Shown here piece by piece: positions 1 through 64,000 of a stretch of DNA of 64,000 bases. The stretch is taken from positions 248,001-312,000 of IMG/VR virus record IMGVR_UViG_3300023257_000007; one strand, written 5' to 3'. A program made the position numbers and the translations under genes. Under the pieces are notes generated by a model. It had not been told where the DNA came from, did not search any database, and saw only the letters and a program-made list of their open reading frames with translations. Within the stretch, counting starts at the first letter, position 1. Every line of letters begins with the position of its first letter.

Positions 1-305
1 AATTCTTTATTATAATCAGCATATTCTTCTAGGCTTTCAAATACTGTAAAAAATGTATTAGAAGAATAATTAAATGCGATGAGGGTTTTATTATAACCAA
101 TATAATATTCATTGTAACTATAATTGTTAATGCAATGTTCTAATATTTCTTTGTGATGGGCTTCATCTTCATTGGGTTCATCCCAGTATTTATTCAATTG
201 ACTTCTCCAATAATTAATAAGGCTTGTTACTTCTTCCGGAGTTTTGCAGTTAACTAGGACTTTATCTGATTGTATATTTTCTAAATATGTACTAAGGTAT
301 TTCAT
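1..305 (-). CDS. N-tagged hypothetical protein, partial (runs off window start)
   Basis: Manual translation from ATG at 305: MKYLSTYLENIQSDKVLVNCKTPEEV..., open to base 1; promoter-like motif at 313-322. Confidence 0.75.
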   Translation of the reverse strand, partial: MKYLSTYLENIQSDKVLVNCKTPEEVTSLINYWRSQLNKYWDEPNEDEAHHKEILEHCINNYSYNEYYIGYNKTLIAFNYSSNTFFTVFESLEEYADYNKE

Positions 306-312
306 ATGAAGA

Positions 313-322
313 TATATATTGA
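313..322 (-). promoter_or_regulatory. Putative late-promoter-like motif (TCAATATATA variant)
   Basis: Variant of recurrent TTAATATATA, 8 nt upstream of an N-tagged start. Confidence 0.45.
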
Positions 323-359
323 ATTTGTTTTTTCAAAATAAATTTTGTATTTTATATTT

Positions 360-641
360 ATGAAATTTTATTATTTAGAAGTAAAAGAAAAGGATTGGAA
401 TGAAGTTATAAACTATATAACTAAAGTTATTCCTATTTGGAATGAAAAGTTTGATATAAGTCTTCCTATTAAACATATTGGATTTTATATAGATCTAAAG
501 AATGAATTTGGTTTAAATAATGATAATTTATTATTGTTTCGTTATCATAAATTAAATTTTAAAACTTGTGATTATATAAAGTGTAAGGATATAGAAGAAT
601 TCTTATTTTCTTATGAATCAAGTAAGATGGGATTATTGTAA
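360..641 (+). CDS. Small hypothetical protein, C-tag A
   Basis: Ends ESSKMGLL; start moved to ATG 360 (MKFYYLEVKEKDW). Confidence 0.8.
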   Translation: MKFYYLEVKEKDWNEVINYITKVIPIWNEKFDISLPIKHIGFYIDLKNEFGLNNDNLLLFRYHKLNFKTCDYIKCKDIEEFLFSYESSKMGLL

Positions 642-662
642 CATTATTAAATAAAACAAAGA

Positions 663-986
663 ATGAACATAGCTATCGAGTTATATACTAAGAAAGAGTT
701 ATTTAAGGCATGGAAAAAGATGTTAGATTTAGGATATAATTTAGATGTTTGGCATAGAATTTACATGGAGAAGGATTATAATTGGATTGGATTTGATTAT
801 ATAAAAAAAAGGGGTGGTCTTTATATTTATTTTGATTTAGATGAATATATAATGACTGGTTGGGATGGTTTATATAATATACACATGATTAAATATATTC
901 CTGATGATATGGATTTTATTATCAATCATATTGATATTGATTCGATTGATTCGTGTATAGAGGGTATTAAATTAGGTTTATTATAG
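663..986 (+). CDS. Small hypothetical protein, C-tag A; paralog of 2079-2399
   Basis: Ends EGIKLGLL; shares IAIE..KLF..W..M.DLGY and RGG.Y..FDLD with 2079-2399. Confidence 0.85.
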   Translation: MNIAIELYTKKELFKAWKKMLDLGYNLDVWHRIYMEKDYNWIGFDYIKKRGGLYIYFDLDEYIMTGWDGLYNIHMIKYIPDDMDFIINHIDIDSIDSCIEGIKLGLL

Positions 987-1035
987 ATTTGAAATTATGA
1001 GATTTTATAGGATCTACTAAAATGGGATTAATGTA

Positions 1036-1335
1036 ATGAATGAACTTGTATATATTAGTGTAAATAATAAGGAACAATATGATAGAGTTATACGTATTGC
1101 TGAAAATAATGGTTTTAAAACAAGAGGTAATTCCTCTTCTTTACCTGTTAATATTTATCTTTGTATTAAGGATGCTGTTGAAGGATCTTGGTTAAAGGAT
1201 GTTATTTATTTTAGTAGTAATGATTATGATCTATATAAAACTGTATTACCAGTTAGGATAAAATGTGATTATGAGGATTTTTCAGAAGAATATTTAAAGT
1301 TTATAACAGAATCAGATAAGATGGGATTATTATAA
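1036..1335 (+). CDS. Small hypothetical protein, C-tag A
   Basis: Ends ESDKMGLL. Confidence 0.85.
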   Translation: MNELVYISVNNKEQYDRVIRIAENNGFKTRGNSSSLPVNIYLCIKDAVEGSWLKDVIYFSSNDYDLYKTVLPVRIKCDYEDFSEEYLKFITESDKMGLL

Positions 1336-1337
1336 TT

Positions 1338-1749
1338 ATGAATGAATCGAATACAATATTGTGTGCTGCTTTTTGTGGTACTGGAAAAACTTATATTTGC
1401 AATCAGAATAAGAAGGCTATTAAAATTGAATATTGGAAGTATGAAAGAAGGACTAGAAAAAGAATATGTTAGTGATATAAAAAAGCAAATTGGAAAAGTA
1501 GATTATATTTTTTTAAGTACTGACATAGAAGGTTTGAAACTATTAAAAGGTTTTAATATTGTACTTGATTACCCTGAAAATAATTTGAGAAATGAATACC
1601 TTGATAGGTTTATTGATAGAGATAGTCCTTACGATTTTATAGGGACGTTTATGAAACATTGGAATATATGGATAGATGAACTTAAAGATCAAAATTATTG
1701 TAAACATATTATATTGAAAAATGGTGAGTACTTGCAAAATATTCTCTAA
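1338..1749 (+). pseudogene. P-loop NTPase/kinase-like gene split by a frameshift
   Basis: Frame from ATG 1338 reads MNESNTILCAAFCGTGKTYIC (Walker A-like); the plausible C-terminal half (KEYVSDIKK...DYIFLST...) is in the 1342 frame; shift near 1440-1450. Confidence 0.6.
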
Positions 1750-1779
1750 ATTAAAGACTATGTTTTAAATTAAATAACA

Positions 1780-2082
1780 ATGAATGATATAGATATAAAT
1801 GTAAATGAAGATAATTATATAGAATTTGTCAATTATTTATATAGTATTAATTATATAACTAAGAATGATAATGAAAGGTTAGTTAATTGGTATACTGATG
1901 TGAATGATTATTTTCAAAAAGAATATAACTCATATGAATATAGATTATTTTTTGATCGTAAAGAATGGGATATAATAGCTTGTTGTTGTGGCGGTTCTGA
2001 ATTTTTTAAAAAAGTAACTTTTATTAATAATTTAAAGGAATTAGAGGTTTATATGAATTGTTTAAAAATGGGGCTATTATGA
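1780..2082 (+). CDS. Small hypothetical protein, C-tag A
   Basis: Ends NCLKMGLL. Confidence 0.85.
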   Translation: MNDIDINVNEDNYIEFVNYLYSINYITKNDNERLVNWYTDVNDYFQKEYNSYEYRLFFDRKEWDIIACCCGGSEFFKKVTFINNLKELEVYMNCLKMGLL

Positions 2083-2399
2083 AAAGAATTGCAATAGAGA
2101 TATATTCCATAGAGAAATTATTTGAAATATGGGAAGAAATGGTTGATTTAGGTTACACTTTAAGTTCTTGGACTAATATATTTAAGAGAACAGAAATTGA
2201 TTGGCTTGGTTTTTTAAGTATTGAAAGAGGTGGTATTTATCTTTGTTTTGATTTAGATAAGTGTATAATGATTGGTTGGGGAAGTCTATATTATGATTCT
2301 GGAAAAAAGTTTATTATTAAAGATTTTGAATTAATTATAGATAGTAGTAAAGATGATATTAGATTTCATCTAAATTCAATTAAGATGGGGTTATTATAA
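2079..2399 (+). CDS. Small hypothetical protein, C-tag A
   Basis: ATGA overlap with upstream gene; ends NSIKMGLL; shares TTATAA 2394-2399 with the convergent gene. Confidence 0.85.
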   Translation: MKRIAIEIYSIEKLFEIWEEMVDLGYTLSSWTNIFKRTEIDWLGFLSIERGGIYLCFDLDKCIMIGWGSLYYDSGKKFIIKDFELIIDSSKDDIRFHLNSIKMGLL

Positions 2400-2747
2400 T
2401 AGTCCGAGTTTATTTCCTTGTATCAATATATCAAGATCCATTCCATATTCTTTTTTTAACCAATCATCACAACTTATAAAAGAATCTTTATAAAATGACA
2501 CATATTCTAATAGAAACTTCATTGAGCTCCAACACTTATCAAAGCGTTGACCATCATCTAATGTAAAAAATGTTTTATCTTTTGAAAAAGCAACCCAAAA
2601 ATTTTCTTTAAAATTTACTCTAGAATATTCTATATCATATTTTTCCTCAATTAATTTTATTATAAATTTTGTTTCTTTATGAGGTATATCAGTTATTACA
2701 ACAATATTATCCTCTTTATTTTCATTGTATGTATTAAGATATTTCAT
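2394..2747 (-). CDS. N-tagged, C-tag A hypothetical protein
   Basis: MKYLNTYNEN...QGNKLGLL. Confidence 0.85.
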   Translation of the reverse strand: MKYLNTYNENKEDNIVVITDIPHKETKFIIKLIEEKYDIEYSRVNFKENFWVAFSKDKTFFTLDDGQRFDKCWSSMKFLLEYVSFYKDSFISCDDWLKKEYGMDLDILIQGNKLGLL

Positions 2748-2770
2748 TTTCAAATGTTTCAAATCTTATT

Positions 2771-2802
2771 TTGTTTTATATATTAATTTGTTTTTTTAGA
2801 AT
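2771..2802. repeat. 32-bp intergenic repeat containing the TTAATATATA motif (copy 1; copy 2 at 5132-5163)
   Basis: ttgttttatatattaatttgtttttttagaat identical at both sites. Confidence 0.85.
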
Positions 2803-3322
2803 ATTTTTTTTATCTTTCAATATGAAAATAAATATAATGTATGCGGGGATGGCGGATGATATTATGCTTCCAATGTTACAAGTTCCAACTTTCATAATAA
2901 TCCAAGTTTATTTGCTTCTATTTTTATTTGATGGAGCCTTTGCTAGAAATGGTTGGGAAAGTCAAAAAGAAGATATAAGACAAACGTTATTGTCTGGTAA
3001 TAATGAGAATTCATGGCACAGGGAGGTATATTTAAAATATGAATCAGACACTCCAACTTTTTCATTAGAAGAAAAATGTGTTATATTATCTGATATAGAT
3101 AAAGATGAATGTTGGAAATTGACATTTGATTATAATGGAAAGCGCAGAGAACTAATTTATTATCATCATCAAAACTTTTATGATGTGTGGCCTGATAATA
3201 TAAAGGATATTAATCATTTATTTAGTATTGGTGCTACTTTTGAATATTTAACAGAACCTAAATTAAAAGAAATGTTGAAGACAAGATGTACTGGTTATTT
3301 ATATGATCAAGTGACACCATAA
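2771..3322 (+). CDS. Hypothetical protein with a hydrophobic N-terminal segment; true start probably downstream
   Basis: ORF track, 183 aa; no recognised domain. Confidence 0.55.
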   Translation: MFYILICFFRIFFLSFNMKINIMYAGMADDIMLPMLQVPTFIIIQVYLLLFLFDGAFARNGWESQKEDIRQTLLSGNNENSWHREVYLKYESDTPTFSLEEKCVILSDIDKDECWKLTFDYNGKRRELIYYHHQNFYDVWPDNIKDINHLFSIGATFEYLTEPKLKEMLKTRCTGYLYDQVTP

Positions 3323-3376
3323 GAAACAGAAATAATTCAAATGAATAGAAGGATTTATATTAATAAAATAGATATA

Positions 3377-3856
3377 TTAATATAATCCCATTTTATTTGC
3401 ATTATAAAGGTCTGGATTTTCTTTCCAAAACCATTCCCAATATTCTTCTAAATTATTATAAGGTAATTGGTTATTATAACAATTTAAATATTCTAATCTT
3501 TTAGATAATTCAGGTAATTCAGTTAATTGGTTACCATCACAATCTAAATATTTTAACTCTTTTGGTAATTCAGGCAATTTAGTTAATTTATTATTATAAC
3601 AATATAATATTTCTAACCCTTTTGGTAGTTCAGGTAATTCAATTAATTTGTTGTTGTCACAATATAACATTTCTAATCCTTTTGGTAATTCAGGTAATTC
3701 AGTTAATTGATTATTATAACACATTAATTTTTCTAACCCTTTAGGTAATTCAGGTAATTCAGTTAAATTTAAATTAACTAAATTTAATATTTTACCATCA
3801 TCACTTAGATGATCTTTTATTAATTGGTTTTCTGAATATGTTTTTAAATATTTCAT
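3377..3856 (-). CDS. Short-LRR protein (5 repeats), N-tag and C-tag A
   Basis: 20-aa LTELPELPKGLxxLxCxxNx repeats; MKYLKTYSEN...NANKMGLY. Confidence 0.95.
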   Translation of the reverse strand: MKYLKTYSENQLIKDHLSDDGKILNLVNLNLTELPELPKGLEKLMCYNNQLTELPELPKGLEMLYCDNNKLIELPELPKGLEILYCYNNKLTKLPELPKELKYLDCDGNQLTELPELSKRLEYLNCYNNQLPYNNLEEYWEWFWKENPDLYNANKMGLY

Positions 3857-3882
3857 CTATTTTATAATTTTATTGACTTACA
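3851..3882. repeat. 32-bp gene-junction direct repeat (copy 1; copy 2 at 4256-4287)
   Basis: tttcatctattttataattttattgacttaca identical at both ends of gene 3878-4261. Confidence 0.85.
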
Positions 3883-4261
3883 TAAGTCCTAATTTACCTG
3901 ATTCAAATACATATGGGTTATTATGAAAGAATATTTTCATAATAAATAATATTAGTTCATAATCTTTTATTATTTGGTGTCCATCATTTTTATTTGAAGA
4001 TTCTTTTATCCAATTTGGATCTGATACAACTGCAACTTGCTGTTCAACTTTTTGTAATATTATTTGAAATAGATTTCCTTCTCGTTTTAACACAATAGTT
4101 GTGTATACTCCGTTATAATCTATTTCAAGGAATCCATTTCTAATATAAATTTTAAATTTGGTATCTTTAAACATATCTTTTATTGTATCAACAAAGAAAT
4201 CTTGATTGTTATCATTAACTGAAATCTCATTTATCATTTGATATGTCTTTAAATGTTTCAT
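3878..4261 (-). CDS. N-tagged, C-tag A hypothetical protein
   Basis: MKHLKTYQMINEISVN...ESGKLGLM. Confidence 0.85.
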   Translation of the reverse strand: MKHLKTYQMINEISVNDNNQDFFVDTIKDMFKDTKFKIYIRNGFLEIDYNGVYTTIVLKREGNLFQIILQKVEQQVAVVSDPNWIKESSNKNDGHQIIKDYELILFIMKIFFHNNPYVFESGKLGLM

Positions 4262-4287
4262 CTATTTTATAATTTTATTGACTTACA
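4256..4287. repeat. 32-bp gene-junction direct repeat (copy 2)
   Basis: Identical to 3851-3882. Confidence 0.85.
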
Positions 4288-4651
4288 AGACACCAAGATT
4301 TTTTGTCCCATTATACATATTTATCATATTTTGTAATTCATTCATAAATTCATCTTTAGTTATTAATATATCTGAGTGTTTATAATAACCGCAAGGACCA
4401 TAAATACGATTTAATTTATAATGAATTGTTCTACTTTCATGTTGTACACAGCAACTATACACCATTTTTCTTTTATCTTCCTCTTTTTCAAGTATATCAC
4501 AACATAATTCTATTTTTGTTCTATGTACATCAAATTTAAAATCATTTATAAGTTTATCATATATTTCAATTGCTTCTTTTGCGTTATTAAATTCAACTGA
4601 TATAAACTTATCTTCATCTATATTTTCATTATATGTTTTAAGGTATTTCAT
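4283..4651 (-). CDS. N-tagged, C-tag A hypothetical protein
   Basis: MKYLKTYNEN...NGTKNLGVL. Confidence 0.85.
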   Translation of the reverse strand: MKYLKTYNENIDEDKFISVEFNNAKEAIEIYDKLINDFKFDVHRTKIELCCDILEKEEDKRKMVYSCCVQHESRTIHYKLNRIYGPCGYYKHSDILITKDEFMNELQNMINMYNGTKNLGVL

Positions 4652-5121
4652 TATAATAATCCTAGTTTATTTGCTTCTAAATCTGCTTTAAGGTCTTCAC
4701 TTTTAAGGTATTCTAATATTTGTGAAAGTTTTTTATAATTTTTTAAATTTTTACTAACCCTTGTTAAAAGACTAAATTTATCTCTATTATTATCTTCAAT
4801 AAGATAAGCAATAACATCAACAATTTTACTAGTATTAATATCAACTGAATCTAATACTTCTAGATGTGTATAATTACCTAATTTAATATTTTCTGGTATT
4901 TTTATAAATACTTGTTCATATTTATCACCATGTAAAATATATTGATATTTATTATATATTTTAGCACATTCCTTTTTAATATCTGATATTAGTTTATTAA
5001 AATTATCAAAAATTGTTTTATCATTTATTTGTTTATAAAGCAATTCTTTTTGTTTATAAAATGATTCTTGTTGTTTATAGTTTTCTTCTATGTTTTCGTT
5101 ATATGTTTCACTTATGATCAT
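4651..5121 (-). CDS. Hypothetical protein, degenerate N-tag, C-tag A
   Basis: MIISETYNEN...EANKLGLL; TAATG overlap with next gene. Confidence 0.85.
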   Translation of the reverse strand: MIISETYNENIEENYKQQESFYKQKELLYKQINDKTIFDNFNKLISDIKKECAKIYNKYQYILHGDKYEQVFIKIPENIKLGNYTHLEVLDSVDINTSKIVDVIAYLIEDNNRDKFSLLTRVSKNLKNYKKLSQILEYLKSEDLKADLEANKLGLL

Positions 5122-5131
5122 ATTGTTTTGT

Positions 5132-5163
5132 TTGTTTTATATATTAATTTGTTTTTTTAGAAT
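5132..5163. repeat. 32-bp intergenic repeat with TTAATATATA motif (copy 2)
   Basis: Identical to 2771-2802. Confidence 0.85.
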
Positions 5164-5241
5164 TTTTTTCTTATATTACAATAATTATTAAAAATTATGA
5201 AAGAATTAATTTGGTTAAATATATGTTATAAAGGTCTTATG

Positions 5242-5484
5242 TCAAAAGAAATGTATTTCTACATATTCATCTATGATGATTGGATGATATCTTTTAATAT
5301 CTCTCACTATATCATCTACAATTTCTTTTAGTTTTATTATATCTGTATTTGGTGGAACAAATAAGTAAATTTCTGAATCATCTTTACACAAACCCTTTTT
5401 ATTCAAATAATATGGTGTATTTTTAAATATATCATCAATAATATATTTAAATTTAAATGATTCATACTTTTTTATATATTTCAT
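5242..5484 (-). CDS. N-tagged hypothetical protein
   Basis: MKYIKKYESF...; no C-tag. Confidence 0.7.
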   Translation of the reverse strand: MKYIKKYESFKFKYIIDDIFKNTPYYLNKKGLCKDDSEIYLFVPPNTDIIKLKEIVDDIVRDIKRYHPIIIDEYVEIHFF

Positions 5485-5494
5485 AATTATTAGA

Positions 5495-5905
5495 TTATAA
5501 AAGACCCATTTGACCTGTTATTAATAATCTTTTTACTTTTTTTAATGGTACTAAATAATTTTCCCAGTTTTCTGGACTATCATCTATACCATCTGTTATA
5601 TCTTTATCTTCCCAAACAGATATTGGTATTTTATTATCCTTTGTAAAGATAGTGTTTGCACCATTTTGATCAAATCGTATAATCTCTTCATCAAATAAAT
5701 TAAAAATTGTTCGACTTGTTTTTATATTATCATCAATATATGAATTATAGTCAGTAATTAAATGTTTTGCATATTGATTAAACCATTTACAACCATTCTT
5801 TATAGCTAAATTAGTATAAGTAAAATATTCATCAATATTACTTACTTCAAACACAAATAATACATTTGGTATTGTACTTTCATTATATGTTTTTAAATAT
5901 TTCAT
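5495..5905 (-). CDS. N-tagged, C-tag A hypothetical protein
   Basis: MKYLKTYNES...ITGQMGLL. Confidence 0.85.
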   Translation of the reverse strand: MKYLKTYNESTIPNVLFVFEVSNIDEYFTYTNLAIKNGCKWFNQYAKHLITDYNSYIDDNIKTSRTIFNLFDEEIIRFDQNGANTIFTKDNKIPISVWEDKDITDGIDDSPENWENYLVPLKKVKRLLITGQMGLL

Positions 5906-6085
5906 TATAGTTTATATATTTATTTTTTTATTTAAGAAAATTTTAACTATTTTTTTAATACCTTTAGTTTTAACTATTGGTATATTTTTAAAATAATTAT
6001 TTAATTCATCAACCATTTTAATTCTTAACTTAGATGTAATGGTCATAGACTTAGCAAATTGATTATATGTGTCTAATTTATTCAT

Positions 6086-6511
6086 TTATAATAGTCCTAA
6101 TTTAGTAGATTCAAATTTTGATTCTATATTTTCACTATGAATATATTCTATTATTTTTTCTTCAAATTCCGTAGAGCAACTCTCAATATAATAATTAGTG
6201 TCATTCACAGATTGAAGAAATATTCTATAAGAAGTCGAAATTTCTTCATCATACTTTATGATATATAATGATAAATCATCATCTGGATCTACAATTGTTC
6301 TTCTATCTATATTAGTAGGTTTATCTATAAAATCTGAACCAGATACATTTACTTTAACATCTGTTCTACTATTCAAATATTCATTAGGTTTACCATATTT
6401 ATTTATTAAATACTCACATCTATATAATAATTCTTCATCATCTTTATAAATATGATGAACAGTACCATTATCATATATTAATGATTCATTATAAGTTTTT
6501 AAATATTTCAC
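6086..6511 (-). CDS. N-tagged, C-tag A hypothetical protein (GTG start)
   Basis: GTG-KYLKTYNES...ESTKLGLL. Confidence 0.85.
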   Translation of the reverse strand: MKYLKTYNESLIYDNGTVHHIYKDDEELLYRCEYLINKYGKPNEYLNSRTDVKVNVSGSDFIDKPTNIDRRTIVDPDDDLSLYIIKYDEEISTSYRIFLQSVNDTNYYIESCSTEFEEKIIEYIHSENIESKFESTKLGLL

Positions 6512-6516
6512 AAGAC

Positions 6517-6526
6517 TATATATTAA
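6517..6526 (-). promoter_or_regulatory. TTAATATATA promoter-like motif
   Basis: Exact motif just upstream of N-tagged gene 6086-6511. Confidence 0.55.
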
Positions 6527-6630
6527 TTTTTTATTTTAAGATAAATTTTCTATATTAAAATTATGGATATTAAAGAAAACCTTAAAAATTATTATGAAAT
6601 TAGATAAATATTTCTTAATTAAAGATAAAT

Positions 6631-6954
6631 ATGATTAAAATTAATATTACGGGAATTAATTGTAATGAATTTGAAAAGTTACAAAAAATATTCTTTGATC
6701 AAAATATACCTTGGTATTATAGTGGTTATAAATTACAATCATCCGATGATTGTAATTATTATCATAACATTTATATTGTTTCAAAAATCGTTGTCATGAG
6801 AAATGATAACCATGAAAAAGAAGAATATTATATGACCTTTAAAAAAGATAATATAATCTCAAAAGACCAAGATTTAATTGAATATAAATATGATGAAATG
6901 GATGAGAATACATTAAAAAGTTATTTTAACGGTTTACAACTAGGATTATTATGA
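6631..6954 (+). CDS. Small hypothetical protein, C-tag A
   Basis: Ends NGLQLGLL. Confidence 0.85.
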   Translation: MIKINITGINCNEFEKLQKIFFDQNIPWYYSGYKLQSSDDCNYYHNIYIVSKIVVMRNDNHEKEEYYMTFKKDNIISKDQDLIEYKYDEMDENTLKSYFNGLQLGLL

Positions 6955-7269
6955 TATCAATAAATATAGAAAATATAAGTCTAAATGACTTCAAGAAATT
7001 GCAAATACATATGATTGATCAAAATATTCCTTGGATTGATGGTGATTGGGAAGTTTGGGTAGATGGATATTGGTCATTTATAATTAATCATAAAAAAAAA
7101 TATCTTACTAATTGATCAATATACATCAACTGGTAAACCAGTTGATGGTTACCTTAGATATAATATGCAATTGTGTAATGTTTCATCTCCAATCGTTTTA
7201 AGTGTTGAAGAAATGCTTGATTTAAATATATACGAATATTTGGAGGCGAAAAAGTTTAATTTATTATAA
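6951..7269 (+). pseudogene. Frameshifted paralog of 6631-6954, C-tag A
   Basis: MISINIENISLNDFKKLQIHMIDQNIPW... shifts at a poly-A run near 7092-7100; the other frame ends EYLEAKKFNLL. Confidence 0.7.
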
Positions 7270-7514
7270 TAGATCCATCTTATTCGATGCAATATACTCT
7301 TGTAAATTAAAATCTTTAGTTATATCAGAACCATTTAACTTACCTAACAAAATACCAATTTCAGTATATTTTTCAATAATTTGATTATAAAACCAAGTAG
7401 TCCAATGATTTCCAATATAAGTTTTATCATCTATATTAATTAGTAAATTAATTTCTTTCCAAAACCATTCCTTATATCACTAATACTTTCATCATATGTC
7501 TTTAAGTATTTCAT
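7264..7514 (-). pseudogene. Frameshifted N-tagged, C-tag A gene
   Basis: MKYLKTYDESISDI, then a frame change to KEWFWKEINLL...QEYIASNKMDLL. Confidence 0.7.
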
Positions 7515-7537
7515 GAATAATTTAAAAACTTTTGTTT

Positions 7538-7547
7538 TATATATTAA
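7538..7547 (-). promoter_or_regulatory. TTAATATATA promoter-like motif
   Basis: Exact motif 24 nt upstream of the N-tagged start at 7514. Confidence 0.55.
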
Positions 7548-7731
7548 AATTTAGATTTGAATATCAATACCCAGAATTTATATTCCAACCTCTACAATAT
7601 CATAAAATTAATTTTTATACCAAGAAATATTCCTTATATTTAAGTATTGGAATTTCGAAAAAATTGAAGAATTTTTATTTTTTGAACAAATTCCGTATAT
7701 TATAAATGATGAAATACATAAACTACTAAAT

Positions 7732-8622
7732 ATGGAAGAAAAAACAAAAATATTATTAAACGGCAAAGAAAATAAGAGCGAACTTATTAACTTACTTACA
7801 AAAGTTGATGTTTCTTGCTCTACTCGTGAACTAAATTCTGAGTTGATAGTTAAAATCAAACATTTTAACAAATGTATCGAAGAAAATATCGAATTCAGAA
7901 ATAAATTCAATGTTAATGAAAGATTTGAGTTCTTAGAAGATCTTACCAACATGATTATTGATGGTAAAGGTAACTCATTGATAGTTATAGGTGAAGGTGG
8001 ACTTGGTAAAACATTTACTGTATTAAGCACTTTATCAAAAAGAACAAAAACTGGATTTCTAAACCTTTTCAAGAAAAAAGAAGATGTTCACATAGTTAAA
8101 GGTTTCTCAACAGCTAGAGGTCTATATGATACATTATATGATAATAGAGATAAATTAATTTTATTTGACGACTGTGATTCAATCTTAGAAGATAAAACAG
8201 CTATTAATATTTTAAAATCAGCTTTAGATTCTTATGATACTAGAATCGTTACATGGTCTAAATTTTTGAAAAATAAAAACAATTATCCACAATCATTCGA
8301 ATTTACAGGTAGAATAATCTTTATCTCAAATAAAAAGAAAACTCAAATACCACAACCAATCTTAACAAGAGGTTATGTAGTTGATTTAGAAATGAGCAAT
8401 GGTGAGAAAATCGACAGAATGGCTCACATCATGCCAACACTTATCGAAGATAAAGGTAAAGGTAGATGGAGTTTAAATGATGGTTTTACGGCTTTAGAAT
8501 TCATTAGAATAAATATAGATGATGTTAAAGAACTAAGTATTAGAACATTAGTAGATGTTTTAAGAATAATGAAATCAAGAAAAAATTGGGAAAAATTAGC
8601 TTTATATACAATAACAGAATAA
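7732..8622 (+). CDS. AAA-family P-loop ATPase
   Basis: Walker A GEGGLGKT, Walker B LILFDDCD, sensor-like IIFISN. Confidence 0.85.
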   Translation: MEEKTKILLNGKENKSELINLLTKVDVSCSTRELNSELIVKIKHFNKCIEENIEFRNKFNVNERFEFLEDLTNMIIDGKGNSLIVIGEGGLGKTFTVLSTLSKRTKTGFLNLFKKKEDVHIVKGFSTARGLYDTLYDNRDKLILFDDCDSILEDKTAINILKSALDSYDTRIVTWSKFLKNKNNYPQSFEFTGRIIFISNKKKTQIPQPILTRGYVVDLEMSNGEKIDRMAHIMPTLIEDKGKGRWSLNDGFTALEFIRINIDDVKELSIRTLVDVLRIMKSRKNWEKLALYTITE

Positions 8623-8912
8623 TGACAACATATATAACAGATATACCATCAGAATATATATTATATCTTGATAAAATAATCAGTGAATATTATAATATGA
8701 AATCTATAATTAGACCTAATAAAAGAATCATAAAATATGATTATTATTTTATAAGTATCAATAAATATAATGATAATTGTCTGTGTTATTCAGGTATGTG
8801 TTATTTACATGAACTCATAGGACCAACCAGTGAAACTATTAATTATGTTGATTGGTTAGAAAAACATAATTTAACATACAAATTAGAATCAACCAAATTA
8901 GGATTATTATGA
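8622..8912 (+). CDS. Small hypothetical protein, C-tag A; tandem paralog of 8909-9205
   Basis: MTTYITDIPSEYILYLDKIISEYYNM...ESTKLGLL. Confidence 0.85.
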   Translation: MTTYITDIPSEYILYLDKIISEYYNMKSIIRPNKRIIKYDYYFISINKYNDNCLCYSGMCYLHELIGPTSETINYVDWLEKHNLTYKLESTKLGLL

Positions 8913-9205
8913 CATTATATATAACAGACATACCTCAAAAAGAAATATTATATCTTGATAAAATAATCAGTGAATATTATAATATGGAAACTATAACTCG
9001 TAGTATTAATAGAATTAATTTCACATTATATGATTATATTTATATAAGTGTTGGTAAAAATTGTACTGAGGGATTATATTATTCAGATATGAATTATTTA
9101 AAACATATTAAAAAACAGAACCATAAAACTATCAATTATATTGATTGGTTGAAAAAGAATAATTTATTCTATAAATTAGAATCAGCCAAATTAGGATTAT
9201 TATGA
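8909..9205 (+). CDS. Small hypothetical protein, C-tag A
   Basis: MTLYITDIPQKEILYLDKIISEYYNM...ESAKLGLL. Confidence 0.85.
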   Translation: MTLYITDIPQKEILYLDKIISEYYNMETITRSINRINFTLYDYIYISVGKNCTEGLYYSDMNYLKHIKKQNHKTINYIDWLKKNNLFYKLESAKLGLL

Positions 9206-9212
9206 TAATAAA

Positions 9213-9222
9213 TTAATATATA
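9213..9222 (+). promoter_or_regulatory. TTAATATATA promoter-like motif
   Basis: Exact motif 7 nt upstream of ATG 9230. Confidence 0.5.
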
Positions 9223-9229
9223 AATTAGA

Positions 9230-9517
9230 ATGATATTAACAGATGAAATATTAAATGAAATAAAAGGATTTAAAAACCAATTTGCAATTTATATGCGTAA
9301 TGGTGATATATTTTATATACCAAAAGGTAGACCAGTTCAATATGCCGCTGGAAGAATGATAGCAAATTCTGAAAAACATAATACTATTGAAATAATTAAA
9401 TTTATTAATATTCTTTATTTTGTTATTGATGGTAAAAGATATGATTTTGAACTACCAACTGTAAAATTAACTAGATATCAAAAAATAATTAATTTTTTTA
9501 AAAGACCAACTTTCTAA
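9230..9517 (+). CDS. Hypothetical protein
   Basis: ORF track, 95 aa. Confidence 0.7.
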   Translation: MILTDEILNEIKGFKNQFAIYMRNGDIFYIPKGRPVQYAAGRMIANSEKHNTIEIIKFINILYFVIDGKRYDFELPTVKLTRYQKIINFFKRPTF

Positions 9518-9520
9518 ATT

Positions 9521-10348
9521 ATGATAACACGAATTGCACCATCACCAACAGGATATTTTCATTTAGGAACTCTAAGAACTGCACTACTAAATTATTTAAT
9601 GGCAAGAGCAAACAATGGAACATTCATCCTTAGAATTGATGATACCGACCAAGAAAGAAATCAAAACACATTCACAAACTATATCTATAAACAAATGAAT
9701 AAATTTGGCCTTGATTATGATATAACTTTTAAACAATCAGAAAGATTAGACAGATATAAAGAAGTAGCATATAAAATAGGAACAAAAACTGAAAATGGTT
9801 ATGAATTAAATATGGGAGAATATTCAATGGTTATACTCAGAAATAACGGTTTTCCTACCTATAATTTCTGTTCAATTCTTGATGATTATGATTATGATGT
9901 TACAGATATAGTCAGAGGTGTTGACCATATCGCAAACGAATCTAAACAAAAAATTATATGGGATTTGATTTGTTATGTAGAAAGTGATAAACCTTTTCCT
10001 AATATAATTCATGCTGGTTTACTTTTTGAAGGAAATAAAAAGCTTTCTAAAAGAAGTGGTAATGGTCTAACAGAAGATTATTTAGATTTTAGTACTAATG
10101 CAATATTAAATTGGTTATTAAAATTTGGTTGGTCACATCCAGACCCAAACTTCGATAAGAAGTATCCTACATTAAATATGAATCAAATGATTAATTTATT
10201 CAATGATGGTAAAATCTCCGATAGAAATTGTAAAATAGATAAGGCTAAATTAAACTTTTTAAATAAAAAATGGAGATACTTAGAAAGAAAAGCTAATGAA
10301 AACTCTAAACTTTCTAAGTTTAATGAATTTAATAATGGTCTATTGTAA
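9521..10348 (+). CDS. Minimal glutamyl-tRNA synthetase-like (class I aaRS catalytic domain) protein
   Basis: RIAPSPTGYFHLG (HIGH), LRIDDTD, RGVDH, KLSKR (KMSKS); lacks most of the acceptor-binding insertion and the anticodon domain. Confidence 0.85.
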   Translation: MITRIAPSPTGYFHLGTLRTALLNYLMARANNGTFILRIDDTDQERNQNTFTNYIYKQMNKFGLDYDITFKQSERLDRYKEVAYKIGTKTENGYELNMGEYSMVILRNNGFPTYNFCSILDDYDYDVTDIVRGVDHIANESKQKIIWDLICYVESDKPFPNIIHAGLLFEGNKKLSKRSGNGLTEDYLDFSTNAILNWLLKFGWSHPDPNFDKKYPTLNMNQMINLFNDGKISDRNCKIDKAKLNFLNKKWRYLERKANENSKLSKFNEFNNGLL

Positions 10349-11020
10349 AGATTCACCAAGTTTTAAAGCAACTTCTACTGAAGCTCTTACATCATTTTCA
10401 CAATATTCAACAATGGTTTGAATATCATTCTTTTGATGAAAATATTCATAAACATCAGCACCACTTATCTTTTGCTTAGGTGATTCAACTCCTAAAACAT
10501 AACACACTTCTTCTAATGAAGAATATTCACGAGAACCTGCTTTCCAAATATCACTTAATTCAATTAAATTCATTTCCCAAGGTTTCTTACCTTCTACTCT
10601 TAATAAAAAAGGCAGTTTTATTCCATATTTAAAATATTTCTTATTTAATAAAGGTATGTCAAATCCTGTAATATTATAACCACCTAGACTAAAGTTGTTA
10701 TTATTAGCATTAATAATGACTTTATTGAATTTATTCAAAATGTCTGTTTCATCACCGTGAAATGATTTTATAATCCATTCATCATTAATAAAATGCGACA
10801 TAGATATACAAACAATTTTATTATATTCATGTAAAAGAGGACCCTTCATAGGATATAGTTCTTCTAGTGGTTTATCCCAACTTTTATCATATACTGATTT
10901 CTTTTTTTGTTTATTATTGAAAACTTTAAAACCAATTGGATCTAAAGATTCAAATTCATGTATATCTTTGTATTCAGTACTCGTTTCAATATCAAAAAAT
11001 AAGCAAGTATAATTGTTCAT
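10340..11020 (-). CDS. DnaQ-like 3'-5' exonuclease (PolB-exo-related family)
   Basis: ExoI FFDIET, ExoII GYNITGFDIP, ExoIII YCENDV. Confidence 0.85.
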   Translation of the reverse strand: MNNYTCLFFDIETSTEYKDIHEFESLDPIGFKVFNNKQKKKSVYDKSWDKPLEELYPMKGPLLHEYNKIVCISMSHFINDEWIIKSFHGDETDILNKFNKVIINANNNNFSLGGYNITGFDIPLLNKKYFKYGIKLPFLLRVEGKKPWEMNLIELSDIWKAGSREYSSLEEVCYVLGVESPKQKISGADVYEYFHQKNDIQTIVEYCENDVRASVEVALKLGESLQ

Positions 11021-11057
11021 ATAATTTTTTTCTTTTTATATATTTGTTAGTGTAAAA

Positions 11058-11080
11058 CACACAAGTCTTTAGCTTGTGTG
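11058..11080 (+). other. IS left-end hairpin
   Basis: cacacaag-tctttag-cttgtgtg, perfect 8-bp stem. Confidence 0.8.
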
Positions 11081-11160
11081 ATGTAAGCGATTAAAATGGT
11101 AAAAAAACCATTATATTTTAATTATATATACTTACAGAAGAAAAAAGTTTTTTGTAAAAA

Positions 11161-12327
11161 ATGTTAAAATCATATAAATATAGATTATATCCAAATCAAG
11201 ATCAAAAAGAATTAATGTCAAAAATTTTTGGTCAAGTAAGATTTGTATATAACCTTGGTTTAGAAACAAAAACATTAGCATATGTTGGAAATAAAACCAA
11301 TTATACTTGTTTTGATTTAAATAAACAAATAACTGAACTTAAAAAAACAGATGCCCCTTGGCTTAAAGAAAGTCCATCACAGGCATTACAAATGTCTATG
11401 AGAAACCTGGATAATGCTTATACAAATTTTTTTAAAGGTGCCGGGTTTCCTAAATTCAAGTCAAAATATACAAAACAATCATTCCAATTACCACAAGGTG
11501 TATTTTTAAGTGAAAATAATAAACAAATTTATATACCTAAACTAAAACTGGTTGATATTGATTTACACAGAGAATTTAAAGGTGACATAAAGACAATAAC
11601 AGTAAGCAAAACAACAACAAACAAATATTATATCAGCATTTTAGTTGATAATAAAAAAGAATTACCTGAAAAGAAACCAATTAAATTAGAAACAACAGTT
11701 GGAATTGATTTGGGTATTAAAGATTTTGCTATCACTTCAGATGGAAAGAAATTCAAGAACCACGATTTCTTTAAATCTTCAATGAAAAAGTTAAGGGTGG
11801 AACAGCGATCCCTTAGTAGAAAACAAAAAGGATCAAACCATTACAACAAACAAAAATTAAAGGTTGCCTTGTTACACGAACACACTAGAAACCAACGAAA
11901 AGATTATTTACATAAAATAAGTAAATATTTGGTAGATAATTATGACACAATTTGTATCGAAAATCTTGGTGTAAGTAATATGGTTAAAAACCATAACCTT
12001 GCTCGTGCTATAAGTGATATGGGTTGGGGTGAATTTAAATCAATGGTTGATTATAAATGTGAATGGTATGGTAAAAATTTAAGTATAATTGGTAGATTTG
12101 ATCCATCAAGCAAAACATGCTCTAATTGTGGTTCAATCAATAAAGAATTGACTTTGAAAGATAGGGAATGGATTTGCTCTAAATGTGGAATAGAACATGA
12201 CAGGGATATAAATGCTGCAATAAATATAAGAAATTTTGGGTTGAGGAACCAACCCAGCGTCACCCAAAGTGAATGGTTACATTGTGCTTGTGGCGTAGAA
12301 ACACATCAGTCTTTAGCTGATGTGTAG
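11161..12327 (+). CDS. tnpB: TnpB RNA-guided endonuclease (IS605 OrfB type)
   Basis: N-terminal YKYRLYP HTH; RuvC GIDLG / IENL / DRDINAA; CxxC...CxxC zinc ribbon. Confidence 0.95.
   Translation: MLKSYKYRLYPNQDQKELMSKIFGQVRFVYNLGLETKTLAYVGNKTNYTCFDLNKQITELKKTDAPWLKESPSQALQMSMRNLDNAYTNFFKGAGFPKFKSKYTKQSFQLPQGVFLSENNKQIYIPKLKLVDIDLHREFKGDIKTITVSKTTTNKYYISILVDNKKELPEKKPIKLETTVGIDLGIKDFAITSDGKKFKNHDFFKSSMKKLRVEQRSLSRKQKGSNHYNKQKLKVALLHEHTRNQRKDYLHKISKYLVDNYDTICIENLGVSNMVKNHNLARAISDMGWGEFKSMVDYKCEWYGKNLSIIGRFDPSSKTCSNCGSINKELTLKDREWICSKCGIEHDRDINAAINIRNFGLRNQPSVTQSEWLHCACGVETHQSLADV
12301..12325 (+). other. IS right-end hairpin (3' part of predicted omegaRNA, overlapping the tnpB 3' end)
   Basis: acacatcag-tctttag-ctgatgtgt, perfect 9-bp stem. 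Confidence 0.8.
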
Positions 12328-12408
12328 TTCATAGTCTAGAATGGTCAAAAATATTTTAATATTTTGAAAAATTTCCTTATATTAATATTAATTAACTTAA
12401 AACTAAAA

Positions 12409-12729
12409 ATGAAAAGTTTAGTAATAAATATAAAAAATGAAAAACATTGGATAAAAATCCAAAATGAATTAAAAAAACATTTTAAATGGGATGTATCATA
12501 CCGTATTATGATTAAAAAAGATAATTACGAATATTTAAATGAATATAATATTGGTATATCATTAACCACATTTAGTACAATAAAAGAAAAATATAAAATA
12601 CATCTTTGGATAAAAGATGAATATCTTCACACTATTGATGGTGATGATACTAATATTAATGAACACTATTGTAAAGATATAGATGAATTGTTAGAAATGT
12701 ACACCTCACATAAATTAGGATTAATATAA
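12409..12729 (+). CDS. Small hypothetical protein, C-tag A; paralog of 13070 and 13366
   Basis: MKSLVINIKNEKHW...YCKDIDELLEMYTSHKLGLI. Confidence 0.85.
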   Translation: MKSLVINIKNEKHWIKIQNELKKHFKWDVSYRIMIKKDNYEYLNEYNIGISLTTFSTIKEKYKIHLWIKDEYLHTIDGDDTNINEHYCKDIDELLEMYTSHKLGLI

Positions 12730-12730
12730 T

Positions 12731-13069
12731 ATGAATAAAAAAGCAATATTAGCAATAAAAGTCACAAATAAACAAGAATGGTCTGATGTTGAAGATTATT
12801 TCTTAAATAAAGGTATAACTTGGGCATGTCTATCAAATGATAATAAATATGATCCAGACAAAGATTATCTAGGACAATCTTTTCTAACATATATTTCATA
12901 TATAATTGATGATTTATCAGAATATATAATCAGTGCAGAAAAAGATCATTTATATACTATTGATGGAAAACTAATAGAAAGAGTTAAATCTTTTACTTTA
13001 TTTATTGATAAATGGGACAAACCAATATTTGATGAATATATAGAAGGAAATAAAATGGGACTATTATAA
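12731..13069 (+). CDS. Small hypothetical protein, C-tag A
   Basis: Ends EGNKMGLL. Confidence 0.85.
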   Translation: MNKKAILAIKVTNKQEWSDVEDYFLNKGITWACLSNDNKYDPDKDYLGQSFLTYISYIIDDLSEYIISAEKDHLYTIDGKLIERVKSFTLFIDKWDKPIFDEYIEGNKMGLL

Positions 13070-13369
13070 ATGGATAGTTTAGTAATAAATATAGATAATA
13101 AAAAACATTGGAAAGAAGTCCAATGTGAACTATTGGAATGTTTTGAATGGGATAGTTCATATGTTAATATTAAGTACATGTCTGATTATAATCTAGCTGT
13201 ATCATTAACTCAAAGTGATTCACTAAGCGAACAACACAAAATACACCTTTGGATAAAAGATGGTATTATTGATATGAAAGGAGGAAATTACGATAGAGAT
13301 ATATACTACTGCAAAGATGTAGACGAATTATTAGAAATGTACAATTGGCATAAATTAGGATTAATATGA
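13070..13369 (+). CDS. Small hypothetical protein, C-tag A
   Basis: MDSLVINIDNKKHW...NWHKLGLI. Confidence 0.85.
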   Translation: MDSLVINIDNKKHWKEVQCELLECFEWDSSYVNIKYMSDYNLAVSLTQSDSLSEQHKIHLWIKDGIIDMKGGNYDRDIYYCKDVDELLEMYNWHKLGLI

Positions 13370-13650
13370 TATGTTTAATAATAGAAATAGAAAATAAAAA
13401 ACACTGGGAAATTGTTAACAATGAACTAAAGGAACATTTTTCTTGGGCTAATTATTATTATCAAACACAGTATACAGTTGGTTTTAATCTTGTAGTTTCT
13501 TTACCTATAGTAGATACTACGTTCCGTGAAAAATATAAAATATATCATTATTCACATGAAGCATCAATGCATTTATTAGAAAATTGTTTTTGTAAAGATG
13601 TAAACGAACTATTAATAAAATTAACAGCAAACAAATTAGGATTAATATAA
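13366..13650 (+). CDS. Small hypothetical protein, C-tag A
   Basis: MICLIIEIENKKHW...TANKLGLI. Confidence 0.85.
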   Translation: MICLIIEIENKKHWEIVNNELKEHFSWANYYYQTQYTVGFNLVVSLPIVDTTFREKYKIYHYSHEASMHLLENCFCKDVNELLIKLTANKLGLI

Positions 13651-13656
13651 ATAACT

Positions 13657-14547
13657 ATGAACTTAGAAAAAGCATTAAAACTCTATGATAAACTGAAAAA
13701 AATTAGTGATAATTTTATCCTAGCCGGATCAGCTCGCAGAAAGAAACAAGGCGACCTTCATGATTTAGATATAATCTATCATGGAAAAAATATATCTATT
13801 ATAGAAGGAGAATCTATTATAGTCAATGGTGATGATATGAAAAGAATTAAGTTAGATGGTGAACAAATTGATATACATACATGTTCTACTGAAAAATTAG
13901 GTTCTATGTTACTTTATTTCACTGGTTCTAAAACTTATGGTATAAAACTCAGATATAAAGCTAAGAAAATGGGCTATAAACTTAATAGATGGGGTTTATT
14001 TGAAGGTGAAATTTGTTTAGCATCTAAAACAGAGAAAGATATTCTTGATATATTAGGTGAAGAATGGATTACACCAGAAGAAAGAAACTTAGGTGATAAC
14101 ATACTTCTAGACGAAAACAAAAGCGTTGTTAAAGCATTTAGATATTTAGCTCTTTACTGTACTATGAAAAATGATTATTTCAGATCAAGAGCATATAGTG
14201 CAGCGGCAGACATTTTGGGTGGTTTAGAAAATATTAGAGAATTAGTATCAACAGATGAATTAATGGAAATTGAAGGCATTGGTAAATCTATTAATAAAAA
14301 AGTAGAAGAATTCTTAGATACAGGTTCTATTGTGAAACTTAAAGAATATATGGAAGAAATACCAGAAGAGATTTTATCTTTGACTGAACTTGATGGTGTT
14401 GGTCCTAAAAAAGCATATACTATTTGGAAAGAATTAGGTATAATGTCAAGAGAAAAATTAAAAGAGGCTTGTGAAAAAAGAATGATTTCTCAAATCAAAG
14501 GTTTCGGAGTAAAAACAGAAGATAGTATATTAAATCAATTAAAATGA
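13657..14547 (+). CDS. polX: DNA polymerase X family protein with permuted domain order
   Basis: AGSARRK..GDLHDLD, QIDI, LLYFTGSK and ITPEER (palm/thumb) come before FRSRAYSAAA..EIEGIGK and DGVGPKKA..KGFGVKT (HhH/8-kDa and fingers). Confidence 0.85.
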   Translation: MNLEKALKLYDKLKKISDNFILAGSARRKKQGDLHDLDIIYHGKNISIIEGESIIVNGDDMKRIKLDGEQIDIHTCSTEKLGSMLLYFTGSKTYGIKLRYKAKKMGYKLNRWGLFEGEICLASKTEKDILDILGEEWITPEERNLGDNILLDENKSVVKAFRYLALYCTMKNDYFRSRAYSAAADILGGLENIRELVSTDELMEIEGIGKSINKKVEEFLDTGSIVKLKEYMEEIPEEILSLTELDGVGPKKAYTIWKELGIMSREKLKEACEKRMISQIKGFGVKTEDSILNQLK

Positions 14548-14732
14548 GAACAAATAGAATTAATAGAGAATTATTAAAAAAATTACGCAAATCTAAAAGA
14601 TCTGGTAAAGGTTATGATTTAAACGATATAGTAGAAGTTGAATTAAATGTTATTGAAAATTATTATAAAAAAATTGAAATACTGAAAGAATTGCAGGAAT
14701 TATATCCGAATTTAGAAAACGATGAAGAGTAA
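14544..14732 (+). CDS. Hypothetical protein
   Basis: ORF track; ATGA-coupled. Confidence 0.6.
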   Translation: MRTNRINRELLKKLRKSKRSGKGYDLNDIVEVELNVIENYYKKIEILKELQELYPNLENDEE

Positions 14733-15354
14733 AGAGTTTATATTAAATACAATTGAAGCTATTAAGTCTAATAACTATGATGATCTATCTTCTGATTTAG
14801 GATATCTTTGGTCTGTTGAAAAAAATCTATATCAAGAATATGAAGATTATGATAATGTATTTATTACAGATGGAATAATGGATGTTTGGTTAAGATTAAA
14901 TGATATTAAAACAGAAAATTATACATTTAATACATTAACTAAAAATAAACAAACCGCAAGTTTATTTGAAAAGATGAATTTAAGAAATAAACATAAAGTA
15001 TATTATTGGAAATATATGAATATGAATTCAGAAGATTGGAAATTTACTAATAAAGGAATTGAATTTAGAGGTTATACACGTGGTAGTAAACATGATTTTG
15101 AACAGGGAAAATCTATTGAAGCACATAGTAACATTGGTTTAAATTATTTTAAAAATGTCTATCCAAAGAAAATCTATTTAAAGAAGACAACAGGTAAATT
15201 TCTATGGAAGAAAACAACATTAGAACCAATAATGATTGTACAAAAAGTACTATTCGGTTATTTAGTCTTAGAAATAAACAAAACAAAAAGTTTCAAAAAG
15301 AAACTACAAGAATATAAAGAGTCTATTAAAGAATTAGACTTATCCACTCAATAA
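14722..15354 (+). CDS. Hypothetical protein
   Basis: ORF track, 210 aa. Confidence 0.75.
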   Translation: MKSKEFILNTIEAIKSNNYDDLSSDLGYLWSVEKNLYQEYEDYDNVFITDGIMDVWLRLNDIKTENYTFNTLTKNKQTASLFEKMNLRNKHKVYYWKYMNMNSEDWKFTNKGIEFRGYTRGSKHDFEQGKSIEAHSNIGLNYFKNVYPKKIYLKKTTGKFLWKKTTLEPIMIVQKVLFGYLVLEINKTKSFKKKLQEYKESIKELDLSTQ

Positions 15355-15376
15355 AGGCTTATTCAAGCCTTTTTTC
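15353..15376 (+). terminator. Intrinsic terminator
   Basis: aaaggctt-attc-aagccttt stem followed by a T run, directly after the stop of 14722-15354. Confidence 0.7.
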
Positions 15377-15393
15377 ATTTCAAATATTTTATT

Positions 15394-15403
15394 TTAATAT
15401 ATA
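15394..15403 (+). promoter_or_regulatory. TTAATATATA promoter-like motif
   Basis: Exact motif 5 nt upstream of the N-tagged operon starting at 15409. Confidence 0.55.
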
Positions 15404-15408
15404 GGTTC

Positions 15409-15783
15409 ATGAAATATCTAAATAGATATAATGAGTCTAAACCGAATGAAGAAAATCTTTTTAAGTATTTTAAAAATGTTTTGTCTAAATATGAGAATTT
15501 TAAAGAGATTGTGTTTGAAAAATTTCTTGTAACAAATATCAATAATAAATATGATTCTTTTCAATATGCTGCAGAATTTAACACTCTTTATAAACCTGGT
15601 TTAGAAATAGAAATTGAAGATTTATATAAAGTCTCAATATTAGGACTTGAAATTAAAAAAGAATTAAACTTAAAAGAAGTAAGGTTTGAACAACACACAC
15701 ACTCAAGTTATTTTATATTAATTACAAAAGATATATCAGAATATAAAGAAATGATTGAAGGAAATAAAATGGGTTTAATATAA
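15409..15783 (+). CDS. N-tagged, C-tag A hypothetical protein
   Basis: MKYLNRYNES...EGNKMGLI. Confidence 0.85.
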   Translation: MKYLNRYNESKPNEENLFKYFKNVLSKYENFKEIVFEKFLVTNINNKYDSFQYAAEFNTLYKPGLEIEIEDLYKVSILGLEIKKELNLKEVRFEQHTHSSYFILITKDISEYKEMIEGNKMGLI

Positions 15784-16230
15784 ATGAAATATTTAAAAAC
15801 ATATAATCGAATGATAAATGAGATTTCAGTTAACGAAAATCAATTAATTAAACAACATTTAAGTAGTGATGGTAAATCATTAAATATAGGTAATTTAAAT
15901 TTAACTGAATTACCTGAATTACCTGAAGGTTTAGAAAGATTATATTGTACTAATAACCAATTAACTAAATTACCTAAATTACCAAAAGGATTAGAAAGAT
16001 TATATTGTGATAATAACCAATTAACTGAATTACCTGAATTACCTAAAGGATTAAAATATTTATATTGTGGTAATAACAAATTAACTAAATTACCTGAAAT
16101 ACCTAAAGGATTAAGAGAATTATATTGTCATGATAACCAATTACCTTATGATAATTTAGAAAAATATTGGGAATGGTTTTGGAAAGAAAATCCAGACCTT
16201 CACAATGCAAAAAAAATGGGATTATATTAA
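15784..16230 (+). CDS. Short-LRR protein (4 repeats), N-tag and C-tag A
   Basis: MKYLKTYNRMINEISVN...LRRs...NAKKMGLY. Confidence 0.95.
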   Translation: MKYLKTYNRMINEISVNENQLIKQHLSSDGKSLNIGNLNLTELPELPEGLERLYCTNNQLTKLPKLPKGLERLYCDNNQLTELPELPKGLKYLYCGNNKLTKLPEIPKGLRELYCHDNQLPYDNLEKYWEWFWKENPDLHNAKKMGLY

Positions 16231-16835
16231 TGAAGTATTTAAAGACATATGAATCTAAATTATGGGATAAAATTAGTAAAATGAAAAATAAAATCATAAG
16301 AAAGATAATTACTAAGATGAAAAACCTTAGGATAGATACGTATGTTCCTGAAAATATAAAAATTAATGGTAATTATATTTATTATATATATCAACATAAT
16401 TACAATATTGAAATAATGTCATATGATAAAAATGGTAATGAAATATATCTATCATCAAATAGTGATGATATTGGTATAGAAAGTTTATATGAAATATGGC
16501 AAGAAATGAAATATATAACATTAAAAAGTATTATTGAATATTCAATTGAAAGGGATGAATCTTGGATTAATGAAATAGTTGATAAAAATAAAGATAGAAT
16601 AAATTTTGGTAATTTTTATGATGGTGATGATATTATAGACACACATTTAAATCATAAGTATGTCTTAGATGATATATTAAACACATATGAATCTCAAAAA
16701 TATTTATTTACTGAAAGAGAAGATATGATTGTTTGGTTTTTAGATGAATGTGAATCAAATCACATAAAAATGCACGTTGATATAAAAGAAGAATTTAAAA
16801 ATATAATAGAAGCAAGAAAAATGGGATTAGTATAA
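16230..16835 (+). CDS. N-tagged, C-tag A hypothetical protein
   Basis: True start at the TAATG overlap: MKYLKTYES...EARKMGLV. Confidence 0.85.
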   Translation: MKYLKTYESKLWDKISKMKNKIIRKIITKMKNLRIDTYVPENIKINGNYIYYIYQHNYNIEIMSYDKNGNEIYLSSNSDDIGIESLYEIWQEMKYITLKSIIEYSIERDESWINEIVDKNKDRINFGNFYDGDDIIDTHLNHKYVLDDILNTYESQKYLFTEREDMIVWFLDECESNHIKMHVDIKEEFKNIIEARKMGLV

Positions 16836-16836
16836 A

Positions 16837-17680
16837 ATGAAATATTTAAAAACATATTCAGAAAATAAATTAATTAAAGACCATTTAAGTGATGACGGTA
16901 AAAAATTAAATTTTGATTATTTAGATTTAACTGAAATATGCTGATATTTCTGATTACTACGACAATATAATTCTTCTAAATCTTTAGGCAATTCAGGTAA
17001 TTCAGTTAATTGGTTATCATAACAATACAACGTTTCTAACCCTTTAGGTAATTTAGGTAATTCGGTTAATTTGTTATTATCACATTTTAATGTTTTTAAT
17101 CCTTCAGGTAATTCAGGTAATTCGGTTAATTTGTTATTATCACATTTTAATGTTTTTAATCCTTCAGGTAATTCAGGTAATTCGGTTAATTTGTTATCAT
17201 AAACAAATTAACTAAATTACCCGAAATACCTAAAGGGTTAGAATATTTATATTGTCGTGGCAACGGTAAATCATTAAGTTTAGGCCAGTTAAATCTAACT
17301 AAATTACCTGAATTACCTGAAGGATTAGAAAGATTATATTGTTAATGAAAACCAATTAATTAAAGACCATTTAAGTGACAGTATTTTAAAAAAATGTTTA
17401 ACCCAACAAATATAGAAAATGAACTTAAATAACAACGAAGATTTTATCTTATTATGGCATAATAATGGAACTGAAATCTCATTTATCATTCGATTATATG
17501 TCTTTAAATATTTCATTAATATAGTCCCATTTTATTTGCATTATGAAGGTCTGGGTTTTCTTTCCAAAACCATTTCCAATAACCTTCTAAATTATTATAA
17601 GGTAATTGGTTACCACCAACTGCCTGAATTACCTGAAGGATTAGAAAGATTATATTGTAATAATTACTATTATAATGATA
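16837..17680. pseudogene. Scrambled LRR locus: fragments in both orientations
   Basis: + N-tag/N-cap 16837-~16937; inverted LRR modules ~16938-17201; + modules and N-cap pieces ~17202-17380; inverted C-cap/tag/N-tag junction ~17466-17612; + module ~17616-17665. Confidence 0.8.
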
Positions 17681-17681
17681 T

Positions 17682-18161
17682 ATGAGTCTTAATAGTAAAT
17701 ATCCTGAACAATTTAGATATTTTGAAAAAATGATTAATGAAAGCAAACAAATACTCGAATTAATAAAGAAAAGATTATATGAATTAGATCCTGATATGGT
17801 ATTGGCAAATCAACTAGGATTATTTGAAGGGTTAATTACAACATTTTCTAAAGATGATAGAATAGTTTTTGAAGATATTAAAAGAAAAGATGTTATAAGA
17901 GCTGGTGAATTACTACTTAAAGAACTAAATATACAAACAAGGTGGGATGACGGATTTTTAGGGTTCTGTCACAATATTGTAGAATGTGGACCAGATGAAT
18001 TCTATTATATAATGAAAAGTGAATGGGATTCAGCTAGTCTTTATGTTAAAGAAATGCCTTACAAATCACAAGTAAAAGCAACACATTATAACTTCTATGA
18101 CTGGCTTAAAGAAAATGATTTAGAATACTATTTCGACGCAGATCAAATGGGTTTAATTTAA
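17682..18161 (+). CDS. Hypothetical protein with an internal and a terminal C-tag A
   Basis: Internal LANQLGLF; ends DADQMGLI. Confidence 0.75.
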   Translation: MSLNSKYPEQFRYFEKMINESKQILELIKKRLYELDPDMVLANQLGLFEGLITTFSKDDRIVFEDIKRKDVIRAGELLLKELNIQTRWDDGFLGFCHNIVECGPDEFYYIMKSEWDSASLYVKEMPYKSQVKATHYNFYDWLKENDLEYYFDADQMGLI

Positions 18162-18349
18162 GGAAGTTTAATCGAATCAAAATCTATAATTTTCCAAGAA
18201 TAAGGATTTTCACCAATTTTATGATGTTCTTTATACATTATAGTCCTATAAACAACACAACCCTTTCTTGTACATTGTTGTTTATAATTACCATTGTCCC
18301 ATATATGTCCAAACCACTTACACTTTTTTCTTATAAACCATTTCTTCAT
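18158..18349 (-). CDS. Small Cys/His-containing hypothetical protein
   Basis: KCKWFGHIW...QCTRKGC. Confidence 0.6.
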   Translation of the reverse strand: MKKWFIRKKCKWFGHIWDNGNYKQQCTRKGCVVYRTIMYKEHHKIGENPYSWKIIDFDSIKLP

Positions 18350-18382
18350 TAAATTTATATTTATTTTTTGATAAATAGTTTA

Positions 18383-19624
18383 TTAAAAACTAACCCATCT
18401 CGAAAGCGTTAATCTCTCTTTAAATGCCCATTTATTAATTATATTTAACTCATATTTAGAAGGTAATCTATTATTCTTGCCACGAATCTGAGTCACTACT
18501 CTATCACTATTAACCTCAATAGTTAAGAGTTTACTGTCTAATTTTGTTTTGCTATTTACATTCAAAGACCAAATAGAAGTTCTACCACCAGAACATGAAT
18601 TAATATAAGAACTTACACAATGTTTCATATATCTACCCTCATCTAAAATATCACCACTCGTAGTTAATTGATTAATCAAATAAGTCATTTTATTTTCATC
18701 TTTACCAACTAACCAAACATAATTATTAATTGGTAATGGTTGCCATAATTTAGGAACACCTTTTCTAGATACTCTATTAGTTTGGTTATGCCATTTATCA
18801 ACCAATTGTAATAAAGCATCTGGGTTTCTATCTTTCATGTTGAAATTAGGTTTATCAGGTGCTAAAGTAACAAATACATTATTTTGAAAAACTCTTCTTG
18901 TTTCATATTTAATATGATTTATATAATCAACAATAGGGTTATATTTTTCAGGATCTAACATAGGATTATTAATAAAAAATCTTAGAACACTATTCCAAAA
19001 CTCATTATTGCCAAAATCAGAAGCAATTTTAGTAGACATAACACCTTTAACAGATCTCATGTCACCACCCATATCAACAATTTGTCCATATCTTATAGCT
19101 TCCATAGGAAGAAAATCATCTGGTGATTGCATAAAAGCATGAGCCATCTTCTTAGTTAATGGAATCGGTGTTTTAGATTTTCTAATATTTTTACCAACTC
19201 CAATATCAATAAACCATCTAATAGGATTACCTTCAAATTTAATACCACCATTCCAAAACCATGCATTATACATGAATTTAGGCATATCATACTTAACAAA
19301 TAAATGGTCAGCAAGTTCTCTAAATTGTCTATCTCTTGATCTTGATTTCTTTTTCCAAGAACTAATATCACGAATCCAATCTTTTTTGTATTCACAAAAT
19401 TTATGAAGTGATATAACATAATTATAATCACAAAGCAATTCAGCTTTTTGATTAGCAACACAATTTAATAAATTTCTAAAATCTTTATTTTTACCATCTT
19501 TTATTTCACTGTAAATATACTGGTAAGGACAATTATTACCTGTGTAATATTGTGTCTTAGCCAATTCATCAATTAATTTAGACGATGGTCTCTTTAAAAG
19601 TTTATGTAATTTATTATTTCCCAT
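18383..19624 (-). CDS. PcfJ-like domain protein
   Basis: C-terminal EGRYMKHCVSSY...SIWSL...LLTIEV...QIRGKNNRLP signature. Confidence 0.8.
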   Translation of the reverse strand: MGNNKLHKLLKRPSSKLIDELAKTQYYTGNNCPYQYIYSEIKDGKNKDFRNLLNCVANQKAELLCDYNYVISLHKFCEYKKDWIRDISSWKKKSRSRDRQFRELADHLFVKYDMPKFMYNAWFWNGGIKFEGNPIRWFIDIGVGKNIRKSKTPIPLTKKMAHAFMQSPDDFLPMEAIRYGQIVDMGGDMRSVKGVMSTKIASDFGNNEFWNSVLRFFINNPMLDPEKYNPIVDYINHIKYETRRVFQNNVFVTLAPDKPNFNMKDRNPDALLQLVDKWHNQTNRVSRKGVPKLWQPLPINNYVWLVGKDENKMTYLINQLTTSGDILDEGRYMKHCVSSYINSCSGGRTSIWSLNVNSKTKLDSKLLTIEVNSDRVVTQIRGKNNRLPSKYELNIINKWAFKERLTLSRWVSF

Positions 19625-19953
19625 TATAATAATCCTAATTTATAAGCTGTGTTATACTTTTCAATGTTATCATATATTTCAAATAGTTCATCTGCATTAC
19701 TACACATAATTGGATTATATTCACGATCATAATTTATTGTAACATGAGCAATATTGTTTTTTTCAATACCTCCAGTAATATTAACAAGAGCTATAAATAA
19801 ATTATAATTTTCATCATATTCAAAATCATTATAAAGACCACTTAGATCAAATCTTTCTTTAAGTTTAAAAAAATTTTCTTCCCAACATTTCTTATCCGTT
19901 GTATCTATTACTATTAATTCAATCATAACATAAAAATACAATTTTTTTCTCAC
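19624..19953 (-). CDS. Small hypothetical protein, C-tag A
   Basis: Ends TAYKLGLL. Confidence 0.8.
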   Translation of the reverse strand: MRKKLYFYVMIELIVIDTTDKKCWEENFFKLKERFDLSGLYNDFEYDENYNLFIALVNITGGIEKNNIAHVTINYDREYNPIMCSNADELFEIYDNIEKYNTAYKLGLL

Positions 19954-19978
19954 AAATAAAAATAAATATATAATTTTA

Positions 19979-20440
19979 ATGATGTATTTAAAAACATATG
20001 AAAATTTTACTCCTACAGATATCCTTATTAGAAAGATAGATGGTAAAGATATAAAAATAAGTTTGCAATTTATAAAAAATGATAAAGAACTTGCTATTAG
20101 AATACAAGATCTATTAGATCAACACGGTAAATTAGATTTAGATGGTGATCTTGAATTATTAATACCAATAACGGGTTCTGAAATTGTTGATAAAGAAACT
20201 AATATTACTGCACATAGTGATTTAATTGTTAAACCTAATGATAATTGTTTTTTGGAGTTAATTAGATATGAAGATACATATTTTGGTTATACAACAGATT
20301 TCTTTTTTGTTAACGAAAGGGAAAGTTCATGGTGTAGATATAAAGAACTATTAGATCAATATGTAGAAATATGTAGAGAAATAATAATGAATAAAAATGT
20401 AAAAATTAGAATAGAAGCAAATAAAATGGGATTATATTAA
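19979..20440 (+). CDS. N-tagged, C-tag A hypothetical protein
   Basis: MMYLKTYENF...EANKMGLY; AAATATATA at 19964-19972. Confidence 0.85.
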   Translation: MMYLKTYENFTPTDILIRKIDGKDIKISLQFIKNDKELAIRIQDLLDQHGKLDLDGDLELLIPITGSEIVDKETNITAHSDLIVKPNDNCFLELIRYEDTYFGYTTDFFFVNERESSWCRYKELLDQYVEICREIIMNKNVKIRIEANKMGLY

Positions 20441-20919
20441 TGAAATATTTAAAGACATATAGTGAAAATCAATTAATTAAACAATATTTAAGTAATGATG
20501 GTAAAACATTGGATTTAGGTAATTTCAAATTAACAGAATTGCCTGAATTACCTGAAGGATTAAAAGTATTATATTGTTATAATAATCAATTACCTGAATT
20601 ACCTGAATTACCTAAAGGATTAGAATATTTATATTGTTATACTAATAAATTAACTGAGTTACCTGAATTACCTAAAGGGTTAGAAGGATTATATTGTGGT
20701 AATAACCAATTAACTAAATTACCTGAATTACCTAAAGGATTAAAAAGATTATATTGTTATTATAACCAATTAACTAAATTACCTGAATTACCTAAAAGAT
20801 TAAAAGAATTATATTGTTATTATAACCAATTACCTTATGATAATTTAGAAGGTTATTGGAAATGGTTTTGGAAAGAAAACCCAGACCTACATAATGCAAA
20901 TAAAATGGGACTGTATTAA
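20440..20919 (+). CDS. Short-LRR protein (5 repeats), N-tag and C-tag A
   Basis: Repeats and caps as for 3377-3856. Confidence 0.95.
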   Translation: MKYLKTYSENQLIKQYLSNDGKTLDLGNFKLTELPELPEGLKVLYCYNNQLPELPELPKGLEYLYCYTNKLTELPELPKGLEGLYCGNNQLTKLPELPKGLKRLYCYYNQLTKLPELPKRLKELYCYYNQLPYDNLEGYWKWFWKENPDLHNANKMGLY

Positions 20920-21479
20920 TGAAATATTTAAAGACATATAATCGAATGATAAATGAGATTTCAGTTAATGAAAATCTGATTAACCGTTTAAGTGATGATG
21001 GTAAAAATTTAAATCTAAATAGTTTAAATTTAACCAAATTGCCTGAATTACCTAAAGGGTTAGAAAAATTAATGTGTTATAATAATCAATTAACTGAATT
21101 ACCTGAATTACCAAAAGGATTAGAAATGTTATATTGTGACAACAACAAATTAATTGAATTACCTGAACTACCAAAAGGGTTAGAAATATTAGATTGTGAT
21201 TATAACAAACTAACTGAATTACCTGAATTACCTAAAGGGTTAGAAAGATTATATTGTGGTAATAATAAATTAACAGAATTACCTGAAATACCTAAAGGGT
21301 TAGAAAGATTATATTGTGGTAATAACCAATTAACTGAATTACCTGAATTATCTAAAAGATTAGAATATTTAAATTGTTATAATAACCAATTACCTTATAA
21401 TAATTTAGAAGAATATTGGGAATGGTTTTGGAAAGAAAACCCAGACCTACATAATGCAAATAAAATGGGATTGTATTAA
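20919..21479 (+). CDS. Short-LRR protein (6 repeats), N-tag and C-tag A
   Basis: Repeats and caps; two blocks identical to gene 3377-3856. Confidence 0.95.
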   Translation: MKYLKTYNRMINEISVNENLINRLSDDGKNLNLNSLNLTKLPELPKGLEKLMCYNNQLTELPELPKGLEMLYCDNNKLIELPELPKGLEILDCDYNKLTELPELPKGLERLYCGNNKLTELPEIPKGLERLYCGNNQLTELPELSKRLEYLNCYNNQLPYNNLEEYWEWFWKENPDLHNANKMGLY

Positions 21480-21494
21480 AACTTAGAGAAAAAA

Positions 21495-21504
21495 TTAATA
21501 TATA
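21495..21504 (+). promoter_or_regulatory. TTAATATATA promoter-like motif
   Basis: Exact motif 6 nt upstream of ATG 21511. Confidence 0.55.
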
Positions 21505-21510
21505 ATTTTA

Positions 21511-22000
21511 ATGATGTATTTAAAGACATATGAAAATTTTAATGATATTGAAAATTATTTCAAATTGCATAATAAAATCAAAAAATCTAAGAAAAGACTT
21601 AAAAAATATAAGAAAGAAAAGAAACTATCCAAAAAAAATGGTTTATAAATTAATAATCAAAAAAGCTAGAGAAATACTTGATAAATACGGTACACCTTAT
21701 TTATATGATAGGGAATATGAAAATACCGTGAAAATACCTATAACACCAGTTAAAATTGAAGGTGCAAAATATGATAGAATATTAATTTGGTTTGAAACTA
21801 AAAAAGAAATTATTGGATCAAATTCATTTGATTTTGATGATGAAAATATTGGTTTTGATAATGGTTATGAATATTATGAAGAATGGTGTTCATTAGATTC
21901 ATTTAGAAATTCAATTAAAGCATTAACAATAATGTATGAAAATTTATTTGATGAAGATTTACCAATTAAATTAGAAGCAAATAAATTTGGATTGTTATAA
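21511..22000 (+). pseudogene. N-tagged, C-tag A gene with a probable frameshift
   Basis: MMYLKTYENFNDIENYFKLHNKIK from 21511; body and EANKFGLL in the 21530 frame. Confidence 0.7.
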
Positions 22001-22402
22001 TATACCAAGGTTTTTACCCTCTTCGTAAGCTCTTACAATTTTAGAATATTTAGGATCATTTTTTAGATTTTTATTAAAACCAACCCTACTATCAATTAAT
22101 TCATCAAAACCATTATCAATTAATATCTTTTGAATATTAAAATCAGTCATTGTAGCATCACTCATTATTTTAGGATCTGAACCTTTCTTAATTAAATATT
22201 CAAAAACCTCATCATCATAATAAGCAAGATCTAAAACATTATTATAAGTACTTTCATAACTTACATCAGCACCTTTATTAATAAACATTTTAATTAATTC
22301 AAAATCTTCTGTTTTTAAAGCCAATAAAAACAAATCATTTAAATCTTCTTGATCAATGTTATTGCTCTCTAAAAATAATTTATATGTTTGTAGTTTTACC
22401 AT
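21995..22402 (-). CDS. Ankyrin-repeat-like protein, N-tag-like start and C-tag A
   Basis: ALKTEDFELIKMFINKGADVS and EYLIKKGSDP ankyrin-like units; MVKLQTYKLFLES...EGKNLGIL. Confidence 0.7.
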   Translation of the reverse strand: MVKLQTYKLFLESNNIDQEDLNDLFLLALKTEDFELIKMFINKGADVSYESTYNNVLDLAYYDDEVFEYLIKKGSDPKIMSDATMTDFNIQKILIDNGFDELIDSRVGFNKNLKNDPKYSKIVRAYEEGKNLGIL

Positions 22403-23268
22403 GACAGTCTTTCTCTTGTTATTTCATTAAGATATTTATCTTCAATTGTACCATAAATATAATCGTAATTTGGTGCACTAAATTTATTTAAGTCATGTTC
22501 TTTCATAATATACAACCAATCACCATAGTATTCTTCAATAAAATCAATTTCACCTCTATAAAAATAATCATCAATTAATTCACTTTTAATATCGTCCCAA
22601 TCTACATTCAATTTAACCTTTATAGTTTCGTTTTTCAACCATTCAAATTTACCAAAAGCATCTTCAAAAGCATCTTTAATCTTATCATAAACTTCATTAT
22701 AATCAGCATTTTCTTGTGTTTCAAGAATAGCATGATTCAAAATGGTTTTTAATTCATCTGTTTCACTTAACTGTTCACTTAACTTTATAGAATCTTCAAT
22801 AATTATATCATTATCTACTATTTTAGTATTATTCTTTGTGATTTTAATTTCATCAATCATTTCACCTTTTTTATTACAATATTCTATAATAGCTTTCAAG
22901 GTTTCATTATCATAAGAACTCCACCAATCACTAATATTTGCATCATAATCATAAACAGGGTCCCAATCATAATCATGACCTAATATTTCACTCTCATATT
23001 TCTCTAAACCAAAATCATCAAAATTACCAATATAATAAAAATCTCCATTTTCATAATCTAAGTCCATTCTCTTAGCAAACTCTTCAGATGTTATATAATC
23101 TTCTTCCCATAAAAGAATATCTCCTAACTCATTACAATCTCTTGTATCTATTTCATGTTCTTTTACTAATTTGGTGATTTCTTCCTTAGTAAAGGGTATA
23201 TTGGATGATTTAGATTTCCAAATTATAGAAAATATGAGATTTGCATATTGATTTTCATATTCGTTCAT
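22396..23268 (-). CDS. Acidic hypothetical protein
   Basis: 290 aa; TTAATATATA at 23275-23284 upstream. Confidence 0.8.
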   Translation of the reverse strand: MNEYENQYANLIFSIIWKSKSSNIPFTKEEITKLVKEHEIDTRDCNELGDILLWEEDYITSEEFAKRMDLDYENGDFYYIGNFDDFGLEKYESEILGHDYDWDPVYDYDANISDWWSSYDNETLKAIIEYCNKKGEMIDEIKITKNNTKIVDNDIIIEDSIKLSEQLSETDELKTILNHAILETQENADYNEVYDKIKDAFEDAFGKFEWLKNETIKVKLNVDWDDIKSELIDDYFYRGEIDFIEEYYGDWLYIMKEHDLNKFSAPNYDYIYGTIEDKYLNEITRERLSW

Positions 23269-23288
23269 AAATAATATATATTAAAAAT

Positions 23289-23684
23289 TTAAAATAGATT
23301 CATCTTCTTAGCCTCTAAATATGAATTAACTTCTTTTAACATTTCATCTTCTTTATAAATAATAGTTAAAGAATCTAATTCAAAATTTTCCAGATCCACA
23401 ACCGGAAAAGTTTCATTAATTTGAATTAATAATTCACTTAAATCAACTTCATATGTCATTAACATATCACTCCACACATTTAAAAAAATTGGTTTATTAA
23501 TATCTTGTTCTATCTTAGTTCTATAAGTTGCACCAGCAGTTCTATAAGTAATAGGATGAGTATCTCTATTAAATGTCAAAAAACCCTTTTCAATTAATAG
23601 TTTTTGTTTATACATAAAATCAGACTCATTGTCACATTTAATAGTAAATAAGTAATCATATGAATGTCCTTTAATTATTATCAT
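23289..23684 (-). CDS. Hypothetical protein, C-tag A
   Basis: Ends EAKKMNLF. Confidence 0.8.
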   Translation of the reverse strand: MIIIKGHSYDYLFTIKCDNESDFMYKQKLLIEKGFLTFNRDTHPITYRTAGATYRTKIEQDINKPIFLNVWSDMLMTYEVDLSELLIQINETFPVVDLENFELDSLTIIYKEDEMLKEVNSYLEAKKMNLF

Positions 23685-24042
23685 TTCTAATTCTATTTAA
23701 TTTTAATTTTCTATAAAGTTTTGTAAATATTGGATTATTTATAGATAATACGTCTAATATCTTTATTAAGACATCATCAAAATCTATATCTGTAAAATGT
23801 ACTTCTCCCCCTATTATATCAACAATAACGAAGAAAGATATAGAAGCAGATAATGTTAAAATATGTTTATTATCATCATAAACATATAATATTTGACTAT
23901 ATGGATAACCTTCGTTAAATGAAACTTTTAATTTTTTAGAATGAATTTTTTGTGTCAAATAATCATAACAATCAAATAGAAGTTTTTGATGTGTAATTAA
24001 AGATTCTGAAACTATTTCGTTTATTTGTTTATTAGTCTCCAT
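23671..24042 (-). CDS. Hypothetical protein, C-tag B
   Basis: Ends YRKLKLNRIRNDNN. Confidence 0.8.
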   Translation of the reverse strand: METNKQINEIVSESLITHQKLLFDCYDYLTQKIHSKKLKVSFNEGYPYSQILYVYDDNKHILTLSASISFFVIVDIIGGEVHFTDIDFDDVLIKILDVLSINNPIFTKLYRKLKLNRIRNDNN

Positions 24043-24049
24043 TTTTCAA

Positions 24050-24334
24050 TTATAATAACCCTAATTTTGAAGCAGTTGATAATTCAATTAAACCTAGTTC
24101 TTCAATATCATCAAAAGTTAATAATGGGACTTTAAATTCACGATTATTTGCATCACATTGACCACCTGTTATTATTTTATCATTTAATGAAACACCAACA
24201 GCACCAGGAAATCCACAAAATGTCCAATATTTTTCAATACGTCCACTTAATCGTGTATATCCGTCAGCATATAATGATTTTAATAGAGTTTTTTGTTCTT
24301 CTGCATTTTCACACAATATGTATATTTTATCCAT
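24050..24334 (-). CDS. Small hypothetical protein, C-tag A; paralog of 24698-24979
   Basis: EEQK.LLKSL.A.GY...FPGA...IGGQCDANN; ends TASKLGLL. Confidence 0.85.
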   Translation of the reverse strand: MDKIYILCENAEEQKTLLKSLYADGYTRLSGRIEKYWTFCGFPGAVGVSLNDKIITGGQCDANNREFKVPLLTFDDIEELGLIELSTASKLGLL

Positions 24335-24701
24335 TTTTCACTCTTTCCAATTTTTGTTTTCTATTCATCCTTTCATATTCTTTATCTTTACAAAAAATAT
24401 TTACACATTCTTCTAAAACCTGTTCTTTATTAATACAAGATATAATAAAAGATTTCCAAGATATATTATATCTACCAAATTCACAACCATCTTCTAATAA
24501 AATGACTTTTTTAATTTCTAAATCAGTCCAAAATATTGAAAATGGTTCCATATTAAAATATTTTTTTGGTAGTTCTTTTGATAAATCAATATCAAGTTTC
24601 ATTGTTCGACCAATACATATCTTATCATTTTTGAAATTCATTTTATAATCTTTAGGTAAAATAATATTATCCTTTAAATAGTCATATACTTTATTTATCA
24701 T
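24327..24701 (-). CDS. Hypothetical protein, C-tag B
   Basis: MINKVYDY...NRKQKLERVKNG. Confidence 0.8.
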   Translation of the reverse strand: MINKVYDYLKDNIILPKDYKMNFKNDKICIGRTMKLDIDLSKELPKKYFNMEPFSIFWTDLEIKKVILLEDGCEFGRYNISWKSFIISCINKEQVLEECVNIFCKDKEYERMNRKQKLERVKNG

Positions 24702-24979
24702 AATAATCCAAGTTTTGAAGCTGTATATAAACAATTAATACCTATTTCATTTAACTCTTCAGTATTTAAAAGTTCATTTTTAAAATTGTGATTATTTGCA
24801 TCACATTGACCTCCTAATATAATTTTTTCATCTAATCTAATATGAATAGCACCTGGGAAAATACTAAATTTCCAATAAGTCATAGTTTTGTCACTTCTTC
24901 GATAACCATTTGCAAATAGAGATTTTAAAACCATCTTTTGTTCTTTTTCATTCTCAACTAAAATCCATCTTTCAATCAT
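24698..24979 (-). CDS. Small hypothetical protein, C-tag A
   Basis: Ends TASKLGLL. Confidence 0.85.
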   Translation of the reverse strand: MIERWILVENEKEQKMVLKSLFANGYRRSDKTMTYWKFSIFPGAIHIRLDEKIILGGQCDANNHNFKNELLNTEELNEIGINCLYTASKLGLL

Positions 24980-25044
24980 TTTTTATTCTATTTTATCTGT
25001 TTTATAATAAATTTATAATTAAAATTTAAAAATGTTTTAATTTT

Positions 25045-25054
25045 TTAATATATA
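25045..25054 (+). promoter_or_regulatory. TTAATATATA promoter-like motif
   Basis: Exact motif 7 nt upstream of ATG 25062. Confidence 0.55.
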
Positions 25055-25061
25055 ATAGGTA

Positions 25062-25235
25062 ATGAAATATTTAAAATATTATGAAAGTTCAAAATCTTTT
25101 GTAAATCCATTTGGTGAAAATAGATTTTTGTATTGTTATAAAGGTACTAAAAGTGATGTGAAATCTCATATTAATATAGATGAAGGTAATATTTATAATC
25201 AAAAAAGATGGGACTATTATGATAAAAGATTTTAA
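25062..25235 (+). pseudogene. Internally deleted gene: N-tag in frame, C-tag A out of frame
   Basis: MKYLKYYESSKSF... (57 aa); SKKMGLL-stop encoded in another frame at 25199-25222. Confidence 0.65.
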
Positions 25236-25656
25236 AAAGTTTTCAGAATGGTATAATAAATCAAATGATGAAATAGATCAAATGAAACATAAAGCTAATA
25301 AATTAGAAATAGAAGTAACTAAAAATAAACAATATTTTGACAATATAATTTATAACAAATTAAAAGAAATGCGAAAATATGCTATAAGAGAGAATAAAAA
25401 TGACATATTAACAATAAATTTACCAATTGAAATAGATGGAGAAAAATATGAATGTTTAAATATAACTTATGATATTAATTATAACGAAATAGATATATCA
25501 GCTGGTGAAAAATATGCATGGGTATGTTTTATTGAAAATAATGATAATGAAATAAATATTGATAGTATATATGAAGATTATAGAAAATTATATAATTATT
25601 TGATAAGTGATAACTTAAATGAATTTTTAGAAGCAAAAAGAATGGGACTATTATGA
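25219..25656 (+). CDS. Hypothetical protein, N-tag-like start, C-tag A; family with 25666, 26013, 26509, 63679
   Basis: MIKDFKKFSEW...EAKRMGLL. Confidence 0.8.
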   Translation: MIKDFKKFSEWYNKSNDEIDQMKHKANKLEIEVTKNKQYFDNIIYNKLKEMRKYAIRENKNDILTINLPIEIDGEKYECLNITYDINYNEIDISAGEKYAWVCFIENNDNEINIDSIYEDYRKLYNYLISDNLNEFLEAKRMGLL

Positions 25657-25665
25657 TAGAAGATT

Positions 25666-26013
25666 TTGATAAATATATTATATAAGAAAAAAATGGATAA
25701 AATCAAATTGAAATTAGAACAATCCTTTGTTGATAAAATTCTAAGTTTGAAAAAATATGCTAAAAAAGACGATAATGATGAATTAATGTTAATTATAGAT
25801 AAAGAAATATATGAATCTAAAAAATTATATATTTGTTATGGTTTCGTTACTATGGTTTATTGTGATGTTGGTGGTTTAATTACACTAAATCATTATAATA
25901 AAATAGAATATGATAGAGATAACAAATATGAAACATTATCAACATTATATAAATATTTTATGGATGATGATATTGTAAAACAGTTAGAAGCAAAAAAAAT
26001 GGGATTAATGTAA
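25666..26013 (+). CDS. Hypothetical protein, C-tag A
   Basis: Ends EAKKMGLM. Confidence 0.8.
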   Translation: MINILYKKKMDKIKLKLEQSFVDKILSLKKYAKKDDNDELMLIIDKEIYESKKLYICYGFVTMVYCDVGGLITLNHYNKIEYDRDNKYETLSTLYKYFMDDDIVKQLEAKKMGLM

Positions 26014-26507
26014 TGAGTAAAATTGATAAATATATTGATTTTGTTAAGAATATGAAAAATCTTGAATCTGATTGCGAAAAAGCAAAATTAAAATACGATG
26101 AAATGCATAAGCAATATATTGATAAAATAGCTGAATTAAATAAAAAAGGATTCAAAATGAAAGATTATTATAGCGATATATTAGAAAGAATATATTCACT
26201 TAAAAAATATTTAAAACCTAATAAAAAATATAATGATTATGAAATAACATTTCCAATTGATATTAAATATGAAGGAAAAAATTATATAAATTGCACAATA
26301 TCTTTTGAACGTAAAGATTCAGACTATTTTTCAGGTTGTTACTTAGGTACAAGTAATAAAACAATTGATAATGATCTATTTAATTATATTTCCGAAAAAG
26401 AAATAAGATGGAATGAAGATGAAATATTATTTATAAAGTTTTATAAAGCTCTAATGAGTCCTGACGTAGAAAAGTATTTAGAAGCAAAAAGAATGGGATT
26501 ATTATAA
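26013..26507 (+). CDS. Hypothetical protein, C-tag A
   Basis: Ends EAKRMGLL. Confidence 0.85.
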   Translation: MSKIDKYIDFVKNMKNLESDCEKAKLKYDEMHKQYIDKIAELNKKGFKMKDYYSDILERIYSLKKYLKPNKKYNDYEITFPIDIKYEGKNYINCTISFERKDSDYFSGCYLGTSNKTIDNDLFNYISEKEIRWNEDEILFIKFYKALMSPDVEKYLEAKRMGLL

Positions 26508-26508
26508 T

Positions 26509-26985
26509 ATGGAAAACTACACAGAATATATTAAAAAACTTGAAAAAGAAAAAAGGATTCTTAATAAAGAATTTGATAAGATTTCAAAAAAGATAAATAA
26601 TGCTAAACAAGAAATGGCTGTTACAATAATTGATAAAGTGAAAAGTTTTAAAATTATAGCAAAAAAAATAGATTTTGAATATAGTAGTTATAATTGTTTC
26701 AATATACCAAAACAAATAAATGGTTTAAAGAGTGATTATATTAAAAAACATGATGGTTTAGTAATATTTTTTGATGAATATCCTAACATAGAAGTCTATA
26801 CTTATTATATTAATGATGAAAAACCTTACTATGATTGTGAATTATTTAGTTTTATTGATAATAAAACAAAATTGAGATTTACCGATATTAAAAATACACC
26901 AGAAAATATAGAAATAATATATAACTATTTCATGAGCAAAGATCTAGATTTTTATTTAAATTCAGGAAAAATGGGCTTATTATAA
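26509..26985 (+). CDS. Hypothetical protein, C-tag A
   Basis: Ends NSGKMGLL. Confidence 0.85.
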   Translation: MENYTEYIKKLEKEKRILNKEFDKISKKINNAKQEMAVTIIDKVKSFKIIAKKIDFEYSSYNCFNIPKQINGLKSDYIKKHDGLVIFFDEYPNIEVYTYYINDEKPYYDCELFSFIDNKTKLRFTDIKNTPENIEIIYNYFMSKDLDFYLNSGKMGLL

Positions 26986-27329
26986 TGAAATACCTTAAAA
27001 CATATAATGAAAATTCAGTAGATACAAATCGAGTGATATTTGGTATATTTATTGATAATAAAGGAGACTTTGCAAAAGTACAAAAAACTTTGATTAATTT
27101 AGGTTATGAAATAAGTTCATGGTATAAAAGTAAACATTGGTTTCCTGATTTAAAATTTGAAGATGATATACTTGACTATAATTCACTACCAATAAAACCA
27201 GTTTATATTACAATATGGAGAGATGATAAAAGATGGACTATGATAAATGAAATAAATGAAAAAATCATAATCGTTGATGTTGAAGATGTTCATAAATATA
27301 TCGAAGCTCTAAAACTAAACATTTTATAA
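26985..27329 (+). CDS. N-tagged, C-tag A hypothetical protein
   Basis: MKYLKTYNEN...EALKLNIL. Confidence 0.85.
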   Translation: MKYLKTYNENSVDTNRVIFGIFIDNKGDFAKVQKTLINLGYEISSWYKSKHWFPDLKFEDDILDYNSLPIKPVYITIWRDDKRWTMINEINEKIIIVDVEDVHKYIEALKLNIL

Positions 27330-27338
27330 TTTCTATAT

Positions 27339-27348
27339 TTAATATATA
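27339..27348 (+). promoter_or_regulatory. TTAATATATA promoter-like motif
   Basis: Exact motif upstream of the 27369 operon. Confidence 0.5.
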
Positions 27349-27368
27349 ATGGAAATAATCATACAAGA

Positions 27369-27863
27369 ATGAAAAAATTAATATACATACTATTCTTAAT
27401 ACTACTACCAATTTTCTCTTTAGCACAAAAAGAGAACTATTACCAACATAATACAGAAAAACAAATAAGATTTTATAAACATAAAGATTGGACATTAGAA
27501 AATGAAGGAGAATGGGGTTCTTTTTATTGGAAGATTATTAGATCATCTAAAGATTCAGATGATTATTACTGGTATTATGTATATTTATATTCAAACTCAT
27601 ATTTTAACACAAAAACAAATAATGAATATGACAAAGCTATTACATATATTAAAAATATGGTTATAACTATGTATATTTATAAAAACAAAAAAGATAAATT
27701 AATCTACATTAATAATATACCGATTAAATTACCTTATGTTGTATGTGATTATAAACTAGATGAAAGTCTATATGTTGCTTATTTTTATTCAACATCAAAA
27801 TACAATTCGTTTAATCTTAAGTTTGAAGGAGCAACCGCTTTTGATTATTCTGAAACAAAATAA
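27369..27863 (+). CDS. Secreted protein with a Sec signal peptide
   Basis: MKKLIYILFLILLPIFSLA|Q: basic n-region, hydrophobic h-region, SLA cleavage site. Confidence 0.75.
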   Translation: MKKLIYILFLILLPIFSLAQKENYYQHNTEKQIRFYKHKDWTLENEGEWGSFYWKIIRSSKDSDDYYWYYVYLYSNSYFNTKTNNEYDKAITYIKNMVITMYIYKNKKDKLIYINNIPIKLPYVVCDYKLDESLYVAYFYSTSKYNSFNLKFEGATAFDYSETK

Positions 27864-27871
27864 AAAATATC

Positions 27872-28252
27872 ATGAAACATTTATATGAATGGAATGTATT
27901 TAAAAATAAAAATAAATATGAAGAAGGTGATAAACTTATGAATAGACTTATTGATATTATTAAAAATGAAGATATATCTATCAAACATAGTGGTGGATAT
28001 AATATAGAATTGGATAATAAAATATATAGTTTTGCAAGAAGTGGTCGTAGTTGTTGGGTGACTAAGTATGATAATAATCAAAATAATGGAAAATTTTGGC
28101 AAGGTGAACCGGAATCTAAATATGATTTTTCTGTTAAAATATGGAAAGAATTAGACAATTTACACAAAGAACAAAATAAACCAGATTTATCAAATGATTT
28201 GGATAATTTAACTGATGAAAATAGAACAGCAAAAAAGATGGGATTATTATGA
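27872..28252 (+). CDS. Hypothetical protein, N-tag-like start, C-tag A
   Basis: MKHLYEWN...TAKKMGLL. Confidence 0.85.
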   Translation: MKHLYEWNVFKNKNKYEEGDKLMNRLIDIIKNEDISIKHSGGYNIELDNKIYSFARSGRSCWVTKYDNNQNNGKFWQGEPESKYDFSVKIWKELDNLHKEQNKPDLSNDLDNLTDENRTAKKMGLL

Positions 28253-28686
28253 GAAAAATTAGAAAAATAAACGAAGCGTACTGGCAAAGTGACATGAGCC
28301 CAGAAAAAAGAAGAAAATTAGCTGAAGAACTAATTAAATATTTAAGAGAAGAAGTTAAAGAAAAAGACGACAAAGAAAAGCTAGGATTATTATTTATGCA
28401 TTTCTGTGGTGATAGAGGATTGTCATTTACTGAAGCAAGAGATCTTGATAAAGAAGTGGGTGACATGAGTGCAGAAATGTTAATGTTAGGAGATTTATCA
28501 GAATATATTGAAAAAATAATTAAAGAATTATTTATAAAATATGGTAATGGTAAAGATGATATTTATGATAAAACAAATTTCTTAAAATATTTAAATAAAA
28601 AAATTGATTGGTTGTCTAATATTTATGATTCACCATCTGAAATAGAAAATCTTGAAAAAGTAAGAAATCGTTTTGAAAATTATTAA
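28249..28686 (+). CDS. Hypothetical protein, N-tag-like start
   Basis: MRKIRKINEA...; internal EKLGLLF. Confidence 0.8.
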   Translation: MRKIRKINEAYWQSDMSPEKRRKLAEELIKYLREEVKEKDDKEKLGLLFMHFCGDRGLSFTEARDLDKEVGDMSAEMLMLGDLSEYIEKIIKELFIKYGNGKDDIYDKTNFLKYLNKKIDWLSNIYDSPSEIENLEKVRNRFENY

Positions 28687-28986
28687 ATGAAACATTTAAA
28701 GACATATAATGAAAATCAATTTATTAAAGACCATTTAAGTGGTGATGGTAAATCATTAGATTTAGATAAGTTAAATCTAACTGAATTACCTAAATTACCT
28801 GAAGGATTAGAAAGATTAGATTGTGATAATAACCTATTAACAGAATTACCTGAATTACCAAAAGGCTTAGAAAGATTATATTGTTATGATAACAAATTAC
28901 CTTATAATGATTTAAAAGGATATTGGAAATGGTTCTGGGAACAAAATCCAGACCTTTATAATGCAAATAAAATGGGATTATATTAA
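28687..28986 (+). CDS. Short-LRR protein (2 repeats), N-tag and C-tag A
   Basis: Minimal member with both caps. Confidence 0.95.
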   Translation: MKHLKTYNENQFIKDHLSGDGKSLDLDKLNLTELPKLPEGLERLDCDNNLLTELPELPKGLERLYCYDNKLPYNDLKGYWKWFWEQNPDLYNANKMGLY

Positions 28987-29405
28987 TGAAATATTTAAAA
29001 ACATATTCAGAAAATAAATTAATTAAAGACAATTTAAGTAATAATGGTAAAACATTAGATTTAAGTGATTTAAATTTAAAAGAATTACCTGAATTACCTG
29101 AAGGATTAGAAAGATTAGATTGTGATAATAACAGATTAACTGAATTACCTGAATTACCTGAAGGATTAAGATATTTAGATTGTGATAATAATCAATTAAC
29201 TGAATTACCTGAATTACCAAAAGGATTAGAATCAATATGGTGCTATAATAATAAATTAACTGAATTACCTGAATTACCTAAAGGGTTAAAAATATTAGAT
29301 TGTGATTATAACAAATTACCTTATAATGATTTAGAAGAATATTGGGAATGGTTTTGGAAGGAAAATCCAGATTTAAATCAAGCAAACAAATTAGGATTAT
29401 ATTAA
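28986..29405 (+). CDS. Short-LRR protein (4 repeats), N-tag and C-tag A
   Basis: MKYLKTYSEN...QANKLGLY. Confidence 0.95.
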   Translation: MKYLKTYSENKLIKDNLSNNGKTLDLSDLNLKELPELPEGLERLDCDNNRLTELPELPEGLRYLDCDNNQLTELPELPKGLESIWCYNNKLTELPELPKGLKILDCDYNKLPYNDLEEYWEWFWKENPDLNQANKLGLY

Positions 29406-29420
29406 AAATAATAAAAAATC

Positions 29421-29837
29421 ATGGCAAAGAAATCATTACAAGATAAAGCAAACTTTATAGATAATGTAATAACAGATAAAGGAACATTTACATTAAGTAC
29501 AAAAACAGTTAAATGGATAATTGGTTTACTAATAGTAGGAACATTAACTATTCTTGGTATGTCTTGGAAATATAAAATATCATTAGATACTAAAATAGAA
29601 AATATGGGGATTAAAATTAATAAAGAACTTATAGTAGTGAAGAATAATTTAACTAAAATAATAGAAGTGCTTGAAAAAGAAGATGTAAAACCAAATACCA
29701 AAAAAAATTATGAACAAGATGGAACAATTGGTATATTATTAGATAGAACTAACTCTAAAGACAGAAATGTAAATAACAATAGAGAAAGGCCTGATGATAT
29801 TAATAATCGACCACCTCCACCAATATTGAACAATTAA
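29421..29837 (+). CDS. Single-pass membrane protein with a coiled-coil-like tail
   Basis: WIIGLLIVGTLTILGMSW hydrophobic segment. Confidence 0.7.
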   Translation: MAKKSLQDKANFIDNVITDKGTFTLSTKTVKWIIGLLIVGTLTILGMSWKYKISLDTKIENMGIKINKELIVVKNNLTKIIEVLEKEDVKPNTKKNYEQDGTIGILLDRTNSKDRNVNNNRERPDDINNRPPPPILNN

Positions 29838-29839
29838 CT

Positions 29840-30127
29840 ATGAAAATTAAAAGATTTAACGAAAATTATAAACATAAATCAGTAGTGTACGGTACTAAAA
29901 ATAAAGAAATACCTGAATTTTTAGGCAAGTTTGCTGACTATATAATAGAAAATATTGATATATTACATGAATGGTATATTGATAGTGAAAATTATGTTAA
30001 TGAAAATTATATTGTTTTTGAATTAGTAGAACAATACGATGTTGATTTATGTATTAAAAATTTCACAAAATTACAAGAATATACTCTTATGATCCTGATA
30101 AATTTAAAAAAGATATGTATTTATTAG
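29840..30127 (+). CDS. N-tag-like hypothetical protein
   Basis: MKIKRFNENY... Confidence 0.65.
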   Translation: MKIKRFNENYKHKSVVYGTKNKEIPEFLGKFADYIIENIDILHEWYIDSENYVNENYIVFELVEQYDVDLCIKNFTKLQEYTLMILINLKKICIY

Positions 30128-30149
30128 AGGGTGGTAAATTAGGGTTACT

Positions 30150-30605
30150 TTAACCTATTATTTTAAGTAATTTTTGAAACAATTCTTCTTTATCAACAAT
30201 CTTACTTTGGTGTTTATCACCAATCAATCTTAAATCTTCAAGAGAATCTATATTTATTATATGAGTATTTTCAAACTCAATCGTATCATAATTACCTTCA
30301 CTGGTGGTAAGTATAATAAGGTGATCATCATCAAAAAACCCTTTTACCATTTCTTTTAAATCAGAAATTTTTTGTATAGTATTACTTGATTTACCTGTTG
30401 TTGACGCAATAAAAATATAATAATTTTTAAGGTTTTTATTATGAGTTACTGTATAATCAACTGGTTGTAAATAAGACGATTTTTTTATTGTAATTTCATC
30501 AAATCCAAAACTTCCAAATAAAAGTTCTAAAAATACCATATTTATTTCATATCTGGTTATTAATTCTTTATTTTTCTGTATCTTCTTTATCTTTGACTTC
30601 TTCAT
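30150..30605 (-). CDS. Hypothetical protein
   Basis: ORF track, 151 aa. Confidence 0.7.
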   Translation of the reverse strand: MKKSKIKKIQKNKELITRYEINMVFLELLFGSFGFDEITIKKSSYLQPVDYTVTHNKNLKNYYIFIASTTGKSSNTIQKISDLKEMVKGFFDDDHLIILTTSEGNYDTIEFENTHIINIDSLEDLRLIGDKHQSKIVDKEELFQKLLKIIG

Positions 30606-30606
30606 T

Positions 30607-30930
30607 TTAAATTAAGTTTAATTTTATGCTTTCAGTTAATTCATTTTCAGTTAATCCGAGAAATGAATCTATATCTATTTTTACTATATTCATATTAAAT
30701 GTAACATAAGTAGTATATCCTTCAGTTGTATAAAAAGATTTATCTGATATAAAAGCTCTTTTTCTATTATTTATAATTTCAGTAACAACAAACATTTTAG
30801 AATAATTTTTAATATCATTTATTCTTATTCCAGTTGTGTCATAGTTATCTTTCTCTAATTTATTAAGAACTTTTAACGTTTCTCTTTCATTAATTACTTT
30901 TATTGCTGTTAAATTAAACATAGTTTTCAT
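30607..30930 (-). CDS. Small hypothetical protein, C-tag A
   Basis: Ends ESIKLNLI. Confidence 0.8.
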   Translation of the reverse strand: MKTMFNLTAIKVINERETLKVLNKLEKDNYDTTGIRINDIKNYSKMFVVTEIINNRKRAFISDKSFYTTEGYTTYVTFNMNIVKIDIDSFLGLTENELTESIKLNLI

Positions 30931-30987
30931 AGATTTTCTTTATTATTTAATACAATATACGAAATTCGTCCAAAAATAAAAAATAAC

Positions 30988-31212
30988 TTATAACAAACCA
31001 AACTTCTTAGATTCAACAAGAGACTTCAACATATTAAAATCATCATCAAGAATCAAAGAAAATTCATTATCAGGAAAACCAAATTGATCTAATGAATTTA
31101 TTGTTTTTTGATAAGTTTCTTTGTGTAATTTATAATAAATTATCATGATATTTCCTGTATATTTAAAAAGTTTTTTATCTTTTCTATTTCCTCTGTCGTT
31201 AAAGAATTCCAA
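30988..31212 (-). CDS. Small hypothetical protein, C-tag A (start uncertain; may be a frameshifted continuation of 31143-31535)
   Basis: Ends ESKKFGLL. Confidence 0.6.
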   Translation of the reverse strand: MEFFNDRGNRKDKKLFKYTGNIMIIYYKLHKETYQKTINSLDQFGFPDNEFSLILDDDFNMLKSLVESKKFGLL

Positions 31213-31535
31213 ATAACATTATCTCCATTAACATTAAATATTAAACAAAAATTATCAACAGGCACAAACTCAAGTTCTGATCTATGAACAGACCATTCAA
31301 GATTATTCTCAAATTTTACTCTTAATTTATTTCCTTCTTCTGATATAATTTCACCTTTTGTACCAACTGGTAAATCAAATTCATCACCACCATAATAACA
31401 ATATTTGACTGGACTATACGATCTTTTTTTAATGACAAATGATTTACCATTAGTAATACTCAATCTATGAATACTTGACACTTTAATTATTTCTCTATCA
31501 CCTAATTTGATAAATTCAATATTATTAATTCCCAT
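31143..31535 (-). CDS. Hypothetical protein with an SH3/KOW-like beta segment
   Basis: LPVGTKGEIISEEGNKLRVKFENNLEWSVHRSEL. Confidence 0.55.
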   Translation of the reverse strand: MGINNIEFIKLGDREIIKVSSIHRLSITNGKSFVIKKRSYSPVKYCYYGGDEFDLPVGTKGEIISEEGNKLRVKFENNLEWSVHRSELEFVPVDNFCLIFNVNGDNVIWNSLTTEEIEKIKNFLNIQEIS

Positions 31536-31682
31536 TTATTGTAATTATTTTTAATTTTTTCTAAATATTTTACAAAATTCCTCAACACTAACCCTATTTT
31601 ATATACTAACCATCCACCTTCTGATAATATTACTCCAATTATAATTCCTAATAATATCCACATAATTTATTCTCTTATTTAT

Positions 31683-31973
31683 TTATAATAATTGTAATTT
31701 TTTTGCCTCTATCAACATTGATAATTCATCAAAATCGAACTCCCATGCCATAGTTTTAATTATTTCCCATTTATGAACCTGTTTCTGATAATGTATAAAA
31801 GCATCTTCAGAAGTATATGATGGTAAACTTTTTAATAAAGTATCATCTATAATATAAAATAATGTATTAGTACTATTATTTACATCTAGCTTAACTCCCT
31901 TATTTTTAAAATAATTCAATATTTGAGTTTTGTCATTAAACTTATATGTACGTATAATTATAATTTTTTTCAT
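31683..31973 (-). CDS. Small hypothetical protein, C-tag A
   Basis: Ends EAKKLQLL. Confidence 0.8.
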   Translation of the reverse strand: MKKIIIIRTYKFNDKTQILNYFKNKGVKLDVNNSTNTLFYIIDDTLLKSLPSYTSEDAFIHYQKQVHKWEIIKTMAWEFDFDELSMLIEAKKLQLL

Positions 31974-32266
31974 AATAAGTTCATTTTTGTAGCGTCAATA
32001 ACCATATCTATTTCATAAATATTATGTAATTCAATATCAAAATTACATTTTCCAACTATCCAATTTAATTTGTTTGTTCCAATTTCATGTTTTAAATATA
32101 CATCTATAGTATTATTAAATATTAATGACTTAAACACTTCCATACTTAATGCAGATATTCTTTCACAGGTAGGTAAGTCTGGAAAGAAGAATACACCTTT
32201 ATTAAAGAATTTTTCACAATATTCATGAAATATTTTTTCTGTTTCACATTTTATAACACACATCAT
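31970..32266 (-). CDS. Small hypothetical protein, C-tag A
   Basis: Ends DATKMNLL. Confidence 0.8.
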   Translation of the reverse strand: MMCVIKCETEKIFHEYCEKFFNKGVFFFPDLPTCERISALSMEVFKSLIFNNTIDVYLKHEIGTNKLNWIVGKCNFDIELHNIYEIDMVIDATKMNLL

Positions 32267-32586
32267 AATAATCCTAATTTTTGTGCTATTACAGCAGATT
32301 GTAAATCTAAATTTTCATCATATACAAAATAGTTATAATTTCTAAGTGTTTTGTAATATTCTCTATTAACATAGAAAGTTTCATTATAAAACATCTTTTT
32401 AATTTCTTTCTCTTTATGTTCATCTTTATATAATACTAAACAAGTTTTAACAAATTTAAAATCCATTTCTATTATAGCAGCACTTCCGGTATTCCAAATA
32501 TATCCTAATGATATAAGATACTTCTGGGCTTGTATGTGGTTTAATTCAGATACCTCAATTAATATGTAATCTCTATTATTTACCAT
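32263..32586 (-). CDS. Small hypothetical protein, C-tag A
   Basis: Ends IAQKLGLL. Confidence 0.8.
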   Translation of the reverse strand: MVNNRDYILIEVSELNHIQAQKYLISLGYIWNTGSAAIIEMDFKFVKTCLVLYKDEHKEKEIKKMFYNETFYVNREYYKTLRNYNYFVYDENLDLQSAVIAQKLGLL

Positions 32587-32921
32587 AATTTCATTTTTAA
32601 TGCATTAATACATACTTCTACATTTTCTATATCTTTAAATTCAAAAATATCAACAACTTCGAGATGTCTCTCTTCATTAAAAATATTATCAACTTCTGTA
32701 TAATATTTCTTCATCCATTTAGATTCATCATTACCCCAAAATATATGTTTTGTGCTGTCTTCTATACAATATTCTAAAAATAAATTACATCTACCTTCAA
32801 TATATACTATTTCATAACTATCTTCACTCCAGTAAAAATCAAGTTTAAATGCATATTTTTGAGCATCTATGAACTCTTCTTCAGATTTCGTTTTAATTGA
32901 TATTATTTGATGTTTTTTCAT
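32580..32921 (-). CDS. Small hypothetical protein, degenerate C-tag A
   Basis: Ends NALKMKLW. Confidence 0.8.
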   Translation of the reverse strand: MKKHQIISIKTKSEEEFIDAQKYAFKLDFYWSEDSYEIVYIEGRCNLFLEYCIEDSTKHIFWGNDESKWMKKYYTEVDNIFNEERHLEVVDIFEFKDIENVEVCINALKMKLW

Positions 32922-32989
32922 TATAAAATTTAGTTAATTATTCTAATATAATAAATTTATTCAAGAAATAAAAAAAATATATAGGAATA

Positions 32990-33364
32990 ATGAAATACAT
33001 AAAATCATATAACGAAAATAACTTAGAAAAAATCATTTCATTTATTGAAAACAATATTTTCATCAATTCAAAATATCACATTGTAAAAAGTGATAATTAC
33101 ATTGAATTAAGAGACTCAGATATGAATGATTATCATGGATCTAATATGATATTATCTACAATAATTAATGAAAAAGATCCATCAATTTTATATATTATAA
33201 ATATACTTAAAGACGAAATTAAAAAAGCAATCTCTGAATTAAAAATTAGGTATACTCTACGTTTCTGGTTCATTGAAGACTATTCAAAAATTGAAAAATT
33301 AATTGATGATTTTGTTACAAAAAATCAAGATTTATTACAAGCAAACCAATTAGGACTATTATAA
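32990..33364 (+). CDS. N-tagged, C-tag A hypothetical protein
   Basis: MKYIKSYNEN...QANQLGLL; AAATATATA at 32975-32983. Confidence 0.85.
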   Translation: MKYIKSYNENNLEKIISFIENNIFINSKYHIVKSDNYIELRDSDMNDYHGSNMILSTIINEKDPSILYIINILKDEIKKAISELKIRYTLRFWFIEDYSKIEKLIDDFVTKNQDLLQANQLGLL

Positions 33365-33822
33365 TGAAATATTTAGAAACATATATGCACAAGTTTTATA
33401 TTGATAATTTTAAATTAGAGGATGATAAAGAATTATATCTTGAATTTAATAAATTAATAGAAAAGATTAAAAAAGAATGGCCCTCAGAAAAATTATGGTT
33501 AGCACATGAACTAGGTTTACACCCTACATCTAAAACTATTGATAAATTATTATATGAAAGATGCGTGGAACTAATTAATAAATATGGTAATTTAAATTAT
33601 TTTAATGGAGTTGCTGAAATGGTTAAAATACCTACTTATATTGACATGTATATATTTAAAAATAGATATGATAATATAGGCATTGGTCATGCTTATGAAC
33701 CTGGGACCGATTGGTATTTTTATGATAAAATGAAAAATACTGAAAAAACAAAAATCAGAAATTTTATAATGAGCGATGAATTAGAACCAATGTTAGAAGC
33801 TGAAAAAATGGGAATATTATGA
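33364..33822 (+). CDS. N-tagged, C-tag A hypothetical protein
   Basis: MKYLETY...EAEKMGIL. Confidence 0.85.
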   Translation: MKYLETYMHKFYIDNFKLEDDKELYLEFNKLIEKIKKEWPSEKLWLAHELGLHPTSKTIDKLLYERCVELINKYGNLNYFNGVAEMVKIPTYIDMYIFKNRYDNIGIGHAYEPGTDWYFYDKMKNTEKTKIRNFIMSDELEPMLEAEKMGIL

Positions 33823-34538
33823 AATATTTAAAGACATATAATGAAAATCAATTAATTAAAGACCATTTAAAAGATAATGGTAAAACATTAGATTTAATTG
33901 ATTTAAATTTAACTGAATTACCTGAATTACCTGAAGGATTAAAAGAATTATATTGTGATGATAACCAATTAACTAAATTACCTGAATTACCTAAAGGATT
34001 AAAATTTTTAAATTGTGAAAATAACCAATTAACCGAATTACCTGAATTACCTAAAGGGTTAGAAAGATTATATTGTTATAATAATCAATTAACTGAATTA
34101 CCTGAATTACCTAAAAGATTAAAATATTTAAATTGTTATAATAACCTATTAACTGAATTACCTGAATTACCTAAGGGATTAAAAAGATTAGATTGTGAAA
34201 ATAATCAATTAACTGAATTGCCTGAATTACCTAAAGGTTTAGAAAAATTATATTGTTATAATAATAAATTAACTAAATTACCTGAATTACCTAAAGATTT
34301 AAAAACATTAGATTGTGAACATAACCAATTAACTAAATTACCTGAATTACCTAAAGGATTAGAAAGATTAGATTGTTATAATAATAAATTAACTAAATTA
34401 CCTGAATTACCTAAAGGATTAAAAAGATTATATTGTCATGATAACCAATTACCTTATAACAATTTAAAAGGATATTGGGAATGGTTTTGGAAAGAAAACC
34501 CAGACCTTTATAATGCAAAAAAGATGGGATTATATTAA
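33819..34538 (+). CDS. Short-LRR protein (9 repeats), N-tag and C-tag A
   Basis: Longest family member. Confidence 0.95.
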   Translation: MKYLKTYNENQLIKDHLKDNGKTLDLIDLNLTELPELPEGLKELYCDDNQLTKLPELPKGLKFLNCENNQLTELPELPKGLERLYCYNNQLTELPELPKRLKYLNCYNNLLTELPELPKGLKRLDCENNQLTELPELPKGLEKLYCYNNKLTKLPELPKDLKTLDCEHNQLTKLPELPKGLERLDCYNNKLTKLPELPKGLKRLYCHDNQLPYNNLKGYWEWFWKENPDLYNAKKMGLY

Positions 34539-34545
34539 TTTTCCT

Positions 34546-34972
34546 TTAAAACAACGATCTAATTTGATTATAAGAATCACAAAACATATCCTTTGGTAAA
34601 TCATCTATATGAACCCATTCCCAACCTTCACATTTATCAAGTTCCATATTTTTTACTTTAATTTTACTTCTATCAATGTTTTTAACAACAAAATATAATG
34701 TAGTATATTGTTTATCTCCAAAGAAATCTTCTGAAAATCCTACCTTTTCAAAATCTTTAGAAATTTTCCAACCATCGCCTTCCATTCCTAAATTAATACC
34801 TGTTTCTTCTAAAAGTTCTCTCACAGGCTCGTTGATATATTTCCATATACTCTAAATGCCCACCTGGGATTGAATATACACCAGTACCATGTGAACCTTT
34901 TCTTTTACCCATTAATATTTTGTTATCTTGACTAATTAGTATAACACCAACACCTACTCTTGCTTGTTTCAT
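34546..34972 (-). pseudogene. Nudix/MutT hydrolase with a frameshift inside the Nudix box
   Basis: From ATG 34972: MKQARVGVGVIL...SIPGGHLEYME; RELLEETG in another frame; only 19 nt where 21 are needed (x7). Confidence 0.75.
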
Positions 34973-34977
34973 ATCTT

Positions 34978-35232
34978 TTATTTTATTATATAATTATATT
35001 TTGACAGAGATTCAAAATTTTCATCTAATAAATTTTGAACGTATTCTAACGTATTTTCATAATCTTCTGATGTAAAATCAATTGATGTTACTAATGATTT
35101 TCTCAAATCTAACAAATAAATAAAATGTTCTAACAACACATCTAAATCTTTTGATTTTGGTTGCGATTTTCTTTTTAAAAATTTTATCATCGAATCTATT
35201 TTTTCTTGTTTTAATAATATTTCTTGTTTCAT
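34978..35232 (-). CDS. Hypothetical protein
   Basis: ORF track. Confidence 0.65.
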   Translation of the reverse strand: MKQEILLKQEKIDSMIKFLKRKSQPKSKDLDVLLEHFIYLLDLRKSLVTSIDFTSEDYENTLEYVQNLLDENFESLSKYNYIIK

Positions 35233-35678
35233 AATACTCCTAATTTTTTAGCTTCATTGCATATTAATATTTCTTTTAATGTTTTAAAAGCATCTTTATA
35301 ATGTGTATGTTTAAATGTACACCATGAATATGCATTACTGTCGCAATAAAATAGACCATTTTCAAATTCTCTTTTAAAATCACCAATATCTCCTATTATA
35401 TAACATTGATTTTTATTAAATAAAAATTCACCACAACATACATCAGAATTTTCACTATATAAAACAATATGTAAGTGTTTTGACCCATATGTTGAATATT
35501 CTTTTTCTAAATTAAATTCTACTAAACGTGATCCCTTCCCATCATCCCAATCTTTTGCCACCAGTTTAAAATCTTTATTTAAATAATTATTTTCAATTAG
35601 ATTTTCCACCAATTGGTTGTAATCTTCAATTGATTTACATAAAATATCCATAAAAGTGAGTTTTTCCATTTCCATCAT
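35229..35678 (-). CDS. Hypothetical protein, C-tag A; paralog of 35675 and 36055
   Basis: Ends EAKKLGVL. Confidence 0.85.
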   Translation of the reverse strand: MMEMEKLTFMDILCKSIEDYNQLVENLIENNYLNKDFKLVAKDWDDGKGSRLVEFNLEKEYSTYGSKHLHIVLYSENSDVCCGEFLFNKNQCYIIGDIGDFKREFENGLFYCDSNAYSWCTFKHTHYKDAFKTLKEILICNEAKKLGVL

Positions 35679-36058
35679 AATAATCCTAATTTTTTAGCTT
35701 CATGAAATATTTTTAAATTGTTAAAAGCACCTATCCATTGTAATGAATGTGAAAATTCAAATGTACACCAATCTTTACCTGTTGGTAACCACACACCATT
35801 ATTATATGGATATTCACCATCAAATTGTATAACTCTTAATTTAGATGACTTATGTAAAATAGTATTATCTTTTTGATCAAGTAAAATACAATGATACATC
35901 TTACCATTATTTATTTTTACATTTTCACCTTCCCAGTTACAAAATATAAAATCATTATTTAAAATATTCTTTGATTTTAATATTTCAGTAAATTGGACCA
36001 ATTCTTCAATAATTCTACACATGACATCCATATATACAATATTTTTCAAATCTATCAT
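35675..36058 (-). CDS. Hypothetical protein, C-tag A
   Basis: Ends EAKKLGLL. Confidence 0.85.
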   Translation of the reverse strand: MIDLKNIVYMDVMCRIIEELVQFTEILKSKNILNNDFIFCNWEGENVKINNGKMYHCILLDQKDNTILHKSSKLRVIQFDGEYPYNNGVWLPTGKDWCTFEFSHSLQWIGAFNNLKIFHEAKKLGLL

Positions 36059-36477
36059 AATAATCCTAATTTTTTACATATTTTATATTCCTTTAATTTT
36101 TTATATGTTTTAAATGCAACTTTATAATATTTTGATTTATATGAAACCCAACAATTTTCATCATATTCTACATAATGTTTATCTTTAATATAATATTCTT
36201 CATTATATCCAACATTTGTTATTAACAATAATTCGTCTCTTTTATAATCATATTCAGTTTGATATAATTCAACATAAATCTCTCTAATTGCTTCTTTTTT
36301 AAAATCAAATTCAACTAATGAAAATTTTTCATAACTCGATCCAGATTCCCATTTTTTGCGTAAAGACTTATAGTTTTTATCTAAAAAACCATCTTTAATT
36401 AAGTTTTTAATTAAAATATCATACTCTTCTAAAGATGCACAATCAATTCCAATATTTTTCAATTTTGCATAATTCAT
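36055..36477 (-). CDS. Hypothetical protein, C-tag A
   Basis: Ends ICKKLGLL. Confidence 0.85.
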   Translation of the reverse strand: MNYAKLKNIGIDCASLEEYDILIKNLIKDGFLDKNYKSLRKKWESGSSYEKFSLVEFDFKKEAIREIYVELYQTEYDYKRDELLLITNVGYNEEYYIKDKHYVEYDENCWVSYKSKYYKVAFKTYKKLKEYKICKKLGLL

Positions 36478-36539
36478 ACTTTAATATACAAATTATATTC
36501 TGAAAATAAAAAATCGTTTAAATTTTTGAAAAATTATCA

Positions 36540-36549
36540 TTAATATATA
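36540..36549 (+). promoter_or_regulatory. TTAATATATA promoter-like motif
   Basis: Exact motif 8 nt upstream of N-tagged 36558. Confidence 0.55.
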
Positions 36550-36557
36550 TTTATTAG

Positions 36558-36938
36558 ATGAAATTTTTAAAAACATATGAAACATATAAAGAACCAATTT
36601 GGATGCAAGAAATTTATAAATTGCAAAAGAAATGTGATGATTATTATCATTCAAATTCAAAAGAAATAGATTTAGATCCATTTGCAACAATACCTATTAA
36701 CATAGAACATAAAGGAATTAAGTATAATTATTTAACAATAACAGAATTTGGTTATTATTTAACAGATGACGATAAATTTTTATCTCTTGATAATGCTAAT
36801 TCTAATTGGTCAGATTTTTCTTTTAAAGAACATTATGTTAGAGAAAATCCAATATTAATACAAAAATTATTTGATTTAATGAATATTGATTATAATATTA
36901 TCATAGATATTGAATCTGAAAAATTAGGTGTTTTGTAA
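36558..36938 (+). CDS. N-tagged, C-tag A hypothetical protein
   Basis: MKFLKTYETY...ESEKLGVL. Confidence 0.85.
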   Translation: MKFLKTYETYKEPIWMQEIYKLQKKCDDYYHSNSKEIDLDPFATIPINIEHKGIKYNYLTITEFGYYLTDDDKFLSLDNANSNWSDFSFKEHYVRENPILIQKLFDLMNIDYNIIIDIESEKLGVL

Positions 36939-36953
36939 AATGGAGAATTATTA

Positions 36954-36963
36954 TTAATATATA
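36954..36963 (+). promoter_or_regulatory. TTAATATATA promoter-like motif
   Basis: Exact motif upstream of 36989. Confidence 0.55.
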
Positions 36964-36988
36964 TCTGTAAGAAAAATAATATCTTTTA

Positions 36989-38374
36989 ATGATCAAGAAA
37001 TACAATGATTTTATTCAACCTATAAATGAATCAAGAGTTAAAACTTTTGGTTTTCCAAATGAAGTTAATAATGAATTAAGTAAGAATGATATTAAATCTT
37101 TGAAAGAAGTAAAATATGGTGGTAAAGGTAAAAAATTATTATCTCAGAAAATTATTAATATTGTTAATAATAAAGAATCTATTGTAATTGAAAATAAAAA
37201 GAATAATGAATATCTAATTCTTATACCTAAAAGTCAAGGGTTTACAATTTATTATTATAATGGTATTAGAATTCTACCACCACAAACATTAAAAACAAGT
37301 CCAGTAAATCAAGATATAACATTATTATTTAGTAGAATGTATGAAAAAGAAATCGTACAAATTCCTACACATACAAGCTTTATTAATCAATTCAATCCTA
37401 AATATGATCAGTTAAATGTTTATGCTACAAAGGATGTAAAGAACATTGAAACATTTGATTATGTTCAAGTAAAGATAGATAAAAATGTTGCAGACAAAGT
37501 TAATAGATTGACCAAGGGTATGGGTTTTGATATAAGAAGCAATCTAAGAGCAAAAATTTCATTCTTAGCTGATCCATTAAAATGGAAAAATAATCCATTA
37601 GATCCAAATACATTACTAACGGTTCAGAATAAAGTTTCATCTATAATATTATTAGATTATTTAGCTGAAATAAAAGATAATTTTGTTCCATCATCAAGTG
37701 GATTTTTATTCGAATCATTCATAGCAGGCCTTATTGGAGGACACGTAGTTGAAGACAATACCCAAGTTGATATTTACCTACCAGGTAAAGGACCTTATAA
37801 ATCTAAAAATTATCAATTAAAATTATATGATAGGGGTTCAATGTCTAATCTCAATGTTATAAAGAATAACACTACAAGTTTACAAAAAGTAATTAATGGT
37901 ATGCCTATAAGCCAACAAAATTTCATATTGATAGGGTTAAAAATAGATGAAAATATAGAAATGTATTTAGTACCTTTTAATGAAGAATTTGAACAATTAA
38001 TGGAAGATGAAGGATTTTTACCAAACCAACCTAAATTAACACCTACATTTTTAAGATCATTTAAAACAAAAAAAGCTTTTTCATCAAATATAACTGACAA
38101 TTTTCAAGAAAGGGGTATTGAATATCTTGGTACTTTAAGATTTGGTAATTTTACCAATAAAATAAATAGTGTTAAAAAAGATCTTGGGGATTCTCTTAAA
38201 GATGTCTGGGAATCAGTAAAGGCACTACATGATGAAATTGACACTTTAGTAACTGGTATAAGTGCTAAGAAAAGAAAAATATCAGATAAAACAAGGGTGT
38301 TAAAACAATCAAAAAAAGTTGATTCTAAAGTTAAAAAATTGTATAAAACAATTATTACAACAGAAGAAGAATAG
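36989..38374 (+). CDS. N-tag-like protein with a putative PD-(D/E)xK nuclease-like domain
   Basis: MIKKYNDFIQPINES; GFLFESFIAGL...QVDI...YQLKLY pattern. Confidence 0.45.
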   Translation: MIKKYNDFIQPINESRVKTFGFPNEVNNELSKNDIKSLKEVKYGGKGKKLLSQKIINIVNNKESIVIENKKNNEYLILIPKSQGFTIYYYNGIRILPPQTLKTSPVNQDITLLFSRMYEKEIVQIPTHTSFINQFNPKYDQLNVYATKDVKNIETFDYVQVKIDKNVADKVNRLTKGMGFDIRSNLRAKISFLADPLKWKNNPLDPNTLLTVQNKVSSIILLDYLAEIKDNFVPSSSGFLFESFIAGLIGGHVVEDNTQVDIYLPGKGPYKSKNYQLKLYDRGSMSNLNVIKNNTTSLQKVINGMPISQQNFILIGLKIDENIEMYLVPFNEEFEQLMEDEGFLPNQPKLTPTFLRSFKTKKAFSSNITDNFQERGIEYLGTLRFGNFTNKINSVKKDLGDSLKDVWESVKALHDEIDTLVTGISAKKRKISDKTRVLKQSKKVDSKVKKLYKTIITTEEE

Positions 38375-38382
38375 GTTCAATT

Positions 38383-38700
38383 TTATATAAACAACCCATA
38401 AACTTCTTCATAACATATAACATCATACTCTTTTATATATTGTCTAGTCTTTGCAACTAAACCAATACTCTTAATTATAAAAGTGTGCACATAATAATCT
38501 AAATTATCAATCTCCTCTTTTTTAGGATCACCGCCATTATAACCAACCGCATGTTTTACTAAATCAACTAATTCCTCTTCCCACTCTTCCCATGTCAGAT
38601 CATCTTCTTCATCTTTATCTATTCCAAAATACTCAAATACATTATCAGGTACTTCATCAAGATTATTTATTCTTTTTAACTTCTTTTTAAATATATTCAT
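38383..38700 (-). CDS. Hypothetical protein
   Basis: ORF track. Confidence 0.7.
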   Translation of the reverse strand: MNIFKKKLKRINNLDEVPDNVFEYFGIDKDEEDDLTWEEWEEELVDLVKHAVGYNGGDPKKEEIDNLDYYVHTFIIKSIGLVAKTRQYIKEYDVICYEEVYGLFI

Positions 38701-38712
38701 AATTTTCTTTAT

Positions 38713-39072
38713 TTACAACCAAAAGTCATCTAATTCTTCTTTTTCTACAATATATTCTTCTGGAACTTTTGTTATTACTTCTATATTTTTAATATCTACT
38801 TGAAGGTTTTCTGAATCTTTTAATTTCATGAACTCAGTTAGAAACTCATCTATTGTCAAGGTGGTAAAATCAAAATCAGAATTATGGGGTATGACAACAA
38901 ACTCAAATATATCACATCTTTCATCTGAATGATCTTGATTCCATTCCCAAAGTAAATAATTGAGGGATTCGACGTGTATATTGATAGATTCTTGGGGTTT
39001 AGAATTTATTTCAAGTATTCTAAACTCTTTATTCTTTATCTTTTTATATATTTGATTGAAATAGTTTTTCAT
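38713..39072 (-). CDS. Hypothetical protein
   Basis: ORF track. Confidence 0.7.
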   Translation of the reverse strand: MKNYFNQIYKKIKNKEFRILEINSKPQESINIHVESLNYLLWEWNQDHSDERCDIFEFVVIPHNSDFDFTTLTIDEFLTEFMKLKDSENLQVDIKNIEVITKVPEEYIVEKEELDDFWL

Positions 39073-39401
39073 TGTTTTATTCTATCTAATTTTAATTTTC
39101 TTTGTTTTCTAATATATTCTTTATTAAAACCTTCTTTTGAAATACAATTATATACCCACTCATCCAACTTCTCAATAACATTTTCATCAACATCTTGTCC
39201 CTGTACATCTAAATCTGTTAATTCAATAATACTATCACCAATATTTTTTATTAATTGTGAATAGTTATAATGGAAATGAAATGTTATTCCTTTTTTCATA
39301 AACCACAAATGAACATAATTCGTAACTTCTGGATGATCATTTAATTCAACTTTTATACAATATTCTTCTGAATATTTTTTACTTAATTCATTTACATTCA
39401 T
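39069..39401 (-). CDS. Hypothetical protein, C-tag B
   Basis: Ends RKQRKLKLDRIKQ. Confidence 0.8.
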   Translation of the reverse strand: MNVNELSKKYSEEYCIKVELNDHPEVTNYVHLWFMKKGITFHFHYNYSQLIKNIGDSIIELTDLDVQGQDVDENVIEKLDEWVYNCISKEGFNKEYIRKQRKLKLDRIKQ

Positions 39402-40216
39402 TATTCAAATCTTCTTTCTTTTTCCATTCTCCTTAAACATTCTAATGGGGTTTCATTATTTTTAATATTATAACCACATCCTAAAGTACCACCTTTCCAT
39501 GAGCCTGTTCTTTCTCCTACTTCACTACTAAATTCTATACTTATATCCTTACTAACCTTAGCAAATAACTTAGTCCATTTAAACCATCTTGGTCTCCATT
39601 CTCTTTCTTCAACTGTAATTGTAGCATTAACTTTTTGCACTGTTGTATTACTTTTAATTATAATAGAATCACCTATTTTTTGTTCTGATTTTCTTTTCAT
39701 AACATATTCATATGGATATGTTTCTATAAACACTAATTTAGGATCTTTCCATTTATTATCATAAAAAGATTTTCTATCTTTTTTTGTTTCGTGTTCCCAT
39801 GTGTCATCTCTTAATAATAAAGATGTTCTAATCCAATCATATTGCCAAGGCATATCAATTGTTTTCCATTTAGTACCCCCTTCAAAATTCCCTGCACCTC
39901 CAATATAAAACCATAAAGTATTACCATGATAGTTTATTCCCCATGAGGCACTATCACAATCTTGTATTCCTGTCTTAATAGGTAAATTGATATACATTTT
40001 ACCATAACCATAAAAAATTAAAGGCAATAAAAATAATGCATTTAATGTGAATATCAATAATATAGGTATTAACAACATAAAAAATAATTGTGTTGCACTA
40101 ATTATAATATTAGGTCTTTCATCAAAATAACCTGCCTTGTCTAACTGAAAACCAAAATTGAATAACTTGTATATTCTTACCCAGCCTTTATTTTCTGTTA
40201 AGTATTTTCTTTTCAT
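39401..40216 (-). CDS. Hypothetical protein with an N-terminal transmembrane segment
   Basis: LFFMLLIPILLIFTLNALFLLPLIFY; C-terminal VEEREWRPRW...GSWKGGTLGC. Confidence 0.75.
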   Translation of the reverse strand: MKRKYLTENKGWVRIYKLFNFGFQLDKAGYFDERPNIIISATQLFFMLLIPILLIFTLNALFLLPLIFYGYGKMYINLPIKTGIQDCDSASWGINYHGNTLWFYIGGAGNFEGGTKWKTIDMPWQYDWIRTSLLLRDDTWEHETKKDRKSFYDNKWKDPKLVFIETYPYEYVMKRKSEQKIGDSIIIKSNTTVQKVNATITVEEREWRPRWFKWTKLFAKVSKDISIEFSSEVGERTGSWKGGTLGCGYNIKNNETPLECLRRMEKERRFE

Positions 40217-40242
40217 ATATTTTCTTTTAATATTTTTATCAT

Positions 40243-40932
40243 TTAATATTTCATTTCTTCTATTGCATATGATGGTATAAAATCATATGTGTAAAATGCA
40301 TCAACACCTGGATATTTTGGATCAGTATATAATCTGAGTTGGTTTAATTTTTTCACATTTATTTTCAATATTAACGGTTTAAACGTATAATCTAAATCAA
40401 TTTTTTCTTCAATGAAATTATCAATATATTCTAAAGTATCAAAAAAATAAATCCTTTCTGGTTGATTTTCTAATGTATTTTTAGATTTTATAGTTAATCC
40501 ACTTTTCAATATTTTGTCTTTATGTTTTTGATCTGAAACATGATATAATACGGTTTTTATCCCTTTATCTTCAAAATCAAAATTCTTATTGATAATAATA
40601 GAAAGTTTATTATTATTAAAATAATCTTTTATAGTTAGATTTCCTTTAATGAATTTGTTATCATCTCCTTTATATTTTGATATATAATAACCAGATATAT
40701 TTAATAATGAATGTAAATCATCAAAAAATTCTTTTGTTTTAATATTTGTAAAATTTACAATAACACCATTATTGATTGATATATCATATAATATATGATA
40801 TTTTTTAAACAAATTTTCAATTTTCTGTTTTAATTTATCATAAGTAAAAGAATATATTAAACCCTCTACTATTAAAGTGTTTGGTATACCTTTTATATGA
40901 TCATAATTACGATACTCATTATAAGTTTTCAT
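40243..40932 (-). CDS. N-tagged putative ADP-ribosyltransferase-fold protein (Tpt1/KptA-like H-x-S core)
   Basis: MKTYNEY; LYHVS..KDKILKSGL..KS....ERIYF...DP.Y...FYT.D.IP. Confidence 0.55.
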   Translation of the reverse strand: MKTYNEYRNYDHIKGIPNTLIVEGLIYSFTYDKLKQKIENLFKKYHILYDISINNGVIVNFTNIKTKEFFDDLHSLLNISGYYISKYKGDDNKFIKGNLTIKDYFNNNKLSIIINKNFDFEDKGIKTVLYHVSDQKHKDKILKSGLTIKSKNTLENQPERIYFFDTLEYIDNFIEEKIDLDYTFKPLILKINVKKLNQLRLYTDPKYPGVDAFYTYDFIPSYAIEEMKY

Positions 40933-40995
40933 TTTTTAATCTATTTTTTTATTTTTCTATTCTCAATTTCAGTGATAGTCCACTTTTTGGGCAAT

Positions 40996-41730
40996 TTAAT
41001 ATAATTCATAATTTCCATTTTCTTCATCAATTATTGTTATTAAATTTTTAGGTATATTATCAACACAGTAAAATCCTTTATCTTCATAATTTGGATCTTC
41101 GAAAATATCAATGTTACTATTAGTTAAATCAATTTCGTAAATAATCCATTTATCATTAATTTTGGATTTTGATCTTTTTTTATAATTATATTCTAATTTC
41201 ATTCTTGGTATTAATGAATAACAATCATTTACATCTTTACATATATAAATTCTATCTAAATGTTTAGATAATTTTGATTTTGATTTTGGTATAAGTCCTT
41301 TATTTATTATCTTTTCTTTATATTCTTGAATAGATATGTGATAATATATGTCATTTGCAACTTTTTTATCATATTTAGCTTCATAAGTTATAGAAACTTG
41401 TTCTAAATATTCAGCATTTTCAATTAAATAATCTTCATTATATGACAATTCATTTTCATTTTCTGATAAATTGACTAAATACATTTTAGATGGGAACCAT
41501 CCATGTCTATCTATCATCAGAGAATCTAAATATTCTAAGGTAATTGGTATATTTTTAATAAATCTAAAACCATGTAAGTTAATAGTAATTGTATTATTCT
41601 GAGATTGTATTGAAAAATCATAATTTAATAAATTAAGTTCACTTTTAACATTTTTAATGGTTGAATTTAATTCATGTGTTTTAAGTGTTTCATTTAAAAT
41701 ATATTCTGAATATGTGTTAATCTTTTTCAT
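40996..41730 (-). CDS. N-tagged putative ADP-ribosyltransferase-fold protein; paralog of 40243-40932
   Basis: MKKINTYSEYILNE; YYHIS..KEKIINKGLIPKS....DRIYI...EDPNY...FY..DNIP. Confidence 0.55.
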   Translation of the reverse strand: MKKINTYSEYILNETLKTHELNSTIKNVKSELNLLNYDFSIQSQNNTITINLHGFRFIKNIPITLEYLDSLMIDRHGWFPSKMYLVNLSENENELSYNEDYLIENAEYLEQVSITYEAKYDKKVANDIYYHISIQEYKEKIINKGLIPKSKSKLSKHLDRIYICKDVNDCYSLIPRMKLEYNYKKRSKSKINDKWIIYEIDLTNSNIDIFEDPNYEDKGFYCVDNIPKNLITIIDEENGNYELY

Positions 41731-41733
41731 GTT

Positions 41734-42000
41734 TTATAATAATCCTAATTTTATTGAAGATATTTTTGAATCTAAATCTTTATCTAAAAAATAATTGAAT
41801 TTTTCACTGTTATTTATACTATCATAAACACATATCCATGCTTGTTCTTCACTTAGTCCAAACGGGACAGCAATTTCATGAAAACCTACGGTAAAAGATG
41901 ACCAATCTTCATATATTGGATTAAATTCAAACCTACTTTTATTAGTATTTTTAATACAATCATACATTTGTTTTAATCTATTATAATTATTCATATTCAT
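41734..42000 (-). CDS. Small hypothetical protein, C-tag A
   Basis: Ends SSIKLGLL. Confidence 0.8.
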   Translation of the reverse strand: MNMNNYNRLKQMYDCIKNTNKSRFEFNPIYEDWSSFTVGFHEIAVPFGLSEEQAWICVYDSINNSEKFNYFLDKDLDSKISSIKLGLL

Positions 42001-42003
42001 ATC

Positions 42004-42597
42004 TTACCAAATGTATAATCCTTTATCGTTAATAAAACCATCGCAATAAAGCATTTCTATATTATAATCAGGAAAAACTAATAATAAAAAGTTTTTATAT
42101 AATTTAATTTTAGATTTTAAAGTTGTATCACCAATAATATAGTATTTTGGAATATCTATTCTGTTTAAAATGTCACCAATTCTTAATAAAACTTCTCTTG
42201 TTTCATCTAATTTGGTTAATTCCTCATAAGATTCATCATATATAGAATTATCTTTTAACGTAAATGAAATACTCCAAATAAATTCAGAATCTATTTTCAT
42301 ATTATAATTAATCATTGGTATCAAATCAACCCTATATTCAGTATCAGAATCAGTTTTAAAAAATATTTGATAACCGTGGCCATTATTATAATTTGAGAAT
42401 TTATCTCCGAAAACATATTTACTTATACTAAATTTAGTGTTTGGATACAATTTGTCAAAAGATTCAAAAACTGATTCTCTAAATTTTTTGTAAGTGTAAA
42501 TTTTCAAAAATTTGTCTAATCTCTCACTATTATTCTCTTTAATGTAATTATTATAAGTAATATGTGAAACCATTATATTATCAACTTTAATTCCCAT
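42004..42597 (-). CDS. Hypothetical protein; paralog of 45434-46024
   Basis: Shared F.T....Y.V....I.FS......F/Y..LT...E..EV pattern; ITYNNYIKEN N-tag-like. Confidence 0.75.
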   Translation of the reverse strand: MGIKVDNIMVSHITYNNYIKENNSERLDKFLKIYTYKKFRESVFESFDKLYPNTKFSISKYVFGDKFSNYNNGHGYQIFFKTDSDTEYRVDLIPMINYNMKIDSEFIWSISFTLKDNSIYDESYEELTKLDETREVLLRIGDILNRIDIPKYYIIGDTTLKSKIKLYKNFLLLVFPDYNIEMLYCDGFINDKGLYIW

Positions 42598-42601
42598 AAT
42601 T

Positions 42602-42808
42602 CTAAAATTTTAAATCCAATATCCATGATGAATCATCTTTTAAGACTTCTAATGAAATTTCAATATATAACTCATTATCATTCATTTGGATTTCGTTTAA
42701 ATAGTAATCTACATATAAATCATCAAGTATTATATATTCTTTATTATTTAAACTACTAAACTCTTCAAATGGATCTAATGGTTCATAAAAAGAATTATAG
42801 GTTAACAT
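42602..42808 (-). CDS. Small N-tag-like hypothetical protein
   Basis: MLTYNSFYE... Confidence 0.5.
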   Translation of the reverse strand: MLTYNSFYEPLDPFEEFSSLNNKEYIILDDLYVDYYLNEIQMNDNELYIEISLEVLKDDSSWILDLKF

Positions 42809-42897
42809 TGTTTTTTCACCTGATGTTAAATTCTATTATAACTTTCTTTATTTCATTATACTTTTTCATTTTGTTATTTGTTTTTTAATTGTTTATA

Positions 42898-43092
42898 TTA
42901 GTAAAGTCCCATTTTATTTGCATTATAAAGGTCTGGATTTTCTTTTTTCCACCATTCCCAATAACCATCTAAATTATTATAAGGTAATTGGTTTGTATCA
43001 CAATATAATGCTTTTAATCCTTTAGGCAATTCTGGCAACACATTAAATTTATTGTTAATACAATTTAAATCTCGTAAATATTCTAATATCTT
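42898..43092 (-). pseudogene. 5'-truncated LRR remnant retaining the C-cap and C-tag A
   Basis: ...NVLPELPKGLKALYCDTNQLPYNNLDGYWEWWKKENPDLYNANKMGLY; no start codon, in-frame stops upstream. Confidence 0.8.
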
Positions 43093-43141
43093 TTACTATT
43101 AATTTTTAATTTTATGTTTTTGAATAATTTACGTATACACA

Positions 43142-45106
43142 TTATATCTCTTTTATTGTTGAAGGTGTTACATCTACGATATTACCAAATTTATCTTTAA
43201 TGCGAACCTTAGTTTTAAGTTGTTTAATAATTTTAACTTCCTTAGTAGTTATCTTCTTACTACGACCAGTATATTCATATACCTCACCAATTTTGAAAAG
43301 TTTACTATTTGTGTTGATATTTGCACCTATAGATTTTTCAATTTTAACAGGTTTTTTATTATAATATTCAGGTATAGATTCGTCTATAAACTTCCATTCT
43401 TCGTCTGTTATCTTAAAATGTTTTATTAGTTTTTCATCAGTCCACTCTTTTGTAAAATCTAACCAAGGAACAGATTCTAATTCTCCACCATGTAAAGTTT
43501 GACTAGTTTTAAATAAACTCAATGAAAATCTTGCAATTTTAGTCATTAAATAATTTCTGAAATTTTCACTCTCGATTTGAGTATCAAAACCATATTTTAA
43601 TTTGTATTTTGTGGTTTTCCCTATATGTTCAAAAGGTTTTCTAATTTGTAAAAATGTATAATAATCATCCTTGAGAAGTTTTTGATTATCTTTTTCAAAA
43701 ACGTGACCTCGAATTGGACTAAAACCAACTTCATATTTTTTATTATTTGTCGTTTTTGTCCCGTTATATATTCTTTTACATCTATCTCCCCAAAGATGAC
43801 CTTTTTTACAATGTTTTAAAATCTTCAACTTAATATTATTAAATATTTCCCCGTTACCATGCATATTTATTTTTCCAATTGAATCTACAAAATATTCTTC
43901 ATTTTTCATTTTATTTAATACTTTGATATTTGAAACTTTATCAGCTAAATAAGTTATTGAACATGGATAAAATAGACCAATATTAAAAATAGGATTACCA
44001 TTAAACAACGTTACTTTATTTAATCTCTCATAAACATGATCTCTAGTTTCTTTAAAAATTTTATTTTTACCTTTTTTATCAATTATCCAAATTGAAGGAT
44101 GAATATATAAAATTTTATCAGAAATATCATAACTTTTTGTTAAAAATTTTAAATCTATATTTTGTGTATATGGGGGATTACCCACAACAATATCAAATTT
44201 CTCAATTCCCCATTCTTTCATTTTATCATCAAATCCTTTTTCAAGAAAAGATCCGAAATGGTAATTCATGTTATATTTGTGTTCTCTATCAAATAAATTT
44301 AAATAAATAAACATATTCTTTGTACTAATATCACAAACATAAATCATATTCTCCATTATATGTTTATATCTTTTTTCAGCATTACTTTCCCAATCTTTTA
44401 AACCTTCCATAAGCCTTTGTACTATTACAACCGGGAAATTACCAATTCCATTGCAATTGTCAAGTATCTTAAAATCAGGGTTAGACCATGTTTCCTGTGG
44501 AAGTACGTCTAAGACCTCTGATACCAACGATCCGGGCGTAAAAACTTCACCAAATTCTTTCTTCTCAGCCACCGAAATACCAATATAACTATCAATTCTT
44601 TCAATTATTTTATTTAGCTCCGCCACTCTTTTTTCTAAGTCATTTTTGTCAGAATCTAATATCTTATTTAGTTCTGAATCATCCAATAAATTCTTATTTA
44701 GGAAATCATTCTTAACACAATGAATAAAAAAGTCCTCTATTGCTTTAAACTTCTCATTTATATATTGAATTTTAGAATTAGTTTTAAAAATTAAAAAACT
44801 ATTTACGAAAAGCTCTTTATCCTCTACGTTATCGAAAATATCCTCAATTCCACCTTTCATATCAATACCTAACAACGAAGAACACATAGATTTTCTCCAA
44901 GGTTTATTTTGAATAAAATCTTCCCAATTCTCTAATAAAAATACAATAGACTCCTTATATTCATCATTGTTTCTCAATGATAAAGAATCGTTAAATTTCT
45001 CAATAAGTTTAGGGTATATTTTATCATGTGATAACTTTACCTCATATTCATCACAAACATCAAATATATTCTGTATTTTGTTTTCTATTATGTCTTTTCT
45101 AATCAT
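43142..45106 (-). CDS. N6-adenine DNA methyltransferase (Eco57I/type IIG-like) with TRD and a C-terminal KOW-like tail
   Basis: FGEVFTP, ILDNCNGIGNF (motif I), FDIVVGNPPY (motif IV). Confidence 0.9.
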   Translation of the reverse strand: MIRKDIIENKIQNIFDVCDEYEVKLSHDKIYPKLIEKFNDSLSLRNNDEYKESIVFLLENWEDFIQNKPWRKSMCSSLLGIDMKGGIEDIFDNVEDKELFVNSFLIFKTNSKIQYINEKFKAIEDFFIHCVKNDFLNKNLLDDSELNKILDSDKNDLEKRVAELNKIIERIDSYIGISVAEKKEFGEVFTPGSLVSEVLDVLPQETWSNPDFKILDNCNGIGNFPVVIVQRLMEGLKDWESNAEKRYKHIMENMIYVCDISTKNMFIYLNLFDREHKYNMNYHFGSFLEKGFDDKMKEWGIEKFDIVVGNPPYTQNIDLKFLTKSYDISDKILYIHPSIWIIDKKGKNKIFKETRDHVYERLNKVTLFNGNPIFNIGLFYPCSITYLADKVSNIKVLNKMKNEEYFVDSIGKINMHGNGEIFNNIKLKILKHCKKGHLWGDRCKRIYNGTKTTNNKKYEVGFSPIRGHVFEKDNQKLLKDDYYTFLQIRKPFEHIGKTTKYKLKYGFDTQIESENFRNYLMTKIARFSLSLFKTSQTLHGGELESVPWLDFTKEWTDEKLIKHFKITDEEWKFIDESIPEYYNKKPVKIEKSIGANINTNSKLFKIGEVYEYTGRSKKITTKEVKIIKQLKTKVRIKDKFGNIVDVTPSTIKEI

Positions 45107-45267
45107 TTAATATGATTTTAAGGGGGGTGAGTAATTATTATTTATCTGTTAGAATTGGTGTTTTCTTTTTATTTTTTTGCCTTTTAACGAATTCTTCATG
45201 TTTTTTGTCAAAAATATAACCATTTTTTTCGATCTTTTTAATGATATGTTTTTCTGCATCATCTAAC

Positions 45268-45419
45268 ATCTTTTGTTTTCTTTCTTCTATCATAGTTTTT
45301 ATTTTCTTTTTATTATGATTTCATCATAAATTTATCCAACAATCTTTTGTTTTCTTTCTTCTATCATAGTTTTTATTTTCTTTTTATTATGATTTCATCA
45401 TAAATTTATCCAACAATCT
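45268..45419. repeat. Exact 74-bp tandem duplication
   Basis: Unit 45268-45341 repeated at 45342-45415, plus a 4-nt tail. Confidence 0.9.
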
Positions 45420-45433
45420 CGATCAACTCATTA

Positions 45434-46024
45434 TTATTTCATATTTTTAAGATGTAAAAAGCAGTTCTCATCTAACTTTATTTTTTTTATATTTTCATTT
45501 TGAATTTTTTCTTTTACTAAAAAATATGCTGTGCCTTTTTCATCATTTGAATCAGTATAAAAAGAAGAAGGTCCAGTAAGGACGGTAAATTCTTTAAAAT
45601 GTTTTCTATAATTGTTATAAAAATTAATTTTCTTATCACCTAACTCACCTACAGAATAAGTTGTATAATTATGTTTATTTATATAATTAAAAATTATATA
45701 TACAACTTTACCCATAACTTCTAAGTATTCTTTTTTGTTAGTTAATTTGTCAAAGTTTTCACCAAAACCTCTCTCACTAATAGAAAAGAATATTGTTGGT
45801 ATTTTATCTAATTCTGTATATTCAGATAAATATTTACCATTAGATAATTTCTCATCATCTTCTTCAGTTATCATAAAATAAACACTATATAAATTATTGT
45901 TTTTAGAAGTAAATTGTTTTTCTTCTACTTCTATATCTCGCAATTCCTTATAATTTGTAATATATTCTGTTTCTATTAAATTAAATTCAATTTCTTTTAT
46001 AAATTCATCATATTTAGTTTTCAT
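45434..46024 (-). CDS. N-tag-like hypothetical protein; paralog of 42004-42597
   Basis: MKTKYDEFIKE... Confidence 0.75.
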   Translation of the reverse strand: MKTKYDEFIKEIEFNLIETEYITNYKELRDIEVEEKQFTSKNNNLYSVYFMITEEDDEKLSNGKYLSEYTELDKIPTIFFSISERGFGENFDKLTNKKEYLEVMGKVVYIIFNYINKHNYTTYSVGELGDKKINFYNNYRKHFKEFTVLTGPSSFYTDSNDEKGTAYFLVKEKIQNENIKKIKLDENCFLHLKNMK

Positions 46025-46424
46025 CTATTATTTATTTTTAAATTCCAATTCTTTTCCTTTTAATTCTTGGCTTCGTTTTTTCAAATTTTTCAGAAAACGA
46101 TTAACACGGGGCAAGGAAAATGTTTCTCCAATAGATTCTTTACGTTTTGGTATAGTTTTCATAATATTTTATTTCCTTTTCTTTATATATTAATTGATTC
46201 TTTAGGTATGTTTTTCATTTTCATTTATCTTCTTTTTCTTCTGTAGAATTGTTGTTTGTTTTTAATTTTTCTGCCTTTTAACAAATTCTTCATGCTTTTC
46301 ATCAAAAATATAACCATCTTTTTTAATCTTTTCAAGAATATGTTCTTCAACATTATCTAACATTTTTTGTTTTCTTTCTTCTCTTGTCATAATTATGATT
46401 TTCTTTTTATTATTATATTTTTCT

Positions 46425-47333
46425 TTAATCTTTTATTTTATTTCTATAATCTTCATTAAAAGGTCTGTTACCATTCAAATCTTCGATAACTTCTTTAACA
46501 ATAAATCTAAATTTCTTTATGTGTTTTTCTGATTTTTTATTAAAATAAGATGCAAAATCATCATATAATGATTTAACATCATCTAGGTTACTAACATCTT
46601 TTATAAAAGATAATAACTTAGAATGTTTATTTAAATTAAACTGTTTAAACTTTTTAACTAAATCATTTGTAATCTTGATTAATCCTTCTAAATTAATTTC
46701 ACTTATATTATCTTCTATGAAATTATCAACATTAAAGTTATTTAACATTTCCATATATTTCCAATTTTGATGTTCTTTAAGTTTTTCAAATAAATCATCT
46801 TCATCATTAATATTTAATTCATATAAATAGTGATACACTTGAGATATTCTCGCATTCATTTCGGTATCTAGTGATAAATATAACAAATATATAAATTTAT
46901 AATAACTTTTATCCTTATCTATTTTTAGGTTAGAATAAATATTCCTAATTTTAATATAATGTGGTTTAATATCAACTCCTGTTTTCTCAATATTTTTTTG
47001 GATTTCGAAAAACTCTTTTATGTGTGTTAATTCATGTGATAAAATACCTTTGATTTTTATTAGATCGACATTATTTTTATCAATTTCAATTGTTATTAAT
47101 ATATCATGTAATTTATTTTTCTTAATAGATGAAAAACTTGGATCACACACTGAATGGTATCTATCTGTTAAAATATATTCTATTCGTAAGTCTATTAATG
47201 GAAAATTACCATAATCTAAATCTAATTGAAATTTATCATTTTTATTTTCAAACAATGATGTAATAAAGTCTGAATATTCCTTTATTTCATCGGAAATTCC
47301 TCTACCCTCAAGAAATGATTTAAAAGTTTTCAA
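46425..47333 (-). CDS. N-tagged putative zincin metallopeptidase
   Basis: MKTFKSFLEG; SHELTHIKE (HEXXH) with a downstream TEMNA glutamate. Confidence 0.65.
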   Translation of the reverse strand: MKTFKSFLEGRGISDEIKEYSDFITSLFENKNDKFQLDLDYGNFPLIDLRIEYILTDRYHSVCDPSFSSIKKNKLHDILITIEIDKNNVDLIKIKGILSHELTHIKEFFEIQKNIEKTGVDIKPHYIKIRNIYSNLKIDKDKSYYKFIYLLYLSLDTEMNARISQVYHYLYELNINDEDDLFEKLKEHQNWKYMEMLNNFNVDNFIEDNISEINLEGLIKITNDLVKKFKQFNLNKHSKLLSFIKDVSNLDDVKSLYDDFASYFNKKSEKHIKKFRFIVKEVIEDLNGNRPFNEDYRNKIKD

Positions 47334-47351
47334 AAATAATTCTTTTTCTTT

Positions 47352-47361
47352 TATATATTAA
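47352..47361 (-). promoter_or_regulatory. TTAATATATA promoter-like motif
   Basis: Exact motif 18 nt upstream of N-tagged 47333. Confidence 0.55.
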
Positions 47362-47375
47362 AATTCTTAATTGGT

Positions 47376-47987
47376 TTAATAATATTCCTCCACACTACTA
47401 TCAACATAATCTCTAACAACATTCCAAAATGGAATATTACTATCCAATAATGTTCTCATCATTTCTTTATCAATAATTCTTGATTTACCTGATAAAACCC
47501 TTTCACCAGTAATCCAATGTAAACCAGTAGTACTGAAAATAATCAAATTTCCACTATCATTAACGTCTACACCATATTTAGCATAAGATATTCCTTGAAA
47601 ATTATGTAAATCTTTGATGGTTAATTCTTTTTCTTCATCAGTTCTAAATTTAGCTTGAATAGTACAAGGTTTATCATCTATACCTTTACCAAATCCATCT
47701 ACACCATAATCATCAAAATTCTCAACTTCATAGCCATAAACACCTACCCTATTATCAGATCCAAGTATCTTGAAAAACAATTCAGCAAAGATTTCAAATA
47801 GATCACCTATCATCTTATCCCTACCTTGTTCTTCATTATATCCAAATTTCTTCCAATTTTTAGATTCTTTTTGAATTTTATTGATAAAAGTGTTCACCAA
47901 TTTACATTTTCCAAATATTCTTTCAAATATTTCTTCATCTTTGTTATATAGTTCTATAAAACTATCATGTGTTATATAATTTTTCAT
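47376..47987 (-). CDS. Mrr-like / PD-(D/E)xK restriction endonuclease
   Basis: GDLFEIFAE...DYGVDGFG...TIQAKFR (E...D...QxK). Confidence 0.7.
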   Translation of the reverse strand: MKNYITHDSFIELYNKDEEIFERIFGKCKLVNTFINKIQKESKNWKKFGYNEEQGRDKMIGDLFEIFAELFFKILGSDNRVGVYGYEVENFDDYGVDGFGKGIDDKPCTIQAKFRTDEEKELTIKDLHNFQGISYAKYGVDVNDSGNLIIFSTTGLHWITGERVLSGKSRIIDKEMMRTLLDSNIPFWNVVRDYVDSSVEEYY

Positions 47988-47990
47988 AAT

Positions 47991-48314
47991 TTATAGTATA
48001 TTCATTTTTAAGCTTTCTAATTTATATTCTAATTCTTTTTCTTTCAACCAATTCTTAAAATCTATACTTTTAGCCGTCATAATATTTAATCTCGTATATA
48101 ACCAAAGTGCGGGACCACCATAAATAAAAATTATGGAAAGAGTAAAAGATTCAGTTTTTTTTGTTGACGATAAAAGATTCACCATATCGATATCATAACC
48201 CACCCCATAATATTCACTCAATATATCAAGAGCAAATATACATTCATTTGGTTTCACATTACAAAAATTCTCATATTCAAAATCTCTCATTATAGTATGT
48301 TCAAAATCTCTCAT
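47991..48314 (-). CDS. Small hypothetical protein, C-tag A
   Basis: Ends ESLKMNIL. Confidence 0.8.
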   Translation of the reverse strand: MRDFEHTIMRDFEYENFCNVKPNECIFALDILSEYYGVGYDIDMVNLLSSTKKTESFTLSIIFIYGGPALWLYTRLNIMTAKSIDFKNWLKEKELEYKLESLKMNIL

Positions 48315-49954
48315 TATAGTAAGTTTATTGCATCATCAAGTGATTGACAATCATCTAATTTTTCTCTAAATTCCATCCTTTCAGATGATTCTTGTTCTAA
48401 TTTATCTAATTTCTCAATTTCATTCAATATATCTTCTATATATTCTGACTTTGGTTTACGGTTCTTTTTGTTTAATCCTGGTAAACCCTCATCTTCTTTA
48501 GATTTTGATATATCTTTACCCTCTGAAACATAAAAAGCAGGATCATAACCATAATCATCCCTCATGTCTTTAATTGTCTTACTAATAACATTCTTAGTTT
48601 GAATGCTTTGTATGTCCATAACTGGAACTATAACAGCACAATATGGTTTAATCCACAAACTATAATCATCAGTATCAATTTCACCACTTCTTAATCTTAA
48701 AGAATCTAAATCATGCTTACGTGTTGACCTGCCTGTGTTTTGAACAATCTTAGATTTTGTTGGTAAAATATCATTAAGAAATAAAACTCCTGTAATGCCT
48801 GGTACGTTAATACCTTCCGATAGAATATCATAATGTAGTATAATTGCACCTTCATCAGATTCCATATCCTTCATTTTTCCTAAAAATTCACCTCTATCTT
48901 TAATACCTTCATCATTAAAATAATGTAGTTCACCTCTATCATGTCTAGAAGCACCAGCTAAAACATTAACATCTAATAATTCAAAATAATCTAAGGCTCT
49001 CTCATGTAAATCCCATATATGATCAACAGAGGCACATTTAATTAATAATTTAGGTTCTATATTATCTGGTTCAGCTGAATTTTCTTTTAACCATGTCTTA
49101 TGTGCATCGTAAACTTCTGTAACGAATTTTAACAGGTTTTCACCTGATTTACCAAAATCTTTCCCATCTTCATAATTTGATGGAGTTGCAATATGCATGA
49201 TAGGTTTTATTATATAACCTCTTTCTACACTATCTTTAAAAGTAAGTCCGTGTCTTTCTCCGAAAATATTTTCATTATTCATTAAAAATGAATCTGTTTC
49301 TTCACTGATAGCATCTCTAGGCGTTGCTGTAAAGAAATAAGATTTTTCAAAATCTAAACATTCAAAATTCCTTCTAAACTCTGAACTATTCATTTCAGAT
49401 GCTAATAAATGGGCTTCATCGCAGTATATTGTATTTAGGTGTATATTCTTCATTTTAAATAAAGAGTGATATGTACTTATAATAACAACATCTCTATTTT
49501 CTTTTATATGTTTATCAACAATAGAATTTACTTCTTTTTCTGAAATAGTAAAATTAATAATGTCTCCATAATTTAATCCAAGTTCTTTTAATTTTTTATT
49601 ATTTTGCTTAGTTCTAAATTTATCTAAACAAATCCTAGAACTACCAACAAAAACAAATCCTATATGTCCTATAATTGTTTCATATTGTTTAAATAAATCA
49701 ATCGTATGTTGTTCATTTAACATCAATCTATGAGATGCAATTGCACATATATCAATAGATGGTTCTTTAAATGTTCTAATTAAATCTGAATATATAATTA
49801 ATGATTTACCTGTGCCTGTTGGTTGGAATATTGTGGCTTTATCATTTTTGGATAGAAATTCTAATGCTTCTTTTTGGTCAGGGTATAACTTATTTTGCAA
49901 TCTTTTATAATAAGACTTAAAAGTCTTTGATTCAAATATTTCTTGTTTTTTCAT
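48314..49954 (-). CDS. SF2 DEAD/DEAH-box helicase (ResIII/type ISP-like)
   Basis: QPTGTGKS, CDEAH, FTATP, LSEGINVPG, QNTGRSTR. Confidence 0.9.
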   Translation of the reverse strand: MKKQEIFESKTFKSYYKRLQNKLYPDQKEALEFLSKNDKATIFQPTGTGKSLIIYSDLIRTFKEPSIDICAIASHRLMLNEQHTIDLFKQYETIIGHIGFVFVGSSRICLDKFRTKQNNKKLKELGLNYGDIINFTISEKEVNSIVDKHIKENRDVVIISTYHSLFKMKNIHLNTIYCDEAHLLASEMNSSEFRRNFECLDFEKSYFFTATPRDAISEETDSFLMNNENIFGERHGLTFKDSVERGYIIKPIMHIATPSNYEDGKDFGKSGENLLKFVTEVYDAHKTWLKENSAEPDNIEPKLLIKCASVDHIWDLHERALDYFELLDVNVLAGASRHDRGELHYFNDEGIKDRGEFLGKMKDMESDEGAIILHYDILSEGINVPGITGVLFLNDILPTKSKIVQNTGRSTRKHDLDSLRLRSGEIDTDDYSLWIKPYCAVIVPVMDIQSIQTKNVISKTIKDMRDDYGYDPAFYVSEGKDISKSKEDEGLPGLNKKNRKPKSEYIEDILNEIEKLDKLEQESSERMEFREKLDDCQSLDDAINLL

Positions 49955-49956
49955 CT

Positions 49957-50364
49957 TTAAATGTAATAAATTTGTTCTAAACTAAAAAATTCACCTTTTG
50001 GAGCTATAATAGGTGGTGGTTTACTCCCTTTAGGTAATTCAGGCAATTCAGTTAATTTGTTATTACCACAATATAATATTTTTAACCCTTTAGGTAATTC
50101 AGGTAATTCAGTTAATTGGTTATAATCACAATCTAATATTAATAATCCTTTTGGTAATTCAGGTAATTGTGTTAATTGGTTATTAGAACAATATAATGTT
50201 TCTAATCCTTTAGGTAATTCAGGTAATTCAGGTAATTCAGTTAATTTGTTATTACCACAATACAAATATTTTAATCCTTCAGGTAATTCAGGTAATTCAG
50301 TTAATTTGAAATTACCTAAATCCAATGTTTTACCATCATTACTTAAATGGTTTTTTATATTCAT
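49957..50364 (-). CDS. Short-LRR protein (4 repeats) lacking both the N-tag and the C-cap/C-tag
   Basis: Starts MNIKNHLSNDGK; ends GSKPPPIIAPKGEFFSLEQIYYI. Confidence 0.85.
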   Translation of the reverse strand: MNIKNHLSNDGKTLDLGNFKLTELPELPEGLKYLYCGNNKLTELPELPELPKGLETLYCSNNQLTQLPELPKGLLILDCDYNQLTELPELPKGLKILYCGNNKLTELPELPKGSKPPPIIAPKGEFFSLEQIYYI

Positions 50365-50445
50365 TGTTTAACCCTTTCCAATTTTCTTTTTCTTTGCAAT
50401 CTTTTATAAATCTTTCTAACTCATTTATTGAATCGCATCAATCAT

Positions 50446-50751
50446 TTAACACATATTTTCATTCTCATCATGAAACATAAATATTTGTTCTTGGTACCAC
50501 ATAACATCATCATAATGATGTCTTTCATTTTTAGTAAAATCTTCAACTAAACTATCAATTCTACTTCTCTGACCACCATCTTTATCACCAAATATGTCTT
50601 TATGCCAAAAATTCATATAACAATAAGTATATCCAATTTCACTTAACATTAATTGTCTTAATTCTTTAATATTATCTGGTAATTGTTTGTATGTTTTAGG
50701 ATCATCTAAATCCACTTCATTTCCATGAAAACTACAAGTAAATTTTCTCAT
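50446..50751 (-). CDS. Hypothetical protein
   Basis: ORF track. Confidence 0.7.
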   Translation of the reverse strand: MRKFTCSFHGNEVDLDDPKTYKQLPDNIKELRQLMLSEIGYTYCYMNFWHKDIFGDKDGGQRSRIDSLVEDFTKNERHHYDDVMWYQEQIFMFHDENENMC

Positions 50752-50762
50752 ACTTCTTTTTT

Positions 50763-51200
50763 TTATTTATCAATTTTACCAATAACAGAACTCTCAATAT
50801 CCTGTATAACATTACTAGGAGAACAACAACAAACACTATTATCAACTGACTGATCAACAAATAAGTTATCATGGGTAGAATATTGTAAATCCCTTGGAGT
50901 GTATGGGACAGATACGAAATTAAAATTACCATTAGCAACTTTAAAACCTATAAAAGCCTCATCACCTTTAATATGAAACACTTCTAAATCTGTAGCATCA
51001 GCTGGTATTGTTGTTTGACTTTTACTTAATCTTCTAATTACACCATTTTTAGCCTCATACCATATATCATTATATTGAAATTCAAAACCTGTATCTCTCA
51101 TACAAATTCCAAACTCTTCTTTATCTTTTGTTACTAATAGTATACCAGAATATATTTCTTCTAATATATGTTCGTATTTTTCACTAATGCTTATTTTCAT
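50763..51200 (-). CDS. Hypothetical protein
   Basis: ORF track. Confidence 0.7.
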   Translation of the reverse strand: MKISISEKYEHILEEIYSGILLVTKDKEEFGICMRDTGFEFQYNDIWYEAKNGVIRRLSKSQTTIPADATDLEVFHIKGDEAFIGFKVANGNFNFVSVPYTPRDLQYSTHDNLFVDQSVDNSVCCCSPSNVIQDIESSVIGKIDK

Positions 51201-51204
51201 CTTT

Positions 51205-51567
51205 TTAATTTATTTTTTGTAATGGTACGTCATCAGTTGACATAGGTCCTAATTCACCGTTATGTTTGTCATCATAACCTGTTTCTAATAAATGATGCCC
51301 TGTATATACATTTTGTATTGTACCGAAAAATCCTTTGTGATCAAAATGAATTCTATGTGTTACCTTTATTATTTGATCTCTATTAAATTTTACAGTTTCT
51401 TGTAATGATATAGACCATACCAATGTGCCTGCTGGTACTACTCTTAATTCACCAATTTTAGCAATTGGATCTTTCATATCGGGTACATATGTCTGACATA
51501 TTGGTAATATTGGTAATGGTTTTTTATGTTGTAAATTCATTTCTTTATTTTTTATGTTCAATAACAA
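51205..51567 (-). CDS. Hypothetical protein
   Basis: ORF track. Confidence 0.65.
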   Translation of the reverse strand: MLLNIKNKEMNLQHKKPLPILPICQTYVPDMKDPIAKIGELRVVPAGTLVWSISLQETVKFNRDQIIKVTHRIHFDHKGFFGTIQNVYTGHHLLETGYDDKHNGELGPMSTDDVPLQKIN

Positions 51568-51573
51568 TTTATT

Positions 51574-51945
51574 TTATTCATCCTTAACCCTTTCCAATTT
51601 TAATTTTCTCTGTTTTCTTAATAAAGCCTTTTTATATTTTTCATAATCATTTCTATTAACAGTTTGATTATAAAAATTACCATATTCTTCACTTATTAAG
51701 TCTTCTTTAAAAATAACATACAAAAGCATTACATAATTATCTTCAAGTATACCAATTACTTCACCCTTTTTTGAAAGTTTATCTACATATTTTTCAAATA
51801 ATTCTACATCTATATCAATCAAAACATTGCGAATATTTTCTAAATCATCTATTAAAGGTTGATTCCAATTATCCAAAGTCATTTTGTTTTTTGAATGATT
51901 AATGAACTTATCTAAAATTTCTTTACTGTTTACCATTTTTAACAT
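51574..51945 (-). CDS. Hypothetical protein, C-tag B
   Basis: Ends RKQRKLKLERVKDE. Confidence 0.8.
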   Translation of the reverse strand: MLKMVNSKEILDKFINHSKNKMTLDNWNQPLIDDLENIRNVLIDIDVELFEKYVDKLSKKGEVIGILEDNYVMLLYVIFKEDLISEEYGNFYNQTVNRNDYEKYKKALLRKQRKLKLERVKDE

Positions 51946-52069
51946 TTACGTTTATTCATCAAATACACCTAATCTTTTAAGTATTTTAAATTCTATTTCA
52001 TGTAAATTAAAAAGATCTATTAGATTTTCAATCTTTTTCTTCGCATTATTTAATTTACATCCAACCATC

Positions 52070-52399
52070 TTATTCTAAAATTGTATCAACTTCTTCAATA
52101 CGCCAATCTTCAAAACGACCAAATTTAAAAGGTATGTCTTCATTTTCATATATTTTATCCCATTCGGCTTTTTCTTTATCTTTATGTTCTTTCATTGCTT
52201 TTTCGGCACCTTCTTTAGTCTTATGAATACTCATAGTTACATAACCACTTTCTTCTGTCATTGGATTATAAAGAAATTCATATAATTTAATATTATCTTT
52301 CATCCAATTAGCACCATCAATAACAAGTTGTTTAAGTTCATTAATATCTATGTCATAGACATCATTTGCTCTTTTTTCTGCGTATTCTTCTAATTTCAT
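52070..52399 (-). CDS. Hypothetical protein
   Basis: ORF track. Confidence 0.7.
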   Translation of the reverse strand: MKLEEYAEKRANDVYDIDINELKQLVIDGANWMKDNIKLYEFLYNPMTEESGYVTMSIHKTKEGAEKAMKEHKDKEKAEWDKIYENEDIPFKFGRFEDWRIEEVDTILE

Positions 52400-52608
52400 A
52401 TTTTTTCTAATTTTTTCATTGGATAAGATACATCAAAGTAAAATTTACCACAATCAACATCACCAAGATCTATTAAAGGTGAATAATTATCACATTTTTG
52501 ATCTCTGAAATCTTGATCTAATACTTCTTTAGACCAAAAAATTCCTAATTGATAGCAAATATATTTACCATTTTCATTTCCACCATGTTCGCAATTAATA
52601 CATTTCAT
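52396..52608 (-). CDS. Small Cys-rich hypothetical protein
   Basis: KCINCEH...YIC...KCDNY. Confidence 0.6.
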   Translation of the reverse strand: MKCINCEHGGNENGKYICYQLGIFWSKEVLDQDFRDQKCDNYSPLIDLGDVDCGKFYFDVSYPMKKLEKI

Positions 52609-53060
52609 TATAATTCAGTTTGATTTTTCTTTAAATTTTTATTTTCTTCTTTCAATTTCTTATTTTCTTTTACAAGATTTTCTTGTTTTTGTTTTTCTTC
52701 TTTTTCTTTTTCTTTCTTACTCTCCAAAAAATTTTGAACACCTTTTGTATTTTGCATTTCAAATACTTTATCCAAACAATCTTCAGTATTCTCTGAAGCT
52801 TCAGAACCATCTTTAACATCATAATAATCAAATTTATTATATGTATACCATTGATCACCATCAATACCTAAAACCCAAAAACCTTTCCCTTTTTCTGGTT
52901 TTTCCCATCTAATAGTAGATTCTTGAATCTCACTCCTATAATATGTTGGTATTAAATACATATATACTGGTATTAATGCAGCTAAAGCTATACTAGTCAA
53001 AAATGTTGTTATTCCTCCATTCCAATACCACCATTTTCCAAATTTCGTTTTTTTACTCAT
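52608..53060 (-). CDS. Membrane protein with a C-terminal coiled coil
   Basis: GITTFLTSIALAALIPVYMYLIP hydrophobic segment. Confidence 0.7.
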   Translation of the reverse strand: MSKKTKFGKWWYWNGGITTFLTSIALAALIPVYMYLIPTYYRSEIQESTIRWEKPEKGKGFWVLGIDGDQWYTYNKFDYYDVKDGSEASENTEDCLDKVFEMQNTKGVQNFLESKKEKEKEEKQKQENLVKENKKLKEENKNLKKNQTEL

Positions 53061-53079
53061 TTTTTTTATTTATTTTAAT

Positions 53080-53412
53080 TTATATTAATCCTAATTTATA
53101 ACCATCAAAGAAATATTGTAAATCATGTTCTTCAATAAATTCATCAAACCACCTCAATATATGTCCTGGATGATTAATCCGAGTTAAATCTATAGCATTT
53201 GTTCTACCAGAAGATTCAAAACAAGAAACTGTATGTTTTTCATCAACGAACAAAACAAGTGGAAAGTACTTTCTACTTAACAATGGTTTAACAAATAATG
53301 ATCGCCACAAATGTGTATGTTCATATTTCATATGATCAAACCATTTAAGAATATTTAAAAGTTCTTCATTATTTTCAATGACTACATTTAATATATGTCT
53401 TGATTCTTTCAT
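53080..53412 (-). CDS. Small hypothetical protein, C-tag A
   Basis: Ends DGYKLGLI. Confidence 0.8.
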   Translation of the reverse strand: MKESRHILNVVIENNEELLNILKWFDHMKYEHTHLWRSLFVKPLLSRKYFPLVLFVDEKHTVSCFESSGRTNAIDLTRINHPGHILRWFDEFIEEHDLQYFFDGYKLGLI

Positions 53413-53807
53413 TATAATAATTTTAAATGACCTGTTATTTTATCAATCTTATCTGCTCTATAAGGACCAATTGCAATACAAGTTTTAGTAGCAACACCAT
53501 CAAATTCAGTTAAACCTGCATCAGTTATCAATACACAAGGCATATTATTTACTTCTGCAAGTCTATATAGTTCTAAGAGTTCTTCTTCACTATCACAAGA
53601 CACACATATCTTAGTAAAATTACCATTTAACCATTTATCCCAATATGAACCTGATTCAAACTTAAAATTATATTCATTTTCAGATTTTTGCATAGCGTTC
53701 AAAATTACAGCCAGTGAGGCGTGACTACCTTGGGCTATTTCCTTACCCCGCCTCATTTTCAAGTCTTTGCGCATTACTATTACTTGTTTTACTTTATAAT
53801 CACTCAT
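53412..53807 (-). CDS. pth2: Peptidyl-tRNA hydrolase, Pth2 type
   Basis: KQVIVMRKDLKM..GK.IAQ.SHAS, KICV, ITDAGLTE, TCIAIGP, IDKITGHLKLL. Confidence 0.9.
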   Translation of the reverse strand: MSDYKVKQVIVMRKDLKMRRGKEIAQGSHASLAVILNAMQKSENEYNFKFESGSYWDKWLNGNFTKICVSCDSEEELLELYRLAEVNNMPCVLITDAGLTEFDGVATKTCIAIGPYRADKIDKITGHLKLL

Positions 53808-53821
53808 CTTCTTCTAATTCT

Positions 53822-54174
53822 TTATAATACTCCTAATTTAATCGAATCAATTATTTCTCTTATTAATTTACATGCTTCAATAAGACCTGCCTCTAGTGCT
53901 TCTTCGTAGGTTTTATATTCACCTACTACATCTGTTGGATAACTAGAACCATTATCACTTTGTTCACCTATTTTATAACCATATTTAGTACAATTAAATT
54001 GAGCATTAACATCTAATTTGTATTTTTTTCTTTAAATATATGATATTTTTCCATGATTCTTTCAACAATTAATTCTCTTAACTCATAATAACTAATTTGT
54101 AATTTTTTGTCTTCAATTGTGAGTAAATCTTCCCATGTTGTTGCTTCTCTTAAGGCTTTTTTCATATTTTCCAT
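53822..54174 (-). pseudogene. Frameshifted hypothetical gene, C-tag A
   Basis: MENMKKALRE... shifts at an A run near 54025-54032; the other frame reads ...TYEEALEAGLIEACKLIREIIDSIKLGVL. Confidence 0.65.
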
Positions 54175-54225
54175 TTTTTCATTTGTTTTTATTCTTATTT
54201 AGAATCATTCCAAATAAGATCATTT

Positions 54226-54882
54226 TTATTTTCTAATTCTTTCTATTTTATATTTTCTAAGTTTTCTTACAGTTTTCTTATTATGGGTTTCAATTTGTTC
54301 TGGAGTAAAACCAATCCATAAATCAACATCTACAGGAATTAAAATACCTTCTAATTGAGACCAATTATCACATGATAAATATTTTAAACTTTTAGGTAAT
54401 TTTGGTAACCTTTTAATTGGATTATCATAACATTGTAAATCTTCTAAATCTTCTGGTAATACTGGTAATTCTTTCAATAAATTTGTATCACAATATAAAT
54501 ATTTAAGTGTTTTTGGTAAATCAGGTAATTCAGTTAATTCATTTTCATAACAATATAAATGTGCTAAATCTTCTTTTAATTCAGGTAACTTTTTTAAATC
54601 TTTTCTCTCAAACACATCTTTAGCTAATGAACCATATTTTTCAATCAATTCAACAGCTCCTTCAAGTTCTTTTATCAATACATTAAATTGTGTTTCATTC
54701 CTAATACTTTTATATTTATTGTAATATACTTTAAACATATCATCATATTCTTTAAATTTAACATACAATATAAAATAATAATATACATTGATGTGTATTT
54801 TTTCAATATATTCAATATATTCAAAAAGTTTATTAAAATTATCTGTATTATATTTATGTCTCACCCTTTCCAATTTACTCAT
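54226..54882 (-). CDS. Divergent LRR protein with an N-terminal extension and C-tag B
   Basis: LKKLPELKEDLAHLYCYEN-type repeats x4; ends RKLRKYKIERIRK. Confidence 0.85.
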   Translation of the reverse strand: MSKLERVRHKYNTDNFNKLFEYIEYIEKIHINVYYYFILYVKFKEYDDMFKVYYNKYKSIRNETQFNVLIKELEGAVELIEKYGSLAKDVFERKDLKKLPELKEDLAHLYCYENELTELPDLPKTLKYLYCDTNLLKELPVLPEDLEDLQCYDNPIKRLPKLPKSLKYLSCDNWSQLEGILIPVDVDLWIGFTPEQIETHNKKTVRKLRKYKIERIRK

Positions 54883-54887
54883 AAGGT

Positions 54888-55226
54888 TTAATCACTCATC
54901 TTCAGGTTTTTCTTCACTAAGAAATTTATTGCTAAATTTATTAATTTAGAATTATAATTTTTAAATTGTTCTAATACTAACTTATTTATTTCTTCAGTTT
55001 GATGTTTATCTATAACATTAATTTCAATCATTCCATATTCAAAATTATATCTAATGTAGTAATTAACAAAATAATTAATTATTACATTACCTAATTCTAA
55101 ATTATAAAGATTAGCATTAGTTTCTTTAGTTACTTTATAACTTTCTTTATTAAGAGATTTTATAATCTCCTTTAATAAATCTTTTTCTAAATTTTTCATT
55201 TCCGTTTGTTTATTCATTTTATTCAT
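54888..55226 (-). CDS. Hypothetical protein
   Basis: ORF track. Confidence 0.65.
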   Translation of the reverse strand: MNKMNKQTEMKNLEKDLLKEIIKSLNKESYKVTKETNANLYNLELGNVIINYFVNYYIRYNFEYGMIEINVIDKHQTEEINKLVLEQFKNYNSKLINLAINFLVKKNLKMSD

Positions 55227-55369
55227 TATTTTTTAAATACTCATTTACACATTCTGATAAAGACTCAGATTCAAATTTAACAACAAATTCACCTAATTCT
55301 CTTGAATAATGTATTTGGTTATTAATGGTTAAAGATTGATATAACACCAATATTTGACCTTCGTTTTCA

Positions 55370-55660
55370 TTAGTACACATATTTTATATCTATTGGTTCA
55401 AAGACACTAAATTGCCAACAATATTGACCTTCTGGTGGATTAAAACCATAATTATCATGAGGTTTTCCTCTTGGTTCGTATTCTACTTCTAATAATACAT
55501 TACCATAACTATCTCCAAAATCATCTGGTGATAAATAAGTGTGTCTATAGTTAAAAGTTACTCCCCATAATACTCCTTCTTGTTGTATTTTATCCCAATT
55601 TTCTTGTGTTGTTCTGTGATAAAATTTATAACTCATTATAATATAACTTTTAAAGTTCAA
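55370..55660 (-). CDS. Small putative ADP-ribosyltransferase-fold protein
   Basis: FYHRTT.ENWDKIQQEGV...TYLSP...YG.VLLEV. Confidence 0.4.
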   Translation of the reverse strand: MNFKSYIIMSYKFYHRTTQENWDKIQQEGVLWGVTFNYRHTYLSPDDFGDSYGNVLLEVEYEPRGKPHDNYGFNPPEGQYCWQFSVFEPIDIKYVY

Positions 55661-55666
55661 AATTAT

Positions 55667-55891
55667 TTAAACTTCTTCTTCATTTGCTTCTCGAAAATTA
55701 TTTGTATGATACATACCAATAATTTTACCGGTTTTTAAATCTCCTAATATACAATGACCTGGCGCTTGTGGAACTTCTCCAAAAAATATAAATAATTTCT
55801 CACCAAATAAATCTTTGTAATATTTTTCGTATGTTTCATCTGTGCAAGTAGTTCTATCAAAAACTACAAACGCGTTTTGTCTAATCTTCAT
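55667..55891 (-). CDS. Hypothetical protein
   Basis: ORF track. Confidence 0.7.
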   Translation of the reverse strand: MKIRQNAFVVFDRTTCTDETYEKYYKDLFGEKLFIFFGEVPQAPGHCILGDLKTGKIIGMYHTNNFREANEEEV

Positions 55892-56216
55892 TTTCTTCTT
55901 CTCTTTTTATTAATGTATAACCTACCGTATATCCTTTATGATATACGTTTCTTTCTCTTTCATTTGAAACAATTACAAAAGCATTTGAATCCATATCTGG
56001 TTCAAATTCTTGGTTGAAACCAGTCTTCAAAAAAGTATCATCTCGATCTATTAAATTTATATTGATAATATCTGTTCTTCTTTTAGGATATATAGGCACA
56101 TTAAATTCATATTCTGAATTACCTTTATATATGATCAATGTATCTTGGTCTTTAAATTTACTAATTATAGAATCTCTACATTTCTCAATATATTCTCCAT
56201 ATGCGTCACGTCCCAA
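55881..56216 (-). CDS. Hypothetical protein
   Basis: ORF track. Confidence 0.6.
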   Translation of the reverse strand: MGRDAYGEYIEKCRDSIISKFKDQDTLIIYKGNSEYEFNVPIYPKRRTDIININLIDRDDTFLKTGFNQEFEPDMDSNAFVIVSNERERNVYHKGYTVGYTLIKREEENED

Positions 56217-56458
56217 ACATGCACAATTTACTAATTATTTTAAGATCATTATATATTTCATTTGCAATTTTCTCTCTTAATTCTTTTTCATCCATATTAT
56301 TCTTAGTTTTATTATTTATACCAAAAAGCTGTTACATCCTGATAACTTGTAATGATAAAATCATCCTCAGGATTTTCAATCATTCCTTTTATTTTTGATT
56401 CAGTTATACAAAAAGTAAATTTCATATTCATCGTGGCAATATTTTCTCATATTTTGGT

Positions 56459-56602
56459 TCATAATACTATCCAACTTAATAGTAAATAAATAATTGCTGA
56501 TGCACCAAACGAAAAGAATGTTAAAAATATAAATATAAATCTATATATCCAAGCATCTACATTTGTCTCACTTCCTAAGTGTTCACATAATCCTGTAATC
56601 AT
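56459..56602 (-). CDS. PspC-domain small membrane protein (47 aa, not in the ORF track)
   Basis: MITGLCEHLGSETNVDAWIYRFIFIFLTFFSFGASAIIYLLLSWIVL resembles the PspC pattern G.C..L......D....R..F........II.Y...W. Confidence 0.55.
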   Translation of the reverse strand: MITGLCEHLGSETNVDAWIYRFIFIFLTFFSFGASAIIYLLLSWIVL

Positions 56603-56604
56603 AA

Positions 56605-57135
56605 TTAATCTCCTTTTTTAAAATGTTTTTTTATTTTATTAATTGTATATTCAGACAAAATCCATGGAAATGTATATCCACTTTCTTTTTCTAATTTATC
56701 TGATTTTTCGTTTAAAAATCTTTCATTGCCTGGTATTTCTACAAAATATTTAATATCTTCATAATTAAAGTTTGAAACTACACCTGAACAAACATCCCAT
56801 TTTGAATATTGTGTCCTGAGTTTTATTTCTCCAAGAACGGGATTCAACTCAACCAATTTTTCATAATGAAAATCAGCAACTCTAACATCATTTAAATGAT
56901 ATGGTGATATATTAAATAATTCTGGAAAAGTTTTCCAATCTCCGCATATGTTTATATCTAAATATTCTGAATAGTCTTGAGCGGGTTTTTGCTCTATATT
57001 CTCAATTCCAAAACAAACCCACACATCACCATTATGGTATTCAGTTATTTTTTCTAATATTGATGTACCAATTTCTATTCTATCTTCTACTGATTTTGTA
57101 TAACCAAAATCACAGGCACCTGATTTTTTATTCAA
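56605..57135 (-). CDS. Hypothetical protein
   Basis: ORF track, 176 aa. Confidence 0.7.
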   Translation of the reverse strand: MNKKSGACDFGYTKSVEDRIEIGTSILEKITEYHNGDVWVCFGIENIEQKPAQDYSEYLDINICGDWKTFPELFNISPYHLNDVRVADFHYEKLVELNPVLGEIKLRTQYSKWDVCSGVVSNFNYEDIKYFVEIPGNERFLNEKSDKLEKESGYTFPWILSEYTINKIKKHFKKGD

Positions 57136-57211
57136 TTTTTATAATATTCTTTTTTGTGGTTATGTCTTTTTCAACTATAAACAGTAAACTGTTTTAAAAA
57201 ATATACATTTT

Positions 57212-58408
57212 TTAATTTGAACCAATAGTTATTAATTCTGGATGAACAGCACACCCTCTATCCCATTTAAATTCTGGGACTACTTTTTTTAATATATTAT
57301 ATGATGCGTTTAAATCAGCATTTATTAATATGTTTTCTTTACTTTTAAACATACCCCTTGAAACCCTTTTACCACAATATTCTTTATGTTTTTTTAATTC
57401 TTCACCATCAATAAAAGAACATTTACTTGTGAAACTTTCTTCATTTAATTTAACATTCAAACCTTCTTTTAATGCTTTATATTCAATCATTTGAATTAAT
57501 TTATAAAAAGGTATTTGAACAAAATTTTGATTATTCTTCTTACCCATATTTACATTTTGTTTCCAACTTTTATTATAACCAATAATTATTGTATTTAAAT
57601 CATTTTTTAAACAAAAATCAACCAAATATTTAGATGCATTATGTAAGTAATTATTTATTTTATTATTTCTTTTTTCAGTTAATAAATATAACCTTTTACT
57701 TATAAAAGTTTTCTTTGGTAATTTTGATTGTAATTTAGACAACTTTTTATTATAATATTGATTAATTGATTTTAATGGTCTACCGTTAATGATTATAGGT
57801 TTTACAACCTTTTCATTTGAAGTTATAGCCATTAAATTATTTACACCTAAATCAACACTACAATATTTACTATTGTCTAACTTTAAAGGTTTTTCATCAT
57901 ATTTATATACTATATTTATTTTATATTTTTTTGTTTTAAGTGGTTTTACCTGAACCTCAATTATTTTTTTACTTTTATTTTGAAATGGTAATTTAATACC
58001 TGTTTTATATAATTCTATATAACCTTCCTTTTCAAGATTTTTAGTTTTTACAGCATTATCCACCAAAATGGCTGTAAATTTACTATTTTTAGGTAAATAT
58101 TTAGGTAAATTTGGTTTACCAGTAAATCTATTTGGATTCTTTTTCCATTCTTTCATAGCGTTAAAAAAACTTTTCCAATTTGCATTAAGTATTCTTAGTG
58201 TTGGTCTAGCAATTCTAGATAATAAATCTTTATATTCTACGTGATCTTTCATAATGGTATACATATCATATACTGTAATATAATTACCATGATTAATAAA
58301 TTCCTGTCTGATAATGTAGTTAGCTTTATTGTAAAGATTTTTGGTTTTAACACAAATATCGTTTAAATTATTGTTATTTTTAATTATATGTGATTCAATT
58401 AAATACAA
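57212..58408 (-). CDS. tnpB: TnpB-family nuclease (IS1341-like clade), TTG start; no tnpA nearby
   Basis: KNLYNKANY, SVDLGVNN, IIIGYNKSWKQ, NEESFTSKCS, INADLNASYNI. Confidence 0.9.
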   Translation of the reverse strand: MYLIESHIIKNNNNLNDICVKTKNLYNKANYIIRQEFINHGNYITVYDMYTIMKDHVEYKDLLSRIARPTLRILNANWKSFFNAMKEWKKNPNRFTGKPNLPKYLPKNSKFTAILVDNAVKTKNLEKEGYIELYKTGIKLPFQNKSKKIIEVQVKPLKTKKYKINIVYKYDEKPLKLDNSKYCSVDLGVNNLMAITSNEKVVKPIIINGRPLKSINQYYNKKLSKLQSKLPKKTFISKRLYLLTEKRNNKINNYLHNASKYLVDFCLKNDLNTIIIGYNKSWKQNVNMGKKNNQNFVQIPFYKLIQMIEYKALKEGLNVKLNEESFTSKCSFIDGEELKKHKEYCGKRVSRGMFKSKENILINADLNASYNILKKVVPEFKWDRGCAVHPELITIGSN

Positions 58409-58437
58409 TTTGTGTAGAAATAATTTTTCTTTACACC

Positions 58438-58447
58438 TATATATTAA
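58438..58447 (-). promoter_or_regulatory. TTAATATATA promoter-like motif upstream of the second tnpB
   Basis: Exact motif 30 nt upstream of the start. Confidence 0.45.
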
Positions 58448-58486
58448 AAATAAAAAGTCAAGATAATATTTTTTATGGTTTTAATA

Positions 58487-58771
58487 TCATTTATTACATA
58501 AATGTACCAAACGTACTATGGTTTTAATATCATTTTTATTAAATCCGTTAATTTTAATTCTACCTCCTGTTGTTTTAAATAATAATCCGTCTCCAAATAA
58601 ACCACCTTCAACTGTTATTTCAACAATATTTTTTATTAGAATAACTGTTTCGTTTATTGATATTAAATTACCATCTCTTTTTTTATAAATCACTTCTGAA
58701 TCAGTGATAGTTATGTGGTCAGGTCTTAATAAATTGCCTCCGCACCAAAATTGTGATTTGAATTTTTTCAT
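58487..58771 (-). CDS. Bacterial PH-domain-like small protein
   Basis: ITITDSEVIYKK...ETVILIKNIVEITVEGGLFG..L.FKT.GG.I.I.G pattern. Confidence 0.45.
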   Translation of the reverse strand: MKKFKSQFWCGGNLLRPDHITITDSEVIYKKRDGNLISINETVILIKNIVEITVEGGLFGDGLLFKTTGGRIKINGFNKNDIKTIVRLVHLCNK

Positions 58772-58779
58772 ACTTAATT

Positions 58780-59364
58780 TTAATTTAATTTTATTATATT
58801 ATTTTTATTTTTCTTTTTTTCTTTTCCAATATAAATTGTGGTATCTTCACCCGCAATTTCATTAATAACTTTTGTTTCTGAAATTATTAATTTAACACCA
58901 TCTGACTTTTCTGGATTCTTATATTCTTTTGTAATTATTTCATCAGGTTTTGTCTCAACTTCAGGATTAGTATAACTTATACCACCATTGTCTCCAATTC
59001 CAAAATGGTCAAAAGTTTCATAATGATTCCATGTTGTATTTTTAGTAAATATACTATCAAACTCATGTATATTTACTTCAGTATATTCTTGTATGTGATT
59101 TTCACCATCATACTTATAATTTACAATAACAATCTCTTTTGTCTTATTATATTCAATTACTGGATATATTTGAGATGTTTCTGTTTTCCAATCAATCAAA
59201 AGACCTACAACTGATGAAGCAAAAATAACACAAAGAAAAGCAAACATAAATCCAGCTCCAACCGAAAAATCATTGTAATAATTTTTCTTCTTCCACGTTG
59301 TAAAAATTGAACATATTAATAATATAAAGGCAATACTACTTGCAACAATCAACAGTGTACTCAT
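58780..59364 (-). CDS. Two-TM membrane protein, tandem paralog 1
   Basis: Two N-terminal hydrophobic helices; IYPVIEYN; ends NNIIKLN. Confidence 0.8.
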   Translation of the reverse strand: MSTLLIVASSIAFILLICSIFTTWKKKNYYNDFSVGAGFMFAFLCVIFASSVVGLLIDWKTETSQIYPVIEYNKTKEIVIVNYKYDGENHIQEYTEVNIHEFDSIFTKNTTWNHYETFDHFGIGDNGGISYTNPEVETKPDEIITKEYKNPEKSDGVKLIISETKVINEIAGEDTTIYIGKEKKKNKNNIIKLN

Positions 59365-59366
59365 AA

Positions 59367-59898
59367 TTAATTTAATTTTATAATGTTAAACTTCTTTTTC
59401 TCTTTTTTTGTTTCTTCCTTCTTTTTCTCTTTAGGTTTTTCCTTAGGTTCTTCTTTTTTATATGATATCTCTCTGATTTTTGTTGAATCAACTATTTCAG
59501 GTGTCTCAAATTTTAAATTATGTTCTATAATTTTACCAAAATGATTTATTTCTTCTTTCACATAAAATACAGTATTCTCATTAAAATTAGTTTCAAACTC
59601 TTTATTTGTATATTTCTTTGCAAATGTTGTTGTCCAATTACTTAATTTATAATCATAAGTTGCTTTAACAACAAGAGTTTCTTCATTGTAAATAATATCA
59701 GGATAAGCATCAATATCATTTCTTTTCCATCCAGTAAAATAACCAATTAAAAATGTTGCAATAATAACAACTATAAACCACACACAAACAAGTACCAGTA
59801 CTCCACTCATGATAACCACCATCATCCCATGGTGTAAAAATCATAAATATTAAAAGTATTAAGGCTATACTTCCACCAATCCATATTAATAAACTCAT
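59367..59898 (-). pseudogene. Two-TM membrane protein, tandem paralog 2, split by a frameshift near 59800
   Basis: N-terminus MSLLIWIGGSIALILL (59898 frame) joins GVLVLVCVWF...FNIIKLN (59367 frame). Confidence 0.65.
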
Positions 59899-59900
59899 AT

Positions 59901-60401
59901 CTAATTTATTTTTATAATATTTTTTTTATCTGTAATTTTTACAGTATCTTTCTCTTCTTTTATATTGTTAATTGAACGCAATAAATCTTTTTCTTCTTTT
60001 ATATTTGAATAATTTTTATATTCGTAATCACTTTTCTGTTGAAATGTAACTTTTATATCCTTTTTATGTCCAAATAAATTTTTATCAAAAACAATATACC
60101 ATTGTATATCATTTGTTAATTTATCATATTTAATATTAACACCATCTTCATAATCTTTACCATCATATTGATAAATGGCAGTTACTTGATAATTCGTTTT
60201 ATTGTGTCTTATTTTAGGATATATCTGGTGTGTTTCATTGCTATAACTTATAGAAGCGTAAAACCAAAATATAATTGAACAAATTAAAGTACAAATCAAT
60301 GCACCATACCAATGTTCAGTTGCTTTACCAATCCATCCAAATATTAAACCTAATATACAAGCCGAACATATACATATCATAACTATTACACTTACACTCA
60401 T
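59901..60401 (-). CDS. Two-TM membrane protein, tandem paralog 3
   Basis: IYPKIRHN; ends KNIIKIN. Confidence 0.8.
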   Translation of the reverse strand: MSVSVIVMICICSACILGLIFGWIGKATEHWYGALICTLICSIIFWFYASISYSNETHQIYPKIRHNKTNYQVTAIYQYDGKDYEDGVNIKYDKLTNDIQWYIVFDKNLFGHKKDIKVTFQQKSDYEYKNYSNIKEEKDLLRSINNIKEEKDTVKITDKKNIIKIN

Positions 60402-60402
60402 A

Positions 60403-60888
60403 TTACAATTCTATTAAATTACTTTTTATTTTTTCTTTTATTTCAGGGTCTTTTTTCTTTTCTTCTGTTTTTTCTTCTGTTTTCTTAGAATAATCAACGC
60501 TTTTAACTATATTTTTAGGTTTTTTAAATACTATTGTAGATTTATTAAGTTTATAACCATAAAAATTCATATTATATTCAACATACCACTCTAAACCAGG
60601 TTTAAGATCATTGAAATTAACATTAATCTTTTCTGTTTTTTCTTCACCTTTATATTCATAAATAGCATAAACAATTTGATTATTTTCATCATAATCTATT
60701 CTAGGATAGATTCTTTCAGATACTTTATCAAACACATTACCCATAAATATAAATATGATAACAAATGAAATAACACCAATAATAAGACTCGGTACTCCAA
60801 GACCGACCAAATCTTTTTTTATCGAATAAATAAATCCCAATAAACATAATGGGAATATAAATAAATTTATTAAAGCAATTATACTCAT
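60403..60888 (-). CDS. Two-TM membrane protein, tandem paralog 4
   Basis: IYPRIDYD; ends SNLIEL. Confidence 0.8.
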   Translation of the reverse strand: MSIIALINLFIFPLCLLGFIYSIKKDLVGLGVPSLIIGVISFVIIFIFMGNVFDKVSERIYPRIDYDENNQIVYAIYEYKGEEKTEKINVNFNDLKPGLEWYVEYNMNFYGYKLNKSTIVFKKPKNIVKSVDYSKKTEEKTEEKKKDPEIKEKIKSNLIEL

Positions 60889-60889
60889 T

Positions 60890-61540
60890 TTAGTTAAATA
60901 TTTTATTAATTAATTTTTTGGCAATATCATCTTTGCCATTACATTTCACATAATTTTTCTCTGTATCAATAATATAAGCAATATGTTCTTTTGCTATTTG
61001 CATTTCTAATTTATCATTAGCAATAACAAAATCACTATTGTTTCTAGTCATTGATTCATAAGCAATGTCAATCAAATTATTCAAAGATTGACCAACTTCA
61101 AACTTAAAACTAACAAGTTTAATTTCTGGATTCCACTTCTTAATATAAGAAATAACTTTGGGATTCTTTTTAATTCTTGATCTTAAAGAATCAATAAAGG
61201 CTTGTGGACTATCGCTTTTTAATTTTTCATTTAAAGATTCAAAACCAAAATCACTAATAGCCATTGAATGAATCACCACATCCATTTTTGGTATTAATTT
61301 TTCCATTTCTTCCATAACTTCTTCAACAGAGTCAGCATATATTATATTGCCTTTGTAGAATATTTCAGGAATTACTGAATATTTAGAGCATAAATAATAA
61401 CAATCTTGAATTTTGACTGATTTACTCATGAGCAAATTGTCAGCAATCTTTGCTCCTAATTTACCTGTACTAATATTAGTTAATACTCTTACATCATCTA
61501 AATATTCTCTAGTTCCACCCGCTGTAATTAAAATCTTCAT
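60890..61540 (-). CDS. coaB: Phosphopantothenate--cysteine ligase (CoaB-like, stand-alone)
   Basis: ILITAGGTREYLDDVRVLTNISTGKLG, SMAISDF, LVSFKFE, VIAND. Confidence 0.85.
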   Translation of the reverse strand: MKILITAGGTREYLDDVRVLTNISTGKLGAKIADNLLMSKSVKIQDCYYLCSKYSVIPEIFYKGNIIYADSVEEVMEEMEKLIPKMDVVIHSMAISDFGFESLNEKLKSDSPQAFIDSLRSRIKKNPKVISYIKKWNPEIKLVSFKFEVGQSLNNLIDIAYESMTRNNSDFVIANDKLEMQIAKEHIAYIIDTEKNYVKCNGKDDIAKKLINKIFN

Positions 61541-61551
61541 ATTTTTATATT

Positions 61552-61752
61552 TTATATTTTGTCATAAATTATTATATCTACACTATTAACATAACTACTT
61601 TCTTTCTTTGAAGCAAACACTTTAATGTCTATCAATCTTCTTTCTTTACACCATATATCTAACCATTCATTGACTTGATTTTTTATATCCCATCTTCCAA
61701 TAGATAGTAAAGTGTCTATTCTTTTAGTTTCTTCTATACTATTTAAACTCAT
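61552..61752 (-). CDS. Small hypothetical protein, tandem paralog
   Basis: MSLN..EET...INEW...IDIK...IIIYD.I family. Confidence 0.75.
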   Translation of the reverse strand: MSLNSIEETKRIDTLLSIGRWDIKNQVNEWLDIWCKERRLIDIKVFASKKESSYVNSVDIIIYDKI

Positions 61753-61943
61753 ATTATATCATATATTATTAGTATATCTTTATCCCATTCACTACCTTTA
61801 GATAATGTAATTTTTATATCAATAATTTTATATTTTTCTTTATTCTCATTGATCCACTCATTAATTCTTGTTTGAACTTGAGTTTGTCTAATATCATATA
61901 AAAACTTAACCTGTAATGTTTCTTCTGTTTTATTTAAACTCAT
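61749..61943 (-). CDS. Small hypothetical protein, tandem paralog
   Basis: Same family; 41-bp junction identity 61741-61781 vs 61932-61972. Confidence 0.75.
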   Translation of the reverse strand: MSLNKTEETLQVKFLYDIRQTQVQTRINEWINENKEKYKIIDIKITLSKGSEWDKDILIIYDII

Positions 61944-62143
61944 ATTATATCATATATTATTAGTATATCTTTTCTAAACTCATATTCTTCATCAGAAGAC
62001 GATGCAATTATATTTATATCTATAATTTTATAATTAGATTTATTTTTCTCAATCCAATTGTTTATTTTCTTTGATACCTTTTTTTGTTTAATATCATATA
62101 AATAATGGACTCTCTTTGTTTCGTCTATTTTATTTAGGTTCAT
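61940..62143 (-). CDS. Small hypothetical protein, tandem paralog
   Basis: Same family. Confidence 0.75.
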   Translation of the reverse strand: MNLNKIDETKRVHYLYDIKQKKVSKKINNWIEKNKSNYKIIDINIIASSSDEEYEFRKDILIIYDII

Positions 62144-62246
62144 AAATTATCAGTATTGATTTGTAAGAACTAGAATAACTACCACCAGTAGAATTTGATA
62201 TTATTTTAATATTTATTAATTCAATATCCTCATTTTCCTTTAACCA
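62130..62246 (-). pseudogene. 5'-truncated fourth paralog of the 61552-62143 family
   Basis: WLKENEDIELINIKIISNSTGGSYSSSYKSILIIYEPK; no start; overlaps the coaC 3' end. Confidence 0.6.
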
Positions 62247-62700
62247 TTAAACCTTTAACAGGTGATATAATATGTGTATTATCCATAGATGCGACCAATC
62301 CTTCATTGAATTGATATTGAACACTTTCATACATTTTAGTATTCATTGCAGGACATATAATTCTAGGAGTTTCTTTTGGAAGAGCGATAAATGTACTAGT
62401 CACGAAATCATCAGCGATTCCATGTGCAAATTTAGCCATAATATTAGCAGTTGCTGGTACACAGATAAAAGCATCACAATTTTGTGCTTCCACAATATGT
62501 GATACTATATTTGGATCATCATTCGTAATATAATTACCTGATATAGTTCCTATAACTGTGGGAGTTATAAAATTTAGAGCATTTTTAGTTGTCATAACTC
62601 TAACAATATAACCAGAGGCTTTTAAACCTGAAATAACATCAGCAACTTTATAGGCTGATATACCACCACTAATGGCTATTAATATTGTTTTTGTGTTCAT
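62230..62700 (-). CDS. coaC: HFCD flavoprotein / phosphopantothenoylcysteine decarboxylase (CoaC-like), C-terminally truncated
   Basis: ILIAISGGISAYK, VPATANIMAKFAHGIADD, PAMNTKMY; ends PVKGLMVKGK without the LACG-type Cys motif. Confidence 0.8.
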   Translation of the reverse strand: MNTKTILIAISGGISAYKVADVISGLKASGYIVRVMTTKNALNFITPTVIGTISGNYITNDDPNIVSHIVEAQNCDAFICVPATANIMAKFAHGIADDFVTSTFIALPKETPRIICPAMNTKMYESVQYQFNEGLVASMDNTHIISPVKGLMVKGK

Positions 62701-62863
62701 TTATAAGTTCTTTATGCGATTTAATTTCAAAATAATCATCGAGAAATTTAATCAATTCTTTATATTATATTTTTCATCACCACTACTACTATATACTGTG
62801 AAAGATTTAACCGTAGATAAATTAAGTCTTTTGTTCTTTACTTTTATCCAAAGATCTTGTTTA

Positions 62864-63118
62864 TTATTCATATTCTTCTATTGCCTCCTCAACTGTTCTT
62901 ACATCAAAATATTTATTTAGGAAATCAACGAATTTCTTTCTATCATCTTCATTTCCAAACCAACAATCATGACATTCTTTTTCATAATCATAGAGTTCAA
63001 TACAAAATGGCCCACTACCATATTTTTTAAAGTATCTAATATTCTTTAAATTTATAGTATGCCCATTTTCCCCCTTCTCATTTAATTTAATCCAATAATC
63101 TTGTTCATTTAACGACAT
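62864..63118 (-). CDS. Hypothetical protein
   Basis: ORF track. Confidence 0.65.
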   Translation of the reverse strand: MSLNEQDYWIKLNEKGENGHTINLKNIRYFKKYGSGPFCIELYDYEKECHDCWFGNEDDRKKFVDFLNKYFDVRTVEEAIEEYE

Positions 63119-63121
63119 ATC

Positions 63122-63367
63122 TTACATTTTAGGGTAAATAAATTCTTTTCTAACTTTAGTCTCTATAGTTACATAATTATCAGACAATTCAACAATTCTA
63201 CCATCCATTCCATCTGAAAGTTGATTAAATTTAACATCATCACCTTTTCTCATACATTTTCTATATTTTCGAGCAATTCTCTCTTTTTTAACTGATTTTA
63301 TAATTCTATAAAATATATAACCTATAATACAAATTATACCTATTGCAAATAATATTTTTATTGTCAT
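63122..63367 (-). CDS. Small single-TM protein (YajC-like topology)
   Basis: N-terminal TM followed by RKGDDVKF...GRIVELSDNYVTIE. Confidence 0.5.
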   Translation of the reverse strand: MTIKILFAIGIICIIGYIFYRIIKSVKKERIARKYRKCMRKGDDVKFNQLSDGMDGRIVELSDNYVTIETKVRKEFIYPKM

Positions 63368-63522
63368 AATAATCCTAAATCTTTTCCATTAAGATAATCA
63401 GCTAATCTTTCTTTTAATATATCGGCCAATTCATCTTCTGTTAATATTTCTCTTAATTTACTCATGATAATATCGTAATTTAATGGTTCATCAATACTAC
63501 AAAAATCTTCATCATTACTCAT
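63364..63522 (-). CDS. 52-aa hypothetical protein, C-tag A (not in the ORF track)
   Basis: MSNDEDF...ADYLNGKDLGLL. Confidence 0.7.
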   Translation of the reverse strand: MSNDEDFCSIDEPLNYDIIMSKLREILTEDELADILKERLADYLNGKDLGLL

Positions 63523-63605
63523 TTATTCATTTATTTTTTAATCAACTGTAATATACAAAAAAATTTTAAATAAAAAAACGTGTTATAAAAATTAAGAAGT
63601 TTATT

Positions 63606-63615
63606 TTAATATATA
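63606..63615 (+). promoter_or_regulatory. TTAATATATA promoter-like motif
   Basis: Exact motif upstream of 63639 and 63679. Confidence 0.55.
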
Positions 63616-63638
63616 TTTCAAAAGATCTTAATAGTTTA

Positions 63639-63674
63639 ATGAAAAATTACGAACAATTTATTAAAGAAATATAA
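63639..63674 (+). other. 11-aa ORF consisting only of an N-tag
   Basis: MKNYEQFIKEI-stop. Confidence 0.5.
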
Positions 63675-63678
63675 AATA

Positions 63679-64000
63679 ATGAAACATTTAAAAACATATG
63701 AAAATATAAAAGATTTTGACAAAAATAAAGAAGATCTAATAAAAATGACAGTTAAATATCGAAATGAAATTGCTGATAAAATTTATAGTCTTGAAAAATA
63801 TACCAAATCTAGAATAATAGAAATACCATTTAATTCTCATCCTAAATATGATTTAATAAGAATTGAATGGTGTGATGTTGAAAAGATGACAAGTTTTGAT
63901 ATTGATATTGATATTTGTGCTGTTGGTGAAGGTTTAAACCACCTTGTTTTTTGGTTAAACCAAGGAAAAATTACTAAATCTCGTAATTTTAATAAGAAAG
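63679..64000 (+). CDS. N-tagged hypothetical protein, partial (runs off window end)
   Basis: MKHLKTYENIKDF...DKIYSLEKY..IIEIP, similar to the 25219/26013 family. Confidence 0.75.
   Translation, partial: MKHLKTYENIKDFDKNKEDLIKMTVKYRNEIADKIYSLEKYTKSRIIEIPFNSHPKYDLIRIEWCDVEKMTSFDIDIDICAVGEGLNHLVFWLNQGKITKSRNFNKK

Follow-up and report, generated by a model that had tools for sequence, protein, structure and literature searches.

The 64,000-nt stretch of DNA analysed here (the window) derives from a huge uncultivated phage in which dozens of otherwise unrelated small proteins share one short N-terminal peptide, MKYLKTY-x-E. What is this peptide for? The sequence-only reading had likened it to the capsid-targeting sequence (CTS) of phage T4 and proposed that the tagged proteins are effectors, packaged in the head and injected into the host.

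The N-terminal tag (N-tag) is real. A scan of all start codons in the window revealed 28 starts matching a loose pattern of the tag; 27 of these are genuine and 19 fit the strict form M-K-[YHF]-[LI]-K-[TS]-Y, while the GTG start at 11510 opens only 11 codons and was rejected as a chance match. The six frames together contain 23 heptapeptides of the strict type (19 with an MK start, or VK from a GTG start, two after MM starts, and two antisense chance matches), and the tag is confined to ORF starts. At the DNA level, the pattern ATGAARYAYHTWAARWCWTAY gave 17 matches versus 0.00 expected from 100 dinucleotide shuffles. About nine looser or T4-like variants were detected beyond the 27, and with the T4-like short forms and degenerate starts (MIISETYNEN at 5121, MNKLDTYNQF at 6085, MVKLQTYKLF at 22402, MKYLKYYESS at 25062) the total reaches about 35, as had been claimed. 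Tagged genes make up approximately one fifth of the window ORFs. The Glu at positions 8–9 is frequent, but not universal.

Most of these proteins also end in a common peptide (C-tag, core K[ML]GL[LIY]). On the minus strand, the pairs are MKYLNTYNEN/KLGLL (2394–2747, family 1, 117 aa), MKYLKTYSEN/KMGLY (3377–3856, with LRR_4 repeats, 159 aa), MKHLKTYQMINE followed by ISV, with I-N-E kept before the proposed cut, and KLGLM (3878–4261), MKYLKTYNEN/NLGVL (4283–4651, family 1), MKYLKTYNES/QMGLL (5495–5905, family 1) and, from a GTG start, (V)KYLKTYNES/KLGLL (6086–6511, 141 aa). The ORF 5242–5484 (N-tag-like start MKYIKKYESF, 80 aa) is one of only two complete N-tagged ORFs without a C-tag. On the plus strand we found MKYLNRYNES/KMGLI (15409–15783), MKYLKTYNRMINE followed at the proposed cut by ISV, with LRR and KMGLY (15784–16230), MKYLKTYESK/KMGLV (16230–16835, 201 aa, weakly related to the ORFs at 40243–41730), MMYLKTYENF/KMGLY (19979–20440), two N-tagged LRR proteins ending in KMGLY (20440–20919, and 20919–21479 with MKYLKTYNRMINE and LRR_4), MKYLKTYNEN/KLNIL (26985–27329, family 1), MKHLKTYNEN/KMGLY and MKYLKTYSEN/KLGLY (28687–28986 and 28986–29405, both LRR), MKYIKSYNEN/QLGLL (32990–33364), MKYLETYMHK, an N-tag-like start, with KMGIL (33364–33822), a 239-aa protein with an N-tag, seven LRR_4 stretches and KMGLY (33819–34538), and MKFLKTYETY/KLGVL (36558–36938). 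Two further N-tagged ORFs are cut by the window edges: MKYLSTYLEN (1–305, minus strand), which is whole in locus L134 (6403–6747, 114 aa), and MKHLKTYENI (63679–64000, plus strand).

Five N-tag ORFs are short or frameshifted: a decayed copy of 24 codons (MKYLKTYDES, 7440–7514, minus strand), an LRR fragment of 35 codons (16837–16944, plus), a fragment of 60 codons starting with MKYLKTYNRMINE (17334–17516, minus), a start of 45 codons (MMYLKTYENF, 21511–22000, plus) whose frame differs, by a frameshift in an A-rich run, from that of the C-tagged ORF 21530–22000 (KFGLL), and the N-tag-like MKYLKYYESS (25062–25235, plus), whose C-tag SKKMGLL, before a stop codon, is shifted by 1 nt relative to its frame (about 25205–25228).

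A second peptide label, the C-tag, is carried by a larger set of proteins that includes the N-tagged one. In the window, 53 ORFs end in [LI]-E-[AS]-x-K-[ML]-[GN]-L-[LIY] (Asn replaces Gly in five of them), nearly all within 360–36938, and these genes often abut the next one via TAATG or ATGA. Both tags were present in 19 of 138 ORFs; a further 4 had an N-tag alone and 35 a C-tag alone, which leaves 80 untagged. One of the N-only ORFs is the edge-cut 1–305, which ends in NKMGLL in L134; with this ORF counted as doubly tagged and the one cut by the window end set aside, 20 ORFs have both tags and 2 lack the C-tag (Fisher p = 1e-7), so that 20 of the 22 complete N-tagged ORFs bear a C-tag. The N-tag set is therefore nested within the C-tag set, which contradicts the earlier proposal that the two tags occur independently, as separate address labels on a combinatorial cargo. 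The form of the C-tag varies with phage lineage (K[ML]GL[LIY] here, K[FY]N[IL] in a 330-kb contig, KFGL in locus L035) and not with protein family, even within the LRR proteins; the N-tag, in contrast, does not differ between lineages.

As a detachable extension of some 10 residues, the N-tag precedes unrelated folds and recurs in no fewer than three sequence families with no relationship to one another (LRR, the alpha/beta family 1 and others). It is carried both by LRR_4 proteins and by non-LRR families, and in family 1 it forms a 10–14-residue extension before the first shared strand. An LRR paralogue at 49957–50364 starts with MNIKNHLS and lacks the tag, but in a contig of another strain the gene that occupies the corresponding position, just upstream of the helicase (L003:4383–4751), starts with MKYLKTYNENQLIKDNLS. 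In the AF2 model of the LRR protein 28986–29405 the first 10 residues had a pLDDT of 66 versus 94–99 in the LRR body; in that of the family 1 protein 26985–27329, a model itself of low confidence, residues 1–19 had a pLDDT of 52 and no secondary structure.

The source phage (at least 348 kb, 24% GC) belongs to the Mahaphage/Lak capsid clade. A sister contig (3300022868_000009, locus L163), which is 100% identical to window positions 1–11159 (11,159 nt), supplied the T4-like head genes and gp21-like protease that the reading of the tag as a CTS had called for: matches to Portal_T4 (E 3.8e-67) and to the Gp23 capsid protein (E 6.4e-27), and an 811-aa gp21-like protease-scaffold fusion that matches the head maturation protease phrog_207 (E 1.3e-29) and T4 gp21 (hhalign probability 94.4%, E 9e-8). 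Its predicted catalytic residues, His in GEFDHPD and Ser in FVSSRAAG, are invariant. Genes with both tags lie 1.8 kb from the capsid gene; the exact capsid protein was found on three contigs of 0.2–1 Mb, and five contigs out of 2.9 million carry both the N-tag and a Mahaphage-type capsid. The gp21-family proteases of T4, phiKZ and SPN3US all cleave after Glu (PMC9026906). In the phage fusion, N and E are invariant in the SLNESLG that closes the protease domain (L163:7428–8117), which makes L-N-E a candidate cleavage motif, and SLNEN in the N-region of the capsid protein is at least 90% conserved.

The scaffold part of the 811-aa protein contains about 11–14 tandem Y-S-E-Y-I-A-E repeats, and in all clade members checked 9–14 stretches fit the repeat pattern, in the main as Y-[SA]-E-Y-[IL]-A-E. 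The repeat resembles the core YQEFIAE of the T4 CTS (MKT-YQEFIAE; IPII and IPIII start with MKTYQEFIAEA). The pattern Y-x-E-[FY]-I-x-E is common to the repeat, to the T4 CTS and to the N-termini of several window ORFs that open with copies of it. These are, on the minus strand, MKKINTYSEYILNE followed by TLKTH (244 aa, 40996–41730) and MKTKYDEFIKE followed by IEF (196 aa, 45434–46024), and, on the plus strand, MKNYEQFIKEI (63639–63674), which agrees with T4 MKTYQEFIAE at M1, K2, Y4, F7, I8 and E10. The latter had been listed among the tagged ORFs and is present, although as a mini-ORF of 11 codons, whose stop lies 4 nt before the following N-tag gene. The other two variants listed with it are also present on the minus strand: MKTYNEY, a T4-like short form, opens a 229-aa paralogue of the 244-aa protein (40243–40932), and (M)KTFKSFLEG opens a 302-aa ORF (46425–47333), albeit from a TTG start, with AATATATAA upstream at 47351–47359. 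The top window match to the scaffold-repeat matrix is ITYNNYIKE at residues 13–21 of a 197-aa ORF (42004–42597, minus strand).

The main tag and the repeat are bridged by the conserved, clade-wide 240-aa family of ORF 40996–41730, which in the window starts with ..TYSE[FY]ILNE and whose 152 homologues start with ..[YW]S[EDQ][FY][ILVM]LNETLKTHD. In some of them, MKLINTYSQFILNE for instance, the first nine residues conform to the N-tag pattern MK-x-[LI]-[KN]-T-Y-S-[EQ]. However, homologues occur only in uncultured phages of 642–735 kb, conservation in this family runs beyond the proposed cut site (NETLKTHDID), and its N-terminus may be part of the fold.

Taken together, the scaffold repeats, the tag and T4-like ORF starts and the head module partly support capsid targeting, and we tentatively regard the N-tag, at somewhat less than even likelihood, as a detachable leader related to the T4 CTS. 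The leader would allow the tagged protein to co-assemble with the prohead scaffolding core of tandem YSEYIAE repeats; a gp21-family prohead protease would then cut behind the conserved Glu of Y-[NS]-E or I-N-E and so remove the leader, and the mature protein would be retained in the head and enter the host with the DNA. The CTS is likewise the sole feature shared by the diverse internal proteins of T-even phages (PMC3012670), and the 30 residues at the N-terminus of P1 DarB direct cargo to the capsid (PMC9024508). The C-tag might be a C-terminal propeptide, as in T4 Alt, from which both N- and C-terminal propeptides are removed; Phi-Phi-E, followed by [AGS], is frequent seven residues before its end and would be the cleavage site.

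Several observations argue against capsid targeting, among them the non-universal Glu and the bridge-family conservation. The tagged proteins are acidic (median pI 5.2), in contrast to the basic T4 IPII and IPIII (pI 9.3–9.5). The fit of the main tag to the experimentally defined T4 determinants is only a loose one: its L4/Y7/N8/E9 stand against Y4/F7/I8/E10 in T4, and MKYLKTY[NS]EN shares only (T)Y[SN]E with the scaffold repeat and scores poorly against the repeat matrix. The protease-scaffold fusion of the related, cultured phage PTm1 lacks YSEYIAE repeats; apart from their common I-A-E cleavage motif, the likeness between scaffold and T4 may therefore be in part a coincidence. The C-tag on nearly all N-tagged proteins has no T4 counterpart and, to our knowledge, the number of tagged genes far exceeds any known CTS set.

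Some of these features would suit action in the infected cell, which we consider unlikely overall, yet the most serious alternative. The genes would then encode one rapidly evolving superfamily of small proteins that act in the cytoplasm in host takeover or anti-defence, with the tags docking to a common hub, controlling turnover as degrons or mediating head-to-tail oligomerisation. One superfamily with shared termini fits the nesting of the N-tag in the much larger C-tag set better than a T4-style CTS alone, and a C-tag that varies with lineage is expected if it co-evolves with a genome-encoded or host partner. The small acidic proteins, the birth-and-death arrays with fragments and frameshifts, and the proximity of anti-defence genes such as Acb3 agree with this, as does the LRR model, in which the C-terminal tail has a pLDDT of 93 and the N-tag is part of a helix that runs on into the LRR cap. 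However, such a role leaves unaccounted for both the likeness of the N-tag to the scaffold repeat, the T4 CTS and the leader of the 240-aa family, and its restriction to phages with the gp21/Gp23 head type. Moreover, the window yielded neither a hub or adaptor nor a PDZ domain, TPR domain or C-terminal protease.

It is considerably less probable that conservation serves the nucleic acid, i.e. that ...K-M-G-L-L-stop/M-K-Y-L-K-T-Y is a portable gene-boundary cassette encoding neutral peptides. It would provide translational coupling (through the TAATG or ATGA overlaps and a GGA Shine-Dalgarno-like element 8–10 nt upstream), an unstructured AT-only start for near-leaderless mRNAs, and microhomology for cassette shuffling. 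The tag DNA is indeed nearly all A/T, many C-tag stops overlap the next ATG, the sole G-rich patch is the Gly codon, a promoter-like AATATATAR lies just 13–17 nt before the ATG of operon-first N-tag genes, and the tag is gained and lost at orthologous positions between strains. Nevertheless, the residues are constant despite variable codons. Among 110 unique tags, the codon for Leu4 is TTA (80), CTA (14), CTT (5) or TTG (1), that for Tyr3 TAT or TAC and that for Lys5 AAA or AAG; Leu also occurs as CTC, and KLGLL is encoded as AAATTAGGATTATTA, AAACTCGGACTATTA or AAACTTGGATTATTA. The synonymous share of changes in the window tags is 36% versus 17% expected under neutrality, and the N-tag is under selection at the amino-acid level. 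Some C-tags have no gene behind them, translation of 35 C-tag genes proceeds with no N-tag, Asn may replace the Gly, and lineages differ in the C-tag and not in the N-tag. Least probable of all are functionless family features, left behind as paralogues duplicated repeatedly and recombined end to end. Recent paralogues are indeed numerous among the tagged genes (e.g. the LRR set, 70–85% identity), but folds with no relationship bear the same tags, which persist across contigs in proteins diverged to 40–60% identity, and synonymous changes are in excess, which points to purifying selection.

The proposal of head-packaged, injected effectors thus retains the T4-type head module, the scaffold likeness and the detachable tag, and loses its independent labels. 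Because the phage has T4-type head-building genes, the peptide may load proteins into the capsid for injection.

Every ATG, GTG and TTG start of the window was scanned for the N-tag, an N-terminal peptide of the form MKYLKTY-x-E. Twenty-seven genuine starts are of the type M-[KM]-[YHF..]-[LI]-x-[TSRK]-[YF], 19 of them matching M-K-[YHF]-[LI]-K-[TS]-Y. The tag is real and far beyond chance: the degenerate DNA pattern matched 17 times, whereas 100 shuffles averaged 0.00. The sequence-only reading had counted about 35 tagged ORFs, a number that was recovered once degenerate and T4-like forms were included, and the three variants that it named are all present (that at 47333 has a TTG start, and that at 63639 is an 11-codon mini-ORF, MKNYEQFIKEI). 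The heptapeptide is confined to ORF starts, being essentially never internal, and Glu at positions 8-9 is frequent, not universal. Five copies are fragments or are frameshifted in A-runs, which indicates birth-and-death turnover. At 21511-22000 and 25062-25235, the N-tagged start and the C-tagged end of the gene stand in different frames, the shift lying within A-rich runs; pseudogene formation, homopolymer errors or slippage could account for these two cases.

The N-tag is carried by LRR_4 proteins and by at least two other sequence families of the window, and in related contigs it also heads ankyrin-repeat and methyltransferase-domain proteins (the latter in locus L021). Comparison with untagged paralogues shows it to be an added stretch; in family 1, an alpha/beta group without LRRs, it adds 10-14 residues ahead of the first shared strand. 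The locus just upstream of the helicase gene holds, depending on the strain, an untagged LRR gene (window 49957-50364(-)), an N-tagged LRR gene (L003:4383-4751) or a 72-aa fragment (L002:9780-9998), and judging from these alleles gain or loss of the tag is recent there. AF2 modelled the LRR protein 28986-29402 with a pLDDT of 94 (66 for the first ten residues, 93 for the C-terminal tail). The model of family 1 was poor overall (pLDDT 66), with residues 1-19 lacking secondary structure and residues 1-10 at pLDDT 52; it nevertheless contains a confident C-terminal helix preceding the tail.

A second peptide, the C-tag ([LI]-E-[AS]-x-K-[ML]-[GN]-L-[LIY]), ends 53 of the 138 window ORFs (~40%), almost all within 360-36938. 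C-tags were also seen at loci L073, L035 and L037 of related contigs. The two tags had been taken for independent labels, which the counts contradict: the C-tag is present on 20 of the 22 complete N-tag ORFs (Fisher p = 1e-7), and 35 further ORFs carry it without an N-tag, so that the N-tagged set is a subset of the C-tagged one. The form of the C-tag follows the phage lineage, not the protein family, even within the LRR family (K[ML]GL[LIY] here, K[FY]N[IL] in a 330-kb contig, KFGL in L035), whereas the N-tag is identical across all lineages. A constant N-tag with a lineage-varying C-tag is what one would expect if address peptides were read by one conserved and one lineage-specific partner. 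In a survey of 80 head loci for co-variation of C-tag type with the scaffold C-terminus, tagged genes close to head modules proved scarce. The element Phi-Phi-E before [AGS], seven residues from the C-tag end, could be a protease site, with the cut after Glu. As a C-terminal hydrophobic pentapeptide the C-tag resembles the bacterial sliding-clamp-binding motif (QL[SD]LF type, with Gln at motif position 1). This identity was rejected, position -5 being K in 44 of the 53 ends and Q in only 4. The C-terminal label may be new.

The window (G+C 24%) belongs to a 348,222-bp parent contig (IMG/VR 3300023257_000007), with sister contigs 3300022868_000009 (344,634 bp) and 3300022868_000015 (88,478 bp), and its gene content is phage-like. 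The AAA protein 7732-8622 belongs to phrog_1250, common to more than 1300 T4-like records; the helicase (48314-49954) is closest to those of T4-like cyanophages, and a 654-aa ORF to proteins of Aeromonas T4-like phages, S-CAM7 and Lak phages. The genome fits the T4 superfamily and, within it, the 'Mahaphage'-Lak capsid clade (Gp23-family capsid protein plus T4-like accessory genes). Searches with the 30-nt tag DNA gave noise only among cultured phages and multi-copy matches in uncultured phages of 462-642 kb. A giant-virus origin was discarded: where tag DNA matches giant-virus MAGs, it does so away from ORF ends, by chance in AT-rich DNA. A C-tag family protein had zero matches in 50,697 phage records, and two tagged proteins fell in the ESM Atlas only into viral clusters of 'hypothetical protein'. 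Comparison of tagged or CTS-like proteins (CTS, the capsid-targeting sequence of T4) with Pfam, PHROGs and PDB profiles returned LRR, ankyrin and one methyltransferase, with no further function.

The sequence-only reading had regarded the tagged ORFs as head-packaged, injected effectors and had pointed to T4-like head genes and a gp21-like prohead protease elsewhere in the genome as a check. Both were found on L163, a locus retrieved by alignment of Mahaphage-type capsid proteins. It is the first 15 kb of sister contig 3300022868_000009, and that contig is 100% identical to window positions 1-11159. L163 encodes a portal (3925-5532; Portal_T4, E 3.8e-67), a Gp23 capsid protein (10001-11764; E 6.4e-27) and, at 7428-9863, an 811-aa protease-scaffold fusion (phrog_207 head maturation protease, E 1.3e-29) with the protease domain at 7428-8117. 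The N-domain of this fusion aligns to T4 gp21 (94.4% probability, E 9e-8), T4 gp21 (5JBL) is also the top PDB match, and in 20 relatives neither the catalytic His nor the catalytic Ser varies. The capsid protein of L163 shares 68% identity with that of type L048, which compares at 49-58% with LR756501-4 and at 27-28% with Lak; this capsid type groups with those of the 634-735 kb Lac Pavin phages, Lak phages and Tenacibaculum phages. An identical capsid protein is present on three contigs of 0.2-1 Mb. The first N+C-tagged genes lie 1.8 kb downstream of the L163 capsid gene, and five contigs are shared between the N-tag set and the capsid-clade set. Two DUF7487 genes (L163:5578-7320(-) and 11890-13542(+)) flank the protease and capsid genes, with equivalent insertions in L048 and L035; from their N-termini they are apparently homing-endonuclease-like, and no endonuclease domain was detected in them.

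About 20 kb past the right end of the window, L039:12642-13541 encodes a 299-aa T4 gp17-like terminase ATPase domain. It was rejected as a functional terminase, having neither the Walker A Lys (SRQMGISN) nor the catalytic Glu (LLYMDNYS), and by its sequence is a decayed paralogue adjoining a TnpB remnant. The head genes cannot be reached by synteny from this ORF, because all assemblies end 1.8 kb beyond it, in sequence common to a different element. The 180-aa ORF at the break (L151:12126-12668, L155) recurs letter for letter on contigs of at most 22.5 kb of that separate element, which encodes a YqaJ exonuclease, AAA_25, a BT4734-like primase and a Dam methylase. This shared sequence is the probable cause of the assembly breaks.

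In its scaffold part, the 811-aa protein repeats a 14-residue unit with the core Y-S-E-Y-I-A-E about 11 times in tandem, and 9-14 matches to this pattern occur in every clade member checked. T4 IPII and IPIII start with MKTYQEFIAEA, i.e. with the same pattern, Y-x-E-[FY]-I-A-E, and the T4 CTS may thus imitate a scaffold segment (YQEFIAE against YSEYIAE). In the T4 CTS, aromatic residues 4 and 7 serve targeting, and I/L at position 8 and Glu at position 10 serve processing; the gp21-family proteases of T4, phiKZ and SPN3US all cleave after Glu (PMC9026906). S-L-N-E is found clade-wide where the protease domain ends (its N and E being invariant) and in the N-region of the capsid protein. Given this retention and the Glu specificity of the gp21 family, the positions after L-N-E and after I-A-E are plausible candidate cleavage sites. 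In the N-tag the candidate motif for a cut after Glu is Y-[NS]-E.

Several window ORFs open with copies of the repeat, namely MKTKYDEFIKE (45434-46024), MKKINTYSEYILNE (40996-41730) and the mini-ORF MKNYEQFIKEI, and a further copy, ITYNNYIKE, occupies residues 13-21 of 42004-42597. ORF 40996-41730 belongs to a 240-aa family with 152 homologues, nearly all opening ..[YW]S[EDQ][FY][ILVM]LNETLKTHD. In the MKLINTYSQFILNE versions of this family nine residues follow the N-tag pattern MK-x-[LI]-[KN]-T-Y-S-[EQ], and the N-tag variant MKYLKTYNRMINE, followed by ISV, retains I-N-E. Together, these ORF starts, the family leader and the retained I-N-E suggest a chain of similarity from the T4 CTS through the scaffold repeat and the leader of the 240-aa family to the N-tag.

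When a position matrix of the scaffold repeat was run against all window ORFs, the main N-tag scored poorly, and the N-terminal enrichment was mild (4-5 of the top 28). The main N-tag has (T)Y[SN]E alone in common with the repeat, and against the T4 determinants it is a partial match (L4, Y7, N/S8, E9). Three minor forms do carry these determinants: MKNYEQFIKE, MKTKYDEFIKE (with a shift of 1) and MKYLKTY-NRMINE. Conservation in the 240-aa family runs past the putative cut site, and the scaffold of the cultured relative PTm1 is without the YSEYIAE repeat, having LSEGIEKWI instead.

We tentatively favour the N-tag as a capsid-targeting leader related to the T4 CTS, a reading that is strengthened by the T4-like head module and gp21-like protease of the genome and by the scaffold repeat. 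Several features point the other way: the C-tag is without a T4 counterpart, so large a number of genes has no precedent among CTS sets, and the tagged cargo is acidic (median pI 5.2 for N+C-tagged ORFs versus 9.3 and 9.5 for T4 IPII and IPIII). The poor match of the main tag to the repeat, its non-universal Glu, the conservation past the cut site in the 240-aa family and the differing repeat of PTm1 also speak against it. T4 IPI-III are small, highly basic and DNA-associated, and this trait is not shared by the tagged ORFs; acidic foreign proteins are, however, packaged in T4, so that basic charge is not needed for CTS function. That the tags act instead inside the infected cell is a less likely alternative.

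Improbable in our judgement is a role of the tags at the level of nucleic acid. The stop codon behind many C-tags overlaps the ATG of the following gene (TAATG or ATGA); C-tags also occur where no gene follows, and KLGLL is encoded by at least five codon combinations. In 110 non-redundant N-tags from the window and related loci the residues are constant and the codons change (Leu4: TTA 80, CTA 14, CTT 5, TTG 1; Tyr3: TAT 64, TAC 21; Lys5: AAA 84, AAG 26). By this codon usage, both tags are to be regarded as peptides, not DNA signals. Functionless inheritance of the tags is very improbable, and the synonymous share of tag changes in the window is 36%, against 17% expected.

Capsid targeting of the T4 kind provides the closest parallel. 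As with the CTS of IPI, IPII, IPIII and Alt, a leader of about 10 residues stands at the extreme N-terminus of unrelated, non-essential, fast-evolving proteins, with Glu near its end, and the genome likewise encodes a portal of the gp20 type, a protease of the gp21 family and a capsid protein of the gp23 type; the minor variants MKNYEQFIKE and MKTKYDEFIKE carry Y4, F7, I8 and E10. T4 Alt loses both N- and C-terminal propeptides. In contrast to the T4 set, the sequence of the main tag is distinct (MKYLKTY-x-E), tens of tagged genes occur per 64 kb versus 3-4 per genome, and the putative cargo is acidic, 90-240 aa long, often LRR, and bears an obligatory second, C-terminal tag.

In the phiKZ-like giant phages phiKZ and SPN3US, a diverged homologue of gp21 cleaves many head-internal proteins of paralogous families after Glu, and these proteins are ejected into the host (PMC9026906, PMC7411985). 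They were identified by virion mass spectrometry; they are also larger, share neither an N-terminal heptapeptide nor a C-terminal pentapeptide, and belong to a different capsid clade. In phage P1, the N-terminal signal of DarB suffices for an effector to be loaded into the capsid and co-injected (PMC9024508), and the N-tagged methyltransferase-domain protein of L021 recalls the Dar system. The P1 signal differs from the N-tag in its length (~30 residues), in stepwise loading via DarA and Hdf, in the lack of sequence similarity and in the lack of gene arrays. The 811-aa fusion resembles herpesvirus UL26-type proteins and the 'prohead core scaffolding protein and protease' of Tenacibaculum phage PTm1, in which an N-terminal maturation protease is followed by a long repetitive scaffold in one ORF adjoining the capsid gene; unlike that of PTm1, the scaffold of the L163 clade is built of tandem 14-residue units with the core YSEYIAE. 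For the C-tag alone, an analogy is offered by the C-terminal cargo-loading peptides of encapsulins, short peptides through which diverse cargo binds the inside of an HK97-fold shell. The two are unrelated in sequence, and docking of the C-tag to the capsid is putative.

The promoter-like motif AATATATAR occurs 38 times, versus 20.6 expected (e.g. 2776-2784(-), 5912-5920(-), 15396-15404(+), 19965-19973(+), 32976-32984(+) and 47351-47359(-)). It lies 13-17 nt upstream of the ATG in 11 operon-first genes of N-tag type, whose mRNAs would therefore be nearly leaderless, and 27-30 nt upstream of the protease and capsid genes (starting at L163:7428 and L163:10001, respectively). Its use as a marker of 'late' genes is not supported, since the exonuclease gene also has AATATATAR upstream.

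A homologue of the CBASS inhibitor Acb3 (39401-40216(-), Pfam E 2e-37) lies directly downstream of two ORFs with CTS-like starts (40243-41730). Two TnpB genes (OrfB_IS605 plus Cas12f1-like TNB) are located at 11161-12327(+) and 57212-58408(-), and a third, the remnant adjoining the terminase paralogue, at L039:13592-13816. Auxiliary genes encode a 275-aa GluRS/GlnRS catalytic-domain fragment terminating in NNGLL (9521-10348(+)), PolX-like thumb and HhH domains (13657-14547(+)), the peptidyl-tRNA hydrolase PTH2 (53412-53807(-)) and, as separate genes, CoaB (DFP; 60890-61540(-)) and CoaC (flavoprotein; 62230-62700(-)). Two further small tandem families occupy 58780-60888(-) and 61552-62143(-); they comprise four membrane-anchored paralogues terminating in ..NIIKLN and three 64-67-aa paralogues terminating in ..ILIIYDII.

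A fuller and more speculative proposal, which we consider unlikely, is that huge phages of the Mahaphage clade fill their capsids in advance with dozens to hundreds of different small effectors (LRR, ankyrin, methyltransferase and orphan folds), addressed by two labels. The N-terminal leader, common to the clade, would imitate the YSEYIAE scaffold repeat and be removed by the gp21-like protease, and a lineage-varying C-terminal peptide would bind a co-evolving partner. Regardless of packaging, a YSEYIAE scaffold fused to a gp21-like protease suggests a reason for the sequence of the T4 CTS. If the tags are packaging labels, the CTS concept would grow from 3-4 proteins to whole gene arrays, and short natural peptides would be at hand for loading foreign cargo into large capsids. 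The phages would then deliver, with their DNA, a large, fast-diversifying and ready-made set of proteins acting before phage transcription, when restriction, CBASS and other defences decide the outcome, and the tags would provide a sequence rule for candidate immediate-early anti-defence proteins. Were the two-label system to hold true, the injected proteome of uncultivated phages could become readable from sequence alone.

What the first reader, a model, noticed from the sequence alone, without database searches (positions are those of the whole stretch)
313..63615. TTAATATATA promoter-like motif marks the N-tagged transcription units
Seen: TTAATATATA or AAATATATA lies about 5-40 nt upstream of first genes at 313, 2777, 5138, 5913, 6517, 7538, 9213, 15394, 19964, 21495, 23275, 25045, 27339, 32975, 36540, 36954, 46184, 47352, 58438 and 63606. 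Most of these lead N-tagged genes, whereas the divergent C-tag-only operons lack it on their own strand. A 32-bp version is identical at 2771 and 5132. Established: T4 late promoters are a single -10-like TATAAATA box. Inference: a phage late-sigma promoter, consistent with late synthesis of packaged cargo, while C-tag-only genes would be early or middle. Caveat: the motif is AT-only in very AT-rich DNA.
Basis: partly seen in the sequence, partly recalled or inferred. Interest (0 to 1): 0.6.

Follow-up and report, generated by a model that had tools for sequence, protein, structure and literature searches.

The report
Conserved single-box promoter of a huge phage
The AT-rich word TTAATATATA is a real, direction-specific, evolutionarily conserved promoter-like signal of a clade of huge uncultured phages that probably infect Bacteroidota. 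It drives many kinds of genes, not only the N-tagged ones, and it sits beside a second, host-type promoter class that marks the likely early genes.

Summary
All 16 exact TTAATATATA sites exist (5.3 expected), and each lies 5-63 nt upstream of a co-oriented ORF. The four weaker sites are variants; AAATATATA alone is not enriched.

The window belongs to a 348-kb, 25% GC phage contig related to the 630-735 kb "Mahaphage" genomes. Genome-wide, the box tTTAATATATA has 87 intergenic hits against 5-18 expected. Its density is 2.05/kb between genes and 0.05/kb inside them. In tandem gaps it is co-oriented 51:6, and convergent gaps have none. No -35 element accompanies it.

The box is conserved upstream of 49 of 54 diverged tail-sheath orthologues and is the top intergenic 10-mer in 907 kb of relatives. 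Spacing to the start codon is bimodal, at exactly 5 nt or about 21 nt. An A-rich step begins at the 6th base after the box. Both facts suggest a start site there and many leaderless mRNAs.

The box is not specific to N-tagged genes: 75 of 96 led genes are untagged, including tail sheath, topoisomerase II and homing endonucleases.

A second class resembling Bacteroidota sigma-A promoters (TAnnTTTG) fills a 30-kb one-strand region and leads the divergent C-tag-only units.

I found no gp55, phage RNA polymerase, TBP or TFIIB. One conserved ECF-type sigma is the candidate reader. Late timing is untested.

The parts
313..323 (-). Variant box TTCAATATATA, 7 nt before ORF 3-305 (MKYLSTYLEN, N-tagged)
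   Evidence: PWM 10.1 bits, intergenic
2777..2786 (-). Exact box, 29 nt before ORF ending at 2747 (MKYLNTYNEN). It is part of a 33-bp module identical to the one at 5138, and its reverse strand overlaps the upstream part of a class-E site for the divergent + gene
5138..5147 (-). Exact box, 16 nt before ORF 4651-5121 (MIISETYNEN)
5913..5921 (-). Variant ATAAATATATA, 7 nt before ORF 5495-5905 (MKYLKTYNES)
   Evidence: PWM 9.5 bits
6517..6526 (-). Exact box, exactly 5 nt before the GTG start of ORF 6086-6511 (VKYLKTYNES); predicted leaderless
7538..7547 (-). Exact box, 23 nt before an ORF beginning MKYLKTYDES
9213..9222 (+). Exact box, 7 nt before ORF 9230-9517 (untagged)
15394..15403 (+). Exact box, exactly 5 nt before ORF 15409-15783 (MKYLNRYNES). 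A terminator-like hairpin at 15353-15372 lies just upstream
19964..19972 (+). Variant ATAAATATATA, 6-9 nt before an ORF beginning MMYLKTYENF
   Evidence: PWM 9.5 bits
21495..21504 (+). Exact box, 6 nt before an ORF beginning MMYLKTYENF
23275..23284 (-). Exact box, 6 nt before ORF 22396-23268 (290 aa, untagged)
25045..25054 (+). Exact box, 7 nt before an ORF at 25062 (MKYLKYYESS)
27339..27348 (+). Exact box, 20 nt before ORF 27369-27863 (hydrophobic N-terminus, untagged)
32975..32983 (+). Weak variant AAAAATATATA, 6 nt before ORF 32990-33364 (MKYIKSYNEN)
   Evidence: read from the sequence; PWM below 7.5 bits
36540..36549 (+). Exact box, 8 nt before ORF 36558-36938 (MKFLKTYETY)
36954..36963 (+). 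Exact box, 25 nt before ORF 36989-38374 (461 aa)
46184..46193 (-). Exact box, 21 nt before an ORF beginning MKTIPKRKES
47352..47361 (-). Exact box, 18 nt before ORF 46425-47333 (TTG start)
58438..58447 (-). Exact box, 29 nt before the TnpB-like ORF 57212-58408
63606..63615 (+). Exact box, 24 nt before a mini-ORF and 63 nt before ORF 63679 onward
2779..2820 (+). Class-E (host sigma-A-like) site for the divergent + strand unit; a weaker variant of the ...CCGTAT[AC]TTTGTAT consensus
   Evidence: genome position 250809
5140..5181 (+). Class-E-like site for a divergent + strand ORF
   Evidence: genome position 253170
6519..6560 (+). Class-E-like site for the + strand unit 6631-7115
   Evidence: genome position 254549
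7603..7705 (+). Two class-E sites ahead of the AAA-ATPase unit 7732-10348
   Evidence: genome positions 255633 and 255694
12346..12387 (+). Class-E site ahead of the C-tag-only unit 12409 onward
   Evidence: genome position 260376
30950..30991 (-). Class-E site ahead of ORF 30607-30930
   Evidence: genome position 278961
32941..32982 (-). Class-E site ahead of the - strand unit 32580-32921, back to back with the weak box at 32975
   Evidence: genome position 280952

Best explanation
tTTAATATATA is the single -10-like box of this phage clade's own promoter class. It has no -35 element.

Inferred mechanism: transcription starts at the 6th base after the box, giving the extended consensus box-N5-AAA. 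Where the start codon sits exactly 5 nt after the box, the mRNA is leaderless. This holds for about 15% of sites, or up to about 30% if spacings of 5-9 nt are counted, and the class is enriched in N-tagged genes. Elsewhere the mRNA has a short A-rich leader of about 16 nt.

The class drives structural genes, the N-tag gene arrays, homing endonucleases and some DNA-metabolism genes.

A separate class resembles Bacteroidota sigma-A promoters: a T-run, then about 19 nt, then TAnnTTTG with a conserved CCG just before it. It drives a 30-kb one-strand region of small genes and tRNAs. It also drives the divergent C-tag-only units in the window. These are most likely the early genes, read by the unmodified host polymerase.

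The main box is then most likely read by the host core polymerase redirected by a phage specificity factor. The only candidate seen is a conserved ECF-type sigma at contig position 108598-109194.

Shown here: enrichment, direction, position, clade conservation, spacing, and separation of the two classes. Inferred: promoter activity, the start site, leaderless mRNAs, timing, and which factor reads the box.
For: Enrichment and placement
- 16 sites against 5.3 expected in the window.
- 83 exact sites in the contig, 69 of them intergenic although only 12% of the contig is intergenic.
- 87 intergenic PWM hits against 5-18 in Markov simulations.
- No -35 information in the flanks.
- Tandem gaps: 51 co-oriented against 6 opposed. 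The 45 divergent gaps hold 53 hits on both strands. The 46 convergent gaps hold none.

Conservation
- 49 of 54 unique regions upstream of tail-sheath orthologues (40-57% amino-acid identity) carry the box in the forward direction at variable distance. Controls gave 0 of 54 inside the gene and 3 of 54 in reverse.
- It is the top intergenic 10-mer in 59 related loci: 237 intergenic against 26 coding.
- In five relatives' records it is enriched about 4- to 8-fold over the backwards control.

Start-site register
- Spacing is bimodal, with a spike at 5 nt, both here and in relatives (26 of 261).
- A reaches 75-78% at bases 6-8 after the box, even when sites with a nearby start codon are removed.
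- 3 of 15 starts at 5-nt spacing are GTG, against 7 of 514 gene calls overall.

Two classes
- The second class was found de novo.
- The 217-247.5 kb region has 58 genes, all on the + strand, and 1 main box in 42 gaps against 94 in 254 elsewhere (p = 6e-7).
- Tag against promoter class: p = 2.5e-4.

Host and candidate factor
- TAnnTTTG at -12 to -5 is the Flavobacterium sigma-A box (PMC9723704).
- Bacteroidota host: relatives are so predicted (PMC7162821), and a phage protein carries a T9SS sorting domain.
- The ECF sigma is present and conserved in three relatives.
- Precedent: the phiEco32 sigma gp36 is presumed to read the single AATGTA element centred at -11.5 (PMC12276001).
Against: - There are no transcript data: no RNA run was listed. 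Promoter activity, start site and timing are therefore unproven.
- The link between the sigma and the box is only a candidate link. One 243-kb relative rated 100% complete has 63 boxes but no detectable homologue of the sigma.
- Lak phage has sigma-70-family genes but no enrichment of the box.
- ECF sigmas normally need a -35 element, and none is seen here.
- The box also precedes topoisomerase II and a helicase, so 'late only' is doubtful.
- The contig is estimated to be about half of a genome, so the true reader may lie in the missing half.
- My gene calls are home-made.
Confidence: 0.72

Rival explanations
1. The box is read by a phage-encoded RNA polymerase (phiKZ/AR9-like multisubunit or crAss-like) rather than by a redirected host polymerase.
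For: AR9 virion-polymerase promoters are long AT-rich conserved words (AAATATATATTAT-N6-G+1), and phiKZ-type promoters start 6 nt after the element (PMC5312081). That matches the architecture and inferred register seen here. About half the genome is missing. Several proteins of 700-1800 aa have no family match.
Against: There are no Rpb2_6, Rpb1_2 or T7-type polymerase matches in this contig or in the 735-kb relative (whole record searched). There is no DxDGD catalytic motif in a large protein. The presence of host-type promoters suggests dependence on the host polymerase.
Confidence: 0.12
2. It is a true T4-style late promoter, read by a gp55-like minimal sigma with a co-activator and the sliding clamp.
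For: It has a single AT-rich -10-like box without a -35. It lies in front of structural genes and homing endonucleases, and of N-terminally tagged small proteins that recall T4 internal proteins. gp55 homologues are short and diverge quickly.
Against: The PHROG models for gp55 (phrog_234, phrog_12791) found nothing in this contig. phrog_234 also found nothing in the 735-kb relative, and only a 12-bit chance-level hit elsewhere. The box sequence differs from TATAAATA.
Confidence: 0.1
3. It is not a promoter. It could be a translation-initiation or AT-rich ribosome-loading element, a regulator-binding site, or a recombination junction that shuffles gene cassettes.
For: Many sites sit only 5-9 nt from the start codon. 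Identical 33-bp modules recur. Bacteroidota use A/U-rich signals rather than Shine-Dalgarno sequences (PMC6847099 abstract, seen).
Against: Distance to the orthologous sheath start varies from 19 to 89 nt, while a separate A-rich block stays next to the ATG. The box is absent before most operon-internal genes: 0 of 158 genes with gaps under 5 nt have one. It is strictly directional and absent from convergent gaps.
Confidence: 0.05
4. It is a chance AT-only word in AT-rich DNA.
For: The genome is 25% GC, and AAATATATA alone is at chance level.
Against: See: large excess over matched backgrounds, direction, position and conservation.
Confidence: 0.01

Closest known systems
phiEco32 middle/late promoters read by the phage sigma gp36
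   Same: One conserved -10-region element (AATGTA centred at -11.5, PMC12276001; here AATATA inside the box, 5 of 6 identical). No conserved -35. Early genes are left to the host sigma. The phage encodes a small sigma-70-family protein with sigma-2 and sigma-4 parts.
   Different: The host phylum differs (Bacteroidota). The box is longer (10-11 nt). The sigma here is a clear ECF-family member, and its link to the box is untested. No gp79-like partner was sought.
T4 late promoters (TATAAATA) with gp55, gp33 and gp45
   Same: Single AT-rich box about 5 nt upstream of the start site, with no -35. It precedes structural genes and homing endonucleases, and small proteins with a shared N-terminal peptide.
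   Different: No gp55 homologue was detected. The consensus differs. Many predicted leaderless mRNAs are not a T4 trait.
phiKZ/AR9 virion-RNA-polymerase early promoters
   Same: A long, highly conserved AT-only word with the start about 6 nt downstream (PMC5312081).
   Different: No phage RNA polymerase was found. Here the box precedes structural genes rather than early genes.
Bacteroidota sigma-A promoters (-33 TTTG / -7 TAnnTTTG)
   Same: The second class (class E) fits this: TAnnTTTG with a T-run about 19 nt upstream (PMC9723704).
   Different: The main box has no TTTG and does not fit. Class E carries extra conserved bases (CCG before TA, GAA at about -23).

Membership tests
T4-type late transcription (gp55/gp33/clamp) | Single -10-region box, no -35 | tested here: met
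   There is no information outside the 11-nt box. The sequence is TTAATATATA, not TATAAATA.
T4-type late transcription (gp55/gp33/clamp) | gp55-family sigma encoded by the phage | tested here: not met
   phrog_234 and phrog_12791 gave no match in the contig. phrog_234 gave none in the 735-kb relative. The contig is only about 49% of a genome.
T4-type late transcription (gp55/gp33/clamp) | Late, replication-coupled timing | not testable with these tools
   No RNA run was listed.
Phage sigma-directed single-element promoters (phiEco32 gp36 type) | Phage-encoded sigma-70-family factor | tested here: met
   A 198-aa protein carries Sigma70_r2 and r4_2. Its closest solved relatives are SigW and RpoE. 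It is conserved in 3 relatives.
Phage sigma-directed single-element promoters (phiEco32 gp36 type) | That sigma recognises the box | tested here: inconclusive
   Co-occurrence is mixed: one relative has the box without the sigma, and Lak has sigmas without the box.
Phage sigma-directed single-element promoters (phiEco32 gp36 type) | Separate host-sigma promoters for early genes | tested here: met
   About 55 class-E sites of TAnnTTTG type are clustered at 217-247 kb, where the main box is nearly absent. The early timing itself is inferred.
phiKZ/AR9 virion-polymerase promoters | Phage multisubunit RNA polymerase | tested here: not met
   There are no Rpb2_6 or Rpb1_2 matches in the contig, its near-identical 344.6-kb twin or the 735-kb relative.
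Bacteroidota sigma-A promoter | TAnnTTTG at -7 with a T-rich -33 | tested here: not met
   The main box lacks TTTG. This is met only by the separate class E.
Archaeal/eukaryal TATA box | TBP and TFIIB encoded or available | tested here: not met
   There are no TBP or TFIIB matches in the contig or in two relatives.

The most novel reading that the evidence does not exclude
The box is read by a specificity factor or polymerase with no detectable homology to known ones. It creates a large regulon of truly leaderless mRNAs in a Bacteroidota host, where leaderless mRNAs are rare (5.5% in F. psychrophilum, PMC9723704). The regulon is preferentially used for proteins carrying the MKYLKTY.E N-terminal peptide, so promoter, start codon and tag would form one fused module for late-made, possibly packaged, proteins.
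Probability: 0.2. Interest if true: 0.65.

Novelty: new member of a known kind. Interest (0 to 1): 0.45.

Why it matters
The clade includes the largest phage genomes known, and none of its members is cultured. A conserved, easily scanned promoter together with a separate host-type class gives three things. First, it provides a map of transcription units and a first guess at temporal classes for hundreds of unknown genes. Second, it provides sequence-based support for a Bacteroidota host. Third, it provides defined templates for testing the phage sigma in vitro. The fixed 5-nt box-to-ATG spacing predicts widespread leaderless translation in a phylum where that is uncommon.

Tried and rejected
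- **RNA evidence:** the one run search listed no RNA run.
- **gp55 models:** no match.
- **Cellular-type and T7-type RNA polymerase domains:** no match. The T7 control rang nowhere, so that one result is weak.
- **TBP and TFIIB (TATA-box reading):** no match.
- **DxDGD motif in large proteins:** none found.
- **E. coli-type sigma-70 scan:** 190 sites against 191 expected, so uninformative.
- **AAATATATA alone:** at chance level.
- **Literature search for the word:** none of the 15 listed of 85 papers concerns a phage promoter.
- **Box in other phages:** not enriched in Lak-B2, Tenacibaculum phage PTm1 or Flavobacterium phage MaF61, so no cultured model carries it.
- **Sigma/box co-occurrence:** inconclusive.
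- **Promoter of the sigma gene itself:** unclear. There is only a 9.9-bit box variant about 85 nt upstream here and a TAnnTTTG in one relative.
- **Rfam:** only tRNAs were found.
Full report
**Context.** The window is bases 248001-312000 of a 348,222-bp linear IMG/VR phage contig. The contig is 25.2% GC and CheckV estimates it as about 49% complete. Its tail sheath is closest (44-47% identity) to the 630-735 kb uncultured phages LR7565xx, and more distantly related to Lak and to Flavobacterium and Tenacibaculum phages. The genomes above 634 kb were placed in the 'Mahaphage' clade with predicted Bacteroidetes hosts (PMC7162821). A 1583-aa phage protein ends in a type IX secretion sorting domain. 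This, together with the TAnnTTTG-type promoters described below, fits a Bacteroidota host.

**The observation.**
- Exact TTAATATATA occurs 16 times in the window against 5.3 +/- 2.3 in dinucleotide shuffles. All sites are at the listed coordinates, and each is followed on its own strand by an ORF start 5-63 nt away.
- The sites at 313, 5913, 19964 and 32975 are weaker variants that keep the ATATATA core.
- AAATATATA by itself is at chance level.
- The modules at 2771 and 5132 share 33 identical bases.

**More than chance.**
- I made my own gene calls: 514 genes covering 88% of the contig.
- Of 83 exact sites in the contig, 69 are intergenic.
- Expectation-maximisation on upstream regions gave the box tTTAATATATA with no information elsewhere, so there is no -35 element.
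- Hits of at least 11 bits number 87 between genes (2.05/kb) and 15 within genes (0.049/kb). Order-1 to order-4 Markov simulations of the intergenic DNA gave 5-18.
- Direction: tandem gaps hold 51 co-oriented hits against 6 opposed. The 45 divergent gaps hold 53 hits split between the strands. The 46 convergent gaps hold none.
- Ninety-seven genes have a site of at least 10 bits in their upstream gap. None of the 158 genes with a gap under 5 nt has one.

**Conservation.**
- A scan with the sheath protein returned 79 related loci.
- In 49 of 54 unique upstream regions of sheath orthologues, the box lies in the forward direction within 100 nt. Its distance varies from 19 to 89 nt, while a separate A-rich block stays next to the ATG. 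Controls gave 0 of 54 inside the gene and 3 of 54 in reverse.
- In 59 non-redundant related loci (907 kb), TTAATATATA is the commonest intergenic 10-mer (237 intergenic against 26 coding). PWM hits run at 2.67/kb between genes against 0.057/kb within them.
- Whole-record counts against the backwards word:

| Record | Box | Backwards control |
|---|---|---|
| 735-kb genome | 135 | 21 |
| Relative 2 | 63 | 16 |
| Relative 3 | 39 | 5 |
| Relative 4 | 33 | 6 |
| Relative 5 | 26 | 6 |

- The box is not enriched in Lak-B2, PTm1 or MaF61. It is therefore a trait of this subclade only.

**Spacing and inferred start site.**
- The distance from the box to the start codon is bimodal: a sharp spike at 5 nt and a broad peak near 19-25 nt. 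This holds here and in the relatives (26 of 261 at exactly 5 nt, with a second peak at 21-22).
- Independently, bases 6-8 after the box are 75-78% A, against about 50% at bases 1-5. This remains so after removing sites that have a start codon nearby, in both data sets.
- Three of 15 starts at 5-nt spacing are GTG, against 7 of 514 gene calls overall.
- I infer a start site at the 6th base. That gives leaderless mRNAs for the 5-nt class and leaders of about 16 nt for the other class. This is inference only: no RNA run was listed.

**What the box drives.**
- Directly downstream lie the tail sheath, a tail-spike-like protein, a 1116-aa conserved protein, topoisomerase II, tRNA nucleotidyltransferase, a helicase, several homing endonucleases and a TnpB-like gene.
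- Baseplate and terminase genes lie in runs headed by a box.
- Genome-wide, only 15 of 96 led genes carry the N-tag.
- Most N-tagged genes (30 of 50 by the broad pattern) are operon-internal. They follow the previous gene's ...K[ML]GL[LIY] end directly, with a TAATG overlap.
- N-tagged genes are over-represented in the short-spacing class: 9 of 28 against 6 of 69 (p = 0.01).

**A second promoter class.**
- Upstream regions lacking the box are enriched for CCGTATATTTGTAT and TATCTTTGTAT.
- An iterated PWM finds about 55 sites with the consensus ATTTTT-N3-TT-N2-GAA-N-AA-N2-TCCGTAT[AC]TTTGTAT. This amounts to TAnnTTTG with a T-run about 19 nt upstream, which is the Flavobacterium/Bacteroides sigma-A pattern (PMC9723704).
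- These sites crowd the 217-247.5 kb region, where all 58 genes are on one strand. tRNAs lie there. The main box is almost absent there: 1 in 42 gaps against 94 in 254 elsewhere (p = 6e-7).
- In the window they lead the + strand units at about 2809, 5170, 6549, 7633/7694 and 12376, and the - strand units at about 30961 and 32952. They often sit back to back with a main box.
- Leading N-tagged genes use the main box 15 times and class E never. Leading C-tag-only genes use the main box 6 times and class E 10 times (p = 2.5e-4).
It also explains why the divergent units 'lack' the box.
- The UvsX-DnaB-NrdA operon has neither class, so a third class is likely.

**Who reads the box.**
- I found no gp55-family sigma, no cellular-type or T7-type polymerase domains, no TBP or TFIIB, and no DxDGD motif in a large protein.
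- The contig encodes one sigma-70-family protein. It has 198 aa, carries regions 2 and 4, and is ECF-like.
- That sigma is conserved at 41-49% identity in three relatives. In the 735-kb genome it carries an insertion of about 90 aa inside region 4.
- One 243-kb relative has the box but no detectable homologue. Lak has sigma genes but no box. The sigma is therefore only a candidate.
- The nearest described analogue is phiEco32: its sigma gp36 is presumed to read a single AATGTA element centred at -11.5, while the host sigma reads the early promoters (PMC12276001).
- AR9 and phiKZ virion-polymerase promoters look similar in form (PMC5312081), but they need a phage polymerase that I did not find.

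**Verdict.** The promoter reading is well supported by direction, position and deep conservation. The T4-like, gp55 and strictly late parts of the interpretation are not shown. The box is a general promoter of the phage's non-early genes rather than a marker of N-tagged units. It is a new member of the known kind 'phage-specific single-box promoter'. Its useful extras are a predicted leaderless register and a clean partner class of host-type promoters.

**Limits.** The gene calls are my own. About half of the genome is missing. There are no transcript data.

Noticed in passing
whole contig; in the window e.g. ORFs 663-986, 1036-1335, 12731-13069, 26013-26507: 105 of 514 predicted proteins (20%) end in the same C-terminal peptide ...[EN]x x K[ML]GL[LIY]. 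Many are about 100-aa proteins arranged in tandem, and the next gene often starts at a TAATG overlap. The function is unknown.
   Followed up: partly
window 2394-2747, 5495-5905, 6086-6511, 15409-15783, 20440-20919 and others; 41-50 genes in the contig: The N-terminal peptide MKYLKTY(N/S/E)E is kept through synonymous codon changes (TTA/CTT/CTA, TAT/TAC, AAA/AAG). It is therefore conserved as protein, not as DNA. It resembles the T4 capsid-targeting peptide as I recall it (memory only, not tested).
   Followed up: partly
contig 217000-247500 (L011-L013): A one-strand block of 58 small genes. It has about 40 host-type promoters, terminator hairpins, at least 8 tRNA genes (in the 220-240 kb part scanned), and strong AAGGAGGA Shine-Dalgarno-like sites, which are unusual for a Bacteroidota system.
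   Followed up: partly
contig 224920-224990, 229626-229700, 235505-235580, 237419-237490, 239875-239950 (L012): Five copies of a roughly 55-nt element (..GGCGGAG..GAGTAGACTCCAAyTTGCG..), each directly downstream of a class-E promoter and with no ORF. It is possibly a small RNA family. There was no Rfam match.
   Followed up: partly
contig 320410-325161 (L014:8410-13161, - strand): A 1583-aa phage protein with MAM, GEVED and a type IX secretion C-terminal sorting domain. This suggests a phage-encoded cargo of the host's T9SS and a Bacteroidota host.
   Followed up: no
contig 7684-9219, 10105-11751, 14693-16504, 45342-46943, 96479-98200; DNA polymerase pieces at 42106-43161 and 44292-45305: There are at least five large homing endonucleases of one family (phrog_3339), most with their own box. 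The B-family DNA polymerase is split into pieces, with such an endonuclease and another ORF between or beside them.
   Followed up: no
window 11161-12327 (+) and 57212-58408 (-): Two TnpB / IS605 OrfB-like genes. The second is preceded by a main box and a hairpin-like sequence.
   Followed up: no
L104 (735-kb relative, record 491216-492070) and L107: The sigma orthologue in the largest relatives carries an insertion of about 90 aa between the two helices of the region-4 helix-turn-helix.
   Followed up: no
contig 133366-139236 (+): The UvsX-like, DnaB-like and NrdA operon has neither promoter class upstream, which hints at a third (middle?) class.
   Followed up: no
window 13657-14547 (+): A 296-aa protein with DNA polymerase beta thumb and helix-hairpin-helix domains (PolX-like) but without an obvious polymerase palm.
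   Followed up: no

Follow-up and report, generated by a model that had tools for sequence, protein, structure and literature searches.

Architecture and fold of the LRR proteins

The 64,000-nucleotide stretch of an uncultivated virus genome analysed here (hereafter the window) encodes several short LRR proteins that differ in repeat number and in a few residues of each repeat. This raises the question of whether their variety is produced by a dedicated system resembling the lamprey VLRs, as the original prediction proposed, or has accumulated among stably inherited genes, and of what the proteins might bind.

Seven intact paralogs of 99–239 aa are present, as originally predicted, and form seven complete ORFs at five loci (Table 1); translation and parsing divide their repeats into 35 modules, each exactly 60 bp or 20 aa, with the consensus LTELPELPKGLxxLxCxxNx. 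Although the count of seven intact copies holds for the window, the family is larger. Members overlooked in the prediction are, within the window, a divergent LRR gene, a copy that is truncated, another reduced to its C-terminal part and some 850 bp of jumbled family pieces. At least two further intact copies on the rest of the 348-kb contig bring the total to at least nine copies per phage; more occur in related contigs.

Table 1. Positions (in the window) of LRR family members, their remnants and the surrounding accessory genes
Feature	Position	Strand	Description
Accessory-gene region	360..36938	.	44 ORFs, including the seven LRR genes, end in [KQ][ML]GL[LIYM]-stop
Leader-bearing ORFs	360..36938	.	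At least 19 intact ORFs begin MK[YH][LI]K.[YF].E
LRR paralog	3377..3856	-	Intact, 159 aa, 5 repeats; carries the 150-bp and 117-bp tracts identical to 20919..21479; exact protein on 4 contigs
LRR paralog	15784..16230	+	Intact, 148 aa, 4 repeats; long leader variant MKYLKTYNRMINEISVNEN; exact protein on 8 contigs
Jumble of family pieces (~850 bp)	16837..17690	both	N-cap, four inverted modules, more modules, N-cap pieces, inverted C-cap then leader
LRR paralog	20440..20919	+	Intact, 159 aa, 5 repeats; independent assembly L003 100% identical across the gene
LRR paralog	20919..21479	+	Intact, 186 aa, 6 repeats; mosaic; exact protein on 3 contigs
LRR paralog	28687..28986	+	Intact, 99 aa, 2 repeats
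LRR paralog	28986..29405	+	Intact, 139 aa, 4 repeats; modelled with AlphaFold2
LRR paralog	33819..34538	+	Intact, 239 aa, 9 repeats; exact protein on 8 contigs
C-terminal pseudogene fragment	42898..43092	-	Two repeats, C-cap and tail; no start codon, stops upstream
Truncated family member	49957..50364	-	135 aa; no MKYLKTY leader, no C-cap; runs into unrelated sequence
Divergent LRR protein	54226..54882	-	218 aa; same repeat type, other N- and C-terminal regions, no leader or tail

Each protein begins with a leader of ~10 residues, MKYLKTY(N/S)EN, followed by an N-cap, two to nine LRRs, a C-cap and a tail of ~8 residues with the consensus xxA(N/K)K(M/L)GLY. The N-cap is short, helical and homologous to the segment preceding the LRRs of YopM and IpaH, while the C-cap is a family-specific, Trp-rich pair of helices (LPYxNLxxYWxWFWxxNPDL) whose profile matched only 17 representative clusters among 1.84 billion. 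The repeats belong to the bacterial 20–22 residue LPX-type class typified by YopM, IpaH and SspH, defined by a 20-residue LxxLxLxxNxLxxLPxLPxx unit in which a β-strand is followed by an extended or polyproline-like return. The assignment to this class in the original prediction is borne out by searches of the PDB with both phmmer (YopM best at 7.7e-98, followed by SspH2, SspH1, SlrP and IpaH) and Foldseek (best matches the LRR domains of IpaH, SspH and YopM). The AlphaFold2 model of the gene 28986 protein (pLDDT 93.5) consists of an N-terminal helix, five parallel strands and two C-terminal helices, the strands being three residues long, one per unit, at unit positions 13–15.

YopM of Yersinia is the nearest known counterpart, having the same 20-residue LPX repeat in an LRR-only protein that likewise lacks a catalytic domain; its pre-repeat segment aligns from residue 65 onward with the phage proteins from residue 13 onward. 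YopM alleles also differ in repeat number (13–21). The phage proteins differ from YopM in being smaller, in their novel C-cap, in being phage-encoded with many paralogs per genome, and in having the generic MKYLKTY leader at the N-terminus rather than a type III secretion signal or long helical hairpin. The closest solved fold is the LRR domain of the IpaH, SspH and SlrP NEL E3 ligases of Shigella and Salmonella (TM 0.56–0.71 normalised to the query, 36–52% identity), which also form a multi-paralog family and whose LRRs set substrate specificity. However, those enzymes carry a NEL domain with a catalytic Cys, whereas the phage proteins stop about 30 residues past the last repeat, their alignments to PDB entries are confined to LRR domains, and their Pfam matches are to LRR families only (LRR_4 among these); we therefore do not place them among the NEL E3 ligases.

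A leader and tail shared with unrelated genes

The caps had been described as constant. They are indeed shared among the paralogs, but their pairwise nucleotide distances reach 11–24% for the N-cap and 4–19% for the C-cap, and the description had mixed the family-specific caps with a leader and a tail of more general occurrence. The ~10 N-terminal and ~8 C-terminal residues of the supposed caps are not LRR caps and would lie outside the LRR fold; confidence in the AlphaFold2 model is lowest over the first ten (pLDDT 60). The same tail is found on 47 ORFs in the window from 31 unrelated families, the leader is common to at least 12 ORFs that encode no LRR, and both are conserved in distant relatives. 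We infer that they are a handling or addressing signature common to many unrelated small accessory proteins, which may prove a more novel feature than the LRR family itself.

Variation on the predicted binding face

With unit positions numbered from the first Leu of LTELPELPKGL, amino-acid entropy across the 35 modules is 0–0.9 bit at 14 framework positions and 1.2–2.9 bit at positions 12, 13, 15, 17, 18 and 20, in agreement with the predicted concentration of variation at the x positions of LxxLxCxxNx. The AlphaFold2 model supports placing these positions on the concave-face strand and its flanks, so that the variable residues would be exposed on the strand face and the following loop. These residues change both between repeats of one protein and between paralogs, and Tyr, Asp, Asn, Arg, Glu and Lys are frequent among them. 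Pooled dN/dS is 2.7 at these six codons against 0.18 at framework codons, the excess anticipated for a concave face, but since the ratio is taken between paralogous repeats, both of one gene and of different genes, and extreme A+T codon bias lowers dS, this reflects an absence of constraint to be alike and is not a formal demonstration of positive selection.

Recombination, turnover and stability of the repertoire

Genes 3377 and 20919 share blocks of 150 bp and 117 bp that match at every base once one gene is reverse-complemented, exactly as had been noted. When the 45 differences among the 480 aligned bases were permuted 100,000 times, uninterrupted identity over 156 and 117 bp never arose (P < 1e-5). 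Painting gene 20919 by its nearest relatives gives a leader close to that of gene 15784 and the debris, tracts equal to gene 3377, an end of the third repeat resembling the fourth repeat of gene 28986, and a tail end resembling gene 20440. The distances between genes at the N-cap and at the C-cap are uncorrelated. The pair of genes 3377 and 20919 is clearly mosaic, which supports recombination between paralogs on at least one occasion, and it supplies the only unambiguous evidence of such exchange, as no other pair of paralogs has an exact match longer than 50 bp. The original suggestion of module exchange or gene conversion therefore stands as to recombination but not as to cassette-wise swapping of modules: in gene 3377 the tracts span 103–252 and 324–440, and no tract end coincides with a module boundary (90, 150, 210, 270, 330 and 390).

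Together with intact genes of two to nine repeats, the truncated, fragmentary and scrambled members and the mosaic tracts show that the family evolves by birth-and-death, with repeat number changing in 60-bp steps, occasional ectopic homologous recombination or gene conversion between dispersed copies, and decay of some copies to remnants. In gene 20440 the fourth and fifth repeats differ by only 3 nt, indicating duplication in situ. The jumble contains one head-to-head module junction with arms only 6 nt apart, the inverted arms being LRR modules themselves (71–95% complementarity).

Could the evidence of exchange instead be a short-read artefact in an otherwise real family, created by de Bruijn graph paths that switch between paralogs? 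Short-read assemblies do end or diverge inside LRR genes, and some junctions are therefore possibly assembly choices: k141 contigs stop at 20795 and also at 21182, a position that lies exactly 141 nt inside the 150-bp block; L011, which departs from the window at 50111 inside the truncated member, matches the window at 100% and then L020 at 99.7% by way of ~196 bp of shared LRR sequence; and L012 and L022, identical over 10.4 kb, separate inside an LRR gene, within its final 45 bp. We nevertheless regard this explanation as improbable, since the full-length gene 3377 protein is found in both JGI and MEGAHIT assemblies from different samples, gene 20919 was recovered in three contigs, the junction between the truncated LRR gene and the helicase recurs in a second JGI assembly (L027), and a graph branch at a 141-mer implies that the repeat is present in the reads.

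Exact copies of the LRR proteins recur on three to eight contigs that were assembled independently, with two pipelines, from several samples. This recurrence of complete, separate ORFs indicates a stable germline-encoded repertoire, rather than the VLR-like diversification originally put forward. Programmed copying of modules from donors such as the jumble into expressed genes would account for the promoterless family pieces clustered in both orientations, the one mosaic pair and the assemblies that part inside LRR genes, but its probability is close to negligible given seven complete ORFs at separate loci and identical between assemblies, a jumble that is reproduced at 100% in assemblies L002 and L003 and holds N-cap, leader and C-cap pieces like decayed genes, the arbitrary tract ends, a first module that keeps its position-specific signature (PEGL in five of seven genes), and the lack of any match to a deaminase, reverse transcriptase or invertase among window ORFs of at least 250 aa.

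Three known diversification systems were considered and rejected. Somatic assembly of the VLR type combines an incomplete germline gene, flanking donor LRR cassettes and an AID/APOBEC-like deaminase, whereas here the ORFs are complete and stable across assemblies, with no deaminase match among the ORFs scanned. A diversity-generating retroelement has a reverse transcriptase and a template/variable repeat pair with adenine-specific differences; here no reverse transcriptase was found in window ORFs of at least 250 aa, and 35 modules vary at fixed structural positions rather than one such pair. A shufflon has a site-specific invertase and short conserved crossover sites bordering its segments, but no recombinase was found among the window ORFs scanned and the jumble region is identical across independent assemblies. 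The VLRs of lampreys and hagfish are likewise small, capped proteins with variable LRR number and concave-face diversity, but they are only weak Foldseek matches (E 3e-3 to 1e-2) and are built from 24-residue LRRV units between disulphide-bonded caps, as opposed to 20-residue LPX repeats and a helical C-cap.

Genome setting and possible function

The 348-kb contig most likely derives from a jumbo tailed phage. Its genome (24% G+C, at least 348 kb) has a gene density of about one per 0.5 kb, the stop codon of one gene overlapping the start codon of the next throughout the window, and PHROG and Pfam searches gave phage-like matches: a UvsW-like helicase in the window, homing endonucleases and SbcC in other parts of the contig, T4-type topoisomerase II subunits in the related contig L031, and an exonuclease, TnpB, PcfJ and HU. 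Of the 301 members of the nearest ESM Atlas cluster, 98% are viral, with Uroviricota most frequent. No virion hallmark genes were seen in the contig stretches read. The LRR genes do not adjoin structural genes but lie among arrays of ORFan genes of 100–150 aa, and 5 kb from them is a homologue of the Acb3 family (E = 2e-37), to which an anti-CBASS function has been assigned (bioRxiv 10.1101/2025.07.23.666291).

Our preferred interpretation, which we hold to be somewhat better than an even chance, is that these genes form a dispersed germline-encoded family of LRR-only mini-proteins in a tailed phage, each paralog being a small binder of host proteins. The fold and the genomic context suggest a binding function; each paralog would have its own specificity and would act inside the infected cell on host proteins, most plausibly in host takeover or counter-defence. 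The earlier proposal of injected inhibitors of host defence is compatible with the neighbouring Acb3 homologue and with a shared leader reminiscent of the T4 capsid targeting sequence (CTS).

It is possible, although unlikely, that the LRR binders, along with dozens of further small proteins, are virion cargo, addressed to the capsid by the leader, the tail or both and co-injected with the DNA. This would refine the binder interpretation and does not exclude it. The leader would then resemble the T4 CTS and the tail an encapsulin-type cargo peptide, which would fit their occurrence on so many unrelated ORFs, their retention in distant relatives, the low confidence of the leader in the structural model and the T4-like replication genes of the lineage. 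A CTS of ~10 residues is enough to direct any protein into the capsid, and is removed by cleavage (PMC7697877). As here, the IPI, IPII and IPIII proteins of T4 are otherwise unrelated small proteins from plastic regions of a T4-like genome that share an MK-starting leader of ~10 residues, ipI, ipII and ipIII beginning MKTFKEF or MKTYQEF. In T4, IPI* is injected and inhibits a restriction system of the host, and protease sites have Leu/Ile-x-Glu. However, the leader of the present proteins matches the T4 CTS (MKTYQEFIAE) at few residues and has Tyr-x-Glu in place of that protease site. The scale is also different, since T4 has ~5 leader-bearing proteins and no C-terminal tail motif, and a single 37-kb region would have to supply over 45 different cargo proteins, far above T4.

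LRR adhesins such as the internalins are common, and constant termini around variable bodies recall exchangeable receptor-binding modules. The proteins might accordingly decorate the capsid or fibres, or serve as adhesins, and bind ligands on the host surface or in the environment, with the constant tail docking to a common virion site. We consider this very improbable, as the genes lie in ORFan arrays beside a counter-defence homologue and not with structural genes, each 20-residue repeat carries one free Cys, the closest relatives are cytosolic effectors, and the tail is common to 31 unrelated families.

Finally, among viral structures in BFVD the nearest matches are LRR proteins of giant viruses, Klosneuvirus-like ones included, Pacmanvirus proteins are among the sequence matches, a related contig encodes DSPc and a type IB topoisomerase, and no enrichment of a Shine-Dalgarno motif was found, all of which would suit a virus of a eukaryote whose LRR family is aimed at eukaryotic host proteins. 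That origin is hardly credible, however, in view of the gene density and overlapping codons, the phage-type PHROG and Pfam matches and the Uroviricota affinity of the Atlas cluster, and the Mimivirus early-promoter motif was not enriched either. The LRR, ankyrin and FNIP repeat families of giant viruses are likewise lineage-specific viral expansions of binder scaffolds, but they belong to eukaryotic viruses and consist of larger proteins, often with F-box or other fusions, that lack the leader, C-cap and tail architecture described here.

The LRR family and its predicted binding face

On sequence evidence, this jumbo phage carries in its germline a multigene family of putative binders, each a minimal protein with YopM/IpaH-type LRRs. 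The seven intact ORFs, named here by their start coordinates, translate as originally predicted, and division into repeats, begun at the C-cap's LPY and working backwards, resolved 35 units of exactly 60 bp each, which confirmed seven paralogs with 2, 4, 4, 5, 5, 6 and 9 repeats (5, 4, 5, 6, 2, 4 and 9 in genes 3377, 15784, 20440, 20919, 28687, 28986 and 33819 respectively). The seven are not the full extent of the family, however, as tblastn with the seven proteins and direct translation of the window revealed a truncated copy, a C-terminal fragment, a jumble of family pieces and a divergent LRR gene that had been missed (see table), and at least two further intact members (200 aa and 219 aa) lie outside the window on the same contig. 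Related contigs, 344, 166, 38 and 36 kb long, carry several members each. In the jumble an N-cap and four inverted modules are accompanied by more modules, by pieces of N-cap and by an inverted C-cap with a leader after it; one head-to-head junction leaves only 6 nt between its arms.

Pfam searches of the LRR proteins returned LRR families only, with no NEL, F-box or other enzymatic domain. Among PDB sequences, phmmer matched YopM (7.7e-98), then SspH2, SspH1, SlrP and IpaH proteins, the alignment beginning already in the segment preceding the first repeat. An AlphaFold2 model of the 139-aa member, built from a 17-sequence family alignment (pLDDT 93.5), has a helix at residues 2–16 with the first ten residues least confident (pLDDT 60), one short strand per repeat at unit positions 13–15, and two C-terminal helices spanning residues 116–135. 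Its Foldseek neighbours are the LRR domains of IpaH, SspH and YopM in the PDB and giant-virus LRR proteins among viral models. Few proteins have the Trp-rich C-cap: a profile built on the final 32 residues matched only 17 representative clusters among 1.84 billion; in the more distant of these, the leader and C-cap recur, flanking a different, longer LRR type.

The predicted binding face is hypervariable. With L1 of LTELPELPKGL taken as the first position of the unit, framework positions show little or no variation, and entropy peaks at positions 13 (2.9 bit), 17 (2.1), 15 (1.7), 18 (1.5), 20 (1.4) and 12 (1.2), where the residues are mainly Tyr, Asp, Asn, Arg, Glu, Lys, Gly and His. In the model these positions sit on and just after the concave-face strand, in agreement with the original prediction. 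With all module pairs pooled, the six variable codons gave a dN/dS of 2.7 and the framework codons one of 0.18, a contrast which shows release from, or selection against, sameness, in a comparison of paralogous repeats within an extremely A+T-biased genome that is not a formal test for positive selection.

From fold and context we infer that these proteins bind host proteins, possibly defence proteins and possibly after injection. Hypervariable concave-face LRR families recur in arms races, as in VLRs, plant NLRs, IpaH effectors and giant-virus repeat families; our searches of the literature on phage LRR families and on LRR proteins of huge phages turned up no bacteriophage example. If each paralog neutralises a different host protein, the family would amount to a naturally occurring collection of minimal (99–239 aa), well-folding binders, and would help to discover host defence or takeover targets although phage and host are uncultivated.

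Table. Features of the window outside the seven intact LRR genes
Position	Strand	Feature	Detail
16837-17690	both	850-bp jumble of family pieces	tblastn, translation
42898-43092	-	C-terminal LRR fragment, no start codon	tblastn, translation
49957-50364	-	Truncated LRR copy, no leader or C-cap	tblastn, translation
54226-54882	-	Divergent LRR protein, ends different from family	tblastn, translation
41734-42000, 53080-53412, 63364-63522		Tail-bearing ORFs beyond the first 37 kb	
21995-22402	-	Weak ankyrin-repeat protein bearing tail	135 aa; Ank_2, E=3e-4
12409-13650 + 19624-19926; 25180-26985; 8622-9205 + 17682-18161; 35229-36477		Small paralog groups among tail genes	
24050-24979; 663-986 + 2079-2399 + 26509-26985		Further paralog groups among tail genes	
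9521-10348 / 10340-11020	+ / -	Adjoining pair: match to class I tRNA synthetase catalytic domain, and stand-alone phage 3'-5' exonuclease	tRNA-synt_1c, 275 aa, fragment-sized; DNA_pol_B_exo2, phrog_25228
11161-12327	+	TnpB (IS605 OrfB / Cas12f-like TNB)	388 aa
57212-58408	-	TnpB (IS605 OrfB / Cas12f-like TNB)	398 aa
13657-14547	+	ORF with family X polymerase pieces	296 aa
18383-19624	-	PcfJ-like protein	
34546-34972	-	NUDIX hydrolase split in two overlapping ORFs	59 aa + 92 aa
39401-40216	-	Acb3-family match	271 aa; PF25187 'CBASS inhibitor Acb3', E=2e-37; phrog_7203
48314-49954	-	UvsW-like DEAD helicase	
60890-61540	-	DFP (phosphopantothenoylcysteine synthetase/decarboxylase) domain protein	

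Recombination between paralogs

Recombination history between paralogs is measurable but modest. It is clear for genes 3377 and 20919, whose 150-bp and 117-bp blocks, reported in the original prediction, are exact reverse-complement identities; when the 45 differences among 480 aligned positions were permuted 100,000 times, no permutation produced identical runs of this length. Besides these two tracts, gene 20919 has a leader variant common to gene 15784 and the jumble, one module end identical to the fourth repeat of gene 28986, and a tail end identical to gene 20440. The exchange of whole 60-bp modules that had been proposed was not borne out, however: this pair is mosaic, but the tracts in gene 3377 (103–252 and 324–440) end inside modules, the boundaries of which lie at 90, 150, 210, 270, 330 and 390. 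They are ordinary homologous-recombination tracts and not cassette swaps.

Exact matches between all other paralog pairs are no longer than 50 bp. N-cap and C-cap distances over gene pairs (90-bp segments) are uncorrelated (rho -0.33, not significant), which fits mosaicism but is weak evidence for it. Homogenisation of modules within genes is ruled out, since modules are about as unlike within a gene (mean 9.39 of 60 nt) as between genes (9.67 of 60 nt). In five of the seven genes the first module retains a PEGL signature, and modules in last position tend to be alike, so positional identity is partly preserved; an in-situ duplication is visible in gene 20440, where the fourth and fifth repeats differ at 3 nt. 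Taken with the truncated and scrambled copies, these features amount to evolution by birth and death, with unequal crossing-over and occasional ectopic conversion, a plausible course for a phage whose recombination functions are T4-like.

Assembly and the VLR analogy

The exact proteins encoded by genes 15784 and 33819 each occur on 8 contigs, that of gene 3377 on 4 (one a 257-kb MEGAHIT contig) and that of gene 20919 on 3, these recurrences coming from independent assemblies of other samples. Independent contigs are also 100% identical to the window over the jumble and gene 20440. Both observations argue against random mis-assembly. Since the repertoire is identical wherever the phage was sampled, rapid programmed diversification is also disfavoured, and as the scanned window ORFs yielded no reverse transcriptase (as of a DGR), deaminase or invertase, the proposed likeness to lamprey VLRs is limited to protein architecture, and a programmed mechanism of assembly is unsupported.

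The LRR genes are nevertheless sites where short-read assemblies break or swap partner, which matters to curators of jumbo-phage genomes. Contigs assembled at k = 141 stop at 20795 and 21182, the latter, where contig L003 ends, being precisely 141 nt inside the 150-bp block. Contig L011 is identical to the window over 10,254 bp and then switches within the truncated LRR gene (at 50111), via ~196 shared bases, to a sequence with 99.7% identity to another contig. Over 10.4 kb, two further contigs, L012 and L022, differ at five positions only, all within the final 45 bp of an LRR gene (contig positions 10372–10415), beyond which they diverge completely. These switches may represent either genuine recombination among genomes that occur together or chimeras formed at the k-mer level.

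A leader and tail shared with unrelated genes

The caps noted in the original prediction are each composite, and their outermost ends are generic: residues 1–10, MKYLKTY(N/S)EN, and the final eight, xxAxK(M/L)GLY, also occur on unrelated genes, and the LRR family sits within a large accessory-gene class marked as a whole by this leader and tail. Of 164 window ORFs of at least 50 aa, 47 end in [MLI]G[LIV][hydrophobic]-stop (0.14 expected), in the form (K/Q)(M/L)GL(L/I/Y/M)-stop, and 44 of these lie in the first 37 kb (360–36938). With ten residues trimmed at each end, their bodies fall into 31 clusters lacking BLASTP similarity to one another. At least 12 intact non-LRR ORFs open with the leader MK(Y/H)(L/I)K.(Y/F).E or a close variant, and a nine-residue leader insertion, (R)MINEISVN, is found in two LRR genes, the jumble and the non-LRR gene 3878–4261. 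Among 20 leader- or tail-bearing non-LRR proteins, Pfam gave a single weak match, to ankyrin repeats; this protein (21995–22402) is a second binder scaffold carrying the tail.

BLASTP groups tail genes into paralog clusters of 4, 3, 3, 3 and 2 genes, one stretch (25180–26985) appearing by eye to be a tandem series. The tail genes hold other small paralog expansions, so that the LRR family is just the largest among several.

Both ends are kept in relatives from unrelated samples (MKYLKYFEN ... NAxDMGLM), and the remotest family members have a drifted version of the pair. Where the tail varies, its amino-acid changes are conservative. Its Gly codon, however, is GGA in 76% of cases, compared to 30% genome-wide and 41% in interior Gly-Leu pairs, so the tail may have a nucleotide-level component or recent shared ancestry. 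A role for this GGA as a general ribosome-binding site is unsupported because Shine-Dalgarno use is weak (12% compared to a background of 6%).

The tail is reminiscent of the QLGLF-type C-terminal peptides that bind the clamp, and of encapsulin cargo peptides. The nearest precedent for the leader is the ~10-residue capsid targeting sequence of T4 internal proteins (PMC7697877), examples of which are MKTYQEFIAE and MKTFKEFTST. It is conceivable, though we consider it unlikely, that the leader MK(Y/H)LK.(Y/F).E and tail (K/Q)(M/L)GL(L/I/Y/M)-COOH are addressing peptides of an undescribed sorting system in this A+T-rich jumbo-phage lineage, which would send some 50 small proteins, drawn from at least 31 unrelated families and with the LRR panel among them, to a single place. 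The capsid interior would be the most attractive candidate, for co-injection as a ready-made counter-defence arsenal; a common hub protein is the alternative. Were the signature a sorting signal, the effector genes of the lineage would be recognisable from sequence alone. Of all these findings, the signature most deserves further study.

Genomic context

The window lies at about 248,001–312,000 of JGI contig Ga0222658_1000003 (348,222 bp, metagenome 3300023257; IMG/VR record IMGVR_UViG_3300023257_000007) and has ~24% G+C and dense short ORFs, the stop and start codons of many overlapping. That it derives from a tailed phage of a bacterium is well supported but not proven, because no capsid, portal or terminase gene was recognised in the readable stretches of the contig and its relatives. 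The UvsW-like helicase has 27% identity to counterparts in T4-like cyanophages, several homing endonucleases and an SbcC homologue lie elsewhere on the contig, a related contig carries T4-type topoisomerase II subunits, and the nearest ESM Atlas cluster (301 members) is 98% viral, Uroviricota being commonest. The stand-alone phage exonuclease, the two TnpB genes, the PcfJ-like gene and the Acb3-family match in the window also count towards a phage. Megablast of 25 kb found no close relatives among deposited phages, and tblastn of one LRR protein gave weak LRR matches only. A giant-virus origin was rejected, the Mimivirus early-promoter motif AAAATTGA being found 18 times compared to 28 expected. 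The scarcity of Shine-Dalgarno motifs is compatible with a Bacteroidota-like host, though no proof of one. A search for tRNA genes found none, and sigma-70 promoters and terminators around the genes were not above shuffled expectation.

Approximately 5 kb from the last LRR gene lies the Acb3-like gene, which is likely to be a counter-defence gene; Acb3 has been described as a CD-NTase inhibitor (bioRxiv 10.1101/2025.07.23.666291). The split NUDIX gene, a frameshift or pseudogene, is directly downstream of LRR gene 33819 on the opposite strand and is identical in three assemblies. The ORF at 13657–14547 has an unusual domain order, with a Pol-beta thumb (85–144) followed by an 8-kDa HHH_8 domain (153–224) and HHH_5 (241–296), and could represent a PolX gene that has been rearranged, permuted or split. 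No TnpA was seen with the two TnpB genes. The right-hand 28 kb of the window forms a single long minus-strand block with strongly negative GC skew.
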